A DNA stretch of 64,000 nt, taken from positions 654,934-718,933 of the forward strand of contig JBFWNU010000004.1 of NCBI GenBank assembly GCA_050250895.1. Reading direction: 5' to 3'. The stretch's first letter is position 1; each line of letters begins with the position of its first letter. The position numbers were made by a program, and so were the translations under genes. This DNA comes from Vulcanimicrobiota bacterium (lineage in GTDB: Bacteria > Vulcanimicrobiota > Xenobia > Xenobiales > JADMJV01). The notes beneath the pieces are model-generated. The model was given only the letters and a program-made list of their open reading frames with translations, was not told the origin of the DNA and did no database searches. Of this stretch, positions 1 to 64,000 are shown one piece after another.

Positions 1-2232
1 GCCCGAATCGGCGACCCGCAAGCGGACGTGTGGCCCTCCGGTCAACCCTAGAGCGTCGGCCTGCTGGGGGGTCAGATCCAGGTTGTCGAGTTCCAGAGAG
101 AGTTCGCCCCCGCTCACCATGGCGTCGCGGGCGTTGACAGCCAGATTCATGACCACTTGCTCGAGTTGGCCGCGGTCGGCCAGCACCCAGCAAGCCTCCT
201 CTTCACTGCGAAAGGTCAGCTTCACATCCTCGCCAATGAGACGCCCGAGCATACGGATCAGGCCGGAAACGACCTGGCTCCAATCCAGGGTCTGGAGCGT
301 GGTCACCTGGCGGCGACTGAAGGTGAGCAGCTGGCGCGTGAGCGATTCGGCCCGCTTGCTAGCGGCGAGGATCTCCTGGATATCCTCGTAGATTTCGTCC
401 TCGGGACTCAGCTCCTGGCAGGCCAACTCGCCGCACGAGACGATCACGGTCAAAAGGTTGTTGAAGTCGTGGGCTACCCCTCCGGCCAGGCGGCCCATCG
501 CCTCCATACGCTGAGCCACCCTTAGCTTTTCTTCGCTCTGGCGCAGAGCCGCCTCGGCCTCCTTGGCCGCGGTGATCACCTCGCTAAAGAGGATCAGCCC
601 GCCGACCTTTCCTTCGTCCTCATACCATGGATGGATGGCCCAACGCACCCACTCCTGGGTCCCGTCGGGGCGTTGATAACAATCCTCGTCACAGCTGACC
701 ACGTGACCCTCGAGACATCTCTGGTGAGCCTGCCGCCAGCGGGCCGGCAGCTTGGGGAAGAGGTCGTAGTGGCAACGCCCCACCAGTTCGTCCGTCACCA
801 ACCCATAGTCTCCGACGAAGCGACGGCTTACCAACAGGTAGCGCATGTCGCGGTCGAACATCGCCATGGCGGCGGGCGCGTTCTCGAGAAACATCCGCAG
901 CCTCGCCTGGCTCACCTGGAGCTGTTGGCGGTCGTTGTAGTTCTGGGTCAGATCACGCCCGATTCCGAGCACCCCGACCAGGCGGCCTTCCTCATAGAGG
1001 GGACCCTTGATGGTCTCGAGCAACTCTTCATGACCGTCGGCGAACGTTACCCATTCCTCGTTACGACGGGGAGAGGCCGCCTGCAGTGCCTGCAAGTCGT
1101 GCTGGCGGAAGAAATCGGCTAAAGCCTTGGGCACAAAGTCGTAGTCGGTCTTGCCCAGCACCCCCTCGCGAGGGGCGCCCAACAAAGCTTGAAAACGTGT
1201 ATTACATTCGAGAAAATGGCCATCTGGAGTCTTGAGCCAGATCAGGTCGGGGATGGTGTCGAGCATGGCCCTGAGCCGGTCTCTTTCTCGCTTGAGTTCG
1301 CGCCGCGCCTCGGTCTGATCGGTTACATCCTTGAAAAGGCCTTTGAGCCTGGTCACCTGCTCGCCGTCGTAGATGGCAAAACCGGTGGTGCGAATCCATC
1401 GATGCGCGCCTTGAGCCGTCACCATGGGAAGTTCTAGATCGTAGGGGTCACCCGTGCGGCTAGCCTTTTCTACGGCCGCTTCCAGCTGTAGCCGAGCCGG
1501 CTCGGGAAAGTGGCGAAGGCTCAGCTCAGGAGTCGGCTGAGTGTCAGGGGGCAATCCATGAATCTCCGCGACCTGCGGTGACCACCAGCCTCGGCCGGTG
1601 CCCAGGTCCAACTCCCAAAGGCCGGTCGGAGCGTTCTCTTCGAGTTGCTGCCAACCCTCGGCTCGGGTGTGACGCTCGCTGACATCCCGAGCGACCAGCC
1701 ACGCCTGACGGGGGTCACTGCCTCTGGTCCAGGAGGCGTCCAACCACACCGGTTTCCCTTCGCCGCCCGTGAAGTAGAGGATGGAACGCCCGCGTGGGGA
1801 CCCGCTAACCGCGTCCAGCCAGGCCTGGGGCACAGGCAGAGCCAGAAAGTCAGCCACCCGCAGCCCCAGAATCTTCTCGACGGAGTCGAGCACGCTCACG
1901 AATCGCGCCGTTTCGAAGTCGATCCAGCAGCCAACGGCCGGGGCGGTCGCGCGCTCGAGATGTCCTTCGAGCCACGATTCAAGAAAGGGCTGCAGGCCAG
2001 CCAGCAGAGCTTCATCGGCGGCCGGATGCGTTTCAAGCCAGCCCAACGAAAACTGGGTGGCCTGGAACGGGCCACGCGCGTCACCGGCCTCGGCCGTCAA
2101 GGCTCCGTTGCTTTCACGCCAACGAGCTCCAAGCCAGCAACCCTGGGCCACGCCCTCGGCCAGCAGAGCTCCAAGGCTTCGCTGTCGGCAGAGAGACTCG
2201 AGTAGACGCACGATCTGGCGCTCGATACACAT
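1..2232 (-). CDS. multi-PAS/PAC sensor histidine kinase (C-terminus runs off the window)
   Basis: Manual translation from ATG 2232. It shows PAS/PAC repeats (WIRTTGFAIY...KDVTD), an H-box (LAGGVAHDFNNLL), an N-box (EQVVMNLAVNARDAM) and the start of G1 (VRLRVADSG). Absent from the ORF track because there is no stop in the window. Confidence 0.9.
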   Translation of the reverse strand, partial: MCIERQIVRLLESLCRQRSLGALLAEGVAQGCWLGARWRESNGALTAEAGDARGPFQATQFSLGWLETHPAADEALLAGLQPFLESWLEGHLERATAPAVGCWIDFETARFVSVLDSVEKILGLRVADFLALPVPQAWLDAVSGSPRGRSILYFTGGEGKPVWLDASWTRGSDPRQAWLVARDVSERHTRAEGWQQLEENAPTGLWELDLGTGRGWWSPQVAEIHGLPPDTQPTPELSLRHFPEPARLQLEAAVEKASRTGDPYDLELPMVTAQGAHRWIRTTGFAIYDGEQVTRLKGLFKDVTDQTEARRELKRERDRLRAMLDTIPDLIWLKTPDGHFLECNTRFQALLGAPREGVLGKTDYDFVPKALADFFRQHDLQALQAASPRRNEEWVTFADGHEELLETIKGPLYEEGRLVGVLGIGRDLTQNYNDRQQLQVSQARLRMFLENAPAAMAMFDRDMRYLLVSRRFVGDYGLVTDELVGRCHYDLFPKLPARWRQAHQRCLEGHVVSCDEDCYQRPDGTQEWVRWAIHPWYEDEGKVGGLILFSEVITAAKEAEAALRQSEEKLRVAQRMEAMGRLAGGVAHDFNNLLTVIVSCGELACQELSPEDEIYEDIQEILAASKRAESLTRQLLTFSRRQVTTLQTLDWSQVVSGLIRMLGRLIGEDVKLTFRSEEEACWVLADRGQLEQVVMNLAVNARDAMVSGGELSLELDNLDLTPQQADALGLTGGPHVRLRVADSG

Positions 2233-2321
2233 AGAGGTACGTATTATATCGGACGGTATACGAACGGGTAAAGGTGGGGCCCGGTCAAGGAATCTCGGGT
2301 TCGGAGAGATAATCTCCACTG

Positions 2322-3542
2322 GTGCCTCTCTACTGCTATGAGGCCAAAGATGCCCTGGGCCGGCTAGTCCAGGGCGAGGCCGAGGGTCCCGGCCACCTCG
2401 ATGTCATGGTCGAGTTGAAGAAGCTCGGCTATGAGGTTTTGGGATTGTGGGAAAAACCGCACCCGTTACTGGGGGGCGCGCTACTGCAATGGCTTCGCCC
2501 ACCGCCCCGGCGCGAACTAGCCGTGTTCACCCGCCAATTGGCTCTCCTCTTTTCGTCGGGCATTCCCCTGATGGACGGGCTGGAGGGGTTGGCCAGGGCC
2601 GAGGCCTCGCCTCGCATGGCCACCGGCATCAACGACATCGTTCGCAGCCTGAACGCGGGACGTCGCTTGAGCGCCAGCCTGGCGCTCCGTTCGGACCTGT
2701 TCTCGACCCTCTACGTGGCCATGGTTGAAGCGGGCGAGCTCACCGGCAAGTTGGACCGGGTGCTGCACAACATGGCCGACTTTCTCGAGCGTGACCTGAT
2801 GCTGCGGCGTAAAATCCAGACCGCGGCGGTCTATCCGCTCTTGATCTTCGTGGTCTGCGTGCTGCTGGTCGGATTCATGGCCCTGTTCCTCTTCCCGGTT
2901 TTTGCCAACCTGTTTGAAGGCTTCCAGATCGCCCTGCCGTGGCCGACCCTCTTACTGTTGAAGATCACCAGCCTGGGCCAACGGCCTGGGGTTATCCTGG
3001 CGGTGCTCTGCCTGGCGGGCCTGGCTCTGTGGCTGCTCCACAATCGCCTCAGCGAGACCGTGGCCGGAAATCGAGCCTGGGCCAGCTTCTTGCTCTGGGC
3101 TCCGGGGGTGGGAAGAGCTCAACGTTGCGTCTTGATGGCCCGCTTTACTCGCGTGATGGGCTTGTTGCTGGGAGCCGGTGTAACCCCGATGGTGGCCCTG
3201 GCGGCCACGGGTAAAGCCATGGCCAACGCTGTCTTTCGCGAGCAGCTCGAAAACGTGACCGTGGACATCCGCGACGAAGGACTGAGTATGGCCCAGGGAT
3301 TTAGCCGCATGAAACTGATGCCGCGCATGGCCGGCTCGCTCATCGAGACGGGCGAAACGGTGGGACGGCTGCCCGAAATGCTGGGCCAACTGGCCGACCT
3401 CTTCGACCACGAGGTCGACGACGCCATCCACCAGCTGACGCTCTTGCTCGAGCCCCTCATGTTGGCCTTCATGGGGGTGGTGGTCGGCTTCGTGCTGGTG
3501 GCCGTTTTTATGCCAGTCTACGCATTGGTGGATAAACTGTGA
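2322..3542 (+). CDS. pilC: type II secretion/type IV pilus platform protein (GspF/PilC family)
   Basis: ELAVFTRQLA...GIPL, YVAMVEAGELTGKL, AAVYP, ETGETVGRL, LLEP...AVFMPVY: two T2SSF domains. Confidence 0.92.
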   Translation: MPLYCYEAKDALGRLVQGEAEGPGHLDVMVELKKLGYEVLGLWEKPHPLLGGALLQWLRPPPRRELAVFTRQLALLFSSGIPLMDGLEGLARAEASPRMATGINDIVRSLNAGRRLSASLALRSDLFSTLYVAMVEAGELTGKLDRVLHNMADFLERDLMLRRKIQTAAVYPLLIFVVCVLLVGFMALFLFPVFANLFEGFQIALPWPTLLLLKITSLGQRPGVILAVLCLAGLALWLLHNRLSETVAGNRAWASFLLWAPGVGRAQRCVLMARFTRVMGLLLGAGVTPMVALAATGKAMANAVFREQLENVTVDIRDEGLSMAQGFSRMKLMPRMAGSLIETGETVGRLPEMLGQLADLFDHEVDDAIHQLTLLLEPLMLAFMGVVVGFVLVAVFMPVYALVDKL

Positions 3543-3543
3543 T

Positions 3544-4854
3544 ATGATCAATGCCATGACGAGACGGGGGATTGCCTTACCAGCCGTTCTTGGTGTTCTC
3601 ACCCTTCTCTTGATCATTCTCTCGACCGTGGCCTACCAGGGCATCGGCTCGCTCAACGTGGCCAAAGTCTCCCAGGCCACCCGCCAATCGCTATTCGCGG
3701 CCGAAGCGGGGGTTAGCGACGGACTCCGCCAGCTGGTCGAGGATCCCACCCTCACCGGCCCGCTGGCCGATGGCACCCTCGAGAATGGAGCCGTCTATAC
3801 GGTCGAGATTTTCAACAATATCGACGGCACCGGCCCTCCCGTGGCCTCCAATGATGCCGCTGTCCCGGCCGGGTTTGCCTACATCCTGGCCACCGGCAGC
3901 CGCTCTGACGGTGCCTTCCAACGCAGTGCCGGGGCCCTGGTCCACCCTTCCGCGGCCGCCGCCTTCGGGATGGCTATGGGCTCGGGTGGCGACATCCGCA
4001 TGCAGGGTAGCAAGACGGTCAAAGGCACGATCAAGGCCAGCGGGGACCTGCGCGTCCAGGGCAGCACCACCATCGAGCCGATGAACGGCAACGGAAGACT
4101 GCTGGCCGGAGGCGAACTTCGCTCGCAGGGCAACACCACTCTGGATTCGGCCCAAGAAGCTCGGGCGCGCGCCCAGGTCAACGCATCCCCCGCCATCCGC
4201 GGAGCCTATCTGGTCCAACCCAACGACACCAGTCCGGCCACCCTGCCCTTCATCGCCGACGGTCGCACCACCAACGTACTCAACACCGGCGAGCAGGGCC
4301 TTATCCTACCAAATCCAGACCAGGCCGCCCTGCTCGACGCCACCAACCCTGACCTGGTGACCTGGTCGGTGACCAACTTCTCGGGCACCCTCGACCTGAC
4401 CGACAAGATTCACTACTTCCCTGACGGTGTGTCGTTCTCTCCGACCACCAACTTTGTCGGCTCGGGCACAATCGTGGTGGGCAACGGCAACGCCATGGAG
4501 TTTCAAGGCAGCACCACCATCAACGCCAATCTGATCGCGTTGCGGCGACCCGACCAGATGCCCTCGGGAGGCAACCCCTCCATCCGCTTCCAGGGCAGCA
4601 CCACCGTCAACGGCCTGATCTACGCCCACGAAGACATCCAAGCCCAGGGCAGTTTTACCCTCAATGGCGTGATGATTGCCTATCACGATGGGGGCGCCGA
4701 GATCCGCACCCAGGGCAACTCGAACATCACCCTCGACTCTGGCGTGCTGGGGGGCATTCCGGGCTTCGAGCCCTGGGCCAATGGTTTCGGCAGCGGGGGC
4801 AGCGTGCCCGCCGGGGCCACACCCATGGCCATCGCCTCGTGGGAGCGGTTTTGA
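3544..4854 (+). CDS. PilX-like minor pilin/pilus assembly protein with beta-helix-like repeats
   Basis: RRG|IAL class III-like N-terminus lacking Glu5, AAEAG motif, about 7 repeats of xxxQG(S/N)xTx, ends in SWER. Confidence 0.7.
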   Translation: MINAMTRRGIALPAVLGVLTLLLIILSTVAYQGIGSLNVAKVSQATRQSLFAAEAGVSDGLRQLVEDPTLTGPLADGTLENGAVYTVEIFNNIDGTGPPVASNDAAVPAGFAYILATGSRSDGAFQRSAGALVHPSAAAAFGMAMGSGGDIRMQGSKTVKGTIKASGDLRVQGSTTIEPMNGNGRLLAGGELRSQGNTTLDSAQEARARAQVNASPAIRGAYLVQPNDTSPATLPFIADGRTTNVLNTGEQGLILPNPDQAALLDATNPDLVTWSVTNFSGTLDLTDKIHYFPDGVSFSPTTNFVGSGTIVVGNGNAMEFQGSTTINANLIALRRPDQMPSGGNPSIRFQGSTTVNGLIYAHEDIQAQGSFTLNGVMIAYHDGGAEIRTQGNSNITLDSGVLGGIPGFEPWANGFGSGGSVPAGATPMAIASWERF

Positions 4855-5240
4855 GACGACGTGGCCTGACGGTCATCGAGACCCTCATCGCCTCGGCCGT
4901 GTTCACGGTGGCCATCCTGGCTTTGATCGGAATCTATCCGGTCTCGGCCAAGGCGGCCCGCCAGGCCCAGGGGGCCCTGGTGGCAGCCAACCTGGCCGAA
5001 AAAGAACTCGAGTTCTCGCGAGCCATGGCTTATGACGCGGTAACCGACCGCACCCTCGACTACGACATTTCGATCGAGAACAACGGCTTTGACATGCAAC
5101 TGGTCTTCCAGACCGCCACCACCGTCACCGAAATTCGGCCCGGACTCAAGCAAATCAAAGTTCGGGTGGACTGGGCCGAGCCCGACAGCCAGCCGCGCAA
5201 GCTCGAGATGGAGACCTATGTCGCCAATCTTGCACCGTAG
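4851..5240 (+). CDS. PilV-like minor pilin
   Basis: RRRG|LTVIETLI prepilin site; TTG start overlaps the upstream TGA. Confidence 0.8.
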   Translation: MRRRGLTVIETLIASAVFTVAILALIGIYPVSAKAARQAQGALVAANLAEKELEFSRAMAYDAVTDRTLDYDISIENNGFDMQLVFQTATTVTEIRPGLKQIKVRVDWAEPDSQPRKLEMETYVANLAP

Positions 5241-5790
5241 AGGAATGACCCTCATCGAGACCCTGATCTCGATGGCCCTGCTGAGTCTGGTCTTGCTCGC
5301 CACCTACTCGGCCCTGACTCTAGCCCTGCGCTTTCAGTCGCGGGTGCACGACAGCGTTACCACCTTCCAGCAGGCGGCGGCTGCCTCGGCGCGCATCCAA
5401 CAGGCGCTGGGCCTCGGCTCGGCCGCCTCGCTTTCGATCGAGGCCCCGACCGGATTCGCCTTCGCCTCGGCGGCAGCCGAGGCCGGCCCCTTCACCCACG
5501 ACAGCAATGGCGATTTAGAGTTTCACCGCTGGGTCTTCTTCTATATCGACGGGGGCGACCTGTGGATGGGCGAGGTGCCGTTTGCAGCCACTACCACCCT
5601 CTCGCCCACACCCACCCTGGCCAACCTGCGGGCCGACGGAAGCGCCCGCTTACGCCGGGTAGCTCAGGGCGTGACCGAGATGGAGGTTTTCGGCGGCAGC
5701 GGAGCCGAGGTTCGCCTGCGCGTCGAGGGCCAGATTCCCGAGCGCAAGAACGCCGTCACCATCCGCAACCGGGTGACCTTCCGCCAATGA
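5230..5790 (+). CDS. PilW/PulJ-like minor pilin
   Basis: HRRG|MTLIETLI prepilin site; start is TTG 5230 or ATG 5218. Confidence 0.8.
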   Translation: MHRRGMTLIETLISMALLSLVLLATYSALTLALRFQSRVHDSVTTFQQAAAASARIQQALGLGSAASLSIEAPTGFAFASAAAEAGPFTHDSNGDLEFHRWVFFYIDGGDLWMGEVPFAATTTLSPTPTLANLRADGSARLRRVAQGVTEMEVFGGSGAEVRLRVEGQIPERKNAVTIRNRVTFRQ

Positions 5791-6587
5791 TCTGGGTGAC
5801 GCTGGTCTGCCTGGTGGTCATCCTCTCGACGCCCAGCCGGGGTCTGCTCGCCATCCCCCGCCGCCTGACCGGGTTGGCACTGTTGCCAGTAGGCATTCCG
5901 GCCGCCGTCCTATGGAGAGTGGTGGCCGCGGACGAGTGGCAAGCGCGGCGAGCCTTTCACTGGCTCTTCGACGACCCGCTGGGCCCCCTCGACTATGTGA
6001 TTCTGGCCCTGGTGCTGGGACCGTGGTTCGAACCGCTCTGGTTCGAGCCTTGGATGGCGCTGGTGGCGCTTGTCTGGGCCCTGGCCTGCGCGGTGAGCTA
6101 TCTACGCTCAGACAGAACGCCGGCCGTGGGGCTGTCGGTCGAGGCAGACCGGGCCCGACCGGTTCGCTCGTCGAGCCTGGCGGGGCGGGGGTTGGTCGCG
6201 CTCGAAACGGCCCTCGAACCAGACCGCGGAGCTGTCTGGCTCTTCTGCGAGCGACTGGGCGAGTTCGAGACGCTGCCCGAAGCCCTCGAACGCCTGTCCC
6301 AGGAGCATCCTCTGTTGGAAGGCCTGGAGTTTCTCGAAACCAGCGACAGCGAACACCCCCTGGCCTTTCGCAGCGGGGCCGAGACCTACGTCACCGCCCA
6401 CGCCGGCCTGGTGGCCGGCTTTCGGGTGCGCCCAGGAGGCGACCCCAAGCCGATCTACCGGCAGGTCAGACCCCGCCTGGACAAGGCTCTCTATTCGGCG
6501 GCGGGGGTGGCCTCGGAAGAGCTCGCGTCGCCTTCGGCGGTGGTCAGGTCGCCGAACTCCTTGCTGAGCGCATCGATTTTCGACTGA
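5787..6587 (+). CDS. hypothetical membrane protein
   Basis: ATGA overlap with the pilin gene; several hydrophobic segments in the N-terminal half. Confidence 0.6.
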   Translation: MIWVTLVCLVVILSTPSRGLLAIPRRLTGLALLPVGIPAAVLWRVVAADEWQARRAFHWLFDDPLGPLDYVILALVLGPWFEPLWFEPWMALVALVWALACAVSYLRSDRTPAVGLSVEADRARPVRSSSLAGRGLVALETALEPDRGAVWLFCERLGEFETLPEALERLSQEHPLLEGLEFLETSDSEHPLAFRSGAETYVTAHAGLVAGFRVRPGGDPKPIYRQVRPRLDKALYSAAGVASEELASPSAVVRSPNSLLSASIFD

Positions 6588-7039
6588 GCCTCTTCCATCT
6601 CTTGGGCGAGCTTGGCCTTTTCGTCTTCGAGCTTGTCAGGCGTCTCTTGTTCGACCTTGGCCAGATCGAGCTGTTGGCCATGCAGTTTCTTCTGGGTGGC
6701 GATGCGCTCGGCCACCACTTCTTGCAGGCGCATCAACTTCTTATAGGCGTCTTGGGCCTCGGCCGGAGGGTTCATCGAGGAAAGGTCGCGACCGACCTCG
6801 TTGACCTGCTGCTCGAGGGTGTCGAAGATATCGATGGGATCTCCCTCGAAGATGTCACCCAGGCTATTCCAGGCGGCCACCAGCGTCTCATGTTCGCGAG
6901 TCATCTGCTCGGGTGAATAGGCCACCGCTGCCGGGGTCGGCGTGGCGCCCGTCTCGCCACCGGTGGTGGAGGACGGATTGTTGCAACCGATCAGGGCAAC
7001 GGTCAATAAGGCAATGCAAAAGCTAAAGTACTTGGTCAT
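6491..7039 (-). CDS. coiled-coil lipoprotein
   Basis: Signal peptide with lipobox LIG-C, acidic helical body. Confidence 0.75.
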   Translation of the reverse strand: MTKYFSFCIALLTVALIGCNNPSSTTGGETGATPTPAAVAYSPEQMTREHETLVAAWNSLGDIFEGDPIDIFDTLEQQVNEVGRDLSSMNPPAEAQDAYKKLMRLQEVVAERIATQKKLHGQQLDLAKVEQETPDKLEDEKAKLAQEMEEAQSKIDALSKEFGDLTTAEGDASSSEATPAAE

Positions 7040-7040
7040 G

Positions 7041-7794
7041 TCAAGCCCTTCTAGGACTCTCCTCGAGACCCTGCAGGACGCTCGCCAAACGATGCCAGTG
7101 GCCCGCTACCGCGTCGCGCGAAAGCCCCGTAAACTGGGCGTCGGCCGTCTCGACCACCCACCAGGCAAGGTCATGGGACTGGCCCACGTCGACCGAACAG
7201 AAGGGCACCCCCAGGCGTTGGGCCGCCTGCTCGGCCAACTGGTGGATGGCCGCGCTCTCGGCCGCGGCTGCGGCTGTCGCTTTTGAGCAGCCGTCCTGCC
7301 AGGCGCTCCAGCTCCTCGGGAGTATCGGCCACACAGGCCTTCCACCCCTCGGCTTTGAGCGACTGCACGCTGCCCTTCACGAAAACCGGATAGCCCAGCT
7401 CGTCGGCGGCTTCGAGGCAGCCTTGGACCGAATCGGCCCAGGCGGTGGCCGGAGTCAATCCGTTCAGGTGCGGATAGGCAAGATGCAACTCCATGGCCCG
7501 GCGGTGCTGCTCGGGCGTATTGGGCAACCAGAGTCCGAGATCGGCGGCGGCCTGGTAGATCGCTTCATAGCGCTCGACCGTGGGAATATATCCGAGCCAT
7601 ATGGCCGGCCTGGCCGGCCCCCTGGCGAGATGCGCCAGGGCTCCTTCGGCGTCGCCGCAGCGCGAGAAGTCGGGCTCGATGAAGCTCACCTCGAAACCCG
7701 CCCACCGAGCCGCCCTGGCCGAGGCCTCGAGGTCCCGCTTGCTGGCCGAAGGGGGCATCGCTTCGACCGAGTCGACGAACAGAATCGGCTTCAC
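7041..7794 (-). pseudogene. ATP-grasp (R2K-like) protein with internal deletion and frameshift
   Basis: The N-part (LGYPVFVKG) is in one frame and the C-part (VPFCSVDVG...WWVVETADAQFTG) in another. They join at 7257-7265, and the expected central E-x-R-x-F segment is missing. Confidence 0.7.
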
Positions 7795-7849
7795 AGTCAG
7801 CAGTCTACCACACAGGCGAAGGAGACTGTACGGGTCGATGTGGAAGGGC

Positions 7850-7889
7850 AGTGACAGTTACTGTCACTCCTGCAACCTAAGCTCAGACT
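7850..7889 (+). promoter_or_regulatory. palindromic operator plus leaderless promoter of addBA
   Basis: AGTGACAGT-T-ACTGTCACT palindrome (7850-7868); TGTCAC-N10-TAAGCT-N6-ATG. Confidence 0.7.
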
Positions 7890-10616
7890 ATGTTCTTTCC
7901 CGAGCTCATCCGACTGGCCGAATCCGAACGCACTCGTCAAAAGTGGGTCTGGCTTCCTTACCCTGAATTGAAATGGAAATTGGGCGAGCGACTGCTGCTG
8001 GCCGGGGTGAACTGGCTCAACCTTCGTTTCGTAACCCCCTTTGAGGTAGCCCTCGAGATGGCCGCCCCCACCCTATTGGCTCAGGGAGTCAATCCCAAGC
8101 CCGAAGAACTCGGGCCCAGCCTGGTCGACAGGCTGCTCGGGCCGGGGCGTTTTCAGCCCCTGATGGCCCAGCCGGGCATGGCCGAGGCCCTCTGGGCAAC
8201 CCTCCAGGAGTTGCGCCGCGAGGGGATTCGTCCCCAACAACAGCCCGAGGGCGAGCTGCGCCAACTACACCAGGCCTATCTCGACTATCTCGAACAGAGC
8301 CGGCTGGCCGACCGCTGGCGCATCTTCGAACTAGCCCAGCAGGACAGCCCGATCGACCCCCATGACCTGGTGCTAGAGTTTCCTCATCCGTGGTCGACCC
8401 TGGAAAGGAACTTCCTCGACCGCCTGGGCGGCCAACGAGTGACCACGACCCAATCTAGGCTTACCCAGTTGCAGATGCCCGGGGCCGCGGTCGATCTCGT
8501 CAGCCTGCCTACCCCTCAACTAGAGAGCGAACGGTTGCTGCAGAACCTCGAGCAAGGCCCTTTTGACCAATCCGAGGTGGTGATTGCCGACCCCGCTCTG
8601 GTGCCCCTGGTGCGCGACCGGTTGGTGGCGCAAGACCTGCCGTTCACCCTCGAGATGGGCTTTAACGTATCCCTGTCGCGACCGGGCCGGGCCCTGGCCG
8701 GCCTGCTTTCATGGGTCGAGCACGATTTCTCGGCCTACGACCTGCGCGAGCTCTTCTCGGCCAACCTGCTCGATTGCCCCCTACCCTCGGGAGTCGCCTG
8801 CTGGCTGCTCGAGTCTTCAGGAGCCACCTGGGGCAAGGCAACCTATCGGGCCAGTCTCGAGGGTCTGGCCTTGCGCTTTCGCGCTCGGGGCGAACGCGAG
8901 CCGGACCGCCTGGCCGAGTGGACGAGCCGGGCCGAGCAGGCTCTGGGACTGATCGGCTGGGTAGAAAACCTGGCCGAGACAATCGACCGGCCCGAGGATT
9001 TCGGTGATTGGGTCACCCGACTGGCCCGGTTGCTCGGGCGAGTGCCCGGCGAGCCCTCCGCCCGGGCACGTCTGCAGCGAGCTCTGGGTGAACTGTCGCG
9101 GCTCGAGTCGGCGCACTGGACCCGCAGCGAGGCCTTGCGTCGAATTCGCCAGTTGCTGGCCCAACTGCGCCACGGCGGCTCGCGTCCGATGGCCGGGCAT
9201 GTCCATGTCACCGACCTCGACCGCTGTGGGCTGGGAGGCCGACCGCGAACCTTCGTGGTGGGTCTGGGTGACGGTGGTTGGCTACCCAGCCCGAGCGAGG
9301 ACCCGGTGCTGCCCGACGACCAGCGTGAGCAACTGGGGATGCCGCTGGCCAGCCAGCGCGCCTCGCAGCGATGGGCCATCTGGCTGGAGCGTCTGGCCGC
9401 CCTGGAAGGACAGGTGGTTCTGAGCCGAAGCCGGCGCGACCTGGCCGGCGACGAGCTACCGCCTTCGCGCCTGTTCAGCGCCGCCGAGCGACTCTATGGC
9501 AAGGCCCGAGAAGAGTCTGGACTGGCCAGTCTGGGCGCCTGGTGGCTGGCCCATCCCCAACAACCAGAGCTAGCCCTGGCTACCTTCGCCAACCTGCGCG
9601 CCGGGGCCGAGGCCGACGAAGCCCGCCAGAGCGAGCGTTTCACCGAATTCGACGGACTGGTGGTGGGGGCAGCCGGACACCTCGACCCCCGCCAGAACGG
9701 ATTGCCCGTCTCGGTAAGTCGCCTGCAGGTCCTGGCCACCTGCCCCTTCCGCTACTTCCTTGAGCAGGGGTTGGGTCTGAGTGCGCTAGAAGCCCGCCGC
9801 CCCCGTCCTGACGAGTGGCTGGATGCGGCCACCCGTGGTACGGTGCTCCATCAGGTGTATGCCGACTACCATCGCCATCTACGCCAGTTGGGACGCAAGC
9901 CCCACCAGGATGACTATAGTCTTTTGCTGGAATATCTGGCCGCCGAACTCGAGGCGACCCGGCTGCGGTTGCCCCCCTTCTCGCCGGCCCTGGAAGAGCG
10001 AGAGCGACGCGCCTTGCGCCAGGATCTCGAGCAGTTCCTCGAACTTGAAATCCTCTACCCCGGCAAGCCGGTGGGGCTCGAGGTGGGCTTCGGCTTGCCC
10101 GACCTCGACGGGGAAGAATTGGCCCGTCTCGAGCCCGTGACCCTCGACCTGGGCGACGGTCTGCGATTAGCTCTGCGCGGGCGCATCGACCGCATCGACG
10201 AGGTCGAGGACGGCTATCGCGTGATCGATTACAAAACGGGACGTTCGCTGGGCGTCTCTCAGGGGGCCATCCTGGACCGCGGCCGCCTGCTGCAACACGC
10301 CCTCTACAGCCTGGTGGTCGAGCAACTGGTGCAAGAGACCGTGGTGGGAAGCCTCTATTACTTTCCTACCACCCGGGCCAAGGACGCCCACCACAGCTTC
10401 GATCCGGTCGAGCCAGAGCGCCTTCGCCGAGTGCTGAGGTTGGTGCTCGAGCCGGTCCTGGCCGGCCACTTCGCCCACAGCCACGAACCCAAAAAAGACT
10501 GCACCTATTGTGACTTCAAGCAGGCCTGCTCGGCTCACGACCAGCAGGCCAACCGGCGCAAACTCGAACAAGACCAGCGCCTGGCCGCCCGCCGGGACCT
10601 GCTGGAGGAACGATGA
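7890..10616 (+). CDS. addB: AddB-like subunit with PD-(D/E)XK nuclease and Fe-S staple
   Basis: TCPFRYF, RGTVLH, LRGRIDRID, VIDYKTG, LQHALY, CTYCDFKQAC. Confidence 0.88.
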   Translation: MFFPELIRLAESERTRQKWVWLPYPELKWKLGERLLLAGVNWLNLRFVTPFEVALEMAAPTLLAQGVNPKPEELGPSLVDRLLGPGRFQPLMAQPGMAEALWATLQELRREGIRPQQQPEGELRQLHQAYLDYLEQSRLADRWRIFELAQQDSPIDPHDLVLEFPHPWSTLERNFLDRLGGQRVTTTQSRLTQLQMPGAAVDLVSLPTPQLESERLLQNLEQGPFDQSEVVIADPALVPLVRDRLVAQDLPFTLEMGFNVSLSRPGRALAGLLSWVEHDFSAYDLRELFSANLLDCPLPSGVACWLLESSGATWGKATYRASLEGLALRFRARGEREPDRLAEWTSRAEQALGLIGWVENLAETIDRPEDFGDWVTRLARLLGRVPGEPSARARLQRALGELSRLESAHWTRSEALRRIRQLLAQLRHGGSRPMAGHVHVTDLDRCGLGGRPRTFVVGLGDGGWLPSPSEDPVLPDDQREQLGMPLASQRASQRWAIWLERLAALEGQVVLSRSRRDLAGDELPPSRLFSAAERLYGKAREESGLASLGAWWLAHPQQPELALATFANLRAGAEADEARQSERFTEFDGLVVGAAGHLDPRQNGLPVSVSRLQVLATCPFRYFLEQGLGLSALEARRPRPDEWLDAATRGTVLHQVYADYHRHLRQLGRKPHQDDYSLLLEYLAAELEATRLRLPPFSPALEERERRALRQDLEQFLELEILYPGKPVGLEVGFGLPDLDGEELARLEPVTLDLGDGLRLALRGRIDRIDEVEDGYRVIDYKTGRSLGVSQGAILDRGRLLQHALYSLVVEQLVQETVVGSLYYFPTTRAKDAHHSFDPVEPERLRRVLRLVLEPVLAGHFAHSHEPKKDCTYCDFKQACSAHDQQANRRKLEQDQRLAARRDLLEER

Positions 10617-13600
10617 ACGACCAATCCCGGCGCGACCAGATCGCAAACGATCTCGACCTCAATCTTCTGGTAGAGGCCTCGGCCGGCACCGGCAAGACCC
10701 ACTGCCTGACCGCCCGGCTGGTGAACGGATTGGTCTGCGGTCGCTACCAAGCCGGCAACACCGCGGCCGTAACCTTCACCCGCAAGGCCGCCGCGGAACT
10801 GCGCTCGCGAGTTCGCCGCGAACTGGAAAAGACCGGGGACCAGGCGGCCCTGGCCCAACTCGACGGGCTCTTCGTGGGCACCATTCACTCGTTCTGCGCT
10901 GGCTTGCTGCGGGCTCACCCGGTCGAGGCGGGGCTCAGTCCCGGCTTTCGCGAGCTCGAAGAATACGAGGATGTCAGCCTGCAACGCGAAGAGTTTCAAC
11001 GCTATCTGGAAGAGGTCCCGGGTCGTGGCTTGCAGGCCGAGCTCGCTCTGGCGGGTGCCCGCCCCGAGCAGTTGCTGGACGGCCTGCACACCGTGTGCGC
11101 CAACGGTGAAGTCGAGTATCCCGTCAGGCCGCGCCCTCGACCGGATTGGGAGGCGAGCTGGTCGGCCACCGAAGAGTTCGCCTGGCAACTGCAGCTACCC
11201 GAATGGCCCGACGACAAGGTCGACGAAAAGTATCTGACCATCGTAGGCCGTCGCTTTCTCAACAAACTTCGGGCCGCCCGCCCGGGGCTGGCCAATCTGT
11301 TGAGGCTGCTCGAGCCGTGGGAGCGCCAACCTCAGGTCTTGCAGCGGTTGTGGGGTGAGAACAAGACCGAGCGACGAGCCCGCTTCGAACCCCAGCTCGA
11401 GCGGGTCAACCGCTTTCGCGAAACTCAGGTGCTGCCGTTTCTGGCGGAGTGGAGGGCCTATCTCTACGCCGTCTGCATGCCCCACCTCCTCGAGGTGCGA
11501 GCGCGACTAGCCGAGAGCCGAAGGCGACTGGCGCTGGTGAACTATCACGACTTGCTGATGCTGACCGCTCGCATGCTTTCCAGCCAACCCGCAGTGCGGC
11601 CACGACTGCGCCACCGCTTTGCCCATCTGCTGGTCGACGAATTCCAGGACACCGACCCCCTCCAGGCCGAGGTTCTGTTCTGGCTGGCTTCAGACGACCA
11701 GAGTGACGATTGGCGCCAATTGCGCCCTCGCCCCGGCTCGTTGTTCATCGTGGGCGACCCAAAGCAATCGATCTATCGATTTCGCCGGGCTGATATCGAG
11801 ACCTATGAGCTGGTCAGTCGAAAGCTACGCGACAGCGGTGGCAAGAAGCTTTCGTTGACCACTTCCTTTCGCTCCGTGCCGGCCATCTGCGAATGGGTCA
11901 ACCAGACCTTCTGCAGTCTACTCACAGGCAACGGGCAGGCCGTCTATTCACCCCTCGAGGCCCATGAGGCGGGCCAGGGTCAGGTGCTCACCCTGTCCGA
12001 GCAGTGCCATCGATTCCAGGATGTGACCAGGCGAGAGTCGCAGCGAGTGGCCGAGCTCATCAGTTCGATGGTCGCGTCGGGGCAACGCGGATATGGCGAC
12101 TTTTTGTTGCTGACCTGGCGTCGCCGGGATTTGCGCAGCTATGCTCGGGCCCTCGAAGAGCTCGGGATCCCCGTCGAGGTAACCGGGTCCCCGGTGCCGA
12201 TCCAGGGTCCGGTGGCTCTGCTTTTCGACTTGTTCGGGGTGTTGGCCGACCCTCGCAACAGCATCGCCGTGGTGGGCCTGCTGCGCGGTTCGTTGTTCGG
12301 GCAAAGCGATGAAGACCTCTACGGGTTTCATCAGGCCGGTGGGCATTTCGTGCTGGGCCACGAGCAGCCCGGGAGGGTCGGCCAGCTGCTGGCGCGGCTA
12401 CAGGCCTGGCGCAACCTGGTCGAGCGCCAGCCTCTGGGAGCCGCCCTCGAGCGGGTGCTGGAAGAATCGGGACTGATCGCCCTGGCCAGCGCCCAGGGAG
12501 CGGCCACCGACCTCATGCAATGGGTGACCCGGTTTGGCGCCGCGGCCGAAAGCGGACGTTCCCTGTCTGAGCTACTGCTCGAGGCCCAGGCGGCCGACCC
12601 CCCCGAGAGCAATCCAGGTCAGGCCCCAACGGCCGCCTCGGTGCGCTTGATGAACCTGCATCAGGCTAAAGGCCTGCAAGCCAGAGTAGTGTTGCTCCTG
12701 GCTCCCACCGGCGGCTTTCCCGTGAGGGTGGCTCATCGGGTCGTCCGCGGGCCCCGAGGCGCGCTGGGCTACCTGCGCCTGGGAAAATATCGCCCCCTGG
12801 CCCAACCGCTGGACTGGCCCAGCCACGAAGCCGAGGAGAAGGTCTTTCTTGAGGCCGAACGCAAGCGTCTGTTGTACGTGGCCGCCACCAGGGCGAAGGA
12901 AGTTCTGGTGGTCTCTCGCTGGGCCGGCGAGAAATACGACGAGCTGCGGCCCTGGCTGCCGCTCAACCCCTACCTGGCCGACTGCGCCGAGATTGCGCGG
13001 CCCACTCAGCTGACAGTTTCGCCTACCCCGGTGCTTGACTCCAGCGGTCTCGCGGCCCTGTCCCGACGCCTCGAGGCCCGGACTCGCCTGGCCGAGCCCG
13101 GCTGGCGACGCAGTTCGGTGACCGGCAGTCTCGATGAAAGTCGCTCTCTGCCTCTTCCCGAGTCCCTATCCCAGGCAGAGCGGCCTGATAGCGGAGCCGC
13201 CTGGGGCAATCTGCTCCACCGTTTGCTCGAGCAGCTGGTGCGACGTCCCGAACTCTCGCGCGCCGAGTTGGGTCGCCTGGCCCACTGGTACTGCTTCGAG
13301 ACCCCCGAACTCGATCCTTATGTTCCGCTGGCCCTGGACACCCTCGACCAACTTCGCCAGACCGACTTCTGGTCACGACTGCTGCGCTCTGGCCGGCGCC
13401 TGACCGAGGTGCCTTTTGGCGTGCGTCTGGAGGAAAGCCCCCCCCGGTTGGTGTTCGGCGTCCTGGACCTGGTTCTCGAAGGAGAAGCGGGCTGGGAAAT
13501 CATCGACTACAAGACCGACCGCCAGCGGCTCGAGGGGCTGCTCGAGCGCTATGCCGATCAAGTTCGCGAGTACGCCCGCCACTGGACCGACCTGGTCGAC

Positions 13601-13705
13601 GAACCGGCCTTCGCCGGGCTCTATGGCCTGCGCGAGCAGCGTTTGAGCGGCGACCTGCGCGGCGGCGCAGGGCCGGCGGGCCCAGTTGAGAAGAACAGCC
13701 CGTGA
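10613..13705 (+). CDS. addA: AddA-like UvrD helicase-nuclease
   Basis: ASAGTGKT, TFTRKAA, GTIHSF, VDEFQDTD, VGDPKQSIYRFR, HQAKGLQ, LLYVAATRA, GVLDL...IIDYKT; ATGA-coupled to addB. Confidence 0.93.
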   Translation: MNDQSRRDQIANDLDLNLLVEASAGTGKTHCLTARLVNGLVCGRYQAGNTAAVTFTRKAAAELRSRVRRELEKTGDQAALAQLDGLFVGTIHSFCAGLLRAHPVEAGLSPGFRELEEYEDVSLQREEFQRYLEEVPGRGLQAELALAGARPEQLLDGLHTVCANGEVEYPVRPRPRPDWEASWSATEEFAWQLQLPEWPDDKVDEKYLTIVGRRFLNKLRAARPGLANLLRLLEPWERQPQVLQRLWGENKTERRARFEPQLERVNRFRETQVLPFLAEWRAYLYAVCMPHLLEVRARLAESRRRLALVNYHDLLMLTARMLSSQPAVRPRLRHRFAHLLVDEFQDTDPLQAEVLFWLASDDQSDDWRQLRPRPGSLFIVGDPKQSIYRFRRADIETYELVSRKLRDSGGKKLSLTTSFRSVPAICEWVNQTFCSLLTGNGQAVYSPLEAHEAGQGQVLTLSEQCHRFQDVTRRESQRVAELISSMVASGQRGYGDFLLLTWRRRDLRSYARALEELGIPVEVTGSPVPIQGPVALLFDLFGVLADPRNSIAVVGLLRGSLFGQSDEDLYGFHQAGGHFVLGHEQPGRVGQLLARLQAWRNLVERQPLGAALERVLEESGLIALASAQGAATDLMQWVTRFGAAAESGRSLSELLLEAQAADPPESNPGQAPTAASVRLMNLHQAKGLQARVVLLLAPTGGFPVRVAHRVVRGPRGALGYLRLGKYRPLAQPLDWPSHEAEEKVFLEAERKRLLYVAATRAKEVLVVSRWAGEKYDELRPWLPLNPYLADCAEIARPTQLTVSPTPVLDSSGLAALSRRLEARTRLAEPGWRRSSVTGSLDESRSLPLPESLSQAERPDSGAAWGNLLHRLLEQLVRRPELSRAELGRLAHWYCFETPELDPYVPLALDTLDQLRQTDFWSRLLRSGRRLTEVPFGVRLEESPPRLVFGVLDLVLEGEAGWEIIDYKTDRQRLEGLLERYADQVREYARHWTDLVDEPAFAGLYGLREQRLSGDLRGGAGPAGPVEKNSP

Positions 13706-15348
13706 GCGACTCCCTGCTGGTGGACGCCCTGGAAGCGGCCGAGACGCTGGCCAGCCCTGTCACAGGATTCCTGCCAACGAAGGCCCCCCTGGTCGACCTG
13801 CCGCCACCCTTCTTAGAACTCTCGGACGCCTGCGCCCAGCTACCCGGGCGCTACCACGGCCAGGACTACGATTGTCGACCCTGGCTAGACCAGCAATTTG
13901 GCCGCGAGCGTCCCGAATGGTTGCATGCCGCCTCCGGGGCCGATGAGCATCTGCGCCATAACCTGATGACCAAAACCAGCCTGCTCTGCCACGCCTACCG
14001 CTGGCAAGGCATGCCCACTCCGCCCGAGAATTATCAGCTGAAGACCATCCGATTGCCGCCTGGGCTAGAGAGCCTGTGGGCTCACCTGGCCGAGCGGATG
14101 ATGGTGCCGCGAGTGGGAATCTTTTATACGATGGTGGCCAACAATTGGCGCCTGTCGGGGGTCGAGCCGGGCCAGGCCTACGACGTCGAACAACTCCGGG
14201 ACGAGGCCATCGATCTGGTTCACAGCTGGCTCAACCCGCCCTTGCATGAAGAGCTGCGCACCTTTGTCTCGACGGCTCTATGCATCGAGGCAAGAGGAGC
14301 CAAGATCCTCAACCACATCCAGCAAGCCTGCCACTGTGTGCTGCGCCAAAATGCCCAGGAGGCAACCTATCACCTGACCTTCCTGGCCGCCACCATTCTG
14401 TCGATCAACTCGATCTTCAATCGGGGGATCAAGAAGGCTCGGATTCATCCCGACCACTTCTTGCGCTTCGTCCAGCCCACCATGATCTGGCTGCTCGATC
14501 ACGGCGACGGTCCTCTCGAAGGAGCCAGTGGTCCCCAAGCCTGTACCTTCCAGTTGCTCGACAGTTTTCTGGGCGTCCCCCGTCAAACCGCTCTGGGCGA
14601 GATGATCGAACAGGCCCGCCGCTACATGCTGCCGGGACACCGAGCCTTGCTGGAGAAGTTCGACCGAACCGGCCCGGTGCTCAGAGAGTTTGTTCAGCAG
14701 AGCGACGCGCCTCGTCTGCTCGAAGCCTACAATCGCTGCCTGAAACTGATGCAGGCCTGGCGTACCAGCCACCAGAAACGCGGCGCCATGTATCTGGAGG
14801 GAGAGGCCCAACACTACGTCTCTACCGGTCTGGTGGTCAAAGACCCGGTCGACCGCGCCGAGCACTTCGAGCGCACCATGGAGGAGCATATCGTGGCCAC
14901 GCGCGGGCAGACCCTCGCGAACCCCTGGGAGGGGCACGAACACGGCCTCGACTATCTCTTTCGTTTTCTCACCCCGTCCCAACGAGAAAAGCTCGCCCTC
15001 AAGACCGAGGTCTTTGCCATGGCCGCGGGCGAAACCATTCTCGCCCAGGGCGACCTCTTTCCGGGCCTATTCAGTCTCAAATCGGGTACAGCCGCGGTAG
15101 TCAAGCGCATCCAGGCTGAAGAGCGAGTGGTCGACCGGCTCCAACCCCATCAGATCTTTGGCGAGATGTCGCTAATCGAGAACCTGCCGGCTTCGGCCAG
15201 CATCGTGGCCGAGGTCGACCTGGAAGTCGTGCAGGTCTCGCTAGAGACCGTCTATGACCTGATCAACGAAAATCGAGAGGCCGAGGGGGACTTCTATCTG
15301 GCCCTGGCCCAGTTGCTCTCGCACCGCCTGCGAAACCGATTCAGTTAG
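13702..15348 (+). CDS. indoleamine 2,3-dioxygenase/PrnB-like heme enzyme fused to a cyclic-nucleotide-binding domain
   Basis: IDO-type motifs TGFLP, GASGPQ...LDSFLGV, RRYMLPGHR, AYNRC...WRTSH; C-terminal cNMP fold (GETILAQG...SG...FGEMSL). Confidence 0.75.
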   Translation: MSDSLLVDALEAAETLASPVTGFLPTKAPLVDLPPPFLELSDACAQLPGRYHGQDYDCRPWLDQQFGRERPEWLHAASGADEHLRHNLMTKTSLLCHAYRWQGMPTPPENYQLKTIRLPPGLESLWAHLAERMMVPRVGIFYTMVANNWRLSGVEPGQAYDVEQLRDEAIDLVHSWLNPPLHEELRTFVSTALCIEARGAKILNHIQQACHCVLRQNAQEATYHLTFLAATILSINSIFNRGIKKARIHPDHFLRFVQPTMIWLLDHGDGPLEGASGPQACTFQLLDSFLGVPRQTALGEMIEQARRYMLPGHRALLEKFDRTGPVLREFVQQSDAPRLLEAYNRCLKLMQAWRTSHQKRGAMYLEGEAQHYVSTGLVVKDPVDRAEHFERTMEEHIVATRGQTLANPWEGHEHGLDYLFRFLTPSQREKLALKTEVFAMAAGETILAQGDLFPGLFSLKSGTAAVVKRIQAEERVVDRLQPHQIFGEMSLIENLPASASIVAEVDLEVVQVSLETVYDLINENREAEGDFYLALAQLLSHRLRNRFS

Positions 15349-16345
15349 CCACTCCAGGCTCGGGACGCTGGCCCAGAGTGCGCAGATAGTGCCTGGCCCC
15401 CCAGCACAGGACCGCGACACCCAACTGCATCAGGATCACGATCACTCGATCGTCGAAATTCCTCGGTCCCCAGACGCCCGCACACTCGGCTGTCGCCAGG
15501 CCCAGCCAGACCAGGGCTAGAAAGGCGTAGTAGGCCTGTAGCAGCAACCTCGCAAGGTCCTTGCCGGTGCCTGCCACCACCGACAACACCAGACCCAGCC
15601 CACAAATCAGGGCAACGCCGAGAGCGAAGTCCCGGTCCCCAGACCCGAACGTATTGCTGATAGCCAGGCCCAACAACAACATCCCGCTGGAAGGAACCAG
15701 AAATCGTCGTAACTTGAAGACGACCGGGCTGACCGCGCCCTGAGGCAAGGCCAGGCTCTGGTCAGGTTGAGCCAGGCCTCTGGCCAGCAGTGCGAACAGC
15801 TCATAAATGGCCCGGAACTGCTTGACGCCGAAAGCCGACGATAAGAACCAGCGCTCGGCCGTGAGTTTTCCGTCCTTCAGCTCGGCACCCGGCAGACGCG
15901 GCATGGCATACAGCAGCGCCGTACGGCCTTCGCCGGCGAAGAACTCTAGCACCTCGGACCGACTCTCGCCCTTTACCCAGAAGGCCTGGTCCATCTCGGC
16001 ATCGCCCAGCACCAGGTCGTCGCGCCGGCCGGCCTTCTGCAGCCCGGTGAGCACACCTTCGTTGCGAAGATGCAGGCTCCGTGGACAGTTGGGCCCCAGG
16101 TCAAGGCTGGCTTTGAACTCATACCAGCTCCCTTTCTGCTGCCTGACGTGACGCAACCCGACCGAGAACACAAGCCCTTCGAGCCTGCCCTGAGCGCGGC
16201 TGTCGTCCACCATCGTCAAGCCCACCTGACTGGCGAACTGCTCGAGTGCTCGCAACCGTCCTGCATAGAAGGCTCCCCCTGCCTGAACGAAGTTCAGGAT
16301 CAGCAGCCCGACCAGGGCGCCGAGAAAGAGCAAAAGGGGGTCCAT
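15341..16345 (-). CDS. hypothetical membrane protein
   Basis: N-terminal TM segment, soluble middle (GDAEMDQAFWVKG), about four C-terminal TM segments. Confidence 0.75.
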   Translation of the reverse strand: MDPLLLFLGALVGLLILNFVQAGGAFYAGRLRALEQFASQVGLTMVDDSRAQGRLEGLVFSVGLRHVRQQKGSWYEFKASLDLGPNCPRSLHLRNEGVLTGLQKAGRRDDLVLGDAEMDQAFWVKGESRSEVLEFFAGEGRTALLYAMPRLPGAELKDGKLTAERWFLSSAFGVKQFRAIYELFALLARGLAQPDQSLALPQGAVSPVVFKLRRFLVPSSGMLLLGLAISNTFGSGDRDFALGVALICGLGLVLSVVAGTGKDLARLLLQAYYAFLALVWLGLATAECAGVWGPRNFDDRVIVILMQLGVAVLCWGARHYLRTLGQRPEPGVAN

Positions 16346-16448
16346 TTGTCAGCTTTCCCGGCGGCCGGCCGCCAGGCCTGCCCGGCTCTGGTCAGGACGC
16401 AGGTGATCCGTCCTGAAGAGCGAACATCAATGGAACAGGAGGGTATCT

Positions 16449-16823
16449 ATGGATAGCATCGGTAGTAGCAGTTCCCGAGGGGCAGGACCCTCCACCTCTG
16501 TCTCGACAAGTCGCGACGCGGGTGCCCCCGCTGGGGCCACCCCGGCGGCCACTCCTGGTTCACCCCCTGGCGAAGTGGACAGCGCCAAGATCTCCTCGAG
16601 CGTTACCAGCAGCGAAGCAGGGGCCTCCACCAGCCTGATGTCAGGTCTCCTGTCGTGGGCCGACTCTTCGACCGACAAAGCCGGCGAAGCGAAGGCCACT
16701 GGCTCGACCACGCCAAGCACGGCTGGTCGAAGGGCCGAGATGCTCAAAGAACTCCAAGAGTTCACCAAGAAGGCCATCGAAGAGATGCCCGCCGACGACA
16801 GTCCGTATCGCAGCCGAAACTAA
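16449..16823 (+). CDS. Ser/Thr/Ala-rich, probably disordered protein
   Basis: SD AGGAGG upstream; D-x-x-x-I-S motif; followed by a terminator. Confidence 0.7.
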   Translation: MDSIGSSSSRGAGPSTSVSTSRDAGAPAGATPAATPGSPPGEVDSAKISSSVTSSEAGASTSLMSGLLSWADSSTDKAGEAKATGSTTPSTAGRRAEMLKELQEFTKKAIEEMPADDSPYRSRN

Positions 16824-16841
16824 GGTTCTGGCCGAACGCAG

Positions 16842-16872
16842 AAAGCCAACCCCTGACAGGGTTGGCTTTTTT
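16842..16872 (+). terminator. intrinsic terminator
   Basis: AAAGCCAACCC-loop-GGGTTGGCTTT followed by a T run. Confidence 0.85.
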
Positions 16873-16896
16873 GTATCCGTCGTCGCCCTCCTGGTC

Positions 16897-17340
16897 ATGC
16901 TCGTCCTGGCGTCCGGCCTCGGGTTCTGGCGGAATCGCCAGCCAGAGCCTGACCTGAGCATCAGCGGCGTCAAGCCAGGCATGACCGAGCCCGAGGTCGA
17001 GGCGCTGTTGGACGGGGCGGTACTAAAGCGCGAAACCGCCACCGATGGCATACGAATGCTGAGCTTCCAGGATCCGACCGGACAACCCGTCTGCATCGAT
17101 CTTGACCAGGATGGCCGCGTCAAGCAGGTCTTTGGCCGCCTATGTCTCGAGGGGCGGACGGCCGCTAGCGACCGACTCGATCTCGCTGAGGTCATCCAGC
17201 ACCTTGAACCCAAGCTCGGTCCACCCGACCGACGGATTGGGAACGGCCCCCAGTTCGTAGTCTACTACCCACGGTATGACTTGCTTCTGGCCCAAGATAG
17301 CGCGAACTGGATTGCGCGTCTAGGGGGTGACGAGCCCTAG
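16897..17340 (+). CDS. exported SmpA/BamE-like domain protein, paralog 1 (5' end possibly truncated)
   Basis: ISGVKPGMTEPEVEALL...LGPPD; 70 nt identical to paralog 2. Confidence 0.65.
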   Translation: MLVLASGLGFWRNRQPEPDLSISGVKPGMTEPEVEALLDGAVLKRETATDGIRMLSFQDPTGQPVCIDLDQDGRVKQVFGRLCLEGRTAASDRLDLAEVIQHLEPKLGPPDRRIGNGPQFVVYYPRYDLLLAQDSANWIARLGGDEP

Positions 17341-17371
17341 AGGGGATGGTGACGGACGGCCTGTCGCTCGT

Positions 17372-17385
17372 CTTCCAGCTGGAAG
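17372..17385. repeat. dispersed palindrome CTTCCAGCTGGAAG
   Basis: Same 14-mer as the core of both tandem arrays. Confidence 0.8.
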
Positions 17386-17421
17386 TTCCGGCCAGGCAGA
17401 GCCCTGTGCTATAGTCAACCT

Positions 17422-17928
17422 GTGACCCGCCGCATCCACCCTATCGTCGCCCTGCTCGCCGTGCTCGTCCTGGCGTCCCGCCTCGGGTTCTGGCTGAATC
17501 GCCATCCAGAGCCTGACCTGAGCATCAGCGGCGTCAAGCCAGGCATGACCGAGCCCGAGGTCGAGGCGCTGTTGGGCGAGAGGGTGTCCGAGGAGCAGTT
17601 GCCGGACGACGCTCGGCTGTGTGCCTTTCAGGACAACACCGGTGGCTTGCTGGGGGTCTACTTTGATCAACGGGGCCTGGTCACGGGTGCCTTCGGACGG
17701 CTTTGTGTGGACGGCCAAACCGTGAAAGCGACTGGCGAGGACCTCAGACTCATAGCCAGGCAGCTTGAGCCCCGTCTCGGCCCACCCGACGGTCAGCGGG
17801 GTGGTTCTGAACTGTTCGCGATTCGATACACCCGCTATCGCCTGCTTCTGGCGCAGAACACCGTCGACTGGAGCGCCTGCCTCGGTTGTGACGATGACGG
17901 CTACGAATACGAGCCGTTCCAATGGTAG
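17422..17928 (+). CDS. exported SmpA/BamE-like domain protein, paralog 2
   Basis: Leaderless TGCTATAGT-N6-GTG; N-terminal TM segment; GMTEPEVEALLG. Confidence 0.75.
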   Translation: MTRRIHPIVALLAVLVLASRLGFWLNRHPEPDLSISGVKPGMTEPEVEALLGERVSEEQLPDDARLCAFQDNTGGLLGVYFDQRGLVTGAFGRLCVDGQTVKATGEDLRLIARQLEPRLGPPDGQRGGSELFAIRYTRYRLLLAQNTVDWSACLGCDDDGYEYEPFQW

Positions 17929-17966
17929 CTCTTTACAATCGCGCCTATCGCAACCAATATTACAAC

Positions 17967-18881
17967 ATGGGTAGCCATTTTACTCGAGCAGATCGGGCGG
18001 ATTCTGGACAAGCACTGCTATGACGAGGTGAGCAGTCTCGAGTTGCCTCCGGACCGCGAGCTGAGCGAGACAACAAGCTCATGTGGTTGGTCGGTCTGTG
18101 CCACCTCCTCAACGATGACCCCGAATCGACTCTCGCAGAACTGCTTCGAGCGCGCGAACACGAACTGACCCTGGCCGAATGCCTGAACGAAGTAGGCCGC
18201 CACTCAGAGGCCCTCGAGCAAGTACTCCAACTCGAACCGGAAGAACCCAGGCTCGTAAGAGACCTCGCCTGGGCAAACTTCAGGCTAAAAGAGCAAGCCA
18301 CCACCCGAATGCAGATCGACAGGGCCCTGGCTCTTGACCCCGGTGATAGTTTCGCCTGGTAGATTCGGGCCCTGATGAAGGTTGAAGACGATGATCCGGA
18401 AGCCCTGAGCGACTATGACCGGGCCCTCGACCTGGCTAGAGACAGTAGTGACATCCGTGCCTGTCGGGGGATGTCTCTGTATCGGCTTGGCAAGCCGCGG
18501 CAGACGCTCAGCGAACTCACCAGTCTGTTGCAGCAGTGCCCCGACCACCAGCGCGCACTGCGCTATCGGGCCAGGCTTCGACGCAGCCTCGACGATCTTC
18601 CAGGGTGCATCGAAGACTACCGCAGGGCCGTGGAGCTAGAATCCGACGAAGACCTCGTCTTCCAGCTGGAAGAAGCCGAGGAGGAGCTATACTCCCGGCG
18701 ATTCAGAACTCCGGATAGTCGAGGTCAACACAAAGCTGCGGCAGGTCGACCTCGCGGAGCACGAACTCACGACGCCCGTCGGCATAGACCCCGATCGAAA
18801 GATCAAGGTCAGTGCAGTGAAGAACCACGCTCGGGGCTCCGGGTCGGTCGAGCGTTGTTCGCCGATCCTGCATCACACTGA
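17967..18881 (+). pseudogene. TPR-repeat protein, disrupted (boundaries approximate)
   Basis: The TPR-like ORFs 18081-18362 and 18375-18881 are in the same frame, separated by TAG at 18360-18362. The 5' part is in another frame. Confidence 0.65.
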
Positions 18882-19983
18882 GCGCCACTTTGACCTGCTC
18901 GGCCGAGTGTTGGGCCGACAGCGGGCCCGGACTAGCCTCGAGCAGAAGATGGCCATGTTGCTCGAGTTGGTCGCCCACCACCTGGACGCAGCGGTCGCCT
19001 CGAAAATCGACTCGCACCCGCCCCCAGCAGACCCTGTCCTCGGTCGGCTGTTCCGGCTGCCCCAGGCTCGCGTACACATCGCCTCGACTCATCCCAACCT
19101 TGAGGCCGTTGACCGTTGGCCCCTCCCCCACAGGGGTCATACAGCGCTGGCAGGTCGAGCCACCGCCTCCGACCAGTAAGAAACTCTCGACTCTTTCGTC
19201 GGAGTGGAAGGCGACGAGGCCGACTCTCCCGTTCCAGAAGTAGTCGTGCCGCTGGCCCGGCATATAGTCAAAAGCCAGGGTAGTCATCACCTCGGCCACC
19301 CAAGAACGAGAAGCTCCGCTCTCCAGAAGGGTCTCGCCGGCCTCAAGACGGCTCCCGTCCAGGCTGATCACCTGATAGGTGTCGTAGCGAAAGCCGATCT
19401 TCGGTCCGTTGTCCGTGTCGGACGGCAACTTGTAGATTGTTTCGGCAGCCATGCCTAGATGCATTCCGTTGACTCTCAGCTCTCGGTCCGCTTCCAGCAG
19501 GCCCTTAGTGGGAGTGGCGACGCGAAGGGCGGGGACCGACACAATCGTTGCGCCGGCCTCGCACGGTGGCTCGGGCCGGGCCACTGCTTGCTGGGACCGT
19601 TCCAGTACCGTCAGCCTATAGACACGTCGATAGGCCGTCTGAGTGAATTCCAGCCGGACCCGCTTGGCGGTGGTGCCCTCGAGCAAACTGTAGATGCGCC
19701 GGGCGTCTGGAATGTCGGGGCCGAGAAAGCCCCGCTCGGGATAGAAGCGATGCAGCTCTAGCTCCACCGCCCCCCCGTCGTGACTGGCGGCTGGCCAACT
19801 GACCTCGCGTTCCAGGGTCAACTGCTGGTCAGGCCAGGCACAGACAGGCTCATCCCGGCTGCTCATACGTTTGCCCCAGTAAAGGGCAGGCTTCTCGCCC
19901 AGAAGATAGCTCCGTTCGCGAAGGTAGTGATGCGTCTGCTCGACCTCGATCACCAAGGTGTTCACCTGTCCAAAGACCTCCAC
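18703..19983 (-). CDS. hypothetical protein with two NGxxxGM (SmpA-like) modules
   Basis: VNGMHLGM and VNGLKVGMSRGDVYASLGQP resemble the 16897/17422 paralogs. Confidence 0.65.
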   Translation of the reverse strand: MEVFGQVNTLVIEVEQTHHYLRERSYLLGEKPALYWGKRMSSRDEPVCAWPDQQLTLEREVSWPAASHDGGAVELELHRFYPERGFLGPDIPDARRIYSLLEGTTAKRVRLEFTQTAYRRVYRLTVLERSQQAVARPEPPCEAGATIVSVPALRVATPTKGLLEADRELRVNGMHLGMAAETIYKLPSDTDNGPKIGFRYDTYQVISLDGSRLEAGETLLESGASRSWVAEVMTTLAFDYMPGQRHDYFWNGRVGLVAFHSDERVESFLLVGGGGSTCQRCMTPVGEGPTVNGLKVGMSRGDVYASLGQPEQPTEDRVCWGRVRVDFRGDRCVQVVGDQLEQHGHLLLEASPGPLSAQHSAEQVKVALSVMQDRRTTLDRPGAPSVVLHCTDLDLSIGVYADGRREFVLREVDLPQLCVDLDYPEF

Positions 19984-20510
19984 TCAAGAATCTGGCCGTT
20001 CTCGACGGTGACACGCCAGACATGCTCCTGGCAGACTCCAAAGGTCGACCCGCTGCGCTGAGGAGAGACTCGAACCAGGTCGTGGCGCACTCCACGCTGT
20101 TTTGCCTCAGCCAGAGCCAGTCGCCTGGCCTCCCGCCCTTCTCGCAGGACCTCGGCGGCGTTCTCCGGGTCTACCCTGACAAACTCGACCCCGGCATTCG
20201 AGCATCGGTCTTCATTCAGCTTGATCCGGCCTAACGTCAGCAGAGCGACGAGGTCCTGGAGGGCCGCGAACAGGCAGCCTCCCCCTCGATTGACGTGCAG
20301 CAGCAACGGCCCCGTGCCGTAGCACAGCGACACGACCGCCCCGGTCTCCTGGTCGAGCCTGGCGCGCCACCTCTCGTTGCAGCCCTCGATTACGGTGCCA
20401 TGCTCGTCTTCCAGCAACCGGACAGCGGCGACTTCGTGCCCGGCGAAAACCTCGACGAACTCGGCGACCAGCAACCGGGCTTCTTGTTCAGTCAGCGACA
20501 ACTTGTTCAC
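19962..20510 (-). CDS. hypothetical protein
   Basis: Overlapping operon-like arrangement; start uncertain (GTG 20510). Confidence 0.55.
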   Translation of the reverse strand: MNKLSLTEQEARLLVAEFVEVFAGHEVAAVRLLEDEHGTVIEGCNERWRARLDQETGAVVSLCYGTGPLLLHVNRGGGCLFAALQDLVALLTLGRIKLNEDRCSNAGVEFVRVDPENAAEVLREGREARRLALAEAKQRGVRHDLVRVSPQRSGSTFGVCQEHVWRVTVENGQILEWRSLDR

Positions 20511-20994
20511 CTCCGTCTTGGCGATGGTCGGCGCGGGTGCGTAGGGACGGGTCAAATGGACCTGTGCGGACCCAGCCTGTCGTGGCCGCGCTGCAGATAT
20601 GGTGAGCACAAAGACCGCACTCAAGCTCGAACCAATCAGACAGGCCGAAGACGACCTTCCTTTGCTGATGCGGCATCCAGCGGCCCAGTTCTTCTTCGAG
20701 AAGGCGTCCCAGGTACCCGGTCTCACTTACAACCTGGCGAGGGTTGCGGTTGGTGAGCCAGGGCAGTAGCGCCCGCAGTTCGGGATAGAGAGTCAGGACC
20801 TTGTCGGGCTCCACAGCGGCGAAGTACAACGCCAGGCGGTGGGCGGTTGCGAACAGGGTCCGGTATTCGTCGAGGTAGCGGAGTCTTCGCTGTTTGCGAC
20901 GCTCCAGGGCTCGGTCTTTGCGATGGCTGCGCGATTCCAGGCTGCGGCGCCTGGCGCCAGAGAGCACTCTTTTCGGTCTCAGGGCAGTCCGCAT
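20488..20994 (-). CDS. hypothetical basic protein
   Basis: Arg-rich N-terminus, CxxCxxH near the C-terminus. Confidence 0.5.
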   Translation of the reverse strand: MRTALRPKRVLSGARRRSLESRSHRKDRALERRKQRRLRYLDEYRTLFATAHRLALYFAAVEPDKVLTLYPELRALLPWLTNRNPRQVVSETGYLGRLLEEELGRWMPHQQRKVVFGLSDWFELECGLCAHHICSAATTGWVRTGPFDPSLRTRADHRQDGGEQVVAD

Positions 20995-21128
20995 CTCGTT
21001 GCCGCCCGATGCGGTGGGCCTCGTAGTTCCTCCATCATAGCGTACCGCTCGGGCCATTCCAACCGGTTGCACCGACGGCCGACGCGATGCGAGGGTCTAC
21101 CCCAAGCTACAGCGAAATTCTAACCAGA

Positions 21129-21836
21129 ATGAAAGGGCGATGCGGAGCTTGCGGCCGCGAGAAGAAGACAAAGGGTCCTCACCATCACGATGAAACCTGG
21201 GCCTGCGGAAAGTGCCTGGCCACCGGCAAAGCCGTGGCCGGCGACCCCAGCCGGCAAAACTTTGGTGGCTTCGGCCCGGGGCCGTATCTGGCCTATTGGG
21301 ACGAGCTGCGCACCTGCCAGCACTGCGGAGATGAGTTTGTCTTTAGCGGCGCCGAGAAGAGGTTCTGGTACGAGGACCGCGGATTCATCACTCATTCCGA
21401 GCCGACCGGCTGCCCCGGTTGCCGGCGAACCCTGCGCCGTCGCCACCTGGCCCAGAGGCGCATTGCCGAGCGGCTGCCCAAGCTCGACCCCAAGAACTGG
21501 ACCCAGCTGGCGGAGCTAAGCGACCTGTGCTGGCGGGCCGGCTCGAAGCGCAAAGCCCTGGAGTACCTGCGGCGGGCCAAGAACGTCTGCTCTGAACCTG
21601 CCGCTCGCAGACGCCTGTTAAAGCAGCTCGAATTGGTCGAGTCGTGCGAGGTCGAGCTCAAACCCGGTGGGCAGTTCCGCACGGTTCTGGCAGTGCGCGC
21701 CGACCTCGCCTGGTATCGCAAGCGTCCGGACTGGGTCAAGTGGGCCGTCGGCAGGGCTCGTCCGTTTCTGTCCAAGCGGGGCCTCGAGGTCCTCGAGAGC
21801 GTCGTCGAGGAGTATCACGCCAGCTTTGGGTCTTGA
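21129..21836 (+). CDS. zinc-ribbon domain protein
   Basis: YWDELRTCQHCGDEFVFSGAEKRFWYE...PTGCPGCR plus N-terminal CxxC pairs. Confidence 0.8.
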   Translation: MKGRCGACGREKKTKGPHHHDETWACGKCLATGKAVAGDPSRQNFGGFGPGPYLAYWDELRTCQHCGDEFVFSGAEKRFWYEDRGFITHSEPTGCPGCRRTLRRRHLAQRRIAERLPKLDPKNWTQLAELSDLCWRAGSKRKALEYLRRAKNVCSEPAARRRLLKQLELVESCEVELKPGGQFRTVLAVRADLAWYRKRPDWVKWAVGRARPFLSKRGLEVLESVVEEYHASFGS

Positions 21837-21838
21837 CT

Positions 21839-21876
21839 TTGAGCCTCTTTTCAGCGGAGGGGGTTAGTCTGACCGG
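21839..21876 (+). promoter_or_regulatory. direct-repeat promoter (candidate regulon motif)
   Basis: TTGAG-N6-TTCAG-N10-TAGTCT-N6-GTG. Confidence 0.7.
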
Positions 21877-22434
21877 GTGATGATGCAGAACTATGGCGTT
21901 CGTGGCTTTGGCGTTGGCTTCATGAACGGCACCTACCACGGACGGAACGTCGATTCGGCCGGCACTAGCGCCTCGAAAGTCGAGACCGAGGGCGTGCTCT
22001 CGCTCAAAGAGATGCGAGTGCAGGATGTCGACGGCCACGCCAACCTCGATGTCGGTTTCGTGCCCAACCACTACGGCAAGATGACCCTTTCCATTCTCAA
22101 CCGCGGCCAGGATGCCGATCCCGAAAACTACGTCGAGGCCAACATCGAACTCACGGTAAGCGATGCCAAGCTGCAGGGCCGAGGCTCGTTGCTCAAGCCC
22201 GAGCACGGCTTTAACGCGGTCACCGTGACCGACCGGGGCGACAACGTGCTGATCCGCGCTCAGCGGGGCGACGAGACCCGAGAGTTCATCTTCAGCAACG
22301 GCTACATCTCAAACCACGCTGGCGATGTGCGAGTCGCCTTCGAGAAACTCTACGATCCCGACCACCCCATCGACCTGATCGACGCCGCCGATTTCATCGT
22401 CGTTGGCGGCATCACCGTCGACAAGAACACCTAA
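21877..22434 (+). CDS. hypothetical beta-rich protein with the shared C-terminal motif
   Basis: Ends LIDAADFIVVGGITVDKNT; no signal peptide. Confidence 0.75.
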   Translation: MMMQNYGVRGFGVGFMNGTYHGRNVDSAGTSASKVETEGVLSLKEMRVQDVDGHANLDVGFVPNHYGKMTLSILNRGQDADPENYVEANIELTVSDAKLQGRGSLLKPEHGFNAVTVTDRGDNVLIRAQRGDETREFIFSNGYISNHAGDVRVAFEKLYDPDHPIDLIDAADFIVVGGITVDKNT

Positions 22435-22455
22435 ACCTCGTCACCGCGGCGAGTC

Positions 22456-22718
22456 GGGTCCGGGCAGAGGCCCGCCAGAGTCGCCCTCAAAGCGGCGGCG
22501 AAGTCGCGCTCCGGCGGCGCGATAGACTTCCGGCGGGAAGAGCCCGAGGCGGGCCGGGTGGGTCCGGGCAGAGGCCCACGATGGTCTTCCAGCTGGAAGT
22601 GGCCTCGGCGGACAAGTCGCGCTCCGGCGGCGCAATAGACTTCCGGCGGGAAGAGCCCGAGGCGGGCCGGGCGGGTCCGGGCAGAGGCCCACGATGGTCT
22701 TCCAGCTGGAAGTGGCCG
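22456..22718. repeat. tandem array of about 2.3 x 113-bp units
   Basis: GGGTCCGGGCAGAGGCCC x3; CTTCCGGCGGGAAG at 22527 and 22640; CTTCCAGCTGGAAG at 22586 and 22699. Confidence 0.9.
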
Positions 22719-23005
22719 CGGCGGGCCGGCCCAGAATATTGCGATACCTTAACATTCTCAAATTCGGCATTGCGCCCGAAGGCATCTCGGTCTCAAATCC
22801 AGCCAGAGACGGCCCTGGAAAGCGCCACGAGCCAGAGAACCCGTTAGCAGATTGATCGAGTCATTTTTGACGGGATCTCCTGCCTCACGGCATCCTGGAA
22901 ACCCAAAAACACCGTAACCACGCCATTTCGACGCATTGATCCACGCGTGTCTCTGAAGTAAAATAGGATCATTCCTTGATTCTTTTTCAGCCCGGAGGTC
23001 TTCCC

Positions 23006-24337
23006 ATGTCTTCTACTCTGTCTGAGCTTTCACACTCGCTGCAGCAACTCTCTCATCAAGAACTACACCAGAGCAACCGCCAGGCTAGCCGGCGAGCCTT
23101 CGGCTGTGAGTGGGAACTGGCCGGTCACCTGCTGGCCACCGAACGCAGCGGCCTCTACCGCCACATGGGTTCCGGCAGCGTGGTCGGCTACGCCGTCACC
23201 CACCTGAATCTACATCCTCAAAAGGCCGGCGAACTTCTCAGCCTGGCCAGGGTGTTCGAGCAGCTGCCCCTTCTCTCGGCCGCCTTTCGCGAAGGGAAGC
23301 TCTGCTGGAGCAAGGCCCGCGCGCTCAAGCGCATCGCGACTCCCGACAACCAGGCAGAAATGCTGGAATTCGCTCTCAAGAACAAAGCCCAGGCGGTCGA
23401 GCGCGCCGTCGCTCTCACCCCAACGCAGCATAAGCGAGGCCAGGCCTTGAAGGCCTCGCTCGAAGCCCGCCAGATTCAACCCGAACGATCCTTTAGCGAG
23501 CAACCCACGACGCCAGCAGCGCCAGTCGTCCAGTCGGCGCCGACGCGCAAGCCGGCGCCGACCCCCGAGATGCCGAAGTTAAGACAGGTCACTCTGCTGC
23601 TGACCGCCGAGCAATATGCCATCCTCGAGCAGGCGAAGGGTCTGGTCGAAGCCCGGCAGGGCAAGCGAGTGAGCAAAGAGACGGCGGTGACCGCGATGGC
23701 CGCGACGTTCCTCGCCACCGCGGACAGCCGCAGCAAAGTGAGGCATCAGGTCATCGTTCATGTGAATGGCCAGACCGGTCAGGGCTTCTATGACACCGAC
23801 CGTGGACTCTTGCCGGCCGAGCCCGCCGCCGTTGACGAGGCGATGAAACAACCCGGCATCGTGGTCGTTGCCGCCCCCACCGTTCTTCCAGCTGGAAGTC
23901 AGGCCCCACTTCCAGCTGAAGCGAGCCAGGCCGAACAGTTGCCGCTACTGCCAAATCAGTCCAAAGCCAGGCCGGGACTGCCGGTGGGCCTGGTGCGAGC
24001 GGTCTACGCCCGCGCCTTCGGTCGCTGTGAGCGATGCTCGTGCGGTGGCGGCAACCTGGTGGTGCACCACGTTCGGGCCTGGTCCGAATCCAGGCGACAT
24101 CGGCTCGAGGACTTGCAGCTATTGTGTCCGGGATGCCACGCCGCCGAGCACGACAAAGACTTCGCGACTAAGCCAGCATGGAAGGCCGCGCGGGAGGCCG
24201 CCGTGCGCAGCCGGACCCGACCAGGCACAAGGTCAGAGGCTGAGCTGATACCAAAGCGGACCGGCGACGAAATTCAGCACGGAGCCGCGTCCGAACGACT
24301 GCAGCGAGTCGGGCTCGGCAGGCCAGGTAAAACTTAG
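23006..24337 (+). CDS. DUF222-like/HNH endonuclease
   Basis: SD GGAGG; LPLLSAAFREGKLCWSKAR; RCERC...VVHHV...LQLLCPGCHAAEH. Confidence 0.8.
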   Translation: MSSTLSELSHSLQQLSHQELHQSNRQASRRAFGCEWELAGHLLATERSGLYRHMGSGSVVGYAVTHLNLHPQKAGELLSLARVFEQLPLLSAAFREGKLCWSKARALKRIATPDNQAEMLEFALKNKAQAVERAVALTPTQHKRGQALKASLEARQIQPERSFSEQPTTPAAPVVQSAPTRKPAPTPEMPKLRQVTLLLTAEQYAILEQAKGLVEARQGKRVSKETAVTAMAATFLATADSRSKVRHQVIVHVNGQTGQGFYDTDRGLLPAEPAAVDEAMKQPGIVVVAAPTVLPAGSQAPLPAEASQAEQLPLLPNQSKARPGLPVGLVRAVYARAFGRCERCSCGGGNLVVHHVRAWSESRRHRLEDLQLLCPGCHAAEHDKDFATKPAWKAAREAAVRSRTRPGTRSEAELIPKRTGDEIQHGAASERLQRVGLGRPGKT

Positions 24338-25003
24338 CTCTTCTTCGCCGTCCTGGCCTAGGTGCACCAGAGCCCGACGTTCAGGCTCGCGATGGATGTC
24401 GCTGAGATCGAGTATCAAGCCTTGCGGCGACTCGACCACCGCATGGATCACACCATCGATGCGATCCTTTAGTAGGCGGTGGCGTCCGTCGGCCTCGATC
24501 GACGAGACGGCGCTCAGAATGTCTCCGTTGTAATACTGGTATGTGCACAGCAGTCCCCGCCGGGTAAAATTGAAGGTGGGCAGGTCAAAGGTGCAGGGAC
24601 TCTCGAGCCCCACCTCGGTACCATTTCGCTCGAAGCACCTGAAGCGGCAAAAATCGGCCTCGTCGAAATAGCCGATCCAGAATCGGTCGCGCTCATCGAT
24701 GAGCACGTTCTCGATCGCTTCCCCCAGCACGAAACGGGCCTCCAGTTCTCCGGATGGCGACAAGATGGCGGCGTTCTGGTCATCGGGCTCTTCGCAGCGG
24801 CGATAAACGACGAGAGCGCTGCCATCGCTGAACAAGTCCAGCCGCGGCAGCGCGCCGTTTAGGGTCACCTCGAGGCAGACCCTTCCCCCGGTAGTGGACA
24901 CACGCCATAGTTTGGCGAGACGGTCTCCCTCGGGCGGGGTTCGCCAGAAGGGACGGAACTCGTCGGGCTCGCCGATGTCTGGGGGGACCGTGACGATGGT
25001 CAT
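24233..25003 (-). CDS. hypothetical beta-propeller-like protein
   Basis: SD AGGAGG; NAAILSPSG...LGEAIENV...WIGYFDE. Confidence 0.7.
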   Translation of the reverse strand: MTIVTVPPDIGEPDEFRPFWRTPPEGDRLAKLWRVSTTGGRVCLEVTLNGALPRLDLFSDGSALVVYRRCEEPDDQNAAILSPSGELEARFVLGEAIENVLIDERDRFWIGYFDEADFCRFRCFERNGTEVGLESPCTFDLPTFNFTRRGLLCTYQYYNGDILSAVSSIEADGRHRLLKDRIDGVIHAVVESPQGLILDLSDIHREPERRALVHLGQDGEEELSFTWPAEPDSLQSFGRGSVLNFVAGPLWYQLSL

Positions 25004-25012
25004 CCGCCTCCT

Positions 25013-25483
25013 TTAGCCCCAGAAGGCCGGGTCGGGTGGGCGCAGGAGGCCGGTGAACTCGTCGCCGGGAGTGCGGAGGATGGTCAGGGACATGGCCGAC
25101 GGCTCGAGTCCGCCGAAGCCCTGGAGGCATTCGAGCTGAGCCTGGGCGTGGAGCTGGGGCTCCTCCTTGCCCAGGCGGGTCAGGAGTTGGTCGAACTCGG
25201 GGACGCCGGCCTTCTCGATGGCCTGGCCCAGAGGCGAGGCTAGCGCCCCAGCGGCGACCATCAGGGTCAGTTGCTGGGCGATGCGAGCCATGGCCTGGCC
25301 GCGAAAGCCGACGCCGGTCACGCCGGCTTTGATGTCGGTGGTCGAAACCTGTAGCTGGTCGGCCAGTTCGCCCGAGAGCTGGGCCATGTCCTCGAAGCTC
25401 CGGGGCCTGGACTGGATGCGCTGGGTCTGGCTGGGTGTAAGCATGCGCCGAAGGGCGGCTTCGGCAGTTGGACGGATGTTCAT
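25013..25483 (-). CDS. hypothetical protein
   Basis: Leaderless ATG after the motif promoter; begins MNIRP. Confidence 0.7.
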   Translation of the reverse strand: MNIRPTAEAALRRMLTPSQTQRIQSRPRSFEDMAQLSGELADQLQVSTTDIKAGVTGVGFRGQAMARIAQQLTLMVAAGALASPLGQAIEKAGVPEFDQLLTRLGKEEPQLHAQAQLECLQGFGGLEPSAMSLTILRTPGDEFTGLLRPPDPAFWG

Positions 25484-25521
25484 AGCCACATCTTAGCCGG
25501 CCCACCTGAGATTCTCCTTGA
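25484..25521 (-). promoter_or_regulatory. direct-repeat promoter (candidate regulon motif)
   Basis: TCAAG-N6-CTCAG-N10-TAAGAT-N6-ATG. Confidence 0.65.
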
Positions 25522-25525
25522 CCGC

Positions 25526-26404
25526 CTATCCGGGAGCGCGACTGGGTACCAGCATCACCGGGCAAACCGAGCCCCGCACGACGTTCTCGGCTACGCTACC
25601 GCAGATGAAGCGCTGAAATCCGCGGTGACCGTGGGTGCTCATCACGACCAGGTCGACGTTGTGCGACTGGGCTACCTCAAGCAAAGCTCGGGCTGGGGAG
25701 CCCACCTGCCAGATTGTCTCGACGCGAAACTCCGGTTGCAGGCTGGCGGCCATCTCGTTGAGATAGCTGCGAACCTCGGCCAATTGGCCTTCATGCCCGT
25801 CGAGGACCGAGGGCAAAGACTGATCGAGGTGGGCAGTGTCCAGGACTCGACACAGCACGAGGGTTGCCCCGCTGGCACGGGCCAGTTCGCGGGCCTGGTC
25901 GAGGGCTCGAGCCGACAGCTTCGAGCCGTCGAGGGGCACCAGGATCTTGCGAAGCGAACTCAGTTTAACCGACTGCGAACGCACCACCAGAATGGGCAAT
26001 TCGGCCCCTCGTAGGACCTCTTCGGTGGTGCTGCCCAGCAACCACCGGGCAAAGCCCGAGCGACCGTGCGTGGTCAGACAGAGCAGGTCGGCCTTCTCCT
26101 CGCGACAGATGTCGATGAGGGTGTTCGAGGCCAGGCCGAAGGGTGTCGCCGTGGCCACGGTCAGGCCCTCGCCTTCCAACTCGGCCGCCCGTTCTTTGAG
26201 ATACTCGTCGACCAGTTGCTGGTCTTTAGAGTTGACCGGAGCGTGAAAGACGACCTCTTGCCCGTAGGCCAAAGGAAGGGCGGGGGGAAGCACGCGCACC
26301 AGCAGCAATCTCCCCTGGTGTTGGCGAGCCAGGTCTACGGCAGGCTCGAGGGCCCGTTCGGCTAAAGTCGAGCCGTCTAGAGCGACGACCACAGTGTAGG
26401 ACAT
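25526..26404 (-). CDS. tandem-domain universal stress protein
   Basis: Two Usp domains: VVALDGS...THGRSG..LGS and ILVPLDGS...STHG..GSVAE. Confidence 0.93.
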   Translation of the reverse strand: MSYTVVVALDGSTLAERALEPAVDLARQHQGRLLLVRVLPPALPLAYGQEVVFHAPVNSKDQQLVDEYLKERAAELEGEGLTVATATPFGLASNTLIDICREEKADLLCLTTHGRSGFARWLLGSTTEEVLRGAELPILVVRSQSVKLSSLRKILVPLDGSKLSARALDQARELARASGATLVLCRVLDTAHLDQSLPSVLDGHEGQLAEVRSYLNEMAASLQPEFRVETIWQVGSPARALLEVAQSHNVDLVVMSTHGHRGFQRFICGSVAENVVRGSVCPVMLVPSRAPG

Positions 26405-26463
26405 AGAAGACTCCTCTCTGGGTCTAGTCTAGGGGAACGGTCAGGGCTTGAAACTGATCCGCG

Positions 26464-26898
26464 TCATCCGGCGATGTCCGAGGTGACCCACCCCTCGACG
26501 GCGGACGCTTGCTTGACCCAGTCAACGAACTGTTGCTCGTCGAGGGGCTCGTCCTCGAAAACGTGGAGGTAACGCACCTTCTCTTGCTTGGAGTTCACCG
26601 GCGGCATCGGCTCGAGCGCGGCGCCGTGGAAGAAGGCCACTTTGATGTATTTGGTGAGGCAGTGGAAGCTCAGAAACCAACCCAGGCCCTCGACGCCATA
26701 GAAGGGCGAGTTCCACTTCACGGCTTTGCGCAGCTCGGGAACGGTAGCCGTGACCAGCTCGTCGAGGCGGCGGCCGACGCCACTCTTCCAGCCAGGCATC
26801 GCTGCGATGTAGGCTTGCACCGGCTCATCGCCATAGCCCATTTCGATTTGCGGATTACCGCCGGAAAGGAGTTTGGGTTCTTTCGGTTCTTTGGCCAT
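26464..26898 (-). CDS. DUF1801 (YdhG-like) protein
   Basis: LLSGGNPQI, AMPGWK, AVKWNSPFYG, FFHGAAL. Confidence 0.85.
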   Translation of the reverse strand: MAKEPKEPKLLSGGNPQIEMGYGDEPVQAYIAAMPGWKSGVGRRLDELVTATVPELRKAVKWNSPFYGVEGLGWFLSFHCLTKYIKVAFFHGAALEPMPPVNSKQEKVRYLHVFEDEPLDEQQFVDWVKQASAVEGWVTSDIAG

Positions 26899-26907
26899 CT
26901 TTCGATG

Positions 26908-27225
26908 TTAGGCCTCGGTAGGGTCCGTGTCAAACCGGTTGGACAAATCGCGCTCGGGCAGCGGTGGCGGAGGCCAGCGGTCGAACAAGAGATTCCAGTA
27001 GGCCCACGAGCGCGGGTCGAAGTGACCCGGCGGCGCGGCGTCGAGGGCCACGCGAAAAGCCTCTCGCCCAAGCACCCGTTCGACGGTGACGATGTCTTTC
27101 GTGGTGCCCAAAGTCATGACGTGGGCGAGAAACACCAGAGGCCTTCGGAGCGCTTCTTCGGGCTCCAGGTGCCAGACGACGCGCTGGGCCACCTTCAGCA
27201 TTTCCGGAGAGCTTTCAATGGTCAT
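26908..27225 (-). CDS. small partner of AbiEii-like nucleotidyltransferase (putative antitoxin)
   Basis: RVVW..PEEAL...FLAHVMTLGT...APPGHFDPRSWAYW; ATGA-coupled to the upstream NTase. Confidence 0.75.
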   Translation of the reverse strand: MTIESSPEMLKVAQRVVWHLEPEEALRRPLVFLAHVMTLGTTKDIVTVERVLGREAFRVALDAAPPGHFDPRSWAYWNLLFDRWPPPPLPERDLSNRFDTDPTEA

Positions 27226-27770
27226 ATTTCGTTCTCCAGCCTGCGCTCGAGTTCTGCCAGGTCCAGGCCTTTGACGGCAGCAACAAGCCTTTCCCGAAGG
27301 TCCTGTGGCAGAGTATCCAAATCGCCGTCGCCGAAAAAACAGAGCGCTTTTAGCGTCAAATGAGGATTGAACATCGCCCCGTAGGCCTTCCTCGCAGCCA
27401 CCAGCGCGGAGGACAGTTCCACGCCTCCTTCGTGAAGAAGAACATCCAGGTCGATGTAGTCGCGCACTGCGGCTCGCTTCTGAATTGTTGAGGCCTTGGT
27501 GCCGGCAAGGTCCGTGAGCGAAGCGAGTTGCAAGCTGGGATTCTCGACACTAATCGGGGGCTCATAATTGGCAAAACCCGGCAAACCAAAAAAAGAAACT
27601 TTGACAGGCTCGCCCCGGTCGACCGATGCGATGGCGACGCCACCATAGAGAACAAACTCGGTGGGAGTTGCGGAGAGTTCGGGCCAGAGCCTTCTCTGGC
27701 CTTCTGTGAGAGAGTCTAGCCTGGGTTCCACCCCCAGGGGTTCTTTGGGGAGATGACCAAACCTCTCCAT
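27222..27770 (-). pseudogene. AbiEii/AbiGii-family nucleotidyltransferase with in-frame internal deletion
   Basis: FVLYGGVAIA joins directly to SVDRGEPVKVSFFG, so the HRxSxDxD catalytic segment is absent; LAGTK..RA..RDYID is retained. Confidence 0.7.
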
Positions 27771-27817
27771 CTTGGCTCGCTCTATGGGCGTCCATTCCCC
27801 CGCCCGCTGGCGACTAC

Positions 27818-28100
27818 CTAGAGGGGGATCCCTCGCCAGGGTCTGGGCTTTATTCGCTTCTGAAAGGCCAGGATCGCCTGGCCGACCTCTTCGATGGTGT
27901 GGGTGGCCCAGATCTGGTCGAGGTAGAGGCACCGTTCGGCGACCCCGTCGAGTTCGAAGCACCAGGTAGAGGCCCAACTCGCGCAGGCGAAAGTAGAGGG
28001 GAAGCCCGGCGAAGACGTCATAGCCTCCGCCGGCGCCAGCGATGAGGATACTCGAGCAGTCTTTTAGACGAGAGAAAAGCGGATGGCAATCGACGTTCAT
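27818..28100 (-). pseudogene. DUF1152-family remnant (N- and C-termini only)
   Basis: ILIAGAGGGYDVFAGLPL is fused out of frame to WCFELDGVAERCLYLD...RPWRGIPL. Confidence 0.7.
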
Positions 28101-28148
28101 TGAGCCGATCTGTCTACGCCAGAAGCGAAGCGCTCCTTCTATCCAGAG

Positions 28149-29171
28149 TTAGCCCCAGGGAACGGCGCGCCGTTCTTGATGGCTGAGCGTCGCGAGCTCG
28201 AGCCCACGGATAACCCGGGCCGCCTGGGCGCCGGTGACAGCCGGCTGGCGGCCGCCGCGAACGGCGGCCACGAAAGCGCGATAGAAGGCAGGATAGTCTC
28301 CGGGCAGGGTCTCGACCAGGCGTTCCCCGGCGGGCATCACCAGCCGGCCCCAGGCCGAGCAAGGCTCCTTCCCCCAGTCGCTCCCCCGGGGCAGCTGACC
28401 GGCCTTGAGGGCATCTTCTTGGGGGTCGAGGCCAAACTTGACATACGAGCCCTGATCGCCGTGGAGGAGAAAGCGGGGGCCCGCCAGACAGGCCAGGCAG
28501 CTCGACTTGAGGGTCACTTTCAGGTCGGCATAGCCGCACACCAACTCGAAGTGGTCTACCGCCGGACCGCCTCGCTGAGCGCGCAGGTCGGCCCACACCC
28601 AGTCGGGGGTTCCGAACAGCACCAGTGCCTGGTCGAGCAAGTGCGAACCAAGGTCGTAGAGCACGCCGGAGCCGGGCTGGTCCTGCTCGCGCCAAACACC
28701 CTTGAGCTCGGGACGAAAGCGATCGAAGTGGCTCTCGAACTCGACCAGCCGCCCCACAAGACCCTCATCGACGAGCTTGCGCACGGTCAGAAAGTCGCCG
28801 TCCCAGCGGCGGTTGTGAAACACTCCCAACACCCTGTTGTGGGCCTGGGCGGTGGCGACCAGGCCCTCGGCCTCGGCACTGGTTACCGTGAACGGCTTGT
28901 CCACCACCACGTGCTTGCCCGCCTCTAGGGCCTGACGAGCCAACTCGCAGTGGCTCTGGTTGGGAGTGAGCACCACCACCACTTCGACCTCGGTCTCGAG
29001 CAGTTCGGCCAGCGAGCGAACCACCGTGACCTCGGGATAGAGCTGCTGGGAACGGTTGGCGTGGCGCTCGACCACGTGGGTAAGGCTCAGACCAGGCTCG
29101 ACCGTCATGAGAGGAGCGTGGAAACGTTCGGCCACCATTCCGAAACCGACCAGTCCAACAGAGAGAGGCAT
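28149..29171 (-). CDS. Gfo/Idh/MocA oxidoreductase (YdgJ-like)
   Basis: VGLVGFG, HVVVDKP, VFHNRRWDGDF, GVLYDLGSHLLDQ. Confidence 0.93.
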   Translation of the reverse strand: MPLSVGLVGFGMVAERFHAPLMTVEPGLSLTHVVERHANRSQQLYPEVTVVRSLAELLETEVEVVVVLTPNQSHCELARQALEAGKHVVVDKPFTVTSAEAEGLVATAQAHNRVLGVFHNRRWDGDFLTVRKLVDEGLVGRLVEFESHFDRFRPELKGVWREQDQPGSGVLYDLGSHLLDQALVLFGTPDWVWADLRAQRGGPAVDHFELVCGYADLKVTLKSSCLACLAGPRFLLHGDQGSYVKFGLDPQEDALKAGQLPRGSDWGKEPCSAWGRLVMPAGERLVETLPGDYPAFYRAFVAAVRGGRQPAVTGAQAARVIRGLELATLSHQERRAVPWG

Positions 29172-29240
29172 CTTCGGCCGTTCGCTGCTCGGGCTGGCTT
29201 ACCCCCGTCGCGCTGGTCCGCGTCAACCCAGGCGACGCCA

Positions 29241-29254
29241 CTTCCAGCTGGAAG
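29241..29254. repeat. dispersed palindrome CTTCCAGCTGGAAG
   Basis: Intergenic copy of the array core. Confidence 0.8.
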
Positions 29255-29271
29255 ACGGAGGTCCCATTGGT

Positions 29272-29694
29272 CTACATCATCTCGGAATTGCCCTCGGCGT
29301 GGTAGGGTTCGAGGAGCCTGGACGGCGCCTTGCCGCCGCCCGGGGGGTCCCAGGTGTTCGAGGCCCAGACGGCGCGACGGCCGGGCTCGTAGAGGACGAG
29401 GTTACCGTCATTCTGCATCACGAGATAAGCGCCCGGGTAGCGCCAGGTGTCGGTGGCCCAGAGCGGACGGCCGGCGGGCGAGTAGATCACGAAATTGCCG
29501 TCGGCTTGCATGACGGCGTGGCTGACGGGCTGGTTGAACAGGTCGGTAGTGCCCAGAACCCTCCAGGTCGGGGTGTGATAAATGACCAGGTTGCCGTCGC
29601 TTTGCATGACGGTCGTGTAAAGGCCATTGGTCGAGGTGATTCGTTCGTCACCGGAGGCTTGCAAAAACTCCCCGGGCAGCAGTCGGTCCGCCAT
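29272..29694 (-). CDS. bulb-type (GNA) mannose-binding lectin, single domain
   Basis: Three intact QxDxNxVxY sites; SD GGAGG; no signal peptide. Confidence 0.9.
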   Translation of the reverse strand: MADRLLPGEFLQASGDERITSTNGLYTTVMQSDGNLVIYHTPTWRVLGTTDLFNQPVSHAVMQADGNFVIYSPAGRPLWATDTWRYPGAYLVMQNDGNLVLYEPGRRAVWASNTWDPPGGGKAPSRLLEPYHAEGNSEMM

Positions 29695-29774
29695 TTTAGA
29701 AATTCCTCCGGTGAGTGCTTCCTCACCTGGCGCGCGCCCCCTCCAGAATAGACCGCCGCGCTCTCTGAGCAGCT

Positions 29775-29812
29775 TTCAGTTGAATTTGAGGCCGATCTCA
29801 TAACCTGGCGAG
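29775..29812 (+). promoter_or_regulatory. direct-repeat promoter (candidate regulon motif)
   Basis: TTCAG-N6-TTGAG-N10-TAACCT-N6-GTG. Confidence 0.72.
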
Positions 29813-30655
29813 GTGCAGGGTTCGTCCGTCAAAGCCGCCCATCAGCTCGCCCAGCGAGGCTGGCGCTTCACCGTGCCCGGTTCTCGGGGCCCGTTTGACG
29901 ATCCCATCGAGTATTCACCCGATCGCGTCTGCCAGAGTATCGAGGGCAACCGCTATTTGATCATGCGCGGACCCGACGGAACGGCTCTCAGAGCCTACTC
30001 TCCGCTCTATGTCGAGGCCGCCGAGCAACTCTATGGAGGCAACTGCTCGGACCGCCTCAACCTCGAGCAGCTGACCCAAGGCAATCGCCAGCTCGGTCTG
30101 CGAGTAGCCGCCCAGCTCCTCGGCAACCCGGGATTGACGGTCGAGATGGCCCTGGCCGAGCTAGCCTTCAGCGAGTCACTGACCAGCCAGCAGTCTGACC
30201 AGGAAGAAGCAGCTGGCGCGGCCTTCGCGATGGTCACAAAGCCGGTCGAAGGAACCACTCAGACCGAGCGCCAGCAGCTATTCACAGAACTTCACCAGGG
30301 AGTCAGCCAGAACTTTCGCCCCGAGGTCTACCAGCGCTCTTTAGACCACACTCAAAGGCTGTACGAGTTGCTCACCGCCAAACCGCCGGCTCGACTAGAC
30401 GAGGTGACTTCGGTCATGGCCAACCTGGTGACTCGCCTCGATCCCAAGGACTGGAAGCTTGCCGTCGAGGCCACCGCCCGGGCTGTTGAGGGACCCAACT
30501 GGCCCGCCAGCTACCTGCGGCTCAGAGAATTGGCCCAGAGACGCCCGGTGGACGAGACGGTGGCCGGCTTGAAAGAGCTCAACCGCGGGCCGCTCGAGGT
30601 TCGTGAAGAGGTCGATGCGGTCTGGATCGGCTCGGTTCGTCTCGAACTCGACTAG
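29813..30655 (+). CDS. hypothetical helical protein with the shared C-terminal motif
   Basis: Ends VREEVDAVWIGSVRLELD; no signal peptide. Confidence 0.75.
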   Translation: MQGSSVKAAHQLAQRGWRFTVPGSRGPFDDPIEYSPDRVCQSIEGNRYLIMRGPDGTALRAYSPLYVEAAEQLYGGNCSDRLNLEQLTQGNRQLGLRVAAQLLGNPGLTVEMALAELAFSESLTSQQSDQEEAAGAAFAMVTKPVEGTTQTERQQLFTELHQGVSQNFRPEVYQRSLDHTQRLYELLTAKPPARLDEVTSVMANLVTRLDPKDWKLAVEATARAVEGPNWPASYLRLRELAQRRPVDETVAGLKELNRGPLEVREEVDAVWIGSVRLELD

Positions 30656-30669
30656 ACCACGCCCTTACC

Positions 30670-31236
30670 CTACAGGTCGTCGGGCAACCCTTGGAAGAGG
30701 GCGTTCATGTCGATGGTCACGCCGTAATCGCTCAAGTCGAAGACATCATGGGGTCCCAGGGCCGCTTCCAGACGATAGGTCTCGCCATCGAGCCGAAGAA
30801 GTTCGAAGGTCCTGGAGGCCGGGTCGAGCACTCCGTAGCGCCGCACGCCGCAGCGGGCGTAGCGGTTGAGTTTGAGGGTTCGGTCTCGGGTGGCTGTGGA
30901 GGGCGAGAGAATCTCGACCAGCAACTCCGGCACCCCTTCGATTCCTCGCCGGGTGACCAGACTTGCCTGGTCTGCGCGAAGGTAGACCAGGTCGGGCTGC
31001 ACCGGCGTGGCCCCCTCCATCAACACATCGACGGGGGCGTCATAGATCTGCCCCTTCCCTTCCAGTTCCAGCTGATAGAAGACGAACTGCAAGCGCCGCG
31101 AGAGAGTCTGATGATAGGGAGTGGGCGCTGGCGTCAGGTAGAGACGACCTTCGATGACCTCGTAGCGAATTCCGTCGTCAGGCAACTCGCGATAGTCCTC
31201 ATAGGTCCAGACCTTATCTTCGAGCGGAAGCGTCAT
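30670..31236 (-). CDS. Uma2-family endonuclease
   Basis: RYEVIEG, VQPDL, PELLVEILSPST, DRTLK..YA; leaderless TATAAT-N6-ATG. Confidence 0.9.
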   Translation of the reverse strand: MTLPLEDKVWTYEDYRELPDDGIRYEVIEGRLYLTPAPTPYHQTLSRRLQFVFYQLELEGKGQIYDAPVDVLMEGATPVQPDLVYLRADQASLVTRRGIEGVPELLVEILSPSTATRDRTLKLNRYARCGVRRYGVLDPASRTFELLRLDGETYRLEAALGPHDVFDLSDYGVTIDMNALFQGLPDDL

Positions 31237-31321
31237 GGCCTGATTATAGCATGAGCCAAAACCAAAACCGCCCGCGGCAGGTTAGAAAAGGGCAAGCTCG
31301 ACCCAACGCGAAGTTGTAGAC

Positions 31322-31678
31322 GTGACGTTCAGGCTGGTCAAATACGCGGGACTGGTGCTGATGACCCTGCTGGTCGTCGGCGCCCTCAGTCCGGCCGCGC
31401 AGGCTATGCCGATGGACTGCAGCGATATGAGCTGCTGCTGTCCCCCGGCCGATTGCCCCTGCCAGATGTCGTGCGTGCCCGACCACCGGCAAGGCGCGCT
31501 GACCACCCCGGCGGTGGCCTTTGCCAGCCCTTTGCCCGAGCGCATCTGGGGTCTTGACCCGTCAGCTCCCCTCTCGGCCTTTCGTCTCAAGCCATCGCCG
31601 CGGTCGTGCGGTCCAGGCGATGACGAGCGCGGTCTGTTGCTGACGCTGCGGCTGCCTCCCCCCCTCCGGATGAGTTAA
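31322..31678 (+). CDS. Cys-rich exported leader peptide (CruR/DUF2946-like)
   Basis: Signal/TM segment, CSDMSCCCPPADCPCQMSC, C-terminal RLPPP. Confidence 0.7.
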   Translation: MTFRLVKYAGLVLMTLLVVGALSPAAQAMPMDCSDMSCCCPPADCPCQMSCVPDHRQGALTTPAVAFASPLPERIWGLDPSAPLSAFRLKPSPRSCGPGDDERGLLLTLRLPPPLRMS

Positions 31679-31699
31679 CACCCACTCATCTTTCGGAGG
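31663..31699 (+). promoter_or_regulatory. hairpin sequestering the SD of the RND adaptor gene
   Basis: CCTCCGGATGAGT pairs with ACTCATC(TTT)CGGAGG; the GGAGG lies 5 nt before TTG 31705. Confidence 0.7.
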
Positions 31700-31704
31700 C
31701 ATCT

Positions 31705-33867
31705 TTGCGTACATATTTTCTCGTTCTGCTGGCGCTATTGCTGTTGCCGGCAGCCGCCGACACCCTCACCGTCGGCTCTTATCAGGTCGAACTCACCACC
31801 GAGCCCTCGCCGCCGGTAGTCGGCGACAACCAGCTCAGGCTAAAGGTCGTCCCACCGCCCCAATCGGTCAAAGTGACCTATGACATGGTCGGCATGTCCA
31901 TGCAGATGGACCCACCCCAGCTCCAGCCGGGCGGGCCGGGCGTGTGGCAGGGCAACTTGCTGCTCTCGATGCCCGGCCTGTGGAAGCTGACCGTCGAGAT
32001 CGAGGGCCAGACCGGCGAAGTCATGCTCAAGACCGGCGAGGGCCGGGCCCCACCCAGGCAGGCCGAAGACGGGGTCTATCAAGTGAAGGTCGACGCCCCC
32101 GAGACGGTCGGCGACACGCCGACCACGATCGAGGTGAAGACCAACGGCAAGCCGGTGGGAGGGGCCACCGTCTACGTGGGAGCGGACATGCCGGGAATGG
32201 CCATGGGTCTGCGGCCGGTCAAGGCCAACGAGGTCGAACCCGGACGCTACCAGGCGGCCGTGCCGCTCTCGATGGAGGGGCTGTGGAAGCTGACCGTCGA
32301 GGTAGACGGCCCCGAGGGACAGTCGAGCCAGCAGGTCTCGGTAGTGGTCAAGCGGGGGGGTGGCTTTCCCTGGCAATGGGTGGTGCTGCTGGCGACCGTG
32401 GTCGCCCTGATCGCCTGGCGCCCGCCCCTGTGGCAGGGGGTGCTGGTGGGATCGCTGGTACTGGTTGCCGTGCTGACCGGTGAGTATCTCGAGCGCTATC
32501 GCCCGGCCGACAAGAGCATGGGCATGCAGATGGACATGGCCGCCCCCGACATGGGGATGAACATCTCTGAAATGCAGGCTCCTGTGCCGGTGGTCATCGA
32601 GGAAGTCGAGCGCGACACGGTGGACATGACCGTCAACTATACGGGCACGGTCAGGCCGTATCTCGAAGAGACCATCTATCCTCGGGTGGAAGGGTGGTTG
32701 TTGGAGCTGCCGTTCTATCCGGGCGACCAGGTCAAGAAGGGCCAGGTGGTCGGTCGCCTCGACGATCGCGAACTCTCGCTCAAGGCACAGAAAGCCGAAG
32801 CCAGTGCGGCCGTCAGCCAGGCCCAGGCGCGGGCGGCAACCGCCGGGGCGGCCGGGTCCCGGTCCGCCGTGGAGGTGGCCCGGGCCGAACTCGAGGCTTC
32901 ACAAAAGCGAGCCGAACGAGCGCAAGCCGAAATTCACCGCACCGAAGTCGACCTCGATTATTGGCAGGGGGTGTTGCGACGCGAGAAAGAGCTGCTCGAT
33001 GCCGAGGCCGTGTCGCGTGAGGAATACGAAGAGAAAGAATCGCGCTTTGCCACCGCCAAGGTAATGCACCACCACGCCCGGGTGGACCTCGAGCGGGCTC
33101 AGGCCGAGGTCAAAGCGCAGCAGGCGGGGCTTGAGCAAGCCCGGAGTCAGGCCGAAGCGGCCAGTCTGGGGGCCGCCGCCGCCGCCGCCCAGGAGCGCCA
33201 GGCTCGGCTCGAGGCGGCCGAGCGCGAGACCGTAGCCGACTACACCGTGTTGCGAGCTGGCATTGACGGAGTCGTGACCGAACGCATCACCGATCCCGGC
33301 GGGCTGGTCCGACCGGGGACGGGTATCTTGAAGGTGGCCGACCTCGACCAGGTGCGCCTGCAATTTAGCGTCGCCGAAGAAGACCTGCCCTATCTCCGCG
33401 AGGGCACGCGGGTGACGGTGACCTCGCAGGCTCTGCGCGATGAGATAGAGACCGAGGTGACCTCGATGTTTCGAGCGGTCGACGCTCGCTCCCGCACGGG
33501 GCTGGTCGAAGCCCTGGTCAAAAACCCTGGTGGCAGGCTACTGCCAGGCTCTTACGTGGTGGGCGTCTTTGCGCTACGGCGCGAGCGGCATGTGCCGACG
33601 ATCCCGCGAGGTGCGTTGGCCAGCTACTACGGTGAGCCGTCGGTGTGGGTGGCGGTGGAACGGGCCGGGCAACTGGTGTCCCAGCGGCGGCCGATTCGGG
33701 TGGGGGCCGAGAGTGAAGAACAACTGGAGGTGCTCGACGGGCTCGAACCGGGCGACGAGGTGATCGTGGCCGGGCACCAGGGACTGGTCGAAGGTCAGCC
33801 TCTGGTCCGGGCCGAGCGAGGTGAGGGAATCTATCGCAATCTGCTGTTGCCGGAGGCTCCCCGATGA
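31705..33867 (+). CDS. efflux RND periplasmic adaptor with two N-terminal YtkA/FixH-like domains
   Basis: Two DMxGMxM...LSMxGLWKLTVE repeats; MFP motifs GDQVKKGQ, LRAGIDGVV, EVLDGLEPGDEVI. Confidence 0.88.
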   Translation: MRTYFLVLLALLLLPAAADTLTVGSYQVELTTEPSPPVVGDNQLRLKVVPPPQSVKVTYDMVGMSMQMDPPQLQPGGPGVWQGNLLLSMPGLWKLTVEIEGQTGEVMLKTGEGRAPPRQAEDGVYQVKVDAPETVGDTPTTIEVKTNGKPVGGATVYVGADMPGMAMGLRPVKANEVEPGRYQAAVPLSMEGLWKLTVEVDGPEGQSSQQVSVVVKRGGGFPWQWVVLLATVVALIAWRPPLWQGVLVGSLVLVAVLTGEYLERYRPADKSMGMQMDMAAPDMGMNISEMQAPVPVVIEEVERDTVDMTVNYTGTVRPYLEETIYPRVEGWLLELPFYPGDQVKKGQVVGRLDDRELSLKAQKAEASAAVSQAQARAATAGAAGSRSAVEVARAELEASQKRAERAQAEIHRTEVDLDYWQGVLRREKELLDAEAVSREEYEEKESRFATAKVMHHHARVDLERAQAEVKAQQAGLEQARSQAEAASLGAAAAAAQERQARLEAAERETVADYTVLRAGIDGVVTERITDPGGLVRPGTGILKVADLDQVRLQFSVAEEDLPYLREGTRVTVTSQALRDEIETEVTSMFRAVDARSRTGLVEALVKNPGGRLLPGSYVVGVFALRRERHVPTIPRGALASYYGEPSVWVAVERAGQLVSQRRPIRVGAESEEQLEVLDGLEPGDEVIVAGHQGLVEGQPLVRAERGEGIYRNLLLPEAPR

Positions 33868-36800
33868 AGATCATCCGCTGGTCGGTGGACAACCCGTTCG
33901 CCGTCATCGCCCTCTATCTCGGCCTGTTGGTGGCCGCCTGGATGGCCGCCACGCAGTTGGTGCCCACCCGCATGATGCCGTATGTCGAAAGCCCCATGAT
34001 CGGCATCATCACGCAAGCTCCGGGAATGTCGGCCGAAGAAGTCGAGACCTATATCTCAAAGCCCCTGGAAGAGCGCATGGTCGACATCAGCGGCGTCCGC
34101 TATATCCGCTCCTCTTCCACCCAGGGGATGTCCATCGTGTCGCTGGAGTTTCACTATCGCTACGACATGAAGAAGGCCCTGGCCGATACCCAGAACCAGG
34201 TTACGGCGGCCCAGAGCGACCTGCCCTATGACCCGGCCAACTTGCGTCCGCCCTGGATCTTGCCGATTGATCCCCTCAACCTGCCCGTGCTCAAGCTGGC
34301 CTTGCGGGCTCCCGAGTGGGACCCGGTGGCTCTGCGCGAGTTCGCCGACAACACCCTGGTGACGCGCCTGAAGAACGCCACCAACGTCGAGTCGGTGTAC
34401 GCCTTCGGAGGCTACAAACGCCAGGCTCAGGTGGTGGTGGACCGCGACAAACTGGCCGCCTACGGCCTCTCCATCCTGGCTCTCAAGAAGGCAATCGACG
34501 GGGCCAACCTGGACCGGTCGGCGGGCACCCTGACCTGGATGGAGGGTGAGTCGATCGTGCGTTTGACCGGTCGCTCGCGTGGAGGCGAGGGGCTGGCGGA
34601 GACGGTCGTGGGCGACTTCGGTGGTCGGCCGGTACTGCTGCGCGATGTCGCTCGCGTCGAGGACACCTTCGCCGAGCGGCGCAGCCTCTATCGCTTCAAC
34701 GGCCGCGAGGCCATCGAGGTCAACATCATCCAGCGCCCCGACGCTTCCTCGCCCGAGACCATCGCGGCCGTGCGCCACGAGCTTGACCGAATCCAGAAAG
34801 AGTATCCCAACCTCGAGTTTGAAGAGGCCTACGACAACGCCCACTTCGTCGAGATCATCAAGCACAACATGTTCGAAGAGTTGGCCGTGGGCGTGGCTCT
34901 GACCGGATTGGTCATTTTTCTCTTCCTGGGCGATTTGCGAGGAACGCTGATCGCCCTGGTCACCATCCCCACCAGTCTGGCCGTGGCCATTCTGTTGTTC
35001 GCGCCCTTTGGCTTGTCGCTCAATTCCTCGACTCTGATCGGCTTGTTGCTGGCCATCGGGCGACTGGTTGACGACTCGATCATCGACCTGCACTCGGTGG
35101 CCCGCCATCTCGAGATGGGCAAGACCCCTCGCCAGGCCGCCATCGACGGCTGCAGCGAGGTCCGTCGCTCGGTGATCGCGGCTACCGTCATGATTTGTCT
35201 GGCGATGTTGCCCCTCACCTTCTCGGGCGGGCTGACCCAGGATATGTTCGAGGGCATCGTCTGGCCTTTCTTGTTCTGCCTGGGCGCTTCGCTGGTGGTG
35301 GCTCTGACCCTGACGCCCTTGCTGGCCGCTCACCTCTATCGGGGCGATTCCACCTGGAAAGAGCGGATGGGGCCCTGGTTTGATTTCTTGGGCCGGCTCG
35401 AGAGCGGCTATGGGCGGGTCCTGGGCTGGGCCCTGGGCCATCGCGGGTTGGTGATGGCGGTGGCGGGCGTAGCCGTCTATCTGGCTCTGGCTCTGTTCCC
35501 AGCCATCGGGTATGAAATGATGCCACTGGCCGATGTGGGCCAGGCTTACGCCATGATGGAGGCTCGTCCGGGCACCTCGTTCGCTGAAACGGCCTCGATG
35601 GCCGAGCGTCTCGAGAAGCTCTTGCTCGAACAACCCGAAATCGAGAAGGTCTCGCTGCGAGTGGGCTTCGAGCCGGGCGGAACCTACTTCACCGGCTACG
35701 CCATGGGCGGGGTCAACACGGTCAACATCATGTTGACCTTTAAGGACAAGGAGAAACGCGAGCGCACCATCTGGCAAGTCGTCGATGCTGTCCACGCCGA
35801 GGCCAGGCGCACCATTCCGGGTATTCGCCGGCTGTCGATCAAAGAGATGGGCTCGGACGTCATGGCCTCGGCCATGGCACCGGTTGAACTGCTCATCTAT
35901 GGGCCCGACCTGGAGCGTCTATCGTGGCTTTCTGAGCAGACCAAAGCCATCATGGAGCGAGATTATCCCGATATCGTACAGCCGGCTACCGCCTGGGGCC
36001 TCGACCAGCCCGAGCTGCGTCTAGAAGTCGATCAGAGGCGGGCAGCCGAGCTGGGACTGACTCCCGCCCAGGTGGCTGAACAGGCCTATTACGCCTTAAA
36101 CGGCGGCCTGACGCGAGAGTTCTTCAATCCCCCTCAGGTGCGCCACTCGACCGTGCTGATTCGCTATCGCCAGGACCAGCGGCGCGGCCTCAAAGACCTC
36201 GAAAACGTGATCATTACCGCTGCTGATGGGCGGCGGGTGCCGCTCAAGAGCCTGGCCTCGATCAGCGAAGAGCGGGCACCGGCGGTCATCCAGCGAGACG
36301 GACTCCGCCGGGTCAACTCGGTGCTGGGCTACTACCGGATGGATGGCCCGGGTTCGATGCAACTGACCATGGACGTGATGATGGACAGCCTGATGCAACT
36401 TCCCTACCCGCCTGGCTACGGCATGGAACAGCGCGGCGACATGACCCAGATGATGGATTCGTTCTATCGACTGCTGTGGGGCATGGGACTGGCCCTGTTT
36501 TTCATCTATCTCTCACTGGTGATCCAGTTTCACTCGCTGACGCAACCGCTGGTGATGATGGCCGCCATTCCACTGGAGATGATCGGCGTTTTCGCCGGAC
36601 TTTTCCTGGCTGGCCAGACCTTCTCGACGGTGTCGGTGCTGGGCATCATCGTGCTCAACGGCATGGACGTGACGGCTTCGATTCTCTTGGTGGACCACAT
36701 CCTGCACCTGCGCGCGGAGGGCATCACGCGGGAAGAAGCGGTCCGTCGGGCCGGTCCGGTGCGACTGTTGCCCATTCTCATGACCGTGTTGATCACGATG

Positions 36801-38297
36801 GTCGTCATGTTGCCGGTAGCCCTCTTTCCCAAGACCGGCATGGACGCCTACTCGCCTCTGGCCACGGTGGTGGTGGGAGGCCTGGCCTTTTCGACCATTC
36901 TGACCCTGGTGGTCGTGCCGGTCCTTTACAGTCTGGTGGACGACTTCGAGCAGTGGCTCAAGAGCCGTCTCACCAAAGTCGCCACCGTGAGTCTGGTGCT
37001 GTTGCTGACCCTACCGGTGCTGGCCCAGCCCACCCAGGAAGGCAGCGGCCCGGCCGGCTTTCCCATCTACAAGGGTCCACTCACACTGGACCAGGCGCTC
37101 GGGCTAGGCGTCGAACACAGCCTGCCGCTGGCGGTGGCCAAAAAGCGTCTCGACCTGGCCCAGGCCGATGTGCGCCGGGCGGCCTCGGAGGGACGCCTGA
37201 AGATGTCGGCCGGAGGCTACCTGTTGTGGAGCAATCAGGCCACCATGTGGTCGGCCGCGCCCACCGTCATGCCGGGCCTGATGGCTCCGGTGCCAGGCGA
37301 AGACAGCGCCGTCTTGCGGGCCAACCTGATGTTCCCGCTGTTCACCGGCGGCTTGCTCGAGGCCCGCCTCGAAGGAGCCAGCCAGAGCGAGAAAGCGGCC
37401 ATCGCCGAGGTGGCGCAGGCCCTGCAACTGCTGCAGCACCGTTTGCGCATCGCCTATTACGATGTGCTCCTGGCCGAACAGCAGGTCAGCCTGGCTGACT
37501 GGCGCGTGCGCGAGCAAGAGGAGGCCTTGCGGGTCTTTGAAAAGCAACTAGAAGCGGGGCGGGTGGCTCCTTTCGTGGTCTATCGCGGTCGAGCCGAGCT
37601 GGCCGATGCTCAGCAGCAAGCCAACAACGCTCGCTCGCTCCTCACCACGGCTCGGGCCGGCCTGGCCACCACCATGGGAGTGTCGGTGTCGTCGCGCTTT
37701 CAGCTGGCCGATTTTGACAGCCCCGAAGCTCGGCCCACCGACCTGGCTGGCGACATCGAACTGGCCCTTTCTGACCGGCCCGAGCTGGTAGCCGCCCGCC
37801 ACGGGGTGGCCGCTCAACTCGAGCGGGTGAAAGCCGTCGAGGCCGAGTCTGCGCCTCAAGTCTATCTAGGAGCGCAATATCAGGGAATGGCTTCGCGTGG
37901 GCAGAACTATGATGGCGGATTCTCGGCCGGCCTCAGCCTCGCTCTGCCCATCTTTGACGGAGGCGAACGCCGGGCCCGTCGCGACGCCGCCCAGGCCCTG
38001 GCCGATGTGCGCGAGCTAGACTTGCGCCAGGCCGAACTCGAGGTCACGCGGGCCGTGACCGTGGCTCGCAGCCGTTGGGAGACCGCCGTGACCAACCTTC
38101 GACTGGCTCGCCGCGAGGTCGAGCAGGCCGAAGAAGATCTGCGCATCGCACGCTTGCGCAATCAGGTGGGACGCTCGGTCTATCTCGAAATCCTCGACGC
38201 TCTGGCGGCCACCTCGCGGGCTCGCCTGAACTTGTTGCGGGCTCGCCATCAGGCGGGTAGCGCCTATTCCGAGTTACTCCTGGTGACCGGAGGCTAG
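33864..38297 (+). CDS. Met-rich RND permease fused to a TolC-family outer-membrane factor
   Basis: IGRLVDDSII, RLLPILMT, PLATVVVGGL; then a signal-peptide-like linker and OEP repeats (LMFPLFTGG, LALPIFDGG). Confidence 0.9.
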   Translation: MKIIRWSVDNPFAVIALYLGLLVAAWMAATQLVPTRMMPYVESPMIGIITQAPGMSAEEVETYISKPLEERMVDISGVRYIRSSSTQGMSIVSLEFHYRYDMKKALADTQNQVTAAQSDLPYDPANLRPPWILPIDPLNLPVLKLALRAPEWDPVALREFADNTLVTRLKNATNVESVYAFGGYKRQAQVVVDRDKLAAYGLSILALKKAIDGANLDRSAGTLTWMEGESIVRLTGRSRGGEGLAETVVGDFGGRPVLLRDVARVEDTFAERRSLYRFNGREAIEVNIIQRPDASSPETIAAVRHELDRIQKEYPNLEFEEAYDNAHFVEIIKHNMFEELAVGVALTGLVIFLFLGDLRGTLIALVTIPTSLAVAILLFAPFGLSLNSSTLIGLLLAIGRLVDDSIIDLHSVARHLEMGKTPRQAAIDGCSEVRRSVIAATVMICLAMLPLTFSGGLTQDMFEGIVWPFLFCLGASLVVALTLTPLLAAHLYRGDSTWKERMGPWFDFLGRLESGYGRVLGWALGHRGLVMAVAGVAVYLALALFPAIGYEMMPLADVGQAYAMMEARPGTSFAETASMAERLEKLLLEQPEIEKVSLRVGFEPGGTYFTGYAMGGVNTVNIMLTFKDKEKRERTIWQVVDAVHAEARRTIPGIRRLSIKEMGSDVMASAMAPVELLIYGPDLERLSWLSEQTKAIMERDYPDIVQPATAWGLDQPELRLEVDQRRAAELGLTPAQVAEQAYYALNGGLTREFFNPPQVRHSTVLIRYRQDQRRGLKDLENVIITAADGRRVPLKSLASISEERAPAVIQRDGLRRVNSVLGYYRMDGPGSMQLTMDVMMDSLMQLPYPPGYGMEQRGDMTQMMDSFYRLLWGMGLALFFIYLSLVIQFHSLTQPLVMMAAIPLEMIGVFAGLFLAGQTFSTVSVLGIIVLNGMDVTASILLVDHILHLRAEGITREEAVRRAGPVRLLPILMTVLITMVVMLPVALFPKTGMDAYSPLATVVVGGLAFSTILTLVVVPVLYSLVDDFEQWLKSRLTKVATVSLVLLLTLPVLAQPTQEGSGPAGFPIYKGPLTLDQALGLGVEHSLPLAVAKKRLDLAQADVRRAASEGRLKMSAGGYLLWSNQATMWSAAPTVMPGLMAPVPGEDSAVLRANLMFPLFTGGLLEARLEGASQSEKAAIAEVAQALQLLQHRLRIAYYDVLLAEQQVSLADWRVREQEEALRVFEKQLEAGRVAPFVVYRGRAELADAQQQANNARSLLTTARAGLATTMGVSVSSRFQLADFDSPEARPTDLAGDIELALSDRPELVAARHGVAAQLERVKAVEAESAPQVYLGAQYQGMASRGQNYDGGFSAGLSLALPIFDGGERRARRDAAQALADVRELDLRQAELEVTRAVTVARSRWETAVTNLRLARREVEQAEEDLRIARLRNQVGRSVYLEILDALAATSRARLNLLRARHQAGSAYSELLLVTGG

Positions 38298-38314
38298 GTC
38301 CACCTCCAAGGCCT

Positions 38315-38884
38315 CTAGAAGAGGCTTTTCACCACGAGCGGTAGCTCAGGTGCGAACAAAGGCGCGACCTGAGACTCGGGCAAGTAGGTCGTGCACGAGC
38401 CAAATCCGAAGCCGAAAGGTTGGTCCGGGTCAGGAATGGGATCCCGATAGACTTCAAGTCGAGAAGACACGACATTGATAATCCAGTAGTCCCTGACGCC
38501 GGCCCGTGCATAAAGGCTGGCCTTCTCTGAGCGATCATAAGCCAGAGTCGAGTCGGCCACCTCTACGATAAGGTCGGCCGAGGTGGGGTGAGGGATCTCC
38601 CCCTCGACGACCGGTGTCAACGCCAGGTCCGGCTCGGGCTGGGAATAGTCAGGAATGTTGAAGGGAAGCTGGACCCGCACATCGTGGCTATCGCCGTAGA
38701 GGCGAATAAATACCTTGGTGCTACGCGTCACCGCACTCGCATGAGGGGTCAGCATCGGAGGCATCGCGATGATCTCTCCTTCGATCAGCTCGACGCGGGA
38801 ATCTTCGGTGAAAACTCCCAGCTCCAACAGTCGCTCGAACGACTCGATGGTCCACCGATGCGTTGTCGCATTGGCCAAGCTCAT
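38315..38884 (-). CDS. Uma2-family endonuclease
   Basis: RVELIEGEI, QPEPDL, LIVEVADSTLAYDR..K..LYARAGVRDYWIIN. Confidence 0.9.
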   Translation of the reverse strand: MSLANATTHRWTIESFERLLELGVFTEDSRVELIEGEIIAMPPMLTPHASAVTRSTKVFIRLYGDSHDVRVQLPFNIPDYSQPEPDLALTPVVEGEIPHPTSADLIVEVADSTLAYDRSEKASLYARAGVRDYWIINVVSSRLEVYRDPIPDPDQPFGFGFGSCTTYLPESQVAPLFAPELPLVVKSLF

Positions 38885-39089
38885 TAGCTTTGTGTTCGCT
38901 TTCTAGCCTTGTTTTTCCCCCGGCTTTGGGCCAGTCTGGGGGGCAGAAGTTGCGGATTCGGCAGAAATTACAAACTCTTTACATGTCGGCAAACTTGTTT
39001 ACCTTTCTTTTACTTCTCCATCGCCATCAAAGTCGTCACTCGTGCTACTCTAGTGAAGCGACGGGACACCAATTAGGAGAAAATTGAAT

Positions 39090-39293
39090 ATGGCTATTGG
39101 AATTAATGGTATTGGTGGAGTCGGCGCATCCGGTGGCGTCACCGGCGGACAGAACCCGATCCAGCGTTTGCTGCAGGCCCTTCGTTCGGGCCAGGGTGGC
39201 GGCGGCTGCAGCTGTGGCTGTGGCGGCGGAGCCGGCGGCGCGTGTCAATGCGGCGGCAACTGTGCCGCCCGCGCCCAGGGCATTCTGGGCTAA
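39090..39293 (+). CDS. small Gly/Cys-rich metallothionein-like peptide
   Basis: SD AGGAG; CSCGC...CQCGGNC (6 Cys in 67 aa). Confidence 0.65.
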   Translation: MAIGINGIGGVGASGGVTGGQNPIQRLLQALRSGQGGGGCSCGCGGGAGGACQCGGNCAARAQGILG

Positions 39294-39374
39294 TCCTCCA
39301 TTCGCGTAGACCTGAAGGTCGAGCATTTGCGTGCTCGGCCTTTCTGACGTTTCTCATCGAAAGGAGACGATGCC

Positions 39375-40304
39375 ATGAAGAATCCCACCGCCGCCCTCCA
39401 ACAAGCCTTCGGAGAAGCTTCCGAACCCACCACCATCAGAGAACTCTTCGAAGCCCTCGGGGCCTGGTCAGACGGCCAGCTTCAGACGGAAGCCGTCATC
39501 GGTGGTATCGAGGCCATGCTTGCCAAACTAGAGCAGGCGGCCCAGGCCACCCGCGATGACCTGCTCCGGCAGAGTCACCTGGAAGCGGGTCTGAAAATCC
39601 CCATAGAGCATTCCTTGACCGCCTACGAAGATTTGCATGCGGTCCTGGTTGAACTCGAACAAGGCATCAAAGAAGGTCACACGGACCAGGTCGAGTCCGC
39701 CTTCGAGGGCTTGAGCGCGGCCGCAGAGGACCTCGCCGAAGCCCAGCAACAGATGGAAGAGTGGTTGGCCGACCCATCGGCTCGCTGTCTTCGCTGTGGC
39801 GAGAGCCTGGCTGACCCGTGTCCTAATTGTGGCCTGGAACTGCTGCGGCCGGATCGCCACTCGGCCTTTGGAGATGCCTTCGAGACTTCGATTCTACCGG
39901 CCGAATTCTCCGAGGTCGCGGCCCGCCTACAGCAAGTGCTCTCGGGCCAGCGAACCTTGAGCACCCTCTGGCCCTCTTTGACCCACCTGCAGAGCCTGCT
40001 GTGCAATTATCAGGCGGCCGCCCAGGCGGCTTCGCGCGAGCACGACTCGCCCACCCTCATCGATTTTGTCCTGGCTATCGACGAAGCCCTGGCTGGGATC
40101 GAGCTGATGAATCGGTGCGTCCAGACCAGAGCCACCGCCGATCTGCGAGCGGGATGGCGAACCACCTTCGAGGCCGGAAAGCGTGTGACCGACGGTCGAC
40201 GCGAGCTGCTCGGGGAATTCGCAAGCCCGGACGAAGCTCTCGATTCAGTCCCCAGCCCGACGTTCGACAGCGTCTTTCTGAGCGACTCGAGTAAAGGTTT
40301 TTGA
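39375..40304 (+). CDS. helical protein with central zinc ribbon
   Basis: SD AAGGAG; CLRCG...CPNCG. Confidence 0.75.
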   Translation: MKNPTAALQQAFGEASEPTTIRELFEALGAWSDGQLQTEAVIGGIEAMLAKLEQAAQATRDDLLRQSHLEAGLKIPIEHSLTAYEDLHAVLVELEQGIKEGHTDQVESAFEGLSAAAEDLAEAQQQMEEWLADPSARCLRCGESLADPCPNCGLELLRPDRHSAFGDAFETSILPAEFSEVAARLQQVLSGQRTLSTLWPSLTHLQSLLCNYQAAAQAASREHDSPTLIDFVLAIDEALAGIELMNRCVQTRATADLRAGWRTTFEAGKRVTDGRRELLGEFASPDEALDSVPSPTFDSVFLSDSSKGF

Positions 40305-40687
40305 TGACCCGTCAAGAAGTCAACAGAGCAGTGATCGCTTCCACCCGCAAAAGAATCGCCTATCTTCTTTTGTTCTGCCTCACCGCTTTCGGAGTCTTCG
40401 CGATTCACACCACCAGCGGTCATTTCTTCTGCTGCGGCAAGGTCGTGTGCGACGACTGCGGGCCCACTTGCCTGCTCGAGTGTCAAGCCGCCAAGCCCCT
40501 GCCTGCCGCCATGCAAGACAGCCTGCCGAGCGAAACAACGGTGGCCGTCCCCATTCGGTTGGAGTGGGCCTACCTCTTTTCGCAGATTCAGCCCCACCCG
40601 CCCTCTCCCGAGGCCGAGCCAGAACTCGCCCAGGAGTATACCTTGGCGCGTTGTGGCTTAGGCGATCTTCCCCCTCCCGCGCTCTAG
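40304..40687 (+). CDS. second Cys-rich leader-like peptide
   Basis: TM segment, HFFCCGKVVCDDCGPTCLLEC, ends DLPPPAL. Confidence 0.6.
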   Translation: MTRQEVNRAVIASTRKRIAYLLLFCLTAFGVFAIHTTSGHFFCCGKVVCDDCGPTCLLECQAAKPLPAAMQDSLPSETTVAVPIRLEWAYLFSQIQPHPPSPEAEPELAQEYTLARCGLGDLPPPAL

Positions 40688-40864
40688 ACGGCTTGAGCTA
40701 ACCTGCCGTTTCCTCGGTATGAAAGCTTCATACCCGCTGGATTCGTTTGGCTCAAACAGAGAATTGGCCCCCGTCTGGAGTTGCCCGTCGCAAGGCTCAC
40801 AGTCGGGGGCCTCTCCAGAATTTCTAGAAGAAGCGCCCCCCGCCCCCTTTTAACCTTTCATTTT

Positions 40865-40979
40865 GTCAGGAGGTTACAGCCATCTCCTCCTGGCAGCCGC
40901 CGCAAGGCGGAGGTGTCGGAGGCTTTCCCTTTCGTGCGTTTCCGACACCGGCCGGACCCTCTCGAGGGTCCGGTTTTTT
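40865..40979 (+). ncRNA. candidate small RNA (three hairpins plus intrinsic terminator)
   Basis: -10 TAACCT at 40851; stems 40865-40894, 40897-40910 (GCAA tetraloop) and 40912-40949; terminator 40951-40979. Confidence 0.55.
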
Positions 40980-41014
40980 ACCTCCTGCCTGAGGACTCAC
41001 TCCCGCCGCCCCCA

Positions 41015-41103
41015 AGTAACTCCTGAGCACGGTCAGAAGGACGCTCTAGACATCTTAGCTGTCGCGTTCACGCCAGGGGGTTCGAATCCCCCAGTTCCCA
41101 CCA
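41015..41103 (+). pseudogene. tRNA relic: intact type-II (Tyr-like) 3' half, degenerate or missing 5' half
   Basis: Variable arm GCG-TTCA-CGC, T arm GGGGG-TTCGAAT-CCCCC, acceptor 3' strand AGTTCCC-A-CCA; no canonical anticodon loop. Confidence 0.6.
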
Positions 41104-42228
41104 ATTGCAGCCGTTGTCTAATGGTAGGACGCCGGTCTGCCAGGCCGGAGGTCCGGGTTCAAATCCCGGTGGCTGCTTCTGTTGGACCTTCGACAGGCCG
41201 TCCTGCCCCAAGGCAGCGGTGGCCCTTCGCTCCGAGTCGCACAGGGCTAGCCATTCCCGGGACGCCACCGGACAAGGGAATGAAAGCCACAGCGGTAGCG
41301 GAGCTAAGTCCAACGATGGACCCAGGCAGGTCAGCAGGCCGTCGGTGACCTCTTCTAATTCTTGCAGTTCCCGCCCGAGCACCCCCGTTCGAGACAGGTT
41401 CAGCTGCAGGCCGGAACAGACGAGCAAAAGCCGGAAATTCCAACGACGGTAGCGCTCTAGAAGCTCCCATCCGTCCAGAGGATAGGACACACCGTCGACC
41501 ACAATCAGGCCTCGCGATTGATACCGGTCGATGAAGGCGGCATCGCGTTGGGAGCAGACCTGATTGCCCACCGTCAGCACCAGACTAAAGCTGTGGCATC
41601 CAACCTCGACCTGACTCGATCCCAGGTGGGTCGGCCAGCCTGTGAACACTGCTCGTCCGACCGAAGGAAACGGCCCGCGCGTTCCGAGCCAGACCCTGTA
41701 GGCAGCACAGCGCCCCAAATCCATCGGCGGATTGATCACCTCTCCGTTGATCGTGATGGGGACCTCCGCCGGAGCATAGCGACACCGTTCTCGCACCCGC
41801 GCGACCTCGCCCCAGCCAAAGCCGAGCCGGCGCGCCAACACCAGCCGGCAGGTCGACCCTGGCTCCGGTAGCTCAGACCCCAGGGCAAGGTCCTCGCCCA
41901 CCCGCACGCCGTCAAGCTCGGCAAGCAGCCCCTGTTTAAGCGCGTGGAGAATCCCGATGCCCAGCTCAGACGAGAGCAAGCCGTCATGGTAGAGAGGTTG
42001 GGCGCCCTGCCACTCCAGGGTCAGTAGGCGCAGCGAAGCCTCCAGCTGAAGACGCGTCGCCCCCGCCTTGAGAACGGCCGAAATCAAGAGCAGAATATAC
42101 TCGAATCGATCGACTAACTGATGCTCGAGAAGCTTGCCCCACCCCGCCCGAGCCGACAGGGTAATCCGTCCTCGGCCAACCGACCGCCCGGCCGAGGAGA
42201 GCTCCTGGAGGAACGCATCAAGTTGCAT
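41068..42228 (-). CDS. degenerate GHKL/HSP90-like N-domain family protein (C-terminus reads antisense through the tRNAs)
   Basis: LDAFLQEL...G.ITLS...KL..QL....YILLLI.A....GAT; RCRYAP..ITING; paralog of 56793-57947. Confidence 0.6.
   Translation of the reverse strand: MQLDAFLQELSSAGRSVGRGRITLSARAGWGKLLEHQLVDRFEYILLLISAVLKAGATRLQLEASLRLLTLEWQGAQPLYHDGLLSSELGIGILHALKQGLLAELDGVRVGEDLALGSELPEPGSTCRLVLARRLGFGWGEVARVRERCRYAPAEVPITINGEVINPPMDLGRCAAYRVWLGTRGPFPSVGRAVFTGWPTHLGSSQVEVGCHSFSLVLTVGNQVCSQRDAAFIDRYQSRGLIVVDGVSYPLDGWELLERYRRWNFRLLLVCSGLQLNLSRTGVLGRELQELEEVTDGLLTCLGPSLDLAPLPLWLSFPCPVASREWLALCDSERRATAALGQDGLSKVQQKQPPGFEPGPPAWQTGVLPLDNGCNWWELGDSNPLA
41107..41177 (+). tRNA. tRNA-Gly(GCC)
   Basis: Acceptor GCAGCCG/TGGCTGC, U73, D arm GTCT..GGAC, anticodon loop CT-GCC-AG, T arm CCGGG-TTCAAAT-CCCGG; CCA not encoded. 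Confidence 0.85.
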
Positions 42229-42423
42229 ACATCCCTGGTCGCCGGCCTCCCTTGACTCTTCCCTGCCCCGGTCTCCCAGCCACTCCTGGACTACTTTGCA
42301 GAGCCAGCCCGGCCACCGGTGCATCTAACCCCCATCTACCCAGCCCGACCTAAAATCAGGTCATGGAAGGTTACCCCTGCCTCGGGATCTCGAACAAAGA
42401 AAGGCCCAAGAGCGGTTAAGCAA

Positions 42424-43395
42424 ATGAAGCTAAACTCTATCAGTAAGCGAGAAGCTGTTCAACGTCTCAAGGCCTGGCAGGCGCGTCTGCTGGATACAGA
42501 GCAGACTGCCGCGGCGTCGGCCGTCTACCAGGCCCGCCACCGCCTGGAGGAAGCTGAGGGCGAAACGCTCTTAGAGACCTATTCGCGGGCACGGAACAGG
42601 ACCAACGACTGCCAGAAGGTCCACGAAGCCGTCATGAAAGAGAGACGGGACACCGGTCCGGCGCTGCTGGTTGGCGCGGGCTCGCTGGCACTGGGCATCT
42701 CTTCCTATCTAAGTACGGCCAGCCTGAACTTTGCCGCGATATGCACGCTGACATCGGCCTCCCTGGTGCCGATCTGGGGAGCCTGCCGGGGCGTCTTCGA
42801 GGTGCTTGCCGGCAAAGACTATACCGGGGTCCTGGCGGCTGGGTGCACGGCCGGCCTGGCCACCATGGCCGTAGCCGGCGTGTCACCTTCAGGTTGGCAA
42901 CTGAGCCTGGCGGCTGCCGCCATCACCACCGGTGGGCTTTTCGCCACGGCCTTCGGGGCGCAAAAGATGGCCGACCACTATGGCCAGATCAAAATGGCCG
43001 TAGAAGAGAACCTCGAGGTCTTCAACCGGCCGCCCCAGGCTGGTCCGAGCCTGAGCGCCAGGTGTAGCCGTCAAATGGTGTTGGAGACACTCGACAAGCT
43101 GACCGATCGGGCCCTCGAAGCCTCTCAATCCGACCAGGCCAGGCAACTCCAGCAGGAGCGGAGGGTCCTTGACGGGCTCGAGGGGAGCAACTTTCTGGAA
43201 ATGTTCGAGGACAGCCAGGCCCGGCAGCCAGGAGCGCGGGTCGTCCTCCAAAAGCATGCGAGAGTCGTTCTCCAGGTCGTTCGCGACCGCGACCAGATCG
43301 AGACCATGGCCAGAGGGTCTGCGGTCATGGGCCAATTGGTGGTCCGGGACGAATGGGTGGACGTAGGCGGCCAAGGCGTGCCGGTGCGCGACTAA
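42424..43395 (+). CDS. multi-TM hypothetical protein with the shared C-terminal motif
   Basis: Central Gly/Ala-rich hydrophobic helices; ends LVVRDEWVDVGGQGVPVRD; start uncertain. Confidence 0.7.
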   Translation: MKLNSISKREAVQRLKAWQARLLDTEQTAAASAVYQARHRLEEAEGETLLETYSRARNRTNDCQKVHEAVMKERRDTGPALLVGAGSLALGISSYLSTASLNFAAICTLTSASLVPIWGACRGVFEVLAGKDYTGVLAAGCTAGLATMAVAGVSPSGWQLSLAAAAITTGGLFATAFGAQKMADHYGQIKMAVEENLEVFNRPPQAGPSLSARCSRQMVLETLDKLTDRALEASQSDQARQLQQERRVLDGLEGSNFLEMFEDSQARQPGARVVLQKHARVVLQVVRDRDQIETMARGSAVMGQLVVRDEWVDVGGQGVPVRD

Positions 43396-43419
43396 GGGCC
43401 TGTCAGGGATTAACAGGCT

Positions 43420-44142
43420 CTAGCGAGGATGACCACCTGGCTGGGAGGAGCGGGCTGCTTTGAGCAACGGTGGCCCGAAGCGCGACACCGGGTTGGCAAG
43501 TCCCACCAAATGCCCGTCTTCGCTACCGCCTCCATAGTTGATGCCCACCAACTGTCCGGAACTGTTGAGGATGGGAGCGCCGCTGGTGGCGCGCAACTCC
43601 AGGCCGGAGTTCTTGTAGACGAACACGAGCATCCCTTCGTGCAGGCCCTGGTAAGTGGCCGGATGGAGTAGCTGTTCTTCGGGGGCCCCTCCCACGACCT
43701 GGGCGGCTAACCACACCGGGTCTCCTTTGCGGGGCATCGCCCCCAGCCTCAACGGCTTCAACTTGACTTTGTCCGGACACCAGAAAGCGGCGATGTCTCC
43801 GGCCTGGGCGGGAAGCGACAACGCTGTGCCAGCGCTGCCCGCGAGGGCGCGACCGGGCCCGATGGGCTGGAGGTTGTAGCCGTGGACAGTTTTGGCGAGT
43901 TGACCGGGGGCGATGTCCTGCGCGAGCCCGCCCGCCGGGCCAAACAGGTGGAGGGCTGTCAGGATGACCGGTCGGGAAACGCCTTCCAGCTGAACACAGC
44001 TGGCTGTGCCGGCTTCGACGCGTCCCAGGGACGTATCGAAGGTGGGACGATAGAGGATCGCCTCGACGCTTTTCGAGGGGGGCGCCGCCACCGAGGCTCC
44101 CAAAACTCCAACCAGGCAAAGGCAAAGAAGGCGAACTCTCAT
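43420..44142 (-). CDS. secreted trypsin-like serine protease
   Basis: Signal peptide; LTALH, GDIA, ATSGAPILN..G.LVGI. Confidence 0.8.
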   Translation of the reverse strand: MRVRLLCLCLVGVLGASVAAPPSKSVEAILYRPTFDTSLGRVEAGTASCVQLEGVSRPVILTALHLFGPAGGLAQDIAPGQLAKTVHGYNLQPIGPGRALAGSAGTALSLPAQAGDIAAFWCPDKVKLKPLRLGAMPRKGDPVWLAAQVVGGAPEEQLLHPATYQGLHEGMLVFVYKNSGLELRATSGAPILNSSGQLVGINYGGGSEDGHLVGLANPVSRFGPPLLKAARSSQPGGHPR

Positions 44143-44187
44143 GGCCAGGAGCTTCGTCGACCGGCACGCGCCCCCTCTATGCCGCTA

Positions 44188-45297
44188 TCAGCCCCTCTTA
44201 AAGATCAGCCGAACCTCGGTGCCCTGACCAGGCTCGCTAACAAGCTCTAGAGCAGAGTGCTGACTTCGGGCCAGGGCTCGCGCCAGGGGCAGACCGAGAC
44301 CGACCCCGCCCGAGAAACGGTCGCGGCTCGATTCCAGACGATAGAACTGCTCGAAAATCCTCTCCTGATGGCGTTTGTCGATACCGCGCCCTCGGTCTTT
44401 GACAGACACGATGACCTCCTCGGCCGAGCCGTACACGCGCACCTGTATCTCGTCGGTATTGGCATAGAGCACACCGTTGCGCATCAGGTCGTGCAAGATC
44501 CTGGCCGTCAGCCTTCGGTTGATTCGCGCTAGAAGCGAAGGACTGTCGCAAGAGAAAACCACCCTGGTCGTAACCTGAGAGCTGAAATCCTCCACCTGCG
44601 CGCGCACGAACTCACCGAGTTCGACCTCTTCGAGGGAGGGCTTTTCTACCCCGGTCTCGGCTCGCAAAAACAGCATCAAGTCGGCCACCATCTTCGACAG
44701 CCCCGAAGCGGCCTGCTGGATCTCGGTAATGACTTCGTCACGAACCTCTTGGGGCAGCTCGGCGCGCAAGAGGTCGAGGTCGGTGACGATGACCGTGAGG
44801 GGATTGCGCAGCTCGTGAGAAAGACCCAGCAAGGTACGCTGGACCATGGCCTCGATCTCCTGACTCGAGCCGTCCGGGTCGGGAGCAAGACGCTGGCCCA
44901 ACACCTCCAGGTGTCGCCACTCGAGAAAATTGCGAAGCAGGTTGGCCACGCTACGGAGCAGTCGCTGCTCCTCCACCAGAAAGACCTCGTCGGACCTAGC
45001 CTCGAACCCCAGGGCAGTGTCGCTGACCACGACCCGACCAACCTCGTCGCCCGAGAGTTCCAGCCTCTCGACCAGCGCCGGCGCGTCGGGATGATAGTTC
45101 GAGCTGCGATACTCCCGACCCAGGTATTCGATACATGCCCCGGCAGACTGCGGCCGTTGCCATCCAGGAGGCAAGGCCTCGACGACCTGCTGGAGCACCG
45201 TCTCGAGCGACTGCGACGGTTCGAGGGTGTATCGCTGCACCTCGTAAAGGCAGCCTAGCTCCTTCTCGCGCTCGCGGAGCGAATCCAACTCTTCCAC
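44188..45297 (-). CDS. sensor histidine kinase with GAF-like N-domain
   Basis: LREREKELGCLY; SHELRNPL, LMRNG, DRGRGI, IFEQFYR, GVGLGL. Confidence 0.9.
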   Translation of the reverse strand: MEELDSLREREKELGCLYEVQRYTLEPSQSLETVLQQVVEALPPGWQRPQSAGACIEYLGREYRSSNYHPDAPALVERLELSGDEVGRVVVSDTALGFEARSDEVFLVEEQRLLRSVANLLRNFLEWRHLEVLGQRLAPDPDGSSQEIEAMVQRTLLGLSHELRNPLTVIVTDLDLLRAELPQEVRDEVITEIQQAASGLSKMVADLMLFLRAETGVEKPSLEEVELGEFVRAQVEDFSSQVTTRVVFSCDSPSLLARINRRLTARILHDLMRNGVLYANTDEIQVRVYGSAEEVIVSVKDRGRGIDKRHQERIFEQFYRLESSRDRFSGGVGLGLPLARALARSQHSALELVSEPGQGTEVRLIFKRG

Positions 45298-45315
45298 CTG
45301 ATGGAGTTTGTCCAG

Positions 45316-46521
45316 TCAGCGTCGAATCTCCCCCAGGGGAACGAGCTTCTGCTCTCGCAGACTGGCCGGCACGTCGATGAAGAGCAGCCCCTTCTTGGTG
45401 CACAGCAGCAGGCGCGAGCCCTCGGGGGGGAACGAGACCGAGGTGCCGGACATGAATTCCAGGTGGCCCAGTTCTTTGCCGGTGGCCAGATCATAGATCC
45501 CGCCAGGACCGCCATAACCCACTCCCTGCACGGCCATGCTCGAGCCGGGTAACCGCTCGGCTATGAACGGGACCCTGCCGAGCGACTCGCCGCTGACCGA
45601 ATAGCAGGTCAGGCCGCCTTCTCCATCGACCACGAAGCCCGCCCCGGGAGCCCAGTATTTCAGGGTGTCTTTGGGGCCACCCGTGAAAACGGCTTTGCCT
45701 TCGCTGTCGAGGACCACCAGGTTACCTGCTTGCTTCTCCCAACGCAGCCTGCCATCGGGGTGGGTGGGGAAGTCGGCCTCATCATCCGGAGACTCTTCCA
45801 CCCGCGAGAGGTCTTTCCAGGCATAGACTCCCTTGACGGCTCTCGATCCGTTGTCGGCCATGTGACGACAGAGCACGCCCTCCTGCCCCGGCTGGCCATC
45901 GAGAAACTCGCCGCCCAGGCGAACCTCGCGCAGCTTCTGGCCGGACGGAAAAGCATACAGTTGAAGTTTGTCAAAGCCTCCTCGAGCGAAGGACTTGCCA
46001 TCGGCGGCCCAGACCAGACTGTGCCAGCGCGTGTCGGGCCAACTCCAACTTTGCAATTGGCGGCCGGTCTGACCGTCGTAGAGCCGGGTGTGGGTGTCGG
46101 CCTGGGTCCTTCCGTGACTGGTGCCCCAAACCAACAATCCATATCCCTTTGGAGCAAAACGCACGCTATAGGCGCCCGGCGCGCGAGGATCGGCCACCGG
46201 CCCCCTGAAGTTCCAGACGAGCTTGCCGCTCTGGGCGTCATACACGTCCAGGCGACTGGGATAGTCTCCCACCGCTAGATAGCGTCCGTCCCAGCTGAGA
46301 GAAGCGTTGGCGACCCGGTCAAAGCCGTTCAGGCGAGCTTTGCGAGAAAATCGGGTCACATCGAAGACCGACACGAAATGCTCGCCCCAGACCGCCGCGG
46401 TCTTGCCGTCGGCGGAGAACTCGGTCTGGGGTTCCACCCCCGGATCGACCGCGATTTGAGGAGCAGGTTCAGCCCAGACCACCAGGGTCAACAGCAACAA
46501 TAGGAACGTTCTCGTCAGCAT
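45316..46521 (-). CDS. exported WD40/beta-propeller protein
   Basis: Signal peptide MLTRTFLLLL; FSADGK, SWDGRYLAVG, AADGKSFA repeats. Confidence 0.8.
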   Translation of the reverse strand: MLTRTFLLLLLTLVVWAEPAPQIAVDPGVEPQTEFSADGKTAAVWGEHFVSVFDVTRFSRKARLNGFDRVANASLSWDGRYLAVGDYPSRLDVYDAQSGKLVWNFRGPVADPRAPGAYSVRFAPKGYGLLVWGTSHGRTQADTHTRLYDGQTGRQLQSWSWPDTRWHSLVWAADGKSFARGGFDKLQLYAFPSGQKLREVRLGGEFLDGQPGQEGVLCRHMADNGSRAVKGVYAWKDLSRVEESPDDEADFPTHPDGRLRWEKQAGNLVVLDSEGKAVFTGGPKDTLKYWAPGAGFVVDGEGGLTCYSVSGESLGRVPFIAERLPGSSMAVQGVGYGGPGGIYDLATGKELGHLEFMSGTSVSFPPEGSRLLLCTKKGLLFIDVPASLREQKLVPLGEIRR

Positions 46522-46553
46522 CGCCGGGGGTTCTCCCTGGGTGCAACCAACTC

Positions 46554-46892
46554 CTAGACGGGGGTCTGTTGGTGAGCGACCAGTTGCCAGCGGCCGTCTT
46601 GCTCGCGCCAGACCGAGGTCATCCAAGCCTCGTAGGGGTCTTGTCCCCCGCGCTCGGCCACCACGTGATAGCTCAAAGCCACCATTTCGTCGTCGAGCTC
46701 CAACCACTCGACCTCGTCGAACTGATGCGATGTCCAGCCGCAGTTCTGGCGGGCCGCGTTCACGCACTCGGCCTTGGTAAGGCGCCCGAGGCCTGGCACC
46801 ACCAGCATCGCATCATCGTCGACCACGCGGCGATAGAAATCGGCGCTGCCGTCTTCAAAGAATCCATGTTCCAGCTTCATGACTTCGTGCAT
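46554..46892 (-). CDS. NTF2/SnoaL-like (DUF4440) protein
   Basis: Y.A.MTSVW..DGRWQLVAHQQTP. Confidence 0.85.
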   Translation of the reverse strand: MHEVMKLEHGFFEDGSADFYRRVVDDDAMLVVPGLGRLTKAECVNAARQNCGWTSHQFDEVEWLELDDEMVALSYHVVAERGGQDPYEAWMTSVWREQDGRWQLVAHQQTPV

Positions 46893-46955
46893 ATTCTGAT
46901 TCAAGCGAACCCGGCTGGATTAGACCACATCCTGACGGGTCCTGGGGGGGCACCC

Positions 46956-48488
46956 CTATAGGAAGGCAGGCTTCTTGTTCATGAACGTAGCCAGACCGTT
47001 CCAGCCAAACGACGGCACGCCGAAGCCCTGAGGATTCTGGCCCGGCTCGGCCAGGGGATGAAAATACTCGTAGAAATCGGCCCGGTCGAGCGCCTCGAAA
47101 GTGGAGCTGCGAATCTTCTCGGACATGGCCCGGGCCAGCACATTATCGGGATTGCTCTTGAGGTGCTGCTCAAGACCGCAGCGGGTGAAAAAGTTGACGA
47201 TGACCCAGATATTGCCGCGCCAGTAGTGGTCGTTGGGATTCTCGAGCATCTGCGTGGGCACGCTGGGATCGTCGAGCGAGGTCGTGGGCACGCTATACCC
47301 GTCGGGCGGATTGAACTCGCCGGGATTGAGCAAATGGTTGGCAATCAGGCTGGTCCCATGGGGCTCGCCCTCGAGCAGCATGGGATAGAACATGGCGGCG
47401 CTCTTGACCGGCGACTTGCGCTCGCCGATGAGGTCGCAATACTTGTCGCCATCCCACATCTTCTCGAAGATGGCAGCTTTGACTTCGTCGGCCCGCTGCT
47501 GATAGTGGTCGGCCCGGTCGGGCTGGTCGGCGGCTTGATACAACCGCGCCAGACACTCGAGATTCTTGGCGTAGAGAGCGTTGAAATCGACCGGTTTGAC
47601 GGCGAAGTCGCCGCTCTCGAAGATCTTGTCGAGGTCCCAGTCCAGGGCCTTATACTTGCAAAACAGACCCATCTTACGCACATCGATCTGGCTGCGCTCG
47701 ATGGGAGCCTCGGGCCGCCCCAGGCCGATGGTCTCGTCCCAACGCTGGCTATTGTCCCAGCCGCTCTCCCAGGGATGGATGATGCGGACCAGGCCGTCCT
47801 CGTCGGCCCGCCGGTCGTGAAGATAATCATAGTAGGCCGAAAGCTTCGGCAGCATTTCTCCGAGAAAGGCCTGGTCGTCGGTAGCAGCCTGCAACTCGAG
47901 AGCGGCCATGGCCAGGATCGGAGGCTGGGTGATATCAGAGTGCACCGGGCTCGACCAGTAGCCCTGACAGAATTCAGCGCGCTCGCTCTCGGGCACCAAC
48001 CGGCGACCGTCGGGCGAGTCGAGAAAACGCTGGTAATGCGGCTGGGCCCAGGTCGGCACCCGGCTGCCGTCGCCGTGGAAGTAGTTCATGTGGGGCACGA
48101 AGCCCAAGTCTTTCGAGGCGGGGTCGCGATTCTGGTTGGCGAAAACGGCGCGCAGCTCGGACTGAGCCACCTCGGGCTCGGTCCAGGCTAGATTCATGAC
48201 GTGAGCGGCCGAGTCCCAGAGCCATTGCTTGCCACCATAGTCGAGGCGCGAATCTTGAGCGCCGTCGCAGCGACTGGGAGTGGTGAAGGTATGCTCGGCG
48301 CCGGCGGGGTCGACGACCTTGACCCGATTACCGCTGAGAATCTGATAGGCTTTGAGGGTCACGGCCATGTCGCGTTCGCGCTGGGCCGCTCCCAGCTCCA
48401 GCTGGTCTTTGGGTCCAGAACTGGTGGGACGGGTGGCTGACCGAACCACGGGACGTGACGGCAGGCCGGGGAGTGAAGTGATGAGCAT
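46956..48488 (-). CDS. GH63/MGH1-like (alpha/alpha)6 glycoside hydrolase
   Basis: QWLWDSA, ITQPP, HPWESGWDNS, YWRGNIW, FYEYF, FGW. Confidence 0.85.
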   Translation of the reverse strand: MLITSLPGLPSRPVVRSATRPTSSGPKDQLELGAAQRERDMAVTLKAYQILSGNRVKVVDPAGAEHTFTTPSRCDGAQDSRLDYGGKQWLWDSAAHVMNLAWTEPEVAQSELRAVFANQNRDPASKDLGFVPHMNYFHGDGSRVPTWAQPHYQRFLDSPDGRRLVPESERAEFCQGYWSSPVHSDITQPPILAMAALELQAATDDQAFLGEMLPKLSAYYDYLHDRRADEDGLVRIIHPWESGWDNSQRWDETIGLGRPEAPIERSQIDVRKMGLFCKYKALDWDLDKIFESGDFAVKPVDFNALYAKNLECLARLYQAADQPDRADHYQQRADEVKAAIFEKMWDGDKYCDLIGERKSPVKSAAMFYPMLLEGEPHGTSLIANHLLNPGEFNPPDGYSVPTTSLDDPSVPTQMLENPNDHYWRGNIWVIVNFFTRCGLEQHLKSNPDNVLARAMSEKIRSSTFEALDRADFYEYFHPLAEPGQNPQGFGVPSFGWNGLATFMNKKPAFL

Positions 48489-48505
48489 GGGGCCTCCTCT
48501 CTTTC

Positions 48506-48537
48506 AAAGTAAGAGAAAGCCCTGAAAAATCGTTGAA
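48506..48537 (-). promoter_or_regulatory. direct-repeat promoter (candidate regulon motif, leadered)
   Basis: TTCAA-N6-TTCAG-N10-TACTTT, then SD AGGAGG. Confidence 0.68.
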
Positions 48538-48539
48538 GC

Positions 48540-49451
48540 CTACTCGCCCGCCAGCACGTAGCCGGCGGCGGCGCCCGCCACAGCGCCCAGCCCGCCCACG
48601 ATCAGAGCCATTTGCATCGTCACCGGACTGGCCAGCCGTAGAGGGTTGGCCAGCGCCGGAACCATCACCGCAAACGTTCCCAGGGCGCCACCGAGGCCGG
48701 CCCCGATCAGCATCGAGCCGAGCGGGTCGCTCTGCTCGCTCTGAACGGTTGCAGTGCGCAGCAGGCCCGAGGCCTGGCCGAAGTTGCGCCGGGCCGACTG
48801 CACCTGACGCTCGCTGTCACCGAGCTCGCGGTCCATGAAGCCAAGTTCGCGCTCGATGCCGCGCAGGCTGTTGCCCACCAGGATGCCGTCCATCGACACA
48901 TCCACCCCGGGTTGGTCCATCTGGATCTGGCGGATGTGCATATCGGCCATGCGGACCTCGCGTTCGATGTTGCGATTACCGTTGTCAAAGCGGCGCCAAC
49001 CAATCCCGAGCGAGTCGACGGCTTGCGAGCCCTCTTCGAGCTGGGTAGCCGCCTGGCGCACTCGACCCAGCCGCTCGTCGCCGGCGGCCTCGAGATCCCG
49101 CAAAAGATCGGTCATGCTCTGTTTGGCCAGATCGACGCCGCGGTCGAGTTGGCCGTATTCCACCTCGCCCCGGCGCATCTGCATGGCCGCCGAATCGAGC
49201 TGGCGCGAGCCGTTGTCGAACTGCCGGTCGAGCTGATAGCCGGCCCAGCTCGAGTCGGTGGCGCGAGTGTCACGCTGAGCCTGGCTCTGGGGCATCCACG
49301 CCTGATCGAAATCGCGCTCGGCCGAGGCCAGATAGCGTTCGGTCTGAGAGTGGGTCTGACTGACCCGGTCAAGAGACGTGTTCGAGCCGTCAAGCTGGGC
49401 GGCCAGGCGCGCCAGGCGAGCGGCGAAAGGATCGCTTGCTGAGATGACCAT
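48540..49451 (-). CDS. coiled-coil protein with internal duplication and C-terminal glycine-zipper TM hairpin
   Basis: Two ER....A.M....Q.D....D.S..G repeats; GAGLGGALG and GGLGAVAGAAAG. Confidence 0.75.
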   Translation of the reverse strand: MVISASDPFAARLARLAAQLDGSNTSLDRVSQTHSQTERYLASAERDFDQAWMPQSQAQRDTRATDSSWAGYQLDRQFDNGSRQLDSAAMQMRRGEVEYGQLDRGVDLAKQSMTDLLRDLEAAGDERLGRVRQAATQLEEGSQAVDSLGIGWRRFDNGNRNIEREVRMADMHIRQIQMDQPGVDVSMDGILVGNSLRGIERELGFMDRELGDSERQVQSARRNFGQASGLLRTATVQSEQSDPLGSMLIGAGLGGALGTFAVMVPALANPLRLASPVTMQMALIVGGLGAVAGAAAGYVLAGE

Positions 49452-49514
49452 GATCGCACCCTAGTCAAGCAGGCCTGGGCCAGGTGTTGCCGGCAGATGA
49501 ACGAACCAACGGGT

Positions 49515-49946
49515 ATGCGACTCTGGTTGTTCTTTCTACTCACCCTCCCCTGCCTGGCCGGCCCGACCCTTGACGACCTCAAATGGATGAGCGGAGGCTG
49601 GGTCGACGCCACCACCGAAGAGAGTTGGAGTCGGCCCGCTGGCCACACCATGCTGGGCTACTCGCGCACCATCGAGGACGGCAAGACCGTCTTCTTCGAG
49701 TATCTGCGCATCGAAGAGACGGCCGATGGCATCTTCTACCGGGCCTCGCCTCTGGGTAAGAACGAGACCAGCTTTCGCCTCACCGAAAGCGGGCCCGGTT
49801 TGGCCGTGTTCTCGAACCCGGAACACGATTTTCCCAAGACCATTCGCTACCGCCGAGAGGGCGACTCGCTGACGGCCGAGGTCAGCGACGGCCAGCGCAC
49901 CGAGCGCTGGCAGTTGCGCCGGTCCCAGAAGGAAACAACCCCTTAG
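49515..49946 (+). CDS. exported DUF6265-like protein
   Basis: L.WMSGGW, EESWS.P.G..MLG, FFEYLRI, AVFSNPEHDFP..IRY. Confidence 0.85.
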   Translation: MRLWLFFLLTLPCLAGPTLDDLKWMSGGWVDATTEESWSRPAGHTMLGYSRTIEDGKTVFFEYLRIEETADGIFYRASPLGKNETSFRLTESGPGLAVFSNPEHDFPKTIRYRREGDSLTAEVSDGQRTERWQLRRSQKETTP

Positions 49947-49968
49947 CACCTGGAAGCCTTCCTCTGCG

Positions 49969-51093
49969 ATGCACAATGCCAGTGTTCTGAACCCGTGGGT
50001 GGATCTGCCGGTTTCAAGCCCGTACGAACTCGTGGGCGACCGACAGATGGTCAAGAAGCACAACGAAAGCGCCGGTGAGCAGTATCAGCTCGAGACGACC
50101 ATTCCTCCCCAACCCTTTCTGGGTGACCCTTTCCGGGCCAGCCTGATCCTGCTGTCGCGGGCCCCTGGATTCGACGAGCAAGACGATGTTCTCTATAGCT
50201 GGGGTGTGGTGGCCCAGGCGCTGCGGGCCAACCTGCTGCACCAGCCCAGCGCGCTGCGTCCGTTCTATGTGCTCGATCCCAACCTGGCCGGCTCGAGCAC
50301 CCAGAAACGATGGTTGCGCCAGCTTCGGCCTCTGATCCGGGCCCTGAAGAAGAGTGGTGTCGAGAACCCCGTCGACCTGATCTCGCGCCAGGTGGCCGTG
50401 ATCGAGTGGTTTCCTTATCGGGCCCGTCGTTTCAAGATGCCCCCGGCGGCCAGCGAAGGCCAACTCTACAGCTGGGTGCTGGCCCGCCGAGCCCTGGAAG
50501 ACCCCTACCAGATCGTGATTGTGCTGGGAGCCAAGAAGCAGTGGGAGCAATCCATCGGCGAGCTAGGTGTGCCGACGCTCTCGAGCCGGGAGCCGGTGCT
50601 CGGGCCCAAGCAACTGGGAGAGGTGCGCTTCGATTCGATCGTGGGCCACCTGATTCGAGCCGAGCAAGCCTTGCTCAACACCGTGGCCGACCGCCTGGCA
50701 TGGACCAAGACGCAGCCGATCGAAGAGGGCTTTCTTCGCTATCCCAGCCGAATCGAGGGCGTCACCTATGGCATTGGCTTCTGCGGTCGCAGCGAGCCCA
50801 AGCGCGCCCTGGTCGAGCTTCACATGAGTCGCGATGTCGAGCTGTTCGACTGGCTCAAAGCCCGCGTCTCGCAACGCCTGCTCAACGGCGTCAAGCTCTC
50901 GTGGGAGCGAATGGACGACCGTCCCGACGCCGGTCGTCGCAACTGTCGAGTGGCCATGTATCGCAGCATCGACTTCACCGAGACCCAGCGGGTGGTCGAG
51001 GCGCTCGTTTCCGACGCCATCGCCCTGCGCGGCCTGCTCGGTCCTCACCTGCGCCGCCACGAAAGCGCCGTCGAACCTTCGCGCATGGTCTGA
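49969..51093 (+). CDS. UDG-like fold protein fused to a DUF4268-like domain
   Basis: NPW.DLP...PY...D, PQPFLGDP...LL..APG, IEWFPYR; C-terminal LF..LK...L.WERMD....CRV. Confidence 0.6.
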   Translation: MHNASVLNPWVDLPVSSPYELVGDRQMVKKHNESAGEQYQLETTIPPQPFLGDPFRASLILLSRAPGFDEQDDVLYSWGVVAQALRANLLHQPSALRPFYVLDPNLAGSSTQKRWLRQLRPLIRALKKSGVENPVDLISRQVAVIEWFPYRARRFKMPPAASEGQLYSWVLARRALEDPYQIVIVLGAKKQWEQSIGELGVPTLSSREPVLGPKQLGEVRFDSIVGHLIRAEQALLNTVADRLAWTKTQPIEEGFLRYPSRIEGVTYGIGFCGRSEPKRALVELHMSRDVELFDWLKARVSQRLLNGVKLSWERMDDRPDAGRRNCRVAMYRSIDFTETQRVVEALVSDAIALRGLLGPHLRRHESAVEPSRMV

Positions 51094-51112
51094 GGTGGGC
51101 GCTGGATGGTGA

Positions 51113-51683
51113 AAACCGCCGGCGCTAAGACGCAGAGCGGTGGCGGAGGTGGCTGGATAGGAAAACCGCGGAGGGGTGGGCGTTGCCGCGAGGCCGTGCG
51201 CTCTGATGTTCGGGGCTGGTCCTGGAGCATAGCGAACAGGTCTTCCCGGATCCATCCATCCTCAAGCGTGGAGTAAAGATTGGAGGAATGTTGAAGTTGA
51301 AGCGCGTCTGTCGTGGTCGTGGCGCGTGGTCGAAGCACAGGTCGGTGGGCTCGGCAGTGGGGCGCCTGAGAAGTAAACCGCGGAGATCAGGAGGGCACGG
51401 AGAGGGTTGTGGGTGCCATGGGGTGAGCGTCCTGGCGAATTTATGGGTTAGTGTTTTGTCACATCGAACGGGTGCTCAAAACGGCGGTGGCTCAGTTGCT
51501 CGGTGGCTGCCCGATCGTAGGCGGTGCCTGAAGCGGTCAGACGCGCCTTGCCACAGGGGCGTCTCGACACCGGGAATGCTACTCTTAATCCCTGACAGAC
51601 CCTAATCCTAATCCAATAAATCCGCTGAGCAACCACCCTCTCAGCCACACTGCCCCCTCTGCGCCTCGGCGCCTTTGCGGTTT
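51113..51683. mobile_element. about 570-bp segment bounded by imperfect inverted repeats (MITE/REPIN-like)
   Basis: AAACCGCCGGCGCTAAGACGCAGAG (51113-51137) versus CTCTGCGCCTCGGCGCCTTTGCGGTTT (51657-51683); no convincing ORF inside. Confidence 0.45.
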
Positions 51684-51764
51684 GCCCATGAGCACACCCC
51701 GACCACCAACGGCCACCGAGACAGAGGCGCCCACCTCCTCCGCGGCCCCCGCGTATCTCCGCCG

Positions 51765-52385
51765 TTACCCTCCGTGCTTGAAATTGGCCAGTCCCGTGCT
51801 GGCCGCCAGCCAGGCGCCAACAGCAGCCACCACCTGGCTATCTCTAGCCAGGCAAAAGCGGGTAGAGAGGGCGTTGATCGATTCGCCGGGGTTTACCAGA
51901 TAGACCTGACTGCTTCCAGTGCTGCTGCCTCGAAACAGCTGCAGACTGGCCCGCGAGAAGTCTTGCTCGTGCACTCCCCAGGGCGATTTGCGATATTGGG
52001 TCAGTCGGCCCGGAGCCAACTCCCAACGCAACTCGGTGACTAGCTCGCGGACGGCCAGGCCCCATAGCAGCAAGCTAATCAGCAAGAAGAGAAAAGTGAC
52101 CAGGGCCGGGCTGACGAAAAAGCCGGCTCCGGCAGCGGTGCCCCCGATCATGAAAAGCACCGCCGACATGAAGGCGTGCGAACGGGGCTGGGTCAGAACC
52201 AAGCGACCATCCCGCCGCTCGAACGTATAATGACGCGTCAACTCCTCGGGCGGCTCTAACTCGGCCACCTCCTGGCCCCCCTCGACTACCGGCGCGGCCG
52301 TATGCAAGTCTGCCGAGCACTGATAACAATTCTGGTCAGATTGACGATTCTGACTGCCGCAACCCGGGCAACGCAAATATCTCAT
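51765..52385 (-). CDS. zinc-ribbon membrane protein
   Basis: CPGCG...CYQC followed by two TM helices. Confidence 0.75.
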   Translation of the reverse strand: MRYLRCPGCGSQNRQSDQNCYQCSADLHTAAPVVEGGQEVAELEPPEELTRHYTFERRDGRLVLTQPRSHAFMSAVLFMIGGTAAGAGFFVSPALVTFLFLLISLLLWGLAVRELVTELRWELAPGRLTQYRKSPWGVHEQDFSRASLQLFRGSSTGSSQVYLVNPGESINALSTRFCLARDSQVVAAVGAWLAASTGLANFKHGG

Positions 52386-52444
52386 ATAGGAAAATTCCAG
52401 CCGGCAAGTCAAAACTCCTGGGCAACGATGGCGCGCTCGGTGGT

Positions 52445-54110
52445 CCCGGCCCGGCCGCCTTCGGCGGGGCGGGGCGAACCCAGACTTCCAGCTGGAGGAC
52501 CGGCCCACGGGGCAGCGGCCTGGCCAGCTCCGCACGGAACACGAGCGGTCGCGAGCGCCCGGTAGCCGGGGCGAGGGGAGCACGGCCGCCTTCGGCGGGG
52601 CGGGGCGAACCCAGACTTCCAGCTGGAAGACCGGCCCGCGGGGCGGCGACCTGGTCACTTCCGCACGGAAGACGAGCGGTCGCGAGCGCCCGGCAGCCCG
52701 GGCCGGAGACGACCGCCTCGGGGGGGGCGGGGCGAACCCAGACTTCCAGTTGGAAGACCGGCCCGCGGGGCGGCGACCCGGCCAGCTCCGCACGGAACAC
52801 GAGCGGTCGCGAGCGCCCGGCAGCCGGGGCGAGGGGAGCACGACCGCCTTCGACGGGGCGATTCAACCCCCCAGACTTCCAGCTGGAAGACCGGCCCACG
52901 GGGCAGCGGCCTGGCCAACTCATCTGGCCACTTCCGCACGGAAGACGAGCGGTCGCGAGCCGAATCGCCCGGCCGCCCGGGCCGGAGCACGACCGCCTTC
53001 GACGGGGCGATTCAACCCCAGACTTCCAGCTGGAAGACCGGCCCACGGGGCAGCGACCTGGCCAACTCACGTGCCACTTCCGCACGGAAGACGAGCGGTC
53101 GCGAGCCGAATCGCCCGGCCGCCCTGGCCGGAGCACGACCGCCTCGGCGGGGTGGGGCGAACCCAGACCTCCAGCTGGAAGACCGGCCCACAGGGCAGCG
53201 ACCTGGCCAGCTCATCTGGCCACTTCCGCACGGAAGACGAGCGGTCGCGAGCGCCCGGCAGCCCGGGCCGGAGCACGTCCGCCTCGGCGGGGTGGGGCAA
53301 CCCAGACTTCCAGCTGGAAGACCGGCCCCCGGCGCGGCGATCTGGCCAGCTCACCTGGCCACTTCCGCACGGAAGACGAGCGGTCGCGAGCGCCCCGCAG
53401 CCCGGGCCGGAGCACGACCGCCTCGGCGGGGTGGGGCGAACCCAGACTTCCAGTTGGAAGACCGGCCCGCGGGGCGGCGATCTGGCCACTTCCGCACGGA
53501 AGACGAGCGGTCGCGAGCGCCCGGCAGCCCGGGCCGAGGGGAGCACGACCGCCTCGGCGGGGTGGGGCGAACCCAGACTTCCAGTTGGAAGACCGGCCCG
53601 CGGGGCGGCGACCCGGCCAGCTCCGCACGGAACACGAGCGGTCGCGAGCGCCCGGCAGCCGGGGCGAGGGGAGCACGACCGCCTTCGACGGGGCGATTCA
53701 ACCCCCCAGACTTCCAGCTGGAAGACCGGCCCACGGGGCAGCGGCCTGGCCAACTCATCTGGCCACTTCCGCACGGAAGACGAGCGGTCGCGAGCGCCCG
53801 GTAGCCGGGGCGAGGGGAGCACGGCCGCCTTCGGCGGGGTGGGGCAACCCAGACTTCCAGCTGGAAGACCGGCCCCCGGCGCGGCGATCTGGCCAGCTCA
53901 CCTGGCCACTTCCGCACGGAAGACGAGCGGTCGCGAGCGCCCCGCAGCCCGGGCCGGAGCACGACCGCCTCGGCGGGGCGGGGCGAACCCAGACTTCCAG
54001 CTGGAAGACCGGCCCGCGGGGCAGCGTGGCCACCTCACCTGGCCACTTCCGCACGGACGACGAGCGGTCGCGAGCGCCCGGCCGCCTGGGCCGGAGCACG
54101 TCCGCCTCGG
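52445..54110. repeat. tandem mosaic array of 12 units of about 127-146 bp (REP/BIME-like)
   Basis: CCCAGACTTCCAG(C/T)TGGAAGACCGGCCC near 52481, 52611, 52738, 52871, 53017, 53162, 53301, 53441, 53572, 53705, 53848 and 53988, alternating with CTTCCGCACGGAAGACGAGCGGTCGCGAGC. Confidence 0.95.
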
Positions 54111-54205
54111 CGCCTCGGCGCCCTTTGCGGTTAGCCCATCGAGCTCAAACCGACCGGCTACGACAAGCGATCCAGAGGCGCTCACCCCCAGCGCACCGGA
54201 TTGCC

Positions 54206-55171
54206 TCAGGTGAACTTCGAGAGGTAGTTGTAGCCGAAGTGACTGCCCGTGTCGTCGATGACGGTCATGTTGGGGTTGTCGGTGAAGATATCGTGGGTGA
54301 GAAACTCTTTGCCCAGCAGCTTGCGCGGCTCGAGGCCAAGTTGGGGGGCGGTTCGCGACAGCGACTTCCAGACCAGTTCGGCGCAGCCGAAGCCGTCGTC
54401 GCTGCCCTCGCCGCGCAGTTTGTACATCAGGTCGAAGCCTTTGCCCACATGAGTGCGGGCCTCGGCCACGGCGGCCTGAGCTTGCTCCTGGTCGCGATAG
54501 GCCGGGCGTAAAATCTTGACGTGCTCGTTCTCGCCCATCACTATGGCGGCGGGGCGCTCGATCACGCCACATTCAATCAGGCTGTCCACGGCCTGACCGT
54601 CACCGGCATAGAGGCCGACATGGACCCAGGAAGGGTTCGAGCCGGTCAGGCCGCCCATCACCTCGAGGTCGAGCCAGGTGTCCGAGTTGGTCACGATGAC
54701 ATCACCCGGTTCCATCTTGTCGAGCATCTGCTGCACACGCTCGGCGCTGGGGCGGGGGTGCGAAGTGTAACTGGGATCCCAGAGCTTCTTGGGCAGCGAG
54801 CCGAGGGTGAAGCCTTTCGTCTCGTCCTGCATTCGGGGCGAGAAGACATCGAGGCCGAGGCCGTCCATGGCCGCGCCCAGGCCGGTGCCGACCACCCCTC
54901 CGACCATTCCCCCCACCATCCGGCCAACCGGGAAAACGCCCTCGAAACGGCGGCTCTTGAACTCGACATAGACCCCGGTGGCAAAGCCCGCCACCGCGCC
55001 CGCCACTTTGGCTGCCGGCCCAAAACTGTCGCACAGTTCGGCTCCGAGCTTGGCCGTCACGAAGGGTACGGCCAGACGTGTGACCAGCGAACCGGTAGCT
55101 GCACCAAGACTGCCCATCGCCTTGCGATTGACGTGGCGGGCCGGAGAAGAGGCCTGATTCTGGATTCTCAT
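54206..55171 (-). CDS. permuted papain-like NlpC/P60 (YiiX/C92) protein with N-terminal glycine-zipper helices
   Basis: PGDVI, WVHVGLY, ILRP, VGKGFD, GCAELVW. Confidence 0.82.
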   Translation of the reverse strand: MRIQNQASSPARHVNRKAMGSLGAATGSLVTRLAVPFVTAKLGAELCDSFGPAAKVAGAVAGFATGVYVEFKSRRFEGVFPVGRMVGGMVGGVVGTGLGAAMDGLGLDVFSPRMQDETKGFTLGSLPKKLWDPSYTSHPRPSAERVQQMLDKMEPGDVIVTNSDTWLDLEVMGGLTGSNPSWVHVGLYAGDGQAVDSLIECGVIERPAAIVMGENEHVKILRPAYRDQEQAQAAVAEARTHVGKGFDLMYKLRGEGSDDGFGCAELVWKSLSRTAPQLGLEPRKLLGKEFLTHDIFTDNPNMTVIDDTGSHFGYNYLSKFT

Positions 55172-55210
55172 GAGATCCAGTTTAGGGGTCGCGACTGAAA
55201 AGTATCTGAA
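55172..55210 (-). promoter_or_regulatory. direct-repeat promoter (best match to the regulon motif)
   Basis: TTCAG-N6-TTCAG-N10-TAAACT-N7-ATG. Confidence 0.75.
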
Positions 55211-56327
55211 CGGCCGAGGCCAGCCGTTGATAGTCGTCGAGAGTGTTGTAGGCAAAGGCTGAAAGGCGCAAGATGCCGGTGGGCCCGAAGGGACTGGCGT
55301 AGCTATCGAGGGCGAACTCGTCGTAGAGATGGCGATAGAGATCTCGATAGGGTCGGGGCAGGGGGATGGCTGCCAGGGTTCCCAGCATGGAATCGGGAGC
55401 CGGGGCCGGCTGCCCGAAGACCTCGAGGAGGAGGTCGCGGCCGGCCAGCACCAGTTGATGGCAGTCACGGCGCAGGTTGGTCCAGCCGAACTCGCTCTCG
55501 AGCAGGGTCAGCGAACGAGGGGCGGCCAGCCAGGCGGTCGGGTCGAAGGTTCCGGGCCAATCAAAGTTCTCGAGAAAGGGAGAGCGTTGGCGAGGGGAGT
55601 TGAAACCGTGGCTGATCACCGGGGGGACCAGCCCGGGTTGACCTTCGGGATGGACCCAGAGCACCGCCGCTCCTTTGGGGGCACAACACCATTTGTGGAG
55701 GTTGCCGGTGTAATAGCTCACTCCGGCTTGACCGAGGGCCTCCAGGTCGAGTTCGAGCATGCCCGGCGCATGGGCCCCATCGACCAGCACGGCCACCTTG
55801 CGCGCGGCCAGTTCGCGAGCCAGCGCCTCGATGGGAAAGACCAGACCGGTGGGGCTGGTGACGTGGTCGAGCATGACCAGGCGGGTGCGCGGGGTGAGCG
55901 AGCCGAGCACCGCCTCGATGACCTGCTCGGGCCCCTTGCAGGGGAAGGGAATGCGAGCCACCGAGAGTTTGAGACGGTAGCGCTGGGCCAGGTAGCAGGC
56001 CACATTGTTGCAGGCGTTATAGCCGTGATTGGTGATGACCAATTCATCGTCGGGCCGCCAATCTAGCGAACGCAAGACGGCATTGACCCCGCTGGTGGCG
56101 TTGGTGACGAAGGCTAGATTGTGGGGTTGCGAGCCGAGAAAGTGGGCCACCTCGAGGCGAGCCGACTCGAGCAGCTCGGGCAACTGGCGCAGCATGAAAT
56201 CGGCCGGACTGGCTTCAAGCCGGCCACGCAGTTCGGCCTGATAGTCGAGAACGGCGGTGGGGCAGGCTCCGAAAGAACCATGATTGAGAAACGTCAGAGC
56301 GGGGTCGAGCGACCACAGTGAACCCAT
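55182..56327 (-). CDS. class V PLP aminotransferase (isopenicillin N epimerase/EgtE-like)
   Basis: FLNHGSFGACP, NATSG, DHVTSPTG, VDGAHAPG, GNLHKW. Confidence 0.9.
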   Translation of the reverse strand: MGSLWSLDPALTFLNHGSFGACPTAVLDYQAELRGRLEASPADFMLRQLPELLESARLEVAHFLGSQPHNLAFVTNATSGVNAVLRSLDWRPDDELVITNHGYNACNNVACYLAQRYRLKLSVARIPFPCKGPEQVIEAVLGSLTPRTRLVMLDHVTSPTGLVFPIEALARELAARKVAVLVDGAHAPGMLELDLEALGQAGVSYYTGNLHKWCCAPKGAAVLWVHPEGQPGLVPPVISHGFNSPRQRSPFLENFDWPGTFDPTAWLAAPRSLTLLESEFGWTNLRRDCHQLVLAGRDLLLEVFGQPAPAPDSMLGTLAAIPLPRPYRDLYRHLYDEFALDSYASPFGPTGILRLSAFAYNTLDDYQRLASAVQILFSRDP

Positions 56328-56418
56328 CGTGGTCCATTCTGGCGACCATCGACTTCCCCTCTCCAGCAAAACAGAAGGAGGATGAATTCACTCTGAGGAA
56401 ACCAGTGGATGGAGGTTG

Positions 56419-56796
56419 ATGATGAGAGAAACCGTGGGCTCGCTCAAAGCGTATTTCATTCTGGTCGGCGTTCTAGGCGGACTGGGTAGCCTGGTCAGGC
56501 TCGGGACTGCCGTCGAGGTCGGCAACCTCAACGGCGGCGGCATCCTCGTGTTTCTGATGGCAATGGCCGTCATCCAGGGGGTGCTCGCCCTGGGCTATCT
56601 CTACATGGGCTTCCAGCTCCCCACTCTGCTCAGCCAGAAACCCCACCTTCCCATGCGTATCGCAGGAGCGGCCATCATCCTGTCTGCCCTGACCTTCAAC
56701 ATCATCGGCGTGTTGCTCAACGTCTACATCTGGTATCAGCTCAAACGGCTCGCCACCGAGTCCGACGGCCAGGTCGAGCAGCAGGTGTTGCGATAG
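56419..56796 (+). CDS. small multi-TM membrane protein
   Basis: SD GGAGG; ETVGSLKAYFIL; about four hydrophobic segments. Confidence 0.75.
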   Translation: MMRETVGSLKAYFILVGVLGGLGSLVRLGTAVEVGNLNGGGILVFLMAMAVIQGVLALGYLYMGFQLPTLLSQKPHLPMRIAGAAIILSALTFNIIGVLLNVYIWYQLKRLATESDGQVEQQVLR

Positions 56797-57947
56797 AGCT
56801 TGAGGACCTTCTAGACGAGGCCCGGGGGGCGGGCCGAATCGACTCGTCGGGCAGTTTCACCGTCGACCTGCAGGCGGCGATTTCCAAGCTCCGCTCATAC
56901 CAGGTCGAGAACCCTTATCACTACGTCAACCGCCTGATTCGCACCGCCTATCTCGTCGGCAGCCCCTGCGTGGATGTGGCCAGCAAAGCCGCCCGCACCC
57001 GCGTTCACTTTCCTCTGGCCGCCATCGACCCGGCGCAGCTAGAACAACTGCTCGAGCAAATGTTCCAGGCTCAGAATCCCGCCGCCAAAGCTCTGGCCGA
57101 CGCCACCAATCTAGCCCTCGGGCTTGAGGATGAACGGGTGGAACTGAGCCTCGACAATGGCGAACGAGCTCGCTTGATGGTGGTCGACCACGGTCAGGTC
57201 GAGGTTTACGAGATCCGTCCCGAAGGTATGGGCACCACCTTCCAGTTGCGACGCTCGACGGGCTCCAAGCTAGCGACTCTGGCCACCAACTCGCCTGAGT
57301 ATATAGCCGTGGTGCGCCGCTTTCGCTATAGTCCGCTCGCGATCAGCATCAATGGTCAGAGTCCGCCTCGGGAAGTGGGTTGGGGGGCACCCCCCAAGAA
57401 AAACGGGCCCAAGTTTTTCGTGCGAGCCGGCTTCTTCAAGTCCCACCGCCTTTGCGTTGAGCATCATGCGGTCGAGGTGCGATACTACAGCGAAGACGAG
57501 GCCGGCAACGGGCTCGGACTACTGCCTTCTACGGCCACGGGGCTGGCCCGGCTCGGTCCTCAGTCGAGCGGCGAGCTCGATCGCTGTCAACTTGCCATTG
57601 GTCTGGCCATCGACCCGGCCCAACCTTCTACCATCGCCTGGGTCTATTGTGGCGAGACCCTTCAGACCTTTCCGGTGGAGCTGCCGGCTCCAGGACTGCA
57701 ACTATTGGTGTCGGCCAGCGATCTCAATCTGGATCTGACCGGAGAGAAGCTGGTGCAAGACGAGACCTTTCGAGACCGATGGGACTTCGCCAAGACCAGG
57801 GCTCGCGAACTGGTCGAGGCTCTGCGACGAGCCTATCCCGATACACGCGAGCGCAACCTGGCCAGGCAAGCGTTTCTTGACGAACAAGTGCGTTGGCGCC
57901 CTTTCCTCGAGGCCGACTTCCAGAGTTTTTTAAGCGACTCCGGCTAG
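56793..57947 (+). CDS. degenerate GHKL/HSP90-like N-domain family protein (non-canonical start)
   Basis: The open frame extends 59 codons upstream of GTG 56970 (LEDLL...G.IDSSGSFTVD...KL..YQVENPYHY); RRFRYSPLAISING. Confidence 0.65.
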   Translation: MELEDLLDEARGAGRIDSSGSFTVDLQAAISKLRSYQVENPYHYVNRLIRTAYLVGSPCVDVASKAARTRVHFPLAAIDPAQLEQLLEQMFQAQNPAAKALADATNLALGLEDERVELSLDNGERARLMVVDHGQVEVYEIRPEGMGTTFQLRRSTGSKLATLATNSPEYIAVVRRFRYSPLAISINGQSPPREVGWGAPPKKNGPKFFVRAGFFKSHRLCVEHHAVEVRYYSEDEAGNGLGLLPSTATGLARLGPQSSGELDRCQLAIGLAIDPAQPSTIAWVYCGETLQTFPVELPAPGLQLLVSASDLNLDLTGEKLVQDETFRDRWDFAKTRARELVEALRRAYPDTRERNLARQAFLDEQVRWRPFLEADFQSFLSDSG

Positions 57948-57957
57948 TCTCTTCCCT
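57919..57957 (+). promoter_or_regulatory. direct-repeat promoter (candidate regulon motif)
   Basis: TCCAG-N6-TTAAG-N10-TAGTCT-N7-ATG. Confidence 0.7.
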
Positions 57958-60900
57958 ATGCAGGTAGGGAATCTCACTTCATCCATCGTCTCCGTACGCC
58001 GAGCCGCCGCTAACGCCAGCAGCGACGGCCTGGCGGCCTCTGAAGAAGCCGCCTTTTCGACCTTTCTCGAGTATGGGGAAGGTCTCGACAGCCTCTCGCG
58101 CCCCGAGTATGCTCGCAGCCTGGCCTGGCTTTCTCGGCAGCAGCTCGACGCCGGCAAGCCTTTTGCTACCTATCAGGGTCTGGTCGAAGGCAAGCTCGAG
58201 ACCGTCGAAGTCAAGTATCACGACCTCGTCGTGGGCAAGTTCGTGCCCGACTTGCTGGCCAAGCCCGAGAGTCTCGAGAAGATGCTCAAACCCGTGGCCA
58301 CCAGTCTGGCCAGACTCGACGCTGCCAGCGCCAAAGCTCTGGCCGGCGAGCACGCGACGAGCCTGGTGGAACGGGCCAACTATCTAGCCGGACTGTGTCA
58401 GCGCCTGCCTTCGGCCAGCGCCCAGGCTCTTTACCAGGCGGTAGCCGCCCAACCCGACTGGTCGCAGGCGACCGGGTTCGGGACCGCTCTCCTTGACGCT
58501 CGTCCCGATGCCCCCGGCACCGAATGGGCCAAAGCCTTCGCGCATCAGGCCGAATTGGCCAAATGGCCGGGCAATCTGCAAGCGGCCGCCCAGGCTCTCT
58601 ATCTGAAGACCTTCGCCGCCACCGGCCAGGCCGACAAGGCCAATCAAGAAATGGCCCGCTGGCAACCTGCCCTGACCAGCCTGGCCCGGCCCGAGTTGGC
58701 AACGAGCCTGGTAGGATTGGCCGGCTCGGGTCTGGAGCCGGCCCGGGTGACCGAGACCCTGCAAGCCCTTAGTCCCTCAGGGCAAGACGCTCGTGTGATC
58801 GACTTCGAGAGGCTCAACGCCGGCCTTCAAGACGGCACGGCCAGCTGGAGCTTATTGGAAAAGCTCGAAACTCGGCCCCGCAACTGGGTCAAGTCAGCGC
58901 CCGACGCCGTGGCTCTGGCCACTCAGCTTTGTCCCGACGCCCAGGAGCGCTGGCAACTGGCCGCCCGCATTCTCGAATCGAACTCGGCCAAATGGTTGGG
59001 CGAGCTCGTTGGCCAGCCCAGCCAGTTGTTCGAAGCTCAACAGCCCTGGGCCTATGCCCGCACGGCCGCCGGCCTCGGCTGGACCGAGAGTCCCAACGGC
59101 AACTATGCTCCCAACCTGAACACCAGTTTGACGACTCCAGCCATCGACCTGGCCGGACTCCAGTCGCCGCGGGTCGAGCTGCGCTACCAGTGCGCGACCG
59201 AGGCCGGCTCGGATCGATGCCACCTGGAAGTGGCCGGAGAAGATGGCCAGTGGAAGTCACTGGGCTCCATGACCGGCAAGGTCTCGAACGGCTTTCAAGA
59301 GACCGAACTGTCCGAGTTCAAAGACCAGAAGGTCCGTCTGCGCCTACGCTTTAGCAGCGACAGCTCGAATCAGGGCGACGGGTTTCTGCTCGAGCATATG
59401 GCGGTTTCGGGCCGAACCGAGCAGGGCCAGTCCGTTCCGTTCTGGTATTCGGCCGGGCCTCGCGAGACGGCCGATGTGCTCGACCGTTACGCCAGCCTGG
59501 GCGCCAGCCAGCGGACCGACTATCTGGCCGGCCTCAAAAGGCTGATGGAGAGCGTCGAACGGCCCGAAGCCGCTCTGGCTCTCAGTGGAGCCGTGACCGG
59601 CAACCCTGGTGACCCCGGCTATGTCGACGAGTGCGGGAGGCTGGGTCAACTGGCCCGGCTGACCGACCTTTCGCCCGCCATCGAGCTGTGGCCAGGCCTG
59701 CACGACCGCCCTTCGGCCGACCTGGCTCGCCTGGGCTCGCTGTGCCGGCGGGCCTGGAGCGACCAACCCTCGCGAGAGGCGGGTCTGCAACGCCTGGCCC
59801 TGGCCAATCTGACCAGCGGGCAACTCGAGCGCCTCGAGCGGCTGGCCGATTCTACCGACGCCTTGCTCGCTGGATGGACGGTGCCGGTGGGCAGCTGGGG
59901 CTGGGAGCGCGATCCTGACCACGGACTGGTGCTGGCCGACAGCCCCGGAGGCAACTACGGCAACAATCAGGACCTCGCGCTGGTCTCGCCCGAGTTGACC
60001 ATTCCGGCCGAACTGCCTCGCCTGTCCTTCGAACGAGCTTACGTGATTGAAAATGGCGGCGACAAGGTCCACCTGGAGTTCTGTCCCGTGGGCGGAGAAT
60101 GGAGTCCGCTTCGCACCTACACCGGCAAGTCCGACTGGCAGCAGGAGAGCTTGAACCTGGCCAGCCTGGCCGGACGCAAAGGACGCCTTCGTCTGCGCCT
60201 GACCACCGATTCCAGCAACGTTTATGACGGCATCAAGCTCGCGGGACTGCGCTTGACCGGGGCCCACGACGAGCGCCCCATCGAAATGCCCTCGGGCGGA
60301 GTCAGCCTGGGCGAAGTGCTTGATTCCGTGAGTCGCACCAAGCCCGAGGCCCGAGAAGAGCTGCTGGCCAAACTCGAATTGCTGACGCCGCTGGCCGGCG
60401 AAGTGGGCCTGGCCATGCGGGTGATGGAGAGCGGTGGTGACTCGGAAACAGTGGCCATGGCCCGCCGTTTCGGCAGCCAGACCGCCCTGGAACTGAGCCG
60501 AGAATTTCCGGGGTTGTCCGAGCGCTCGGCTCGGCTGGCCGAGCGTCTTCACCGCTGCCTGGGCGAGCGGCCCGAACCGACCTATTGGGGCGAGACCGCC
60601 CGTCAGCTCGACGCCCATCCCGAATGGCTCGAACCGCTCGAGGAGCTGGTCGGTCCCGAGCCGGCCGCGGCCAACCTTCACAGCGGTTGGGGATTGGAGC
60701 GCGCCCCTGAGCTGGGGCTCGTATGGAGCGACAGTCCCGGGCGCAACTACGCCGACAACACCGACAACAGCCTGGAGTTGGAGCCACTCTCGTTGTGGGG
60801 GAAAAGCCAGGGCAAGCTGTCGTTTGAACTCACCAGCGCTCTCGAGAAAGACGGCGACAAGCTGCTGGTCGAGGCGGCCACCCACGGGGGCGCCTGGAGC

Positions 60901-61749
60901 ACCCTCGAGAAGTTCACCGGCAACCAGCCCTGGCAACGACACACCGTCGACTTGTCTCCCTTTGACGGGCAGAAGTTTCGACTGCGCTTTCGCCTGGTCA
61001 GCGACAGCAGCAAGAACTTCGACGGAGTCAAGCTCAATCGCATTCGGGTCGAGGCCCAGGACAGCCGGGGCAATCCCGAGCGCCTTTTCAACTTCGAGCC
61101 CGGCTCGCCGCACATGGTCGACTTGTTGGACGCCCTGCGAGCTGACCGCGGCCTCAAGAACAGCGCCGCCCATCTCGAGGTGCTCAGAGGGATCAGCGCC
61201 GACCTGGGAGGCTTTAGCCAGGCCGTGAGCTTGTGGCCGGTGGTCGAGAAGAGTCTGGAACATCCCCAGGGCGAAGCCGCCTTGACGGCCGTGCAAAAGC
61301 TGGCCCAGCGAGCCGGTGTGGCCATGACCAGTCAGTTGGCCCCGGCCGTGCTCTCGCAGCCCCAGATTACTCCGGAGATGAGCGAGCGCCTGGGCAATCT
61401 CGGCGAAGCCGCCCAGGGGTTGGGGCTCGAATCCAGTTTACTGCAGTGGCTGGCCGGCCGCGTGTTGCTCGAGCCCGACACGGCCAAACTCAAAGGGTTG
61501 CTGAGCAACCTTGGTCACGACCAGGCCACCGAGATCCTCACCGCCTTGCAAGCCAAAGCCAGGGTCCTGGAGGGAAGGGTGACCCTGGCCGAGGCCCTGG
61601 GGCGGCTGGCCGTGCTGCGCCTGGCCTCGGAGAACAGCACCACCGCTCAACTGCTAGATTCCCTCTTCGCCGAACTTTCCCGCACCGACTTCGAGCGGGG
61701 CGAAGACTGGCTGCAGGTGGGCGATCAGGTGGTACCGGTGCGCGAGTGA
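57958..61749 (+). CDS. large protein with three immune-inhibitor-A/MAM-like beta-sandwich repeats and the shared C-terminal motif
   Basis: Three copies of (D/E)SP..NY..N...L......E...D...E....W..L...TG......L...RLR.R...DSS...DG; ends FERGEDWLQVGDQVVPVRE. Confidence 0.85.
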   Translation: MQVGNLTSSIVSVRRAAANASSDGLAASEEAAFSTFLEYGEGLDSLSRPEYARSLAWLSRQQLDAGKPFATYQGLVEGKLETVEVKYHDLVVGKFVPDLLAKPESLEKMLKPVATSLARLDAASAKALAGEHATSLVERANYLAGLCQRLPSASAQALYQAVAAQPDWSQATGFGTALLDARPDAPGTEWAKAFAHQAELAKWPGNLQAAAQALYLKTFAATGQADKANQEMARWQPALTSLARPELATSLVGLAGSGLEPARVTETLQALSPSGQDARVIDFERLNAGLQDGTASWSLLEKLETRPRNWVKSAPDAVALATQLCPDAQERWQLAARILESNSAKWLGELVGQPSQLFEAQQPWAYARTAAGLGWTESPNGNYAPNLNTSLTTPAIDLAGLQSPRVELRYQCATEAGSDRCHLEVAGEDGQWKSLGSMTGKVSNGFQETELSEFKDQKVRLRLRFSSDSSNQGDGFLLEHMAVSGRTEQGQSVPFWYSAGPRETADVLDRYASLGASQRTDYLAGLKRLMESVERPEAALALSGAVTGNPGDPGYVDECGRLGQLARLTDLSPAIELWPGLHDRPSADLARLGSLCRRAWSDQPSREAGLQRLALANLTSGQLERLERLADSTDALLAGWTVPVGSWGWERDPDHGLVLADSPGGNYGNNQDLALVSPELTIPAELPRLSFERAYVIENGGDKVHLEFCPVGGEWSPLRTYTGKSDWQQESLNLASLAGRKGRLRLRLTTDSSNVYDGIKLAGLRLTGAHDERPIEMPSGGVSLGEVLDSVSRTKPEAREELLAKLELLTPLAGEVGLAMRVMESGGDSETVAMARRFGSQTALELSREFPGLSERSARLAERLHRCLGERPEPTYWGETARQLDAHPEWLEPLEELVGPEPAAANLHSGWGLERAPELGLVWSDSPGRNYADNTDNSLELEPLSLWGKSQGKLSFELTSALEKDGDKLLVEAATHGGAWSTLEKFTGNQPWQRHTVDLSPFDGQKFRLRFRLVSDSSKNFDGVKLNRIRVEAQDSRGNPERLFNFEPGSPHMVDLLDALRADRGLKNSAAHLEVLRGISADLGGFSQAVSLWPVVEKSLEHPQGEAALTAVQKLAQRAGVAMTSQLAPAVLSQPQITPEMSERLGNLGEAAQGLGLESSLLQWLAGRVLLEPDTAKLKGLLSNLGHDQATEILTALQAKARVLEGRVTLAEALGRLAVLRLASENSTTAQLLDSLFAELSRTDFERGEDWLQVGDQVVPVRE

Positions 61750-62666
61750 CAGATGCAGTCGACCATCATTTGATAGCTCATCTGGCTGTAGCCACCGCTG
61801 GGTAGAACCAGCAGCGGCCAACCTCGCGCACGAACCGAGCGAATCACGAACAGATCGCGCTCGAGCACCCCCGCGCGGCTGACCTCTAAGCCGCCCAGCA
61901 TATCGTGTTCGTAGATGTCGGTGCCGGCGTTGTAGATGACCAGACCCGCTTGCGGGACCCGGTCGAGAAACGGCCCCAGCTGCTCTTTGAGGGTCTCGAG
62001 ATAGATCTCGTCCTGGCTGCCGGGGTCGAGGGGAAAATCGGCGTCGATGCGCTGGCTGGCCTGCTCGTCGCCGACCGGATACGTCTTGCCATTGTAGATG
62101 TCGAAGATATGCACCTCGGGATCGTCGCGAAAGACATAGCAGACGCCGTTGCCCTGATGCGCGTCGAGATCGATGTAGAGCACCGGTCCCGTGAGCAGGC
62201 CCTCGGCTCGCAGCTTGAGCACGCAATAGCCGATATCGTTGAAGAGGCAGAACCCCTCGCCCTGGGCCGGTTTGGCGTGGTGGTAGCCGCCCGAAAGGTT
62301 GAAGGCCAGCCCATGAGCCAGAGCCTCGCGCCCGGCCAGCAAGGTGCCGGCGCAGGCAATGCGCATGGGCCCCAGCACGATGCGGTTGAGGATAAAGCGA
62401 GGTAACAACGCTAGCAGAGGGATCTCGAGCACCCGAGCGATGTCCAGCGAGCGCCGCAAGCTGGCCAGGTAGTCAGGCTGGTGCACCAGTTCGAGTTCGG
62501 CATCACTCAACGGCTGCTCGGGCTGGCACACCGACCCGTCGAAATCGGCGCCCAGCCGCTCGCGCAAAAGCTCGAAGGCTCGTCGAGGCCGCTGAAAATC
62601 GAAGGGATGCAAGAATTGCAGGCCCCAAAACCCCATCGAGAAATTGGGGTGATAAATGATCCTCAA
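61725..62666 (-). CDS. histone deacetylase family protein
   Basis: GGYHHA, GEGFC..ND, IDLDAHQGNG, YNAGTD, GGY. Confidence 0.92.
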   Translation of the reverse strand: MRIIYHPNFSMGFWGLQFLHPFDFQRPRRAFELLRERLGADFDGSVCQPEQPLSDAELELVHQPDYLASLRRSLDIARVLEIPLLALLPRFILNRIVLGPMRIACAGTLLAGREALAHGLAFNLSGGYHHAKPAQGEGFCLFNDIGYCVLKLRAEGLLTGPVLYIDLDAHQGNGVCYVFRDDPEVHIFDIYNGKTYPVGDEQASQRIDADFPLDPGSQDEIYLETLKEQLGPFLDRVPQAGLVIYNAGTDIYEHDMLGGLEVSRAGVLERDLFVIRSVRARGWPLLVLPSGGYSQMSYQMMVDCICHSRTGTT

Positions 62667-63875
62667 TCAGCCCAGGGCCGGGCAGCAGGGGGCCGAGGTG
62701 ACCTCGAGCACCACCCGCAGATTGGCGTCCAAGAACTGGTAGTGTTTCCGGATGCCGACATCCCAGGATTGATGGGTCTCGTCGAGCAGCTTGGACTGCA
62801 GGCGGACCCGCAGCAAGGTCACCGGAGCACCATCGTGACAGAAAAAGTCGCGCACGGTGCGGCAGTCAGGAAAGGCCAGCGGCTGGTCGTCGCCCCCGGG
62901 CGAGCGCATCATCACCACCAGGGTCTCTTGCTCGAGTTCCCAGGCGTAGCCCCGCAAAGTAGCATTGATCGGAATATCGGTATAGCCGTCGCCCGGCACC
63001 GGGTCGGGAGCGACCTGAGGGATCGGCGGAGCCACCGCTTCGGTCGGGGCCGGCGGAGCCTCGGGTGCGGTGGGCAGGGGCGGAGGCGTTGGGGGAGCCG
63101 TCGGGATCGGGGGCGGCGGTGGTGGAGGTGGAGGTGGTGGCGGCGGGGCCGCCGCCCGGTCGATGGCCCCGAGGTTCAAGCGCGACTTCTGGTCGGCCTT
63201 GGCCACCGGCTCGGAAGGAGGCGGAGGCAGCGGCACATCGCGCCGATTGGCGCCATCGTCGCGCAACATGTTGGCGCTCTCGAGCAAGGAGCGCAGGTCG
63301 GCGTGGGCGGCTGACTCGAAGAACTGACCCATGACCGAGAGCTTATGCTCGAGGTCGGGGTTATCGGGCTTGAACATGAGACCGGCTCGATAGCGGGCCC
63401 GGTCACCCATCCCTCTGCACCAGCGAACCTCGGCCGGAGTGGTGATGGGGGCCAGGTCGTGGCGGTCGAATTCCATGGTAAGGGTGACCAGGGAGCCCAC
63501 GGCCACATTGGCATCCACCTCGATCTGCAGTCCGGTGGCACTGACATCGAGGGTCATGGCGCGAAAGCCGGGCAATTGGGGAGAACGCACCCGAATACTG
63601 AGTTCTTTGCGGGCTGCTCCGCGTAGCCGCTCGCCGGTGACCGTTTCGCCGACCGCCCCTTCTACCAGGCGGCTGACATAGACGTAGCCCTCATCAGCAT
63701 GGGGTCGCGAACTCTGGACCATCACGTCGAGCTTGGCCAGATTGTTTGACCCTGGCGGAATAGCCACCCGGACGGTGACCCTGCTGCCGTCTTTGAACTT
63801 CTTGGCAGAACGGAATACCAGTTGCCGCTCGCTGAGTTCTACCAGGTCTACTTTCGCCTTCAGAAAGTCGAGCAC
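62667..63875 (-). CDS. PilZ-domain protein with poly-proline linker
   Basis: RGAAR and DVSATG c-di-GMP motifs. Confidence 0.85.
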   Translation of the reverse strand: MLDFLKAKVDLVELSERQLVFRSAKKFKDGSRVTVRVAIPPGSNNLAKLDVMVQSSRPHADEGYVYVSRLVEGAVGETVTGERLRGAARKELSIRVRSPQLPGFRAMTLDVSATGLQIEVDANVAVGSLVTLTMEFDRHDLAPITTPAEVRWCRGMGDRARYRAGLMFKPDNPDLEHKLSVMGQFFESAAHADLRSLLESANMLRDDGANRRDVPLPPPPSEPVAKADQKSRLNLGAIDRAAAPPPPPPPPPPPPPIPTAPPTPPPLPTAPEAPPAPTEAVAPPIPQVAPDPVPGDGYTDIPINATLRGYAWELEQETLVVMMRSPGGDDQPLAFPDCRTVRDFFCHDGAPVTLLRVRLQSKLLDETHQSWDVGIRKHYQFLDANLRVVLEVTSAPCCPALG

Positions 63876-63890
63876 GTGATGATTCTCCCT

Positions 63891-64000
63891 TTAACTCGAA
63901 ACTCGCTGCCGAATCTGATCGAGTTCATCGGCGCCAATGCCTAGTTTGACCGCCAGCGTCCCGAGATACTTCATCTCGCCATCGTCGAGATGCCCATCGG
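63891..64000 (-). CDS. TerB-like protein, C-terminal fragment
   Basis: DGHLDDGEMKYL..LA..LG before TAA. Confidence 0.6.
   Translation of the reverse strand, partial: DGHLDDGEMKYLGTLAVKLGIGADELDQIRQRVSS

Follow-up and report, generated by a model that had tools for sequence, protein, structure and literature searches.

A tandem pair of TTCAG-like boxes, set at a fixed distance ahead of a TAnnnT -10 element, defines what appears from its sequence to be a second major promoter class of this Eremiobacterota bacterium. We call this tandem-box promoter class B; a canonical TTGACA-N17-TAtaaT class (class A) coexists with it. Judged by its geometry, an activator of the OmpR/PhoB type is the most likely mechanism, and we put the probability at about 0.55 that a dimer of such an activator sits on the boxes of the roughly 350 class-B promoters and drives one large co-regulated programme.

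With the -10 element at -12 to -7, the boxes would lie at about -38 to -34 and -27 to -23, where the -35 element and the spacer would be. The two tTTCAG boxes, spaced by one turn of DNA (period 11 bp) and with the proximal one ending exactly 10 bp before cTAGnCT, would be bound by a head-to-tail dimer of one winged-helix activator. The dimer would recruit RNA polymerase carrying a sigma factor that reads TAnnnT, in the manner of PhoB and PhoP at pho boxes. Transcription is predicted to start 6–7 nt past the -10. At nearly half of the sites this position would be the first base (A or G) of the start codon, yielding a leaderless mRNA, and most other sites would give a short leader with a Shine-Dalgarno sequence. 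The genes of this single programme would be expected to be co-expressed.

Sites in the window and geometry across the genome

The stretch of DNA analyzed here (the window, 64 kb) contains six sites in which 5mer-N6-5mer-N10-TAnnnT is followed by a start codon (Table 1). Their sequences and spacings are those given in an earlier reading made from the letters alone (the sequence-only reading), and its statement that the start codon lies 6–7 nt past the -10 in five of the six is correct. The exception is the gene at 48488, where the start is 17 nt past the -10 and is preceded by a Shine-Dalgarno sequence. The promoter at 55179..55210 sits within the 3' end of an upstream aminotransferase gene. 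As claimed, the motif does not precede the addB, Uma2 and DUF1801 genes; no further window site scores at least 13. Weaker matches had also been proposed ahead of 42363 and 49451, but no matrix score of at least 8 was found ahead of either, and the ATG at 42363 is out of frame with respect to the long open reading frame 42319-43395.

Table 1. Class-B promoters of the window and the genes downstream of them
Feature	Position	Strand	Elements or product	Start codon	Matrix score
Class-B promoter	21839..21870	+	TTGAG (21839-21843), N6, TTCAG (21850-21854), N10, TAGTCT (21865-21870)	GTG, 6 nt on	27.7
Leaderless target gene, 185 aa	21877..22434	+	No Pfam/NCBIfam family		
Marginal class-B promoter	25490..25521	-	TCAAG, N6, CTCAG, N10, TAAGAT	ATG, 6 nt on	15.0 (ambiguous zone)
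Leaderless target gene, 156 aa	25013..25483	-	No Pfam/NCBIfam family; product begins MNIR (leader-like)		
Class-B promoter	29775..29806	+	TTCAG, N6, TTGAG, N10, TAACCT	GTG, 6 nt on	25.4
Leaderless target gene, 280 aa	29813..30655	+	No Pfam/NCBIfam family		
Class-B promoter	48506..48537	-	TTCAA, N6, TTCAG, N10, TACTTT; 17-nt leader with GAGGAGG	ATG at 48488	26.7
Target gene, 510 aa	46956..48488	-	MGH1-like/trehalase-type glycoside hydrolase (Pfam); N-terminal leader MLITSLPGLPSRPVVRSATRP...		
Class-B promoter	55179..55210	-	TTCAG, N6, TTCAG, N10, TAAACT	ATG, 7 nt on	27.4
Leaderless target gene, 321 aa	54206..55171	-	C92 (YiiX-type) permuted papain-like amidase; N terminus MRIQNQ		
Class-B promoter	57919..57950	+	TCCAG, N6, TTAAG, N10, TAGTCT	ATG, 7 nt on	29.6 (highest in window)
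Leaderless target gene, 1263 aa	57958..61749	+	InhA-like MAM / choice-of-anchor J domain; N terminus MQVGNL; C-terminal tag ...EDWLQVGDQVVPVRE		

The window is not a special cluster of class-B sites. It holds 5–6 of them compared with 2.4 expected per 64 kb, which is close to the genomic average (probability of at least 5, 0.10). The small regulon of six to eight genes pictured from the window gives way to about 350 promoters genome-wide.

The expression T[TC][CGA]A[GA]-Nx-[TC]T[CGA]AG-Ny-TANNNT was run over the whole 9.5-Mb genome in 64 combinations of x and y. The combination x = 6, y = 10 gave 123 matches, x = 5, y = 10 gave 23, and the other 62 cells gave 0–9 each, which excludes chance for the pattern. 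The half-sites are direct repeats with a period of about 11 bp (123 matches with N6 between the 5-mers and 23 with N5), and they stand in the -35 region at a fixed phase to a sigma-70-type -10 (123 matches at N10, 8 at N9 and 4 at N11). A TTGACA-like element is absent from class-B sites. These features uphold the proposal that a direct repeat with an 11-bp period, rigidly spaced from a TAnnnT -10, replaces the -35 in what is probably a genuine promoter element.

Conservation extends to positions that the expression left free: each box is preceded by a T, the spacer between the boxes is T-rich, and the -10 reads cTAGnCT. A weight matrix gave bimodal scores with 356 sites at 18 or above genome-wide, and the sites are spread over all larger contigs. 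With the first-round matrix, 304 matches of at least 18 were obtained at the canonical spacing compared with 4–20 for versions with the spacer shifted by +2 or +3; versions with ±1 between the boxes gave 60–109 matches, which in part overlap true sites. The boxes are paired: at 181 TTCAG-N10-TAnnnT sites (about 48 expected from background), the distal box reads T128 T144 C116 A145 G123. The number of boxes is exactly two, and nothing points to a third. The flanks (-30 to -2) and the spacer positions have background information content. The sites do not look like a dispersed repeat or mobile element, in which conservation would reach beyond the functional boxes.

Start positions and leaderless genes

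Measured from the -10, the first in-frame start of a predicted gene comes after exactly 6 nt at 125 sites and after 7 nt at 27, so that 152 of the 356 sites have TAnnnT exactly 6 or 7 nt before the start without a Shine-Dalgarno sequence. At a further 101 sites the distance is 13–60 nt, and 26 have no predicted gene downstream. Among the leadered sites, 80/121 have a Shine-Dalgarno-like motif. The reading of most class-B genes as leaderless is upheld, and counted over all sites of the genome nearly half are leaderless. The class-B rule would in this way mark the true start codons of leaderless genes.

Leaderless promoters with only a -10 are common throughout the genome. TAnnnT is found 6 nt ahead of the start in 749 genes compared with about 230–340 at other in-phase offsets, an excess of about 450 genes. 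The boxes might be a repressor operator placed on promoters of this kind, where a site over -38 to -23 would block polymerase. An operator, however, needs no single-base pair registration with the -10, and the boxes fall off sharply on either side of N10. Such registration points to direct contact between the bound protein and polymerase, and we consider an operator improbable.

Target genes, the N-terminal leader and clade distribution

Class-B targets make up 320 of the 7518 genes and are an accessory, lineage-specific set. No Pfam family was assigned to 68 of 100 sampled targets, versus 28 of 88 genes drawn at random from outside class B (odds ratio 4.6, p = 1e-6). None of the 100 sampled targets encodes ribosomal, polymerase or other core machinery, in agreement with the claim that the set is distinct from housekeeping genes. 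The presence of a pyruvate-kinase-like gene among the targets would fit class B being the general or housekeeping promoter form of the phylum, with no regulon meaning. To this we give almost no weight, and it is already contradicted by the existence of the canonical class, by the makeup of the sample, and by the distribution of the motif, which is at background in 19/19 genomes of f2, a small-genome family belonging to the same order, and in those other classes of the phylum that were searched. The motif is restricted to large-genome families within a single class of Eremiobacterota, and these large genomes would carry a regulatory layer that has no counterpart in their small-genome relatives.

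The products share an N-terminal leader with the consensus M-x-[IV]...P...R-A...D-x-V-x-L-S. An M-x-[IV] start is present in 138/320 targets (87/187 leaderless and 51/133 leadered) and in 460/7198 other genes. Among candidates with TAnnnT-N6/7-start, it was found in 80/150 with boxes but only 88/1039 without. The leader region has a coding signature (GC1/2/3 =.67/.54/.72), with log-odds of +3.4 in frame versus -12 and -11 out of frame. The sequence-only reading had connected the promoters with a C-terminal protein tag. Enrichment was confirmed, since 10 of the 18 proteins defined by the tag expression have a class-B promoter (10/320 targets versus 8/7198 other genes), but the N-terminal leader is the stronger shared feature. 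The class-B products are probably exported or sorted proteins, and the class ties together two unexplained protein tags. The suggestion that they form a predation or host-contact arsenal gained no direct support from the analysis.

Several families recur among the targets, including PilZ, YidD-fusion, M48 and PQQ propeller proteins, and a family of PlsC-like acyltransferase paralogs has 11 matches in genome G000. For these paralogs, 21 of 30 loci score at least 19 just upstream, and these 21 are spread over seven genomes and three families. The glycoside hydrolase of the window has a single ortholog at the level of the class, in G066, which lacks both the leader and the promoter. Over-representation of paralog families, together with the joint presence or absence of leader and promoter in this pair, could be taken to mean that a promoter-plus-leader cassette spread with paralog expansion and that a common regulator is unnecessary. 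We regard this as very improbable. Conservation is limited to the boxes and the -10, and background-level flanks imply that selection keeps the boxes, for which common descent of the DNA is no explanation. The six targets of the window and most of the sample have no detectable common family. Modular gain and loss is also consistent with a shared regulator and is no substitute for one.

A broader interpretation, which we offer tentatively and with the odds somewhat against it, is that a clade-specific master regulator drives the approximately 350 promoters, and that their products share a previously undescribed N-terminal leader and in some cases the C-terminal tag. Promoter and leader would be gained and lost as a module, and class B would be the handle of a new export or sorting programme that went hand in hand with genome expansion in a single class of Eremiobacterota.

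Candidate regulators and comparison with known promoters

The -10 of class B, cTAGnCT, differs from that of the canonical class, where TTGAC at gap 18 (196 occurrences versus a mean of 67) accompanies a TGc-TAtaaT -10. The third position is G in 104/170 and 58/121 and the fifth is C in 111/170 and 73/121 class-B sites, and the consensus is common to leaderless and leadered members. A base-specific preference unlike the TAtaaT of class A is expected of a separate sigma factor and counts against an activator.

Class B could be read directly by an alternative sigma factor of its own, with or without a partner protein, for which cTAGnCT would be the -10 and the boxes an upstream element, in the manner of a sporulation or stress sigma regulon. 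The very rigid spacing at several hundred promoters would fit this, as would the distinct -10. The genome has 26 sigma-70-family genes, six of them with a region 3 signal and 20 of ECF size, and a group-2-like sigma factor (C3:760186-761169) has orthologs in every motif-rich family. However, sigma region 4 reads one -35 element and not two identical boxes 11 bp apart, and the distal box, 20–21 bp from the -10, is farther away than usual spacers allow. Phyletic profiling covered the five non-primary sigma factors with a region 3 signal, and none of the five tracks the motif. The group-2-like factor also has orthologs in the motif-poor genera g8 and g9, and a second factor is universal. The third and fourth have no ortholog in the f3 and f4 genomes tested, respectively, and the fifth occurs in 14/44 genomes only and is missing from a same-genus genome with 100 motif matches. 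Class-B sites lie upstream of only one ECF-size sigma gene. We consider a dedicated sigma factor unlikely.

For the OmpR/PhoB-type activator, three response regulators of the OmpR family, which matched a profile across five genomes, were checked in all 44 genomes of the class. As with the five sigma factors, none fits the motif distribution perfectly: RR-A has no clear ortholog in G074 and an ambiguous one in G068, genus g2 carries the motif but lacks RR-B in 8/8 genomes, and RR-C is missing in 5/15 genomes of family f1. Strong Trans_reg_C genes number 19 in G000, 25, 11 and 9 in three motif-positive genomes, and 4 and 3 in two motif-negative ones. No class-B site of at least 18 precedes a response-regulator gene (the best, 16.9 and 13.1, are about 1 kb upstream), and there is thus no sign of autoregulation.

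Like class B, the pho-box promoters of the OmpR/PhoB family carry direct repeats with an 11-bp period, positioned over or in place of the -35, and in E. coli the pho box stands 10 bp from the -10, the same distance as in class B. The PhoB-DNA structure 1GXP is a head-to-tail winged-helix dimer on direct repeats (PMC3348028), tandem dimers of Mycobacterium tuberculosis PhoP on direct-repeat PHO boxes displace the contact of sigma-A region 4 with the -35 in cryo-EM (PMC11825685), and direct-repeat units of 11 nt bound by Streptomyces PhoP are present in over 100 genes (PMC2275107). Class B differs in its tTTCAG box, its exactly two boxes, its roughly 350 promoters, and its leaderless starts at nearly half of the sites. 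Its targets are mostly leader-sharing proteins of unknown function, whereas those of PHO boxes are phosphate-acquisition genes. Some 350 promoters is a large number for a single response regulator, which speaks against an activator of this type.

Leaderless promoters of high-GC Terrabacteria (Actinobacteria and Deinococcus-Thermus) have the same TAnnnT 6–7 nt before ATG or GTG without a Shine-Dalgarno sequence, but to our knowledge they usually have no defined upstream element. Class B is a subset with a strict tandem-box element, and its protein content differs from that of other leaderless genes. The sequence-only reading had drawn a comparison with CtrA, an OmpR-family winged-helix regulator of a large programme, whose site TTAA-N7-TTAA consists of two short half-sites one helical turn apart. 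The half-site sequence differs from that of class B, and we know of no rigid N10 distance to the -10 at CtrA sites. Sites of the Streptomyces antibiotic regulatory proteins (SARPs) also have direct repeats with an 11-bp period over the -35, in high-GC genomes rich in biosynthetic clusters, and the present genome encodes about ten large proteins whose Trans_reg_C matches are weak. SARP heptamers stop about 8 bp short of the -10 and regulate individual clusters, in contrast to the 10 bp and the dispersal over larger contigs seen for class B.

There is essentially no prior knowledge of promoter logic in Eremiobacterota. Among the listed titles of papers that mention both the phylum and promoters, none is about promoter motifs, and a promoter-prediction preprint places Eremiobacterota among the phyla that most often give incomplete predictions. 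The compact 32-bp rule singles out about 350 genes that are predicted to be co-regulated, provides a starting point for annotating hundreds of hypothetical proteins, and gives a short list of regulators for in vitro testing without a cultured organism.

A second tandem-repeat class, TAACA-N6-yAAC-N21-TAnnnT, occurs 19 times in the genome compared with 0–2, and at gap 31 there are 87 occurrences of TAACA versus 16. Some genes of this class also start with M-x-[IV]. Two box types ahead of one -10 type would fit two activators that share one polymerase.

A tandem-box promoter of fixed geometry

Re-reading of the window sequence confirmed that each of the six genes singled out by an earlier sequence-only reading (21877, 25483, 29813, 48488, 55171 and 57958) is preceded by a 5-mer, six bases, a second 5-mer, ten bases and a TAnnnT -10 element. 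The start codon lies 6 nt past the -10 at 21877, 25483 and 29813 and 7 nt past it at 55171 and 57958, as had been claimed for five of the six; at 48488 it lies 17 nt past the -10 and has a GAGGAGG ribosome-binding site. As a chance test, a regular expression fitting the six sites was run over both strands of the entire host genome (9.50 Mb, 63% GC, 17 contigs) with both spacers varied. It gave 123 matches at N6/N10 and 23 at N5/N10, with the remaining 62 spacings giving 0–9 apiece, so the motif is not randomly spaced.

Positions left free by the expression proved informative in the 123 matches, with a T ahead of each box, a T-rich run before the second box, a C ahead of the -10 and G and C at its third and fifth positions. 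The consensus, here called class B, is tTTCAG-N5-tTTCAG-N9-cTAGnCT. Its half-site is repeated identically 11 bp away, the copy nearer the -10 keeps a fixed distance of 10 bp from it, and there is no -35 element. The cTAGnCT -10 is found both in leaderless members and in leadered ones, which have a 5' UTR before the start codon. Flanks and spacers carried background information in these matches, and a dispersed repeat was ruled out because nothing outside the boxes is conserved.

An iterated weight matrix returned 356 class-B sites scoring at least 18 in the host genome, with a bimodal score distribution. When spacers were shifted by 2–3 bases, the first-round matrix at the same threshold gave 4–20 matches versus 304 for the canonical arrangement; a one-base shift between the boxes gave 60–109, which partly re-detect true sites. 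Five of the window's sites score 25.4–29.6 and that of 25483 just 15.0, and beyond these six no site in the window reaches 13. Two weaker matches proposed for 42363 and 49451 failed: neither has a score of 8 or more upstream, and the 42363 ATG does not share the reading frame of the long ORF 42319-43395. The density of 5–6 sites, versus 2.4 expected per 64 kb, is unremarkable.

Genes were predicted with a crude codon-usage caller (7518 in the host genome). Past the -10, a predicted gene has its first in-frame start at 6 nt for 125 sites, 7 nt for 27, 8 nt for 11, 13–60 nt for 101 and 61–200 nt for 20; a predicted gene is absent downstream of 26 of the 356. GGAG, GAGG or AGGA precedes the start in 80 of 121 leadered sites. 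A search for RNA sequencing runs covering window 21000-30900 gave none. The leaderless part of class B is like the leaderless promoters of other high-GC Terrabacteria.

Other promoter classes were surveyed by counting every 5-mer at every distance from every TAnnnT in the host genome. The top 5-mers, TGACA at gap 17 (109 versus a mean of 26) and TTGAC at gap 18 (196 versus 67), represent the canonical TTGACA-N17 class, here with a TGc-TAtaaT -10. TTCAG peaks at gaps 10 and 21 (181 and 175 versus about 48), and since virtually every TTCAG-N10 site above background also has the distal box, the two boxes come as a pair. A second tandem-repeat class, class C (TAACA-N6-yAAC-N21-TAnnnT), has 19 matches versus 0–2 elsewhere in the spacing matrix, and TAACA occurs at gap 31 from TAnnnT 87 times versus 16. 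Its repeat form, gTTAACA-N5-g(g/t)(c/t)AACa, ends 20 nt before TAnnnT, and several of its genes are leaderless and start M-x-[IV]. We take its boxes to resemble the TTAACA-type repeats of Bacillus PhoP; a search of the host genome for the PstS family (PF12849) at 1e-10, which bears on a Pho-regulon reading of class C, gave no match.

Coordinates of the features discussed; C numbers are contigs, of the host genome where no other genome is named.
Feature	Location	Strand	Remark
Class-C example	C6:348974	plus	
Class-C example	C2:20952	minus	
Leader-bearing gene	window 25013-25483		
Leader-bearing gene	window 46956-48488		
Leader-bearing gene	window 54206-55171		
Leader-bearing gene	window 57958-61749		
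Tag example	window 43340-43395		
Tag example	window 61700-61749		
Pump fusion ORF	window 33864-38297		
Skewed segment	window 52000-54000		
Overlapping ORF	window 51765-52841	minus	no Pfam family
Overlapping ORF	window 52750-54213	plus	no Pfam family
Glycoside hydrolase ortholog	locus L109 (G066:C128:13159-17583), gene 1468-2934	minus	
Group-2-like sigma	C3:760186-761169		every motif-rich family has orthologs, but so do genera g8 and g9
Sigma	C1:1293934		universal
Sigma	C7:240233		ortholog missing from the tested f3 genome
Sigma	C1:2276970		ortholog missing from the tested f4 genome
Sigma, FliA-like in region 4.2	C1:575824-576579	minus	patchy, in 14/44 genomes; missing from the same-genus genome
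Sigma-70-family gene	C1:576891-577100	plus	
Response regulator RR-A	C1:347573		
Response regulator RR-B	C8:295631		
Response regulator RR-C	C1:107297		
OmpR-family response regulator	C4:483043-483273	minus	
Array of 11-bp units	G084:C72:14475-14556		motif-poor relative

Target genes and their shared protein ends

One hundred sites were drawn at random from the 324 with a gene within 200 nt, and the first gene of each was translated and compared with Pfam at 1e-5. No family was found for 68 of the 100. Six random 20-kb regions served as the control; of their 93 predicted genes, 5 were class-B targets and were set aside, and 28 of the other 88 were without a family (odds ratio 4.6, p=1e-6 for the class-B excess). 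Recurrent target families were PlsC-like acyltransferases (four), PilZ (three), and YidD fusions, M48 peptidases and PQQ propellers (two each); further targets included an InhA-like MAM protein, CarD, an outer-membrane efflux protein, a P450, a haem peroxidase, glycoside hydrolases and a tricorn-like protease. The six window genes are unrelated by Pfam, as had been stated: one is a glycoside hydrolase, one a C92 amidase and one a MAM-domain protein, and the remaining three are without a family. Class B was rejected as the basal promoter, since the canonical TTGACA-N17 class coexists with it and the 100 sampled targets included no ribosomal, polymerase or other core-machinery gene.

A large share of class-B products start M-[KRQLNHIM]-[IV], followed in the alignment by a Pro/Arg/Ala-rich stretch and then often by D-x-V-x-L-S; the segment after that is frequently hydrophobic or lipobox-like. 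This N-terminal leader, roughly 40–50 residues long, occurs on hundreds of unrelated host proteins, ordinary enzyme families included, and was seen on pyruvate-kinase-like and DeoC-like proteins (both assigned by eye). Of the targets, 87 of 187 leaderless and 51 of 133 leadered ones show the start pattern, compared with 460 of 7198 other genes, the last figure using the most upstream start, start codons outside class B being uncertain because the gene caller is crude. Among candidate starts 6 or 7 nt past a TAnnnT, the pattern occurs in 80 of 150 with boxes versus 88 of 1039 without them. It therefore reflects neither leaderless genes in general nor the DNA of the start region. In codons 2–35 of the leader, a coding signature is confined to the reading frame. 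A profile HMM built from the leader performed too poorly to be of use (cross-validation recovered 6/69 and 10/69 held-out members versus 22/7198 and 26/7198 others), and the leader counts rest on simple start patterns instead.

The C-terminal tag is rare compared with the leader. A regular expression built from two window examples retrieved 18 host proteins, about 14 of which visibly end ...(D/E)(D/G)W(L/V)x(V/I)G(D/G)xx(V/I)x(V/I)xx. The proposed overlap between tag and promoter holds, with 10 of the 18 being class-B targets versus 320 of 7518 genes overall (odds ratio 29). Leader and tag had no NCBIfam match in the 16 proteins tried, and the leader had no Pfam match in the proteins scanned. 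The MAM proteins carry a choice-of-anchor J domain (NCBIfam).

Elsewhere in the window, a single 1477-aa ORF is an unusual fusion in which a full AcrB-type RND pump (residues 3-1025) is joined to an outer-membrane efflux protein (best stretch residues 1298-1476). A separate segment of 72% GC and AT skew 0.31, far off the window average, lies in a region with two long, overlapping ORFs.

Distribution among relatives

The pattern TTVAG-N6-TTVAG-N10-TANNNT was searched in 121 genomes of the phylum, with the reversed pattern as control.

Matches to the class-B pattern and to its reversed control, per genome; f numbers are families.
Genomes	Matches	Control
Host genome (f1)	94	0
G088, same genus (f1)	100	2
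Other f1, 14 genomes	7–43	0–4
f3, same order, 5–9 Mb, 5 genomes	37–97	0–1
f4, same class, 3 genomes	5–13	0
f2, same order, 1.9–4.7 Mb, 19 genomes	0–5	0–2, no higher than matches overall
f15, largest family of other classes, 45 genomes	0–2	0–1

A few other families outside the class gave somewhat higher counts (4–13 in f13, up to 7 elsewhere), and their controls were raised too (2–4). The per-genome counts relative to the control show that class B is confined to the large-genome families of one class and is not phylum-wide. In the f2 genera g8 and g9, [CG]AnnnT stood at N10 after only 4 of 20 fetched TTCAG-N6-TTCAG sites; judged by these sequences, the two genera may hold at most a handful of class-B-like promoters and are therefore not clean negatives. 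One motif-poor relative has a tandem array of at least seven 11-bp units (TTCAGGGCGGA), which inflates its TTCAG-N6-TTCAG count. A strict 18-base pattern searched in 185,579 species genomes gave 77 scattered matches, at most two per genome, mostly in Gammaproteobacteria and Acidobacteriota with 7 in Eremiobacterota/Vulcanimicrobiota records, and was too strict to map the clade; the host genome holds 8 such matches.

Target genes are distributed like the motif. The PlsC-like acyltransferase has 11 matches in the host genome, 5–10 in the same-genus genome and in four of five f3 genomes, one in the fifth f3 genome and none in the 19 f2 genomes. The best upstream matrix score was at least 19 at 21 of 30 PlsC-like loci fetched, and in f3 the -10 at these loci is often [C/G]AnnnT. 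The window glycoside hydrolase has one ortholog among 44 genomes of the class (G066, 65% identity). In this single case both the 33-residue leader and any upstream matrix score of 12 or more are missing, which suggests that promoter and leader are gained or lost as one module.

Candidate factors and a possible mechanism

The host genome has 26 sigma-70-family genes, six of them with a region 3 signal; the primary sigma lies at C1:2625870-2627456. Five alternative sigmas were profiled over the relatives, and none tracks the motif. The FliA-like gene and a second sigma-70-family gene diverge from one intergenic region.

Two half-sites 11 bp apart, a fixed 10-bp distance to the -10 and the lack of a -35 element led us to propose an activator of the OmpR/PhoB type. 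By analogy, a tandem winged-helix protein of this family would occupy the two boxes and act with one form of polymerase, and class B would then work like pho-box promoters. The effector domains of PhoB bind the pho box in tandem (PMC3348028), and in cryo-EM structures of M. tuberculosis PhoP, direct-repeat PHO boxes overlapping the -35 are occupied by tandem dimers, with displacement of sigma region 4 (PMC11825685). The boxes could instead be mere operators, a reading disfavoured by the single-base precision of the spacing between box and -10. An activator with one polymerase form is favoured by the second tandem-box class before the same kind of -10 and by the lack of a co-varying sigma among those profiled; the counter-arguments are a base-specific -10 (cTAGnCT), a regulon of this size and the lack of a matching protein among the candidates profiled.

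New features are the sequence of the boxes, their strict limitation to two, the large number of sites, the restriction of the set to one clade and its coupling to leader and tag. A limited literature search found no promoter-motif work on the phylum Eremiobacterota. Class B is of interest because it provides an organising principle for hundreds of uncharacterised genes and is directly testable.

Strong OmpR-type DNA-binding domains number 19 in the host genome, 11 in the same-genus genome, 25 in G054 and 9 in G040, and 4 and 3 in the motif-negative G070 and G012. The host genome also encodes roughly ten SARP-like proteins. By reciprocal best hits, three response regulators have orthologs in positive genomes but in neither of the two negatives: RR-A and RR-B, both on the minus strand, and RR-C, which has three paralogs. 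For G054, 13 of its 25 regulators were fetched; none of these was an RR-C ortholog, which was found by a later scan of 44 class genomes with the 85-aa DNA-binding ends of all three. RR-A is the best fit, but has no clear ortholog in G074 and an ambiguous one in G068, and in f2 its DNA-binding end is just a few identity points above paralog level. RR-B is absent from all eight genomes of genus g2. The RR-C family occurs in 10 of 15 f1, 5 of 5 f3, 2 of 3 f4 and 0 of 19 f2 genomes. Assembly gaps may lie behind some of the misses. The three regulators are candidate leads, not an identification of the factor. A PmrA-like assignment of RR-A found no support, the nearest solved relatives being PrrA, CovR and PhoB, with PmrA far down the list. 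The sequence-only reading was confirmed in its observation and partly supported in its interpretation.

A further OmpR-family response regulator, on the contig of the window, is 100% identical to its counterpart in the same-genus genome, 99% in f3 and 94% in g8 over about 230 residues. The group-2-like sigma is just 54–66% identical over distances where this regulator is 94–100%.

Follow-up and report, generated by a model that had tools for sequence, protein, structure and literature searches.

Most protein-sorting routes were first recognised by short terminal tags that are shared by the sorted proteins, such as LPXTG, PEP-CTERM, the C-terminal domain (CTD) of T9SS substrates and the cargo peptides of encapsulins. 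Type I secretion systems (T1SS; HlyA/RTX-type and non-RTX) use an uncleaved signal in the last few tens of residues and can serve many unrelated substrates, which lack a Sec signal, are often acidic and low in Cys and may reach a very large size. Cargo of family 1 encapsulins carries a C-terminal loading peptide of the h-x-h-G-S-h type (h, hydrophobic), and signals of the Dot/Icm type IVB system (E-block) have an acidic stretch and then hydrophobic residues near the C-terminus. The choice-of-anchor-J family NF038128 is, by its NCBIfam definition, found in proteins ending in alternative sorting signals.

The window analysed here, a stretch of 64,000 nucleotides, comes from the 9.5-Mb genome (99.6% complete) of an uncultured soil/sludge bacterium of the Eremiobacterota/Vulcanimicrobiota. 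An earlier note on this DNA had pointed to four proteins with a common C-terminal motif, and the ORF translations showed that the four tails indeed end as described, with a Gly 7-8 residues from the end. All four genes are on the forward strand. Gene 1 (P0001, 21877..22434, 185 aa) encodes a beta-rich protein without family, for which neither a Pfam nor an NCBIfam match was found; its translation ends in ...LIDAADFIVVGGITVDKNT and the tag core (~22375-22431, stop codon at 22432-22434) scored 34.3 bits with the position matrix. Gene 2 (P0002, 29813..30655, 280 aa, ending in ...VREEVDAVWIGSVRLELD) is without family as well; Pfam gave nothing at E<=0.1 and every NCBIfam match was below its cut-off. 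Its tag core (~30599-30652, 23.8 bits) is an I-G-S variant and the weakest of the four tails. Gene 3 (P0003, 42319..43395, 358 aa from the first GTG, ending in ...LVVRDEWVDVGGQGVPVRD, tag core ~43336-43392 with 28.5 bits) codes for a protein whose N-terminal part is coiled-coil-like and which also has hydrophobic Gly-rich segments and the tag. Relatives of P0003 were seen in the same genus only, and since the starts of its paralogs match there, its true start is probably the ATG at 42424 (MKLNSISK...). Gene 4 (P0004, 57958..61749, 1263 aa, ending in ...FERGEDWLQVGDQVVPVRE, tag core ~61690-61746 with 35.6 bits) has repeated InhA-like MAM/choice-of-anchor-J domains within a helical scaffold and matched Pfam PF20773 (1.8e-13) and NCBIfam NF038128 (33.6 bits, cut-off 30); the tag occupies the place of the alternative sorting signals. 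Tagged paralogs of P0003 and of P0004 are present elsewhere in the genome, and paralogs with the choice-of-anchor-J domain of P0004 have other, different ends.

A scan of the whole genome with an iterated position matrix revealed the tag in 80 ORFs, plus about 10 variants. Many matches, confined to the last ~20 residues, had been expected for a C-terminal signal, and matches above 15 bits were terminal in 80 cases and internal in 9, where the internal rate predicted 0.23 terminal matches. Because the matrix was trained on terminal matches, an independent count was made with a loose regular expression over 85,839 stop-to-stop ORFs: the Gly was found 7, 8 and 9 residues from the end 17, 38 and 31 times, and 3-16 times at each of the other distances from 4 to 39 residues. 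The consensus is a Pro/Ser/Ala/Thr-rich linker followed by L-E-h-[DE]3-x-[LV]-x-[VI]-G-[DG]-h-x-[LV]-x-h-x(1-3)-COOH; in this genome the proteins end 7-10 residues past the Gly and the residues there are polar or acidic. The coding-frame gene set includes 77 of the 80 tagged ORFs, which make up ~1% of the genes, are mostly without recognisable family and encode proteins of up to 1680 aa. When the tails were removed before comparison, the 80 ORFs fell into 56 groups not linked by BLAST, which bears out the description of the carriers as otherwise dissimilar; nine carriers are paralogous propellers.

The conserved positions of the tag use all four Gly codons and all six Leu codons, and nucleotide identity between tails had a median of 0.49 and exceeded 0.8 in only 2 of 3003 pairs. 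In seven further genes the anchor Gly is displaced or replaced, and then only by Asn, as expected for a turn residue. Judged by these sequences, selection maintains the tag as protein and not as DNA. Comparison of 76 tails with NCBIfam (E<=1) gave no family that was matched by more than one tail; the single matches were to four unrelated families, one tail each, with no sorting-signal model among them. Neither was any Pfam family (E<=1) matched by more than one tail, nor did a PDB profile search with the tag give a match. The tails thus lie outside any known domain family in these libraries, and the proposed dissimilarity to known sorting signals holds for LPXTG, PEP-CTERM, GlyGly-CTERM and the T9SS CTD in the NCBIfam and Pfam scans. 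Unlike LPXTG, PEP-CTERM, GlyGly-CTERM and MYXO-CTERM, the tag has neither a transmembrane helix nor a basic cluster and its carriers have no Sec-like signal; the T9SS CTD is a beta-sandwich of ~70-100 residues on Sec-exported proteins, whereas the tag has ~20 residues. As far as sequence comparison can tell, the tag is an uncatalogued address-like label on ~80-90 unrelated proteins.

AlphaFold2 (AF2) predictions for the 76 tails placed strands at positions 26-28, 32-35 and 38-41 of 44 with pLDDT values of 81-85. The predicted strands correspond to L-E-h, h-x-[VI] and h-x-[LV]-x, with an acidic loop between strands 1 and 2 and a Gly/Asn-Asp turn between strands 2 and 3. The full-length model of the carrier T22 consists of a propeller, a low-confidence linker and then the tag. 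The tag is predicted to comprise ~20 residues that fold independently into a small three-stranded beta-meander tethered by a flexible Pro/Ser/Ala/Thr-rich linker, in agreement with the beta-hairpin-type fold claimed earlier.

According to a crude hydrophobicity heuristic, Sec-like signals are present in none of the 75 tagged proteins and in 328 of 1500 background genes (21.9%), and by this heuristic only the absence of Sec/Tat signals claimed for the four proteins holds. The tagged proteins are also more acidic (median pI 5.38 versus 6.02) and poorer in Cys (0.63% versus 1.03%) than the background, so that with their C-terminal tag they resemble T1SS substrates. However, T1SS signals are poorly conserved, whereas the tag is sharply conserved and foldable with a near-invariant turn residue; RTX repeats were not seen in the tagged set, and neither the ABC/MFP/OMP trio nor its components recurred within 4 genes of tagged genes. 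C39-peptidase gave a single match, a stand-alone protein of 226 aa. Carrier domains include MAM/choice-of-anchor-J domains and BamB-like propellers, which are usually found in extracytoplasmic proteins. Gly-rich hydrophobic, transmembrane-like segments without a signal peptide are present in 31% of the tagged proteins and, therefore, the termini of these carriers may stay cytoplasmic; for these, export and a cytoplasmic reader are equally good fits. Several tagged genes share an operon with genes for ankyrin-repeat proteins that bear a signal or lipoprotein leader, and 6 of 26 members of this family are encoded near a tagged gene (p=0.007, uncorrected). A recurrent dedicated neighbour gene was not found within 4 genes of the tagged genes.

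A leaderless promoter class with tandem TCAG elements precedes 30 of 75 tagged genes (40%) versus 80 of 7754 other genes (1%). Fuzzy regular-expression matches were found on the forward strand for gene 1 (TTGAG-N6-TTTCAG-N10-TAGTCT-N6-GTG, 21839..21876), where the promoter abuts the GTG start and a leaderless mRNA is therefore implied, and directly upstream of gene 2 (29775..29812, same class) and gene 4 (TCCAG-N6-TTTAAG-N10-TAGTCT-N7-ATG, 57919..57957); the same expression found no promoter of this class for gene 3. The tag thereby ties mostly family-less genes to one distinctive promoter class in a bacterium with a large genome, from a phylum that has hardly been cultured. Since ~1% of the genes are tagged and most of these are family-less, the 20-residue profile is a computational handle on a "dark" protein class, and it also offers a testable way to reach the machinery that reads the tag.

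The genomes searched all belong to this phylum, and within it the distribution is patchy, in line with the lineage restriction that had been anticipated. The genomes of the own genus gave 86 and 63 matches and those of a second family 32-45, while two sister genera had 0-3 and small genomes 0-2; a scan of the phylum uncovered further lineages with multiple copies. A variant, I-E-x-G-D-D-W-V-x-I-G-G-V-R-L-P-R-R, is patchily present in several Eremiobacterota/Vulcanimicrobiota families. Across the phylum, the tag has a beta-propeller of the PQQ type as its conserved core carrier, and cargo families co-vary with the tag. The core motif lies close to the C-terminal end in 16 of 19 distant matches. 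In other lineages the protein runs on for 1-82 residues beyond the tag and, therefore, a free C-terminus is not essential. As far as searched, the sequences indicate that the tag is a modular C-terminal element restricted to Eremiobacterota.

The tag would serve as an address that a trans-acting partner reads, probably by pairing with an edge strand of the small sheet. Its most likely use would be to mark proteins for Sec-independent export or for sorting and docking at the cell surface, by a logic like that of type I secretion signals or of the alternative C-terminal anchors of choice-of-anchor proteins; we favour this reading tentatively and give it slightly less than an even chance. The sorting-tag interpretation of the earlier note is favoured by the C-terminal confinement, the lack of Sec-like signals, the lineage restriction and the predicted fold, but the machine it presupposes did not come to light: neither a candidate reader nor a dedicated machine was found among the families tested. 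Phylogenetic profiling against secretion and pilus loci, which the note had suggested, gave no candidate family that co-varies with the tag; T2SS-F (pilus) platforms, FlhA-C paralogs and the large neighbouring "DSSGxFTLD" gene family are equally present in the tag-free sister genera. Near pilus/T2SS-type genes 12 of 75 tagged genes were found versus 9.8 expected, a count reached in 549 of 2000 permutations. No match in the genome was obtained for T6SS VipB/TssC (PF05943), phage-type sheath (PF04984) or the VirB4-family ATPase of T4SS (PF03135). As in the Dot/Icm system, the tagged "dark" proteins are numerous, Sec-less, fast-evolving and specific to the lineage, and the tag likewise has acidic residues ahead of hydrophobic ones; but a conserved Gly turn and a fixed register are absent from Dot/Icm signals, and the VirB4 model of that system is the one unmatched here.

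In its widest form, the export reading would be that of a new export/surface-docking system of Eremiobacterota (class Xenobiia and relatives) with the tag as its address, which we consider possible but rather doubtful as a whole. Such a system would serve ~80-100 fast-evolving, effector-like proteins in some genera; the cargo would be co-regulated from tandem-TCAG leaderless promoters, often with an acid-free N-terminal leader, signal-peptide ankyrin proteins would be immunity or receptor partners and the reader would recognise the three-stranded mini-sheet through edge-strand pairing. If the carriers are exported effectors, this would bear on the predatory or competitive way of life that is suspected for Eremiobacterota with large genomes; for the marine family "Ca. 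Eudoremicrobiaceae" of this phylum, such a lifestyle is suggested in PMC9259500.

The main rival, a role in cytoplasmic docking, agrees with most of the data just as well, although we regard it as somewhat unlikely. On this reading nothing would be exported, and the mini-sheet would hold many different proteins on a single scaffold, compartment or oligomer, inside the cell or at the inner membrane, much as dockerins, cargo-loading peptides or foldons do. A mini-domain that is predicted to fold and that hangs by a flexible linker on unrelated proteins without Sec-like signals is consistent with it, as are the probably cytoplasmic ends of the carriers with Gly-rich segments and the lack of matches to the T6SS, sheath and VirB4 models. 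Encapsulin cargo seems similar in form: a flexible linker and alternating C-terminal hydrophobic residues around a Gly (h-x-h-G-[SD]-h), on unrelated proteins without signal peptides, and the tail of P0002 (...W-I-G-S-V-R-L...) looks closest. But loading peptides do not have the acidic strand-loop-strand part upstream, the family-1 encapsulin shell (PF04454) had no match in the 99.6% complete genome and ~80 carriers of up to 1680 aa, some of membrane type, are hard to fit into a compartment. The MAM/choice-of-anchor-J domains, the BamB-like propellers and the signal-peptide ankyrin neighbours also argue against a purely cytoplasmic role.

Export by a type III (flagellar-type) system is improbable. 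Here, export would be directed by the acid-free N-terminus M-x-[IV]-x-[PGSA], with the C-terminal tag as a handle for a chaperone, for stand-alone FlhA-C domains or for a FliN-type sorting platform. Residue 3 is Ile or Val in 66% of the genes with a tandem-TCAG promoter versus 13% of the background, and neither Asp nor Glu ranks with the five most frequent residues at any of positions 2-17 of these genes, but the N-terminal matrix picks out no more than 19 of the 75 tagged proteins. The genome encodes two full-length FlhA/SctV proteins and eight stand-alone FlhA-C-domain ORFs; however, FHIPEP matches were found in 31 of 31 relatives (2-15 per genome) regardless of the tag, and the two secretins are elsewhere on the contig, at least ~340 kb away from both full-length FlhA genes, each adjoining a T2SS-F platform gene. 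By eye, the phylum-wide tag D-W-V-I-I-G-G-V-R-L resembles the last hairpin of the FliN proteins of this genome (G-E-V-V-E-I-D-G-x-Y-G-V-R-I-T-E-I). The tag as a SpoA (FliN/SctQ) hairpin was rejected: hhalign of tail profile A3 against three FliN-type domains of this genome gave a probability of 0.25%, and PF01052 (SpoA) was matched by none of the tails.

A degradation or quality-control tag (degron), by which a co-regulated set of proteins would be under common proteolytic control, has a similarly small chance of being correct. The extreme C-terminal position in this genus, the probably cytoplasmic location of the carriers and their shared regulation would suit a degron, but the tag is predicted to be folded and not extended, is long and position-specific, is followed by up to 82 residues in other lineages and persists on orthologous propellers in different families of the phylum. 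That the tails have no shared function, being the end of one diverged domain family, a recent DNA cassette or an ORF-calling artefact, is largely refuted and very improbable: the last MAM strand (..D-N-[IV]-x-[IV]-x-G-D..) in the same protein family is superficially similar and nine carriers are paralogs, but the 56 unlinked groups, the linker between tag and folded body, the divergence of the tails as DNA, the 77 ORFs in the coding-frame set, the lack of any covering Pfam or NCBIfam family and the absence of the tag from generic PQQ proteins all speak against it. Among the best 150 global homologs of the T05 propeller, none had an internal copy and 14 carried the tag, including 12 of the top 15.

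Translation of the window returned the four ORFs (P0001, P0002, P0003 and P0004, of 185, 280, 358 and 1263 aa) and their C-terminal tails exactly as they had been reported in the earlier note, which took the common tail for a candidate export or sorting signal. The window corresponds to C4:654934-718933, by contig. The genome (9,497,728 bases, 17 contigs, 63% G+C, 99.6% complete) contains 85,839 stop-to-stop ORFs of at least 60 aa, and a loose regular expression matched the tails of 65 of them. In the regex count, the motif Gly was found 7, 8 and 9 residues from the C-terminus in 17, 38 and 31 ORFs, respectively, and at any other distance between 4 and 39 in 3–16 ORFs each. After convergence, an iterated position matrix scored 80 ORFs above 15 bits at their C-terminus, the Gly lying 7–10 residues from the end; internal matches of the same strength amounted to nine, three of them just 11–15 residues from the end, and 0.23 terminal matches are expected from the internal rate. 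Since the position matrix was trained on terminal matches, the regex distance count is the unbiased one. Two to three of the 80 tagged ORFs are false or doubtful (the end of a YkuD transpeptidase, a probably spurious ORF of 111 aa and one weak match), and seven more genes carry variant tails with the Gly replaced by Asn (V-N-D-[IF]) or displaced (I-D-G-F). The consensus of the tag begins with about six residues rich in S/P/A/T/G/E, followed by L-E-h-[DE]-[DE]-[DE]-x-[LVI]-x-[VI]-G, and continues from this Gly as G-[D>G]-[FIQV]-x-[LVI]-[PDE]-[VIRK]-x(1-3)-COOH. The tag is a real, selected and modular element at or near the C-terminus.

The proteins carrying it are largely unrelated and largely unannotatable. 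After removal of the last 30 residues and BLAST linking at E<1e-5, the 80 tagged ORFs fell into 56 unlinked groups, the largest being nine PQQ-type propellers, five large proteins with a common N-terminal domain and the four-member family of P0003. No Pfam match (E≤0.001) was obtained for 61 of the 80; the others comprise nine PQQ_2 propellers, three WD40/PD40 proteins, three InhA-like MAM proteins including P0004, one S33/S9 hydrolase, the YkuD false positive and two sub-threshold matches. P0004 also passes the NCBIfam choice-of-anchor-J domain (33.6 bits vs a cut-off of 30). The tag is selected as protein and not as a DNA cassette; all four codons of the invariant Gly are in use (GGC 54, GGT 11, GGG 9, GGA 4), as are six codons of the conserved Leu, the pairwise nucleotide identity of the tails over 51 nt has a median of 0.49 and exceeds 0.8 in only 2 of 3003 pairs, and 77 of the 80 ORFs belong to the gene set called by codon-position G+C.

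AlphaFold2, given an alignment of 76 tails of 44 residues each, predicted a short helix followed by strands at residues 26–28, 32–35 and 38–41, with a pLDDT of 81–85 over the tag (mean 74). The tagged propeller T22 was also modelled at full length from a 10-paralog alignment (pLDDT 81.5, pTM 0.79). Residues 1–20 have a pLDDT below 50 and residues 25–371 make up the propeller; next come a helix and a linker of low confidence, and the C-terminal 18 residues are modelled as three strands. The tag is predicted to fold independently; the Gly or Asn at the turn and the P/S/A/T-rich positions ahead of the tag are in line with a tethered mini-sheet. The tails of P0001–P0004 had no significant match in Pfam or NCBIfam, and when the 76 tails were scanned singly (E≤1), no family of either database was matched by more than one tail. 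A profile search of PDB sequences gave one match (E=2), and the P0004 tail gave no usable match in the ESM Atlas. An insensitive profile search of 5.8 billion proteins gave nine matches at E≤10 among 7997 scored candidates, and the sole named protein among them comes from an Eremiobacterota MAG. As judged from paper listings, a description of the tag was not found in any model, structure or literature on Eremiobacterota.

The distribution of the tag was mapped with a 32-residue tail profile by counting the matches at E≤1 in each genome. Besides the 86 matches in the genome itself, 63 were found in a genome of the same genus and 32–45 in each of the five genomes that represent a second family within the order; the 14 large genomes from two sister genera had 0–3, and ten genomes of 2.2–3.5 Mb (nine of them 2.2–2.6 Mb) had 0–2. 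In a sample of 121 genomes of the phylum (E≤0.05), multiple copies occurred in two more genera of the order (4–7 matches), in a class-level family (7 and 16) and in two phylum-level families (6; 2–3); 95 of the 121 genomes were without a match, and single weak matches look like background. In the second family and the multi-copy lineages, the tag reads ...I-E-x-[GE]-[DE]-[DE]-W-V-x-I-G-[GD]-V-R-[LI]-P-[RV]-[RK], followed mostly by few residues and elsewhere by up to 82. The Gly lies 8–32 residues from the end at 19 loci of the second family; in nine more distant genomes, 16 of 19 matches have it 7–15 residues from the end, and the other three at 32, 32 and 82. The tails of P0003 (V-G-G-Q-G-V-P-V-R-D) and P0004 (V-G-D-Q-V-V-P-V-R-E) bridge the two versions.

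Families of tag-bearing cargo co-vary with the tag. The P0003 family turned up solely in its own genus (2 of 31 genomes). The N-terminal domain of the T10 family, named after another tagged ORF, was matched five times in one genome of the other family that carries the tag, and four sister genomes lacking the tag had no match. Tagged proteins of distant lineages are mostly orthologs of the propellers T05 and T27 (e.g. 34% identity over 462 aa, E 2e-75). A library of 1.84 billion representatives contained 13 relatives of T05 at E≤1e-30; among its best 150 matches, 14 carry the tag at the end, including 12 of the top 15, none carries it internally, and generic PQQ proteins are without it. Between distant orthologs, the identity of the tag (8/17 and 5/18) is about that of the body (141/404 and 133/310), and therefore ortholog identity alone adds no argument. 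The tag-bearing homologs of T05 have only generic names in their sources; source labels on homologs are ‘Candidatus Eremiobacteraeota bacterium’, ‘Vulcanimicrobiota bacterium’ and ‘Candidatus Xenobiia bacterium LiM19’. The genome scans covered members of one phylum, to which the tag is so far confined. The source of one tag-bearing T05 homolog (P0016, 469 aa) names an Armatimonadota MAG, which means either that the tag extends beyond the phylum or that the bin is mislabelled.

Many tagged genes are directly preceded by the element TTCAG-N5-7-TTTCAG-N9-13-TAnnnT-N4-9-start, in which the two TCAG-type boxes sit one helical turn apart and TAnnnT ends 4–9 nt before the start codon. Such a position implies leaderless mRNAs. 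The two-box layout resembles the direct repeats of response regulators that take the place of a -35 element. A genome-wide fuzzy regex located this composite promoter ahead of 110 genes, 30 of 75 tagged genes vs 80 of 7754 others; in the window, three of the four tagged genes have it upstream (21839–21876, 29775–29812 and 57919–57957). Composite-promoter genes begin with M-[QKRLV]-[IV]-x-[PGSA]: Ile or Val is found at residue 3 in 66% of them vs 13% of the background, and Asp and Glu are never among the five commonest residues at positions 2–17. A leader matrix trained on untagged promoter genes marked 19 of 75 tagged proteins vs 279 of 7674 others, so the overlap of leader and tag is real but partial. 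The leader, in which M-x-[IV]-x-[PGSA] precedes an acid-free stretch rich in P/R/A, occurs on promoter genes with or without the tag; untagged examples in the window are 46956–48488 (MLITSLPGLP...) and 48540–49451 (MVISASDPFA...), both on the minus strand.

A crude heuristic classed 0 of 75 tagged proteins as Sec-like, vs 21.9% of the background (328 of 1500 genes). Compared with the background, tagged proteins have a lower median pI (5.38 vs 6.02) and a lower Cys content (0.63% vs 1.03%); one or more TM-like segments, mostly Gly-rich, occur in 31% of them. The MAM family, comprising 21 BLAST relatives of P0004, includes no Sec-like protein either, and most members start with an M-I/M-x-I-type sequence which, judged by eye, resembles the leader of the promoter genes. 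Their C-termini vary: three end in the tag, many in a bare MAM domain and some in a PPQQPPxQG tail; this is a ‘choice of anchor’ pattern. The tail ...PPQ(Q/E/D)PPQQPP(S/T/Q)QG(A)-COOH was found in four proteins (C1:1407480-1409906, C1:1416268-1418511, C2:351389-353716 and C6:346735-347418, by contig), three of which are MAM-domain relatives of P0004.

From these data we infer that the tag is read in trans. An export or surface-sorting signal, as proposed in the earlier note, is tentatively the most likely reading, because Sec signals are wholly excluded, the composition is T1SS-like, extracytoplasmic-type domains are present and the C-termini show the choice-of-anchor pattern. TM-less C-terminal targeting peptides as a kind have precedents, and a dedicated reader, if found, would make the tag part of a new system. 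The genome has only two secretins. GspF/PilC-type platform genes number about 60 and pilin-like genes 86; 24 PilT/GspE-like ATPases and 27 ‘big pilins’ of about 600 aa were also counted. GspF-type platforms lie near eight tagged genes vs 4.1 expected (p=0.05), but they are numerous, with 60 in the genome. A link to pilus/T2SS-type genes was rejected because the observed proximity (12 of 75 vs 9.8 expected) was reached in 549 of 2000 permutations. T2SS-F platforms, profiled across 31 genomes, were discarded as reader, with counts alike in the tag-free sister genera and 61–97 domain matches in every large genome of the order, and the sole C39 match does not belong to an ABC transporter. Models of VipB (T6SS), phage sheath, family-1 encapsulin and VirB4 had no match in this 99.6%-complete genome. 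Clustering of the neighbours within four genes on either side of the tagged genes (77 of 80 ORFs in the gene set) revealed no dedicated partner, and neither kinases nor histidine kinases were enriched there. None of the secretion or pilus components found explains the tag.

The main rival, that the tag serves docking or assembly in the cytoplasm, is possible but rather unlikely. Models of VipB (T6SS), phage sheath, family-1 encapsulin and VirB4 had no match in this 99.6%-complete genome. Clustering of the neighbours within four genes on either side of the tagged genes (77 of 80 ORFs in the gene set) revealed no dedicated partner, and neither kinases nor histidine kinases were enriched there. 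Less likely still is a handle linked to type III machinery. The genome does encode two full-length FlhA/SctV proteins, eight stand-alone FlhA-C-domain ORFs (C6:529401, C1:2013982, C1:2475431, C7:121919, C1:1126976, C7:117253, C1:2008860 and C8:31716) and five SpoA domains in two clusters. FHIPEP/FlhA-C counts are alike in the tag-free sister genera; FHIPEP matches numbered 2–15 in each of the 31 order genomes scanned, with C-terminal-domain-only matches listed even for 2.4-Mb genomes, and a likeness of the tag to SpoA/FliN failed in profile comparison (hhalign probability 0.25%). That the tag is a degron is similarly improbable, and tails without any common function are essentially excluded.

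An ankyrin-repeat family with signal or lipoprotein leaders was the only mildly enriched neighbour of tagged genes, with 6 of 26 members within four genes of one (p=0.007, uncorrected, about ten families tested); several of these genes adjoin a tagged gene in the same orientation. A leader-bearing BLAST family lies beside the tagged ORFs T15, T06, T68 and T70 (C1:604123-604881, C4:448848-449873, C9:55119-55859 and C4:232056-233320); its N-termini resemble signal or lipoprotein leaders, and the one member scanned with Pfam, C4:448848-449873, has ankyrin repeats. It is our conjecture that the ankyrin proteins could be partners of exported proteins, acting in immunity or as receptors. A further family, ‘DSSGxFTLD’, has an N-terminal D-S-S-G-x-F-T-L-D ... 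L-V-Q-A-A-V-x-x-G-A domain without Pfam match, fused in some members to kinase or TPR parts (examples are C1:3926513-3927748, C4:103084-104775 and C4:443894-446641). Of 26 members found by regex, 7 adjoin a tagged gene. Profiled across 31 genomes, the family was rejected as reader, its counts being alike in the tag-free sister genera; at least 61 matches were found in the genome itself and 12–60 in every large genome of the order, whereas the small genomes had none.

The window also contains a GspF/PilC-type platform gene (2322–3542) followed by pilin-like genes (3544–4854 and 4839–5240). A tandem repeat array at 52455–54112 consists of about 12 copies of a 131/146-bp unit with short palindromes; the surrounding 52001–54000 has 72% G+C and a strong A-over-T skew. 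The gene set is empty from 52842 to 54520, although a called ORF on the minus strand (51765–52841) covers roughly 390 bases at the beginning of the array.
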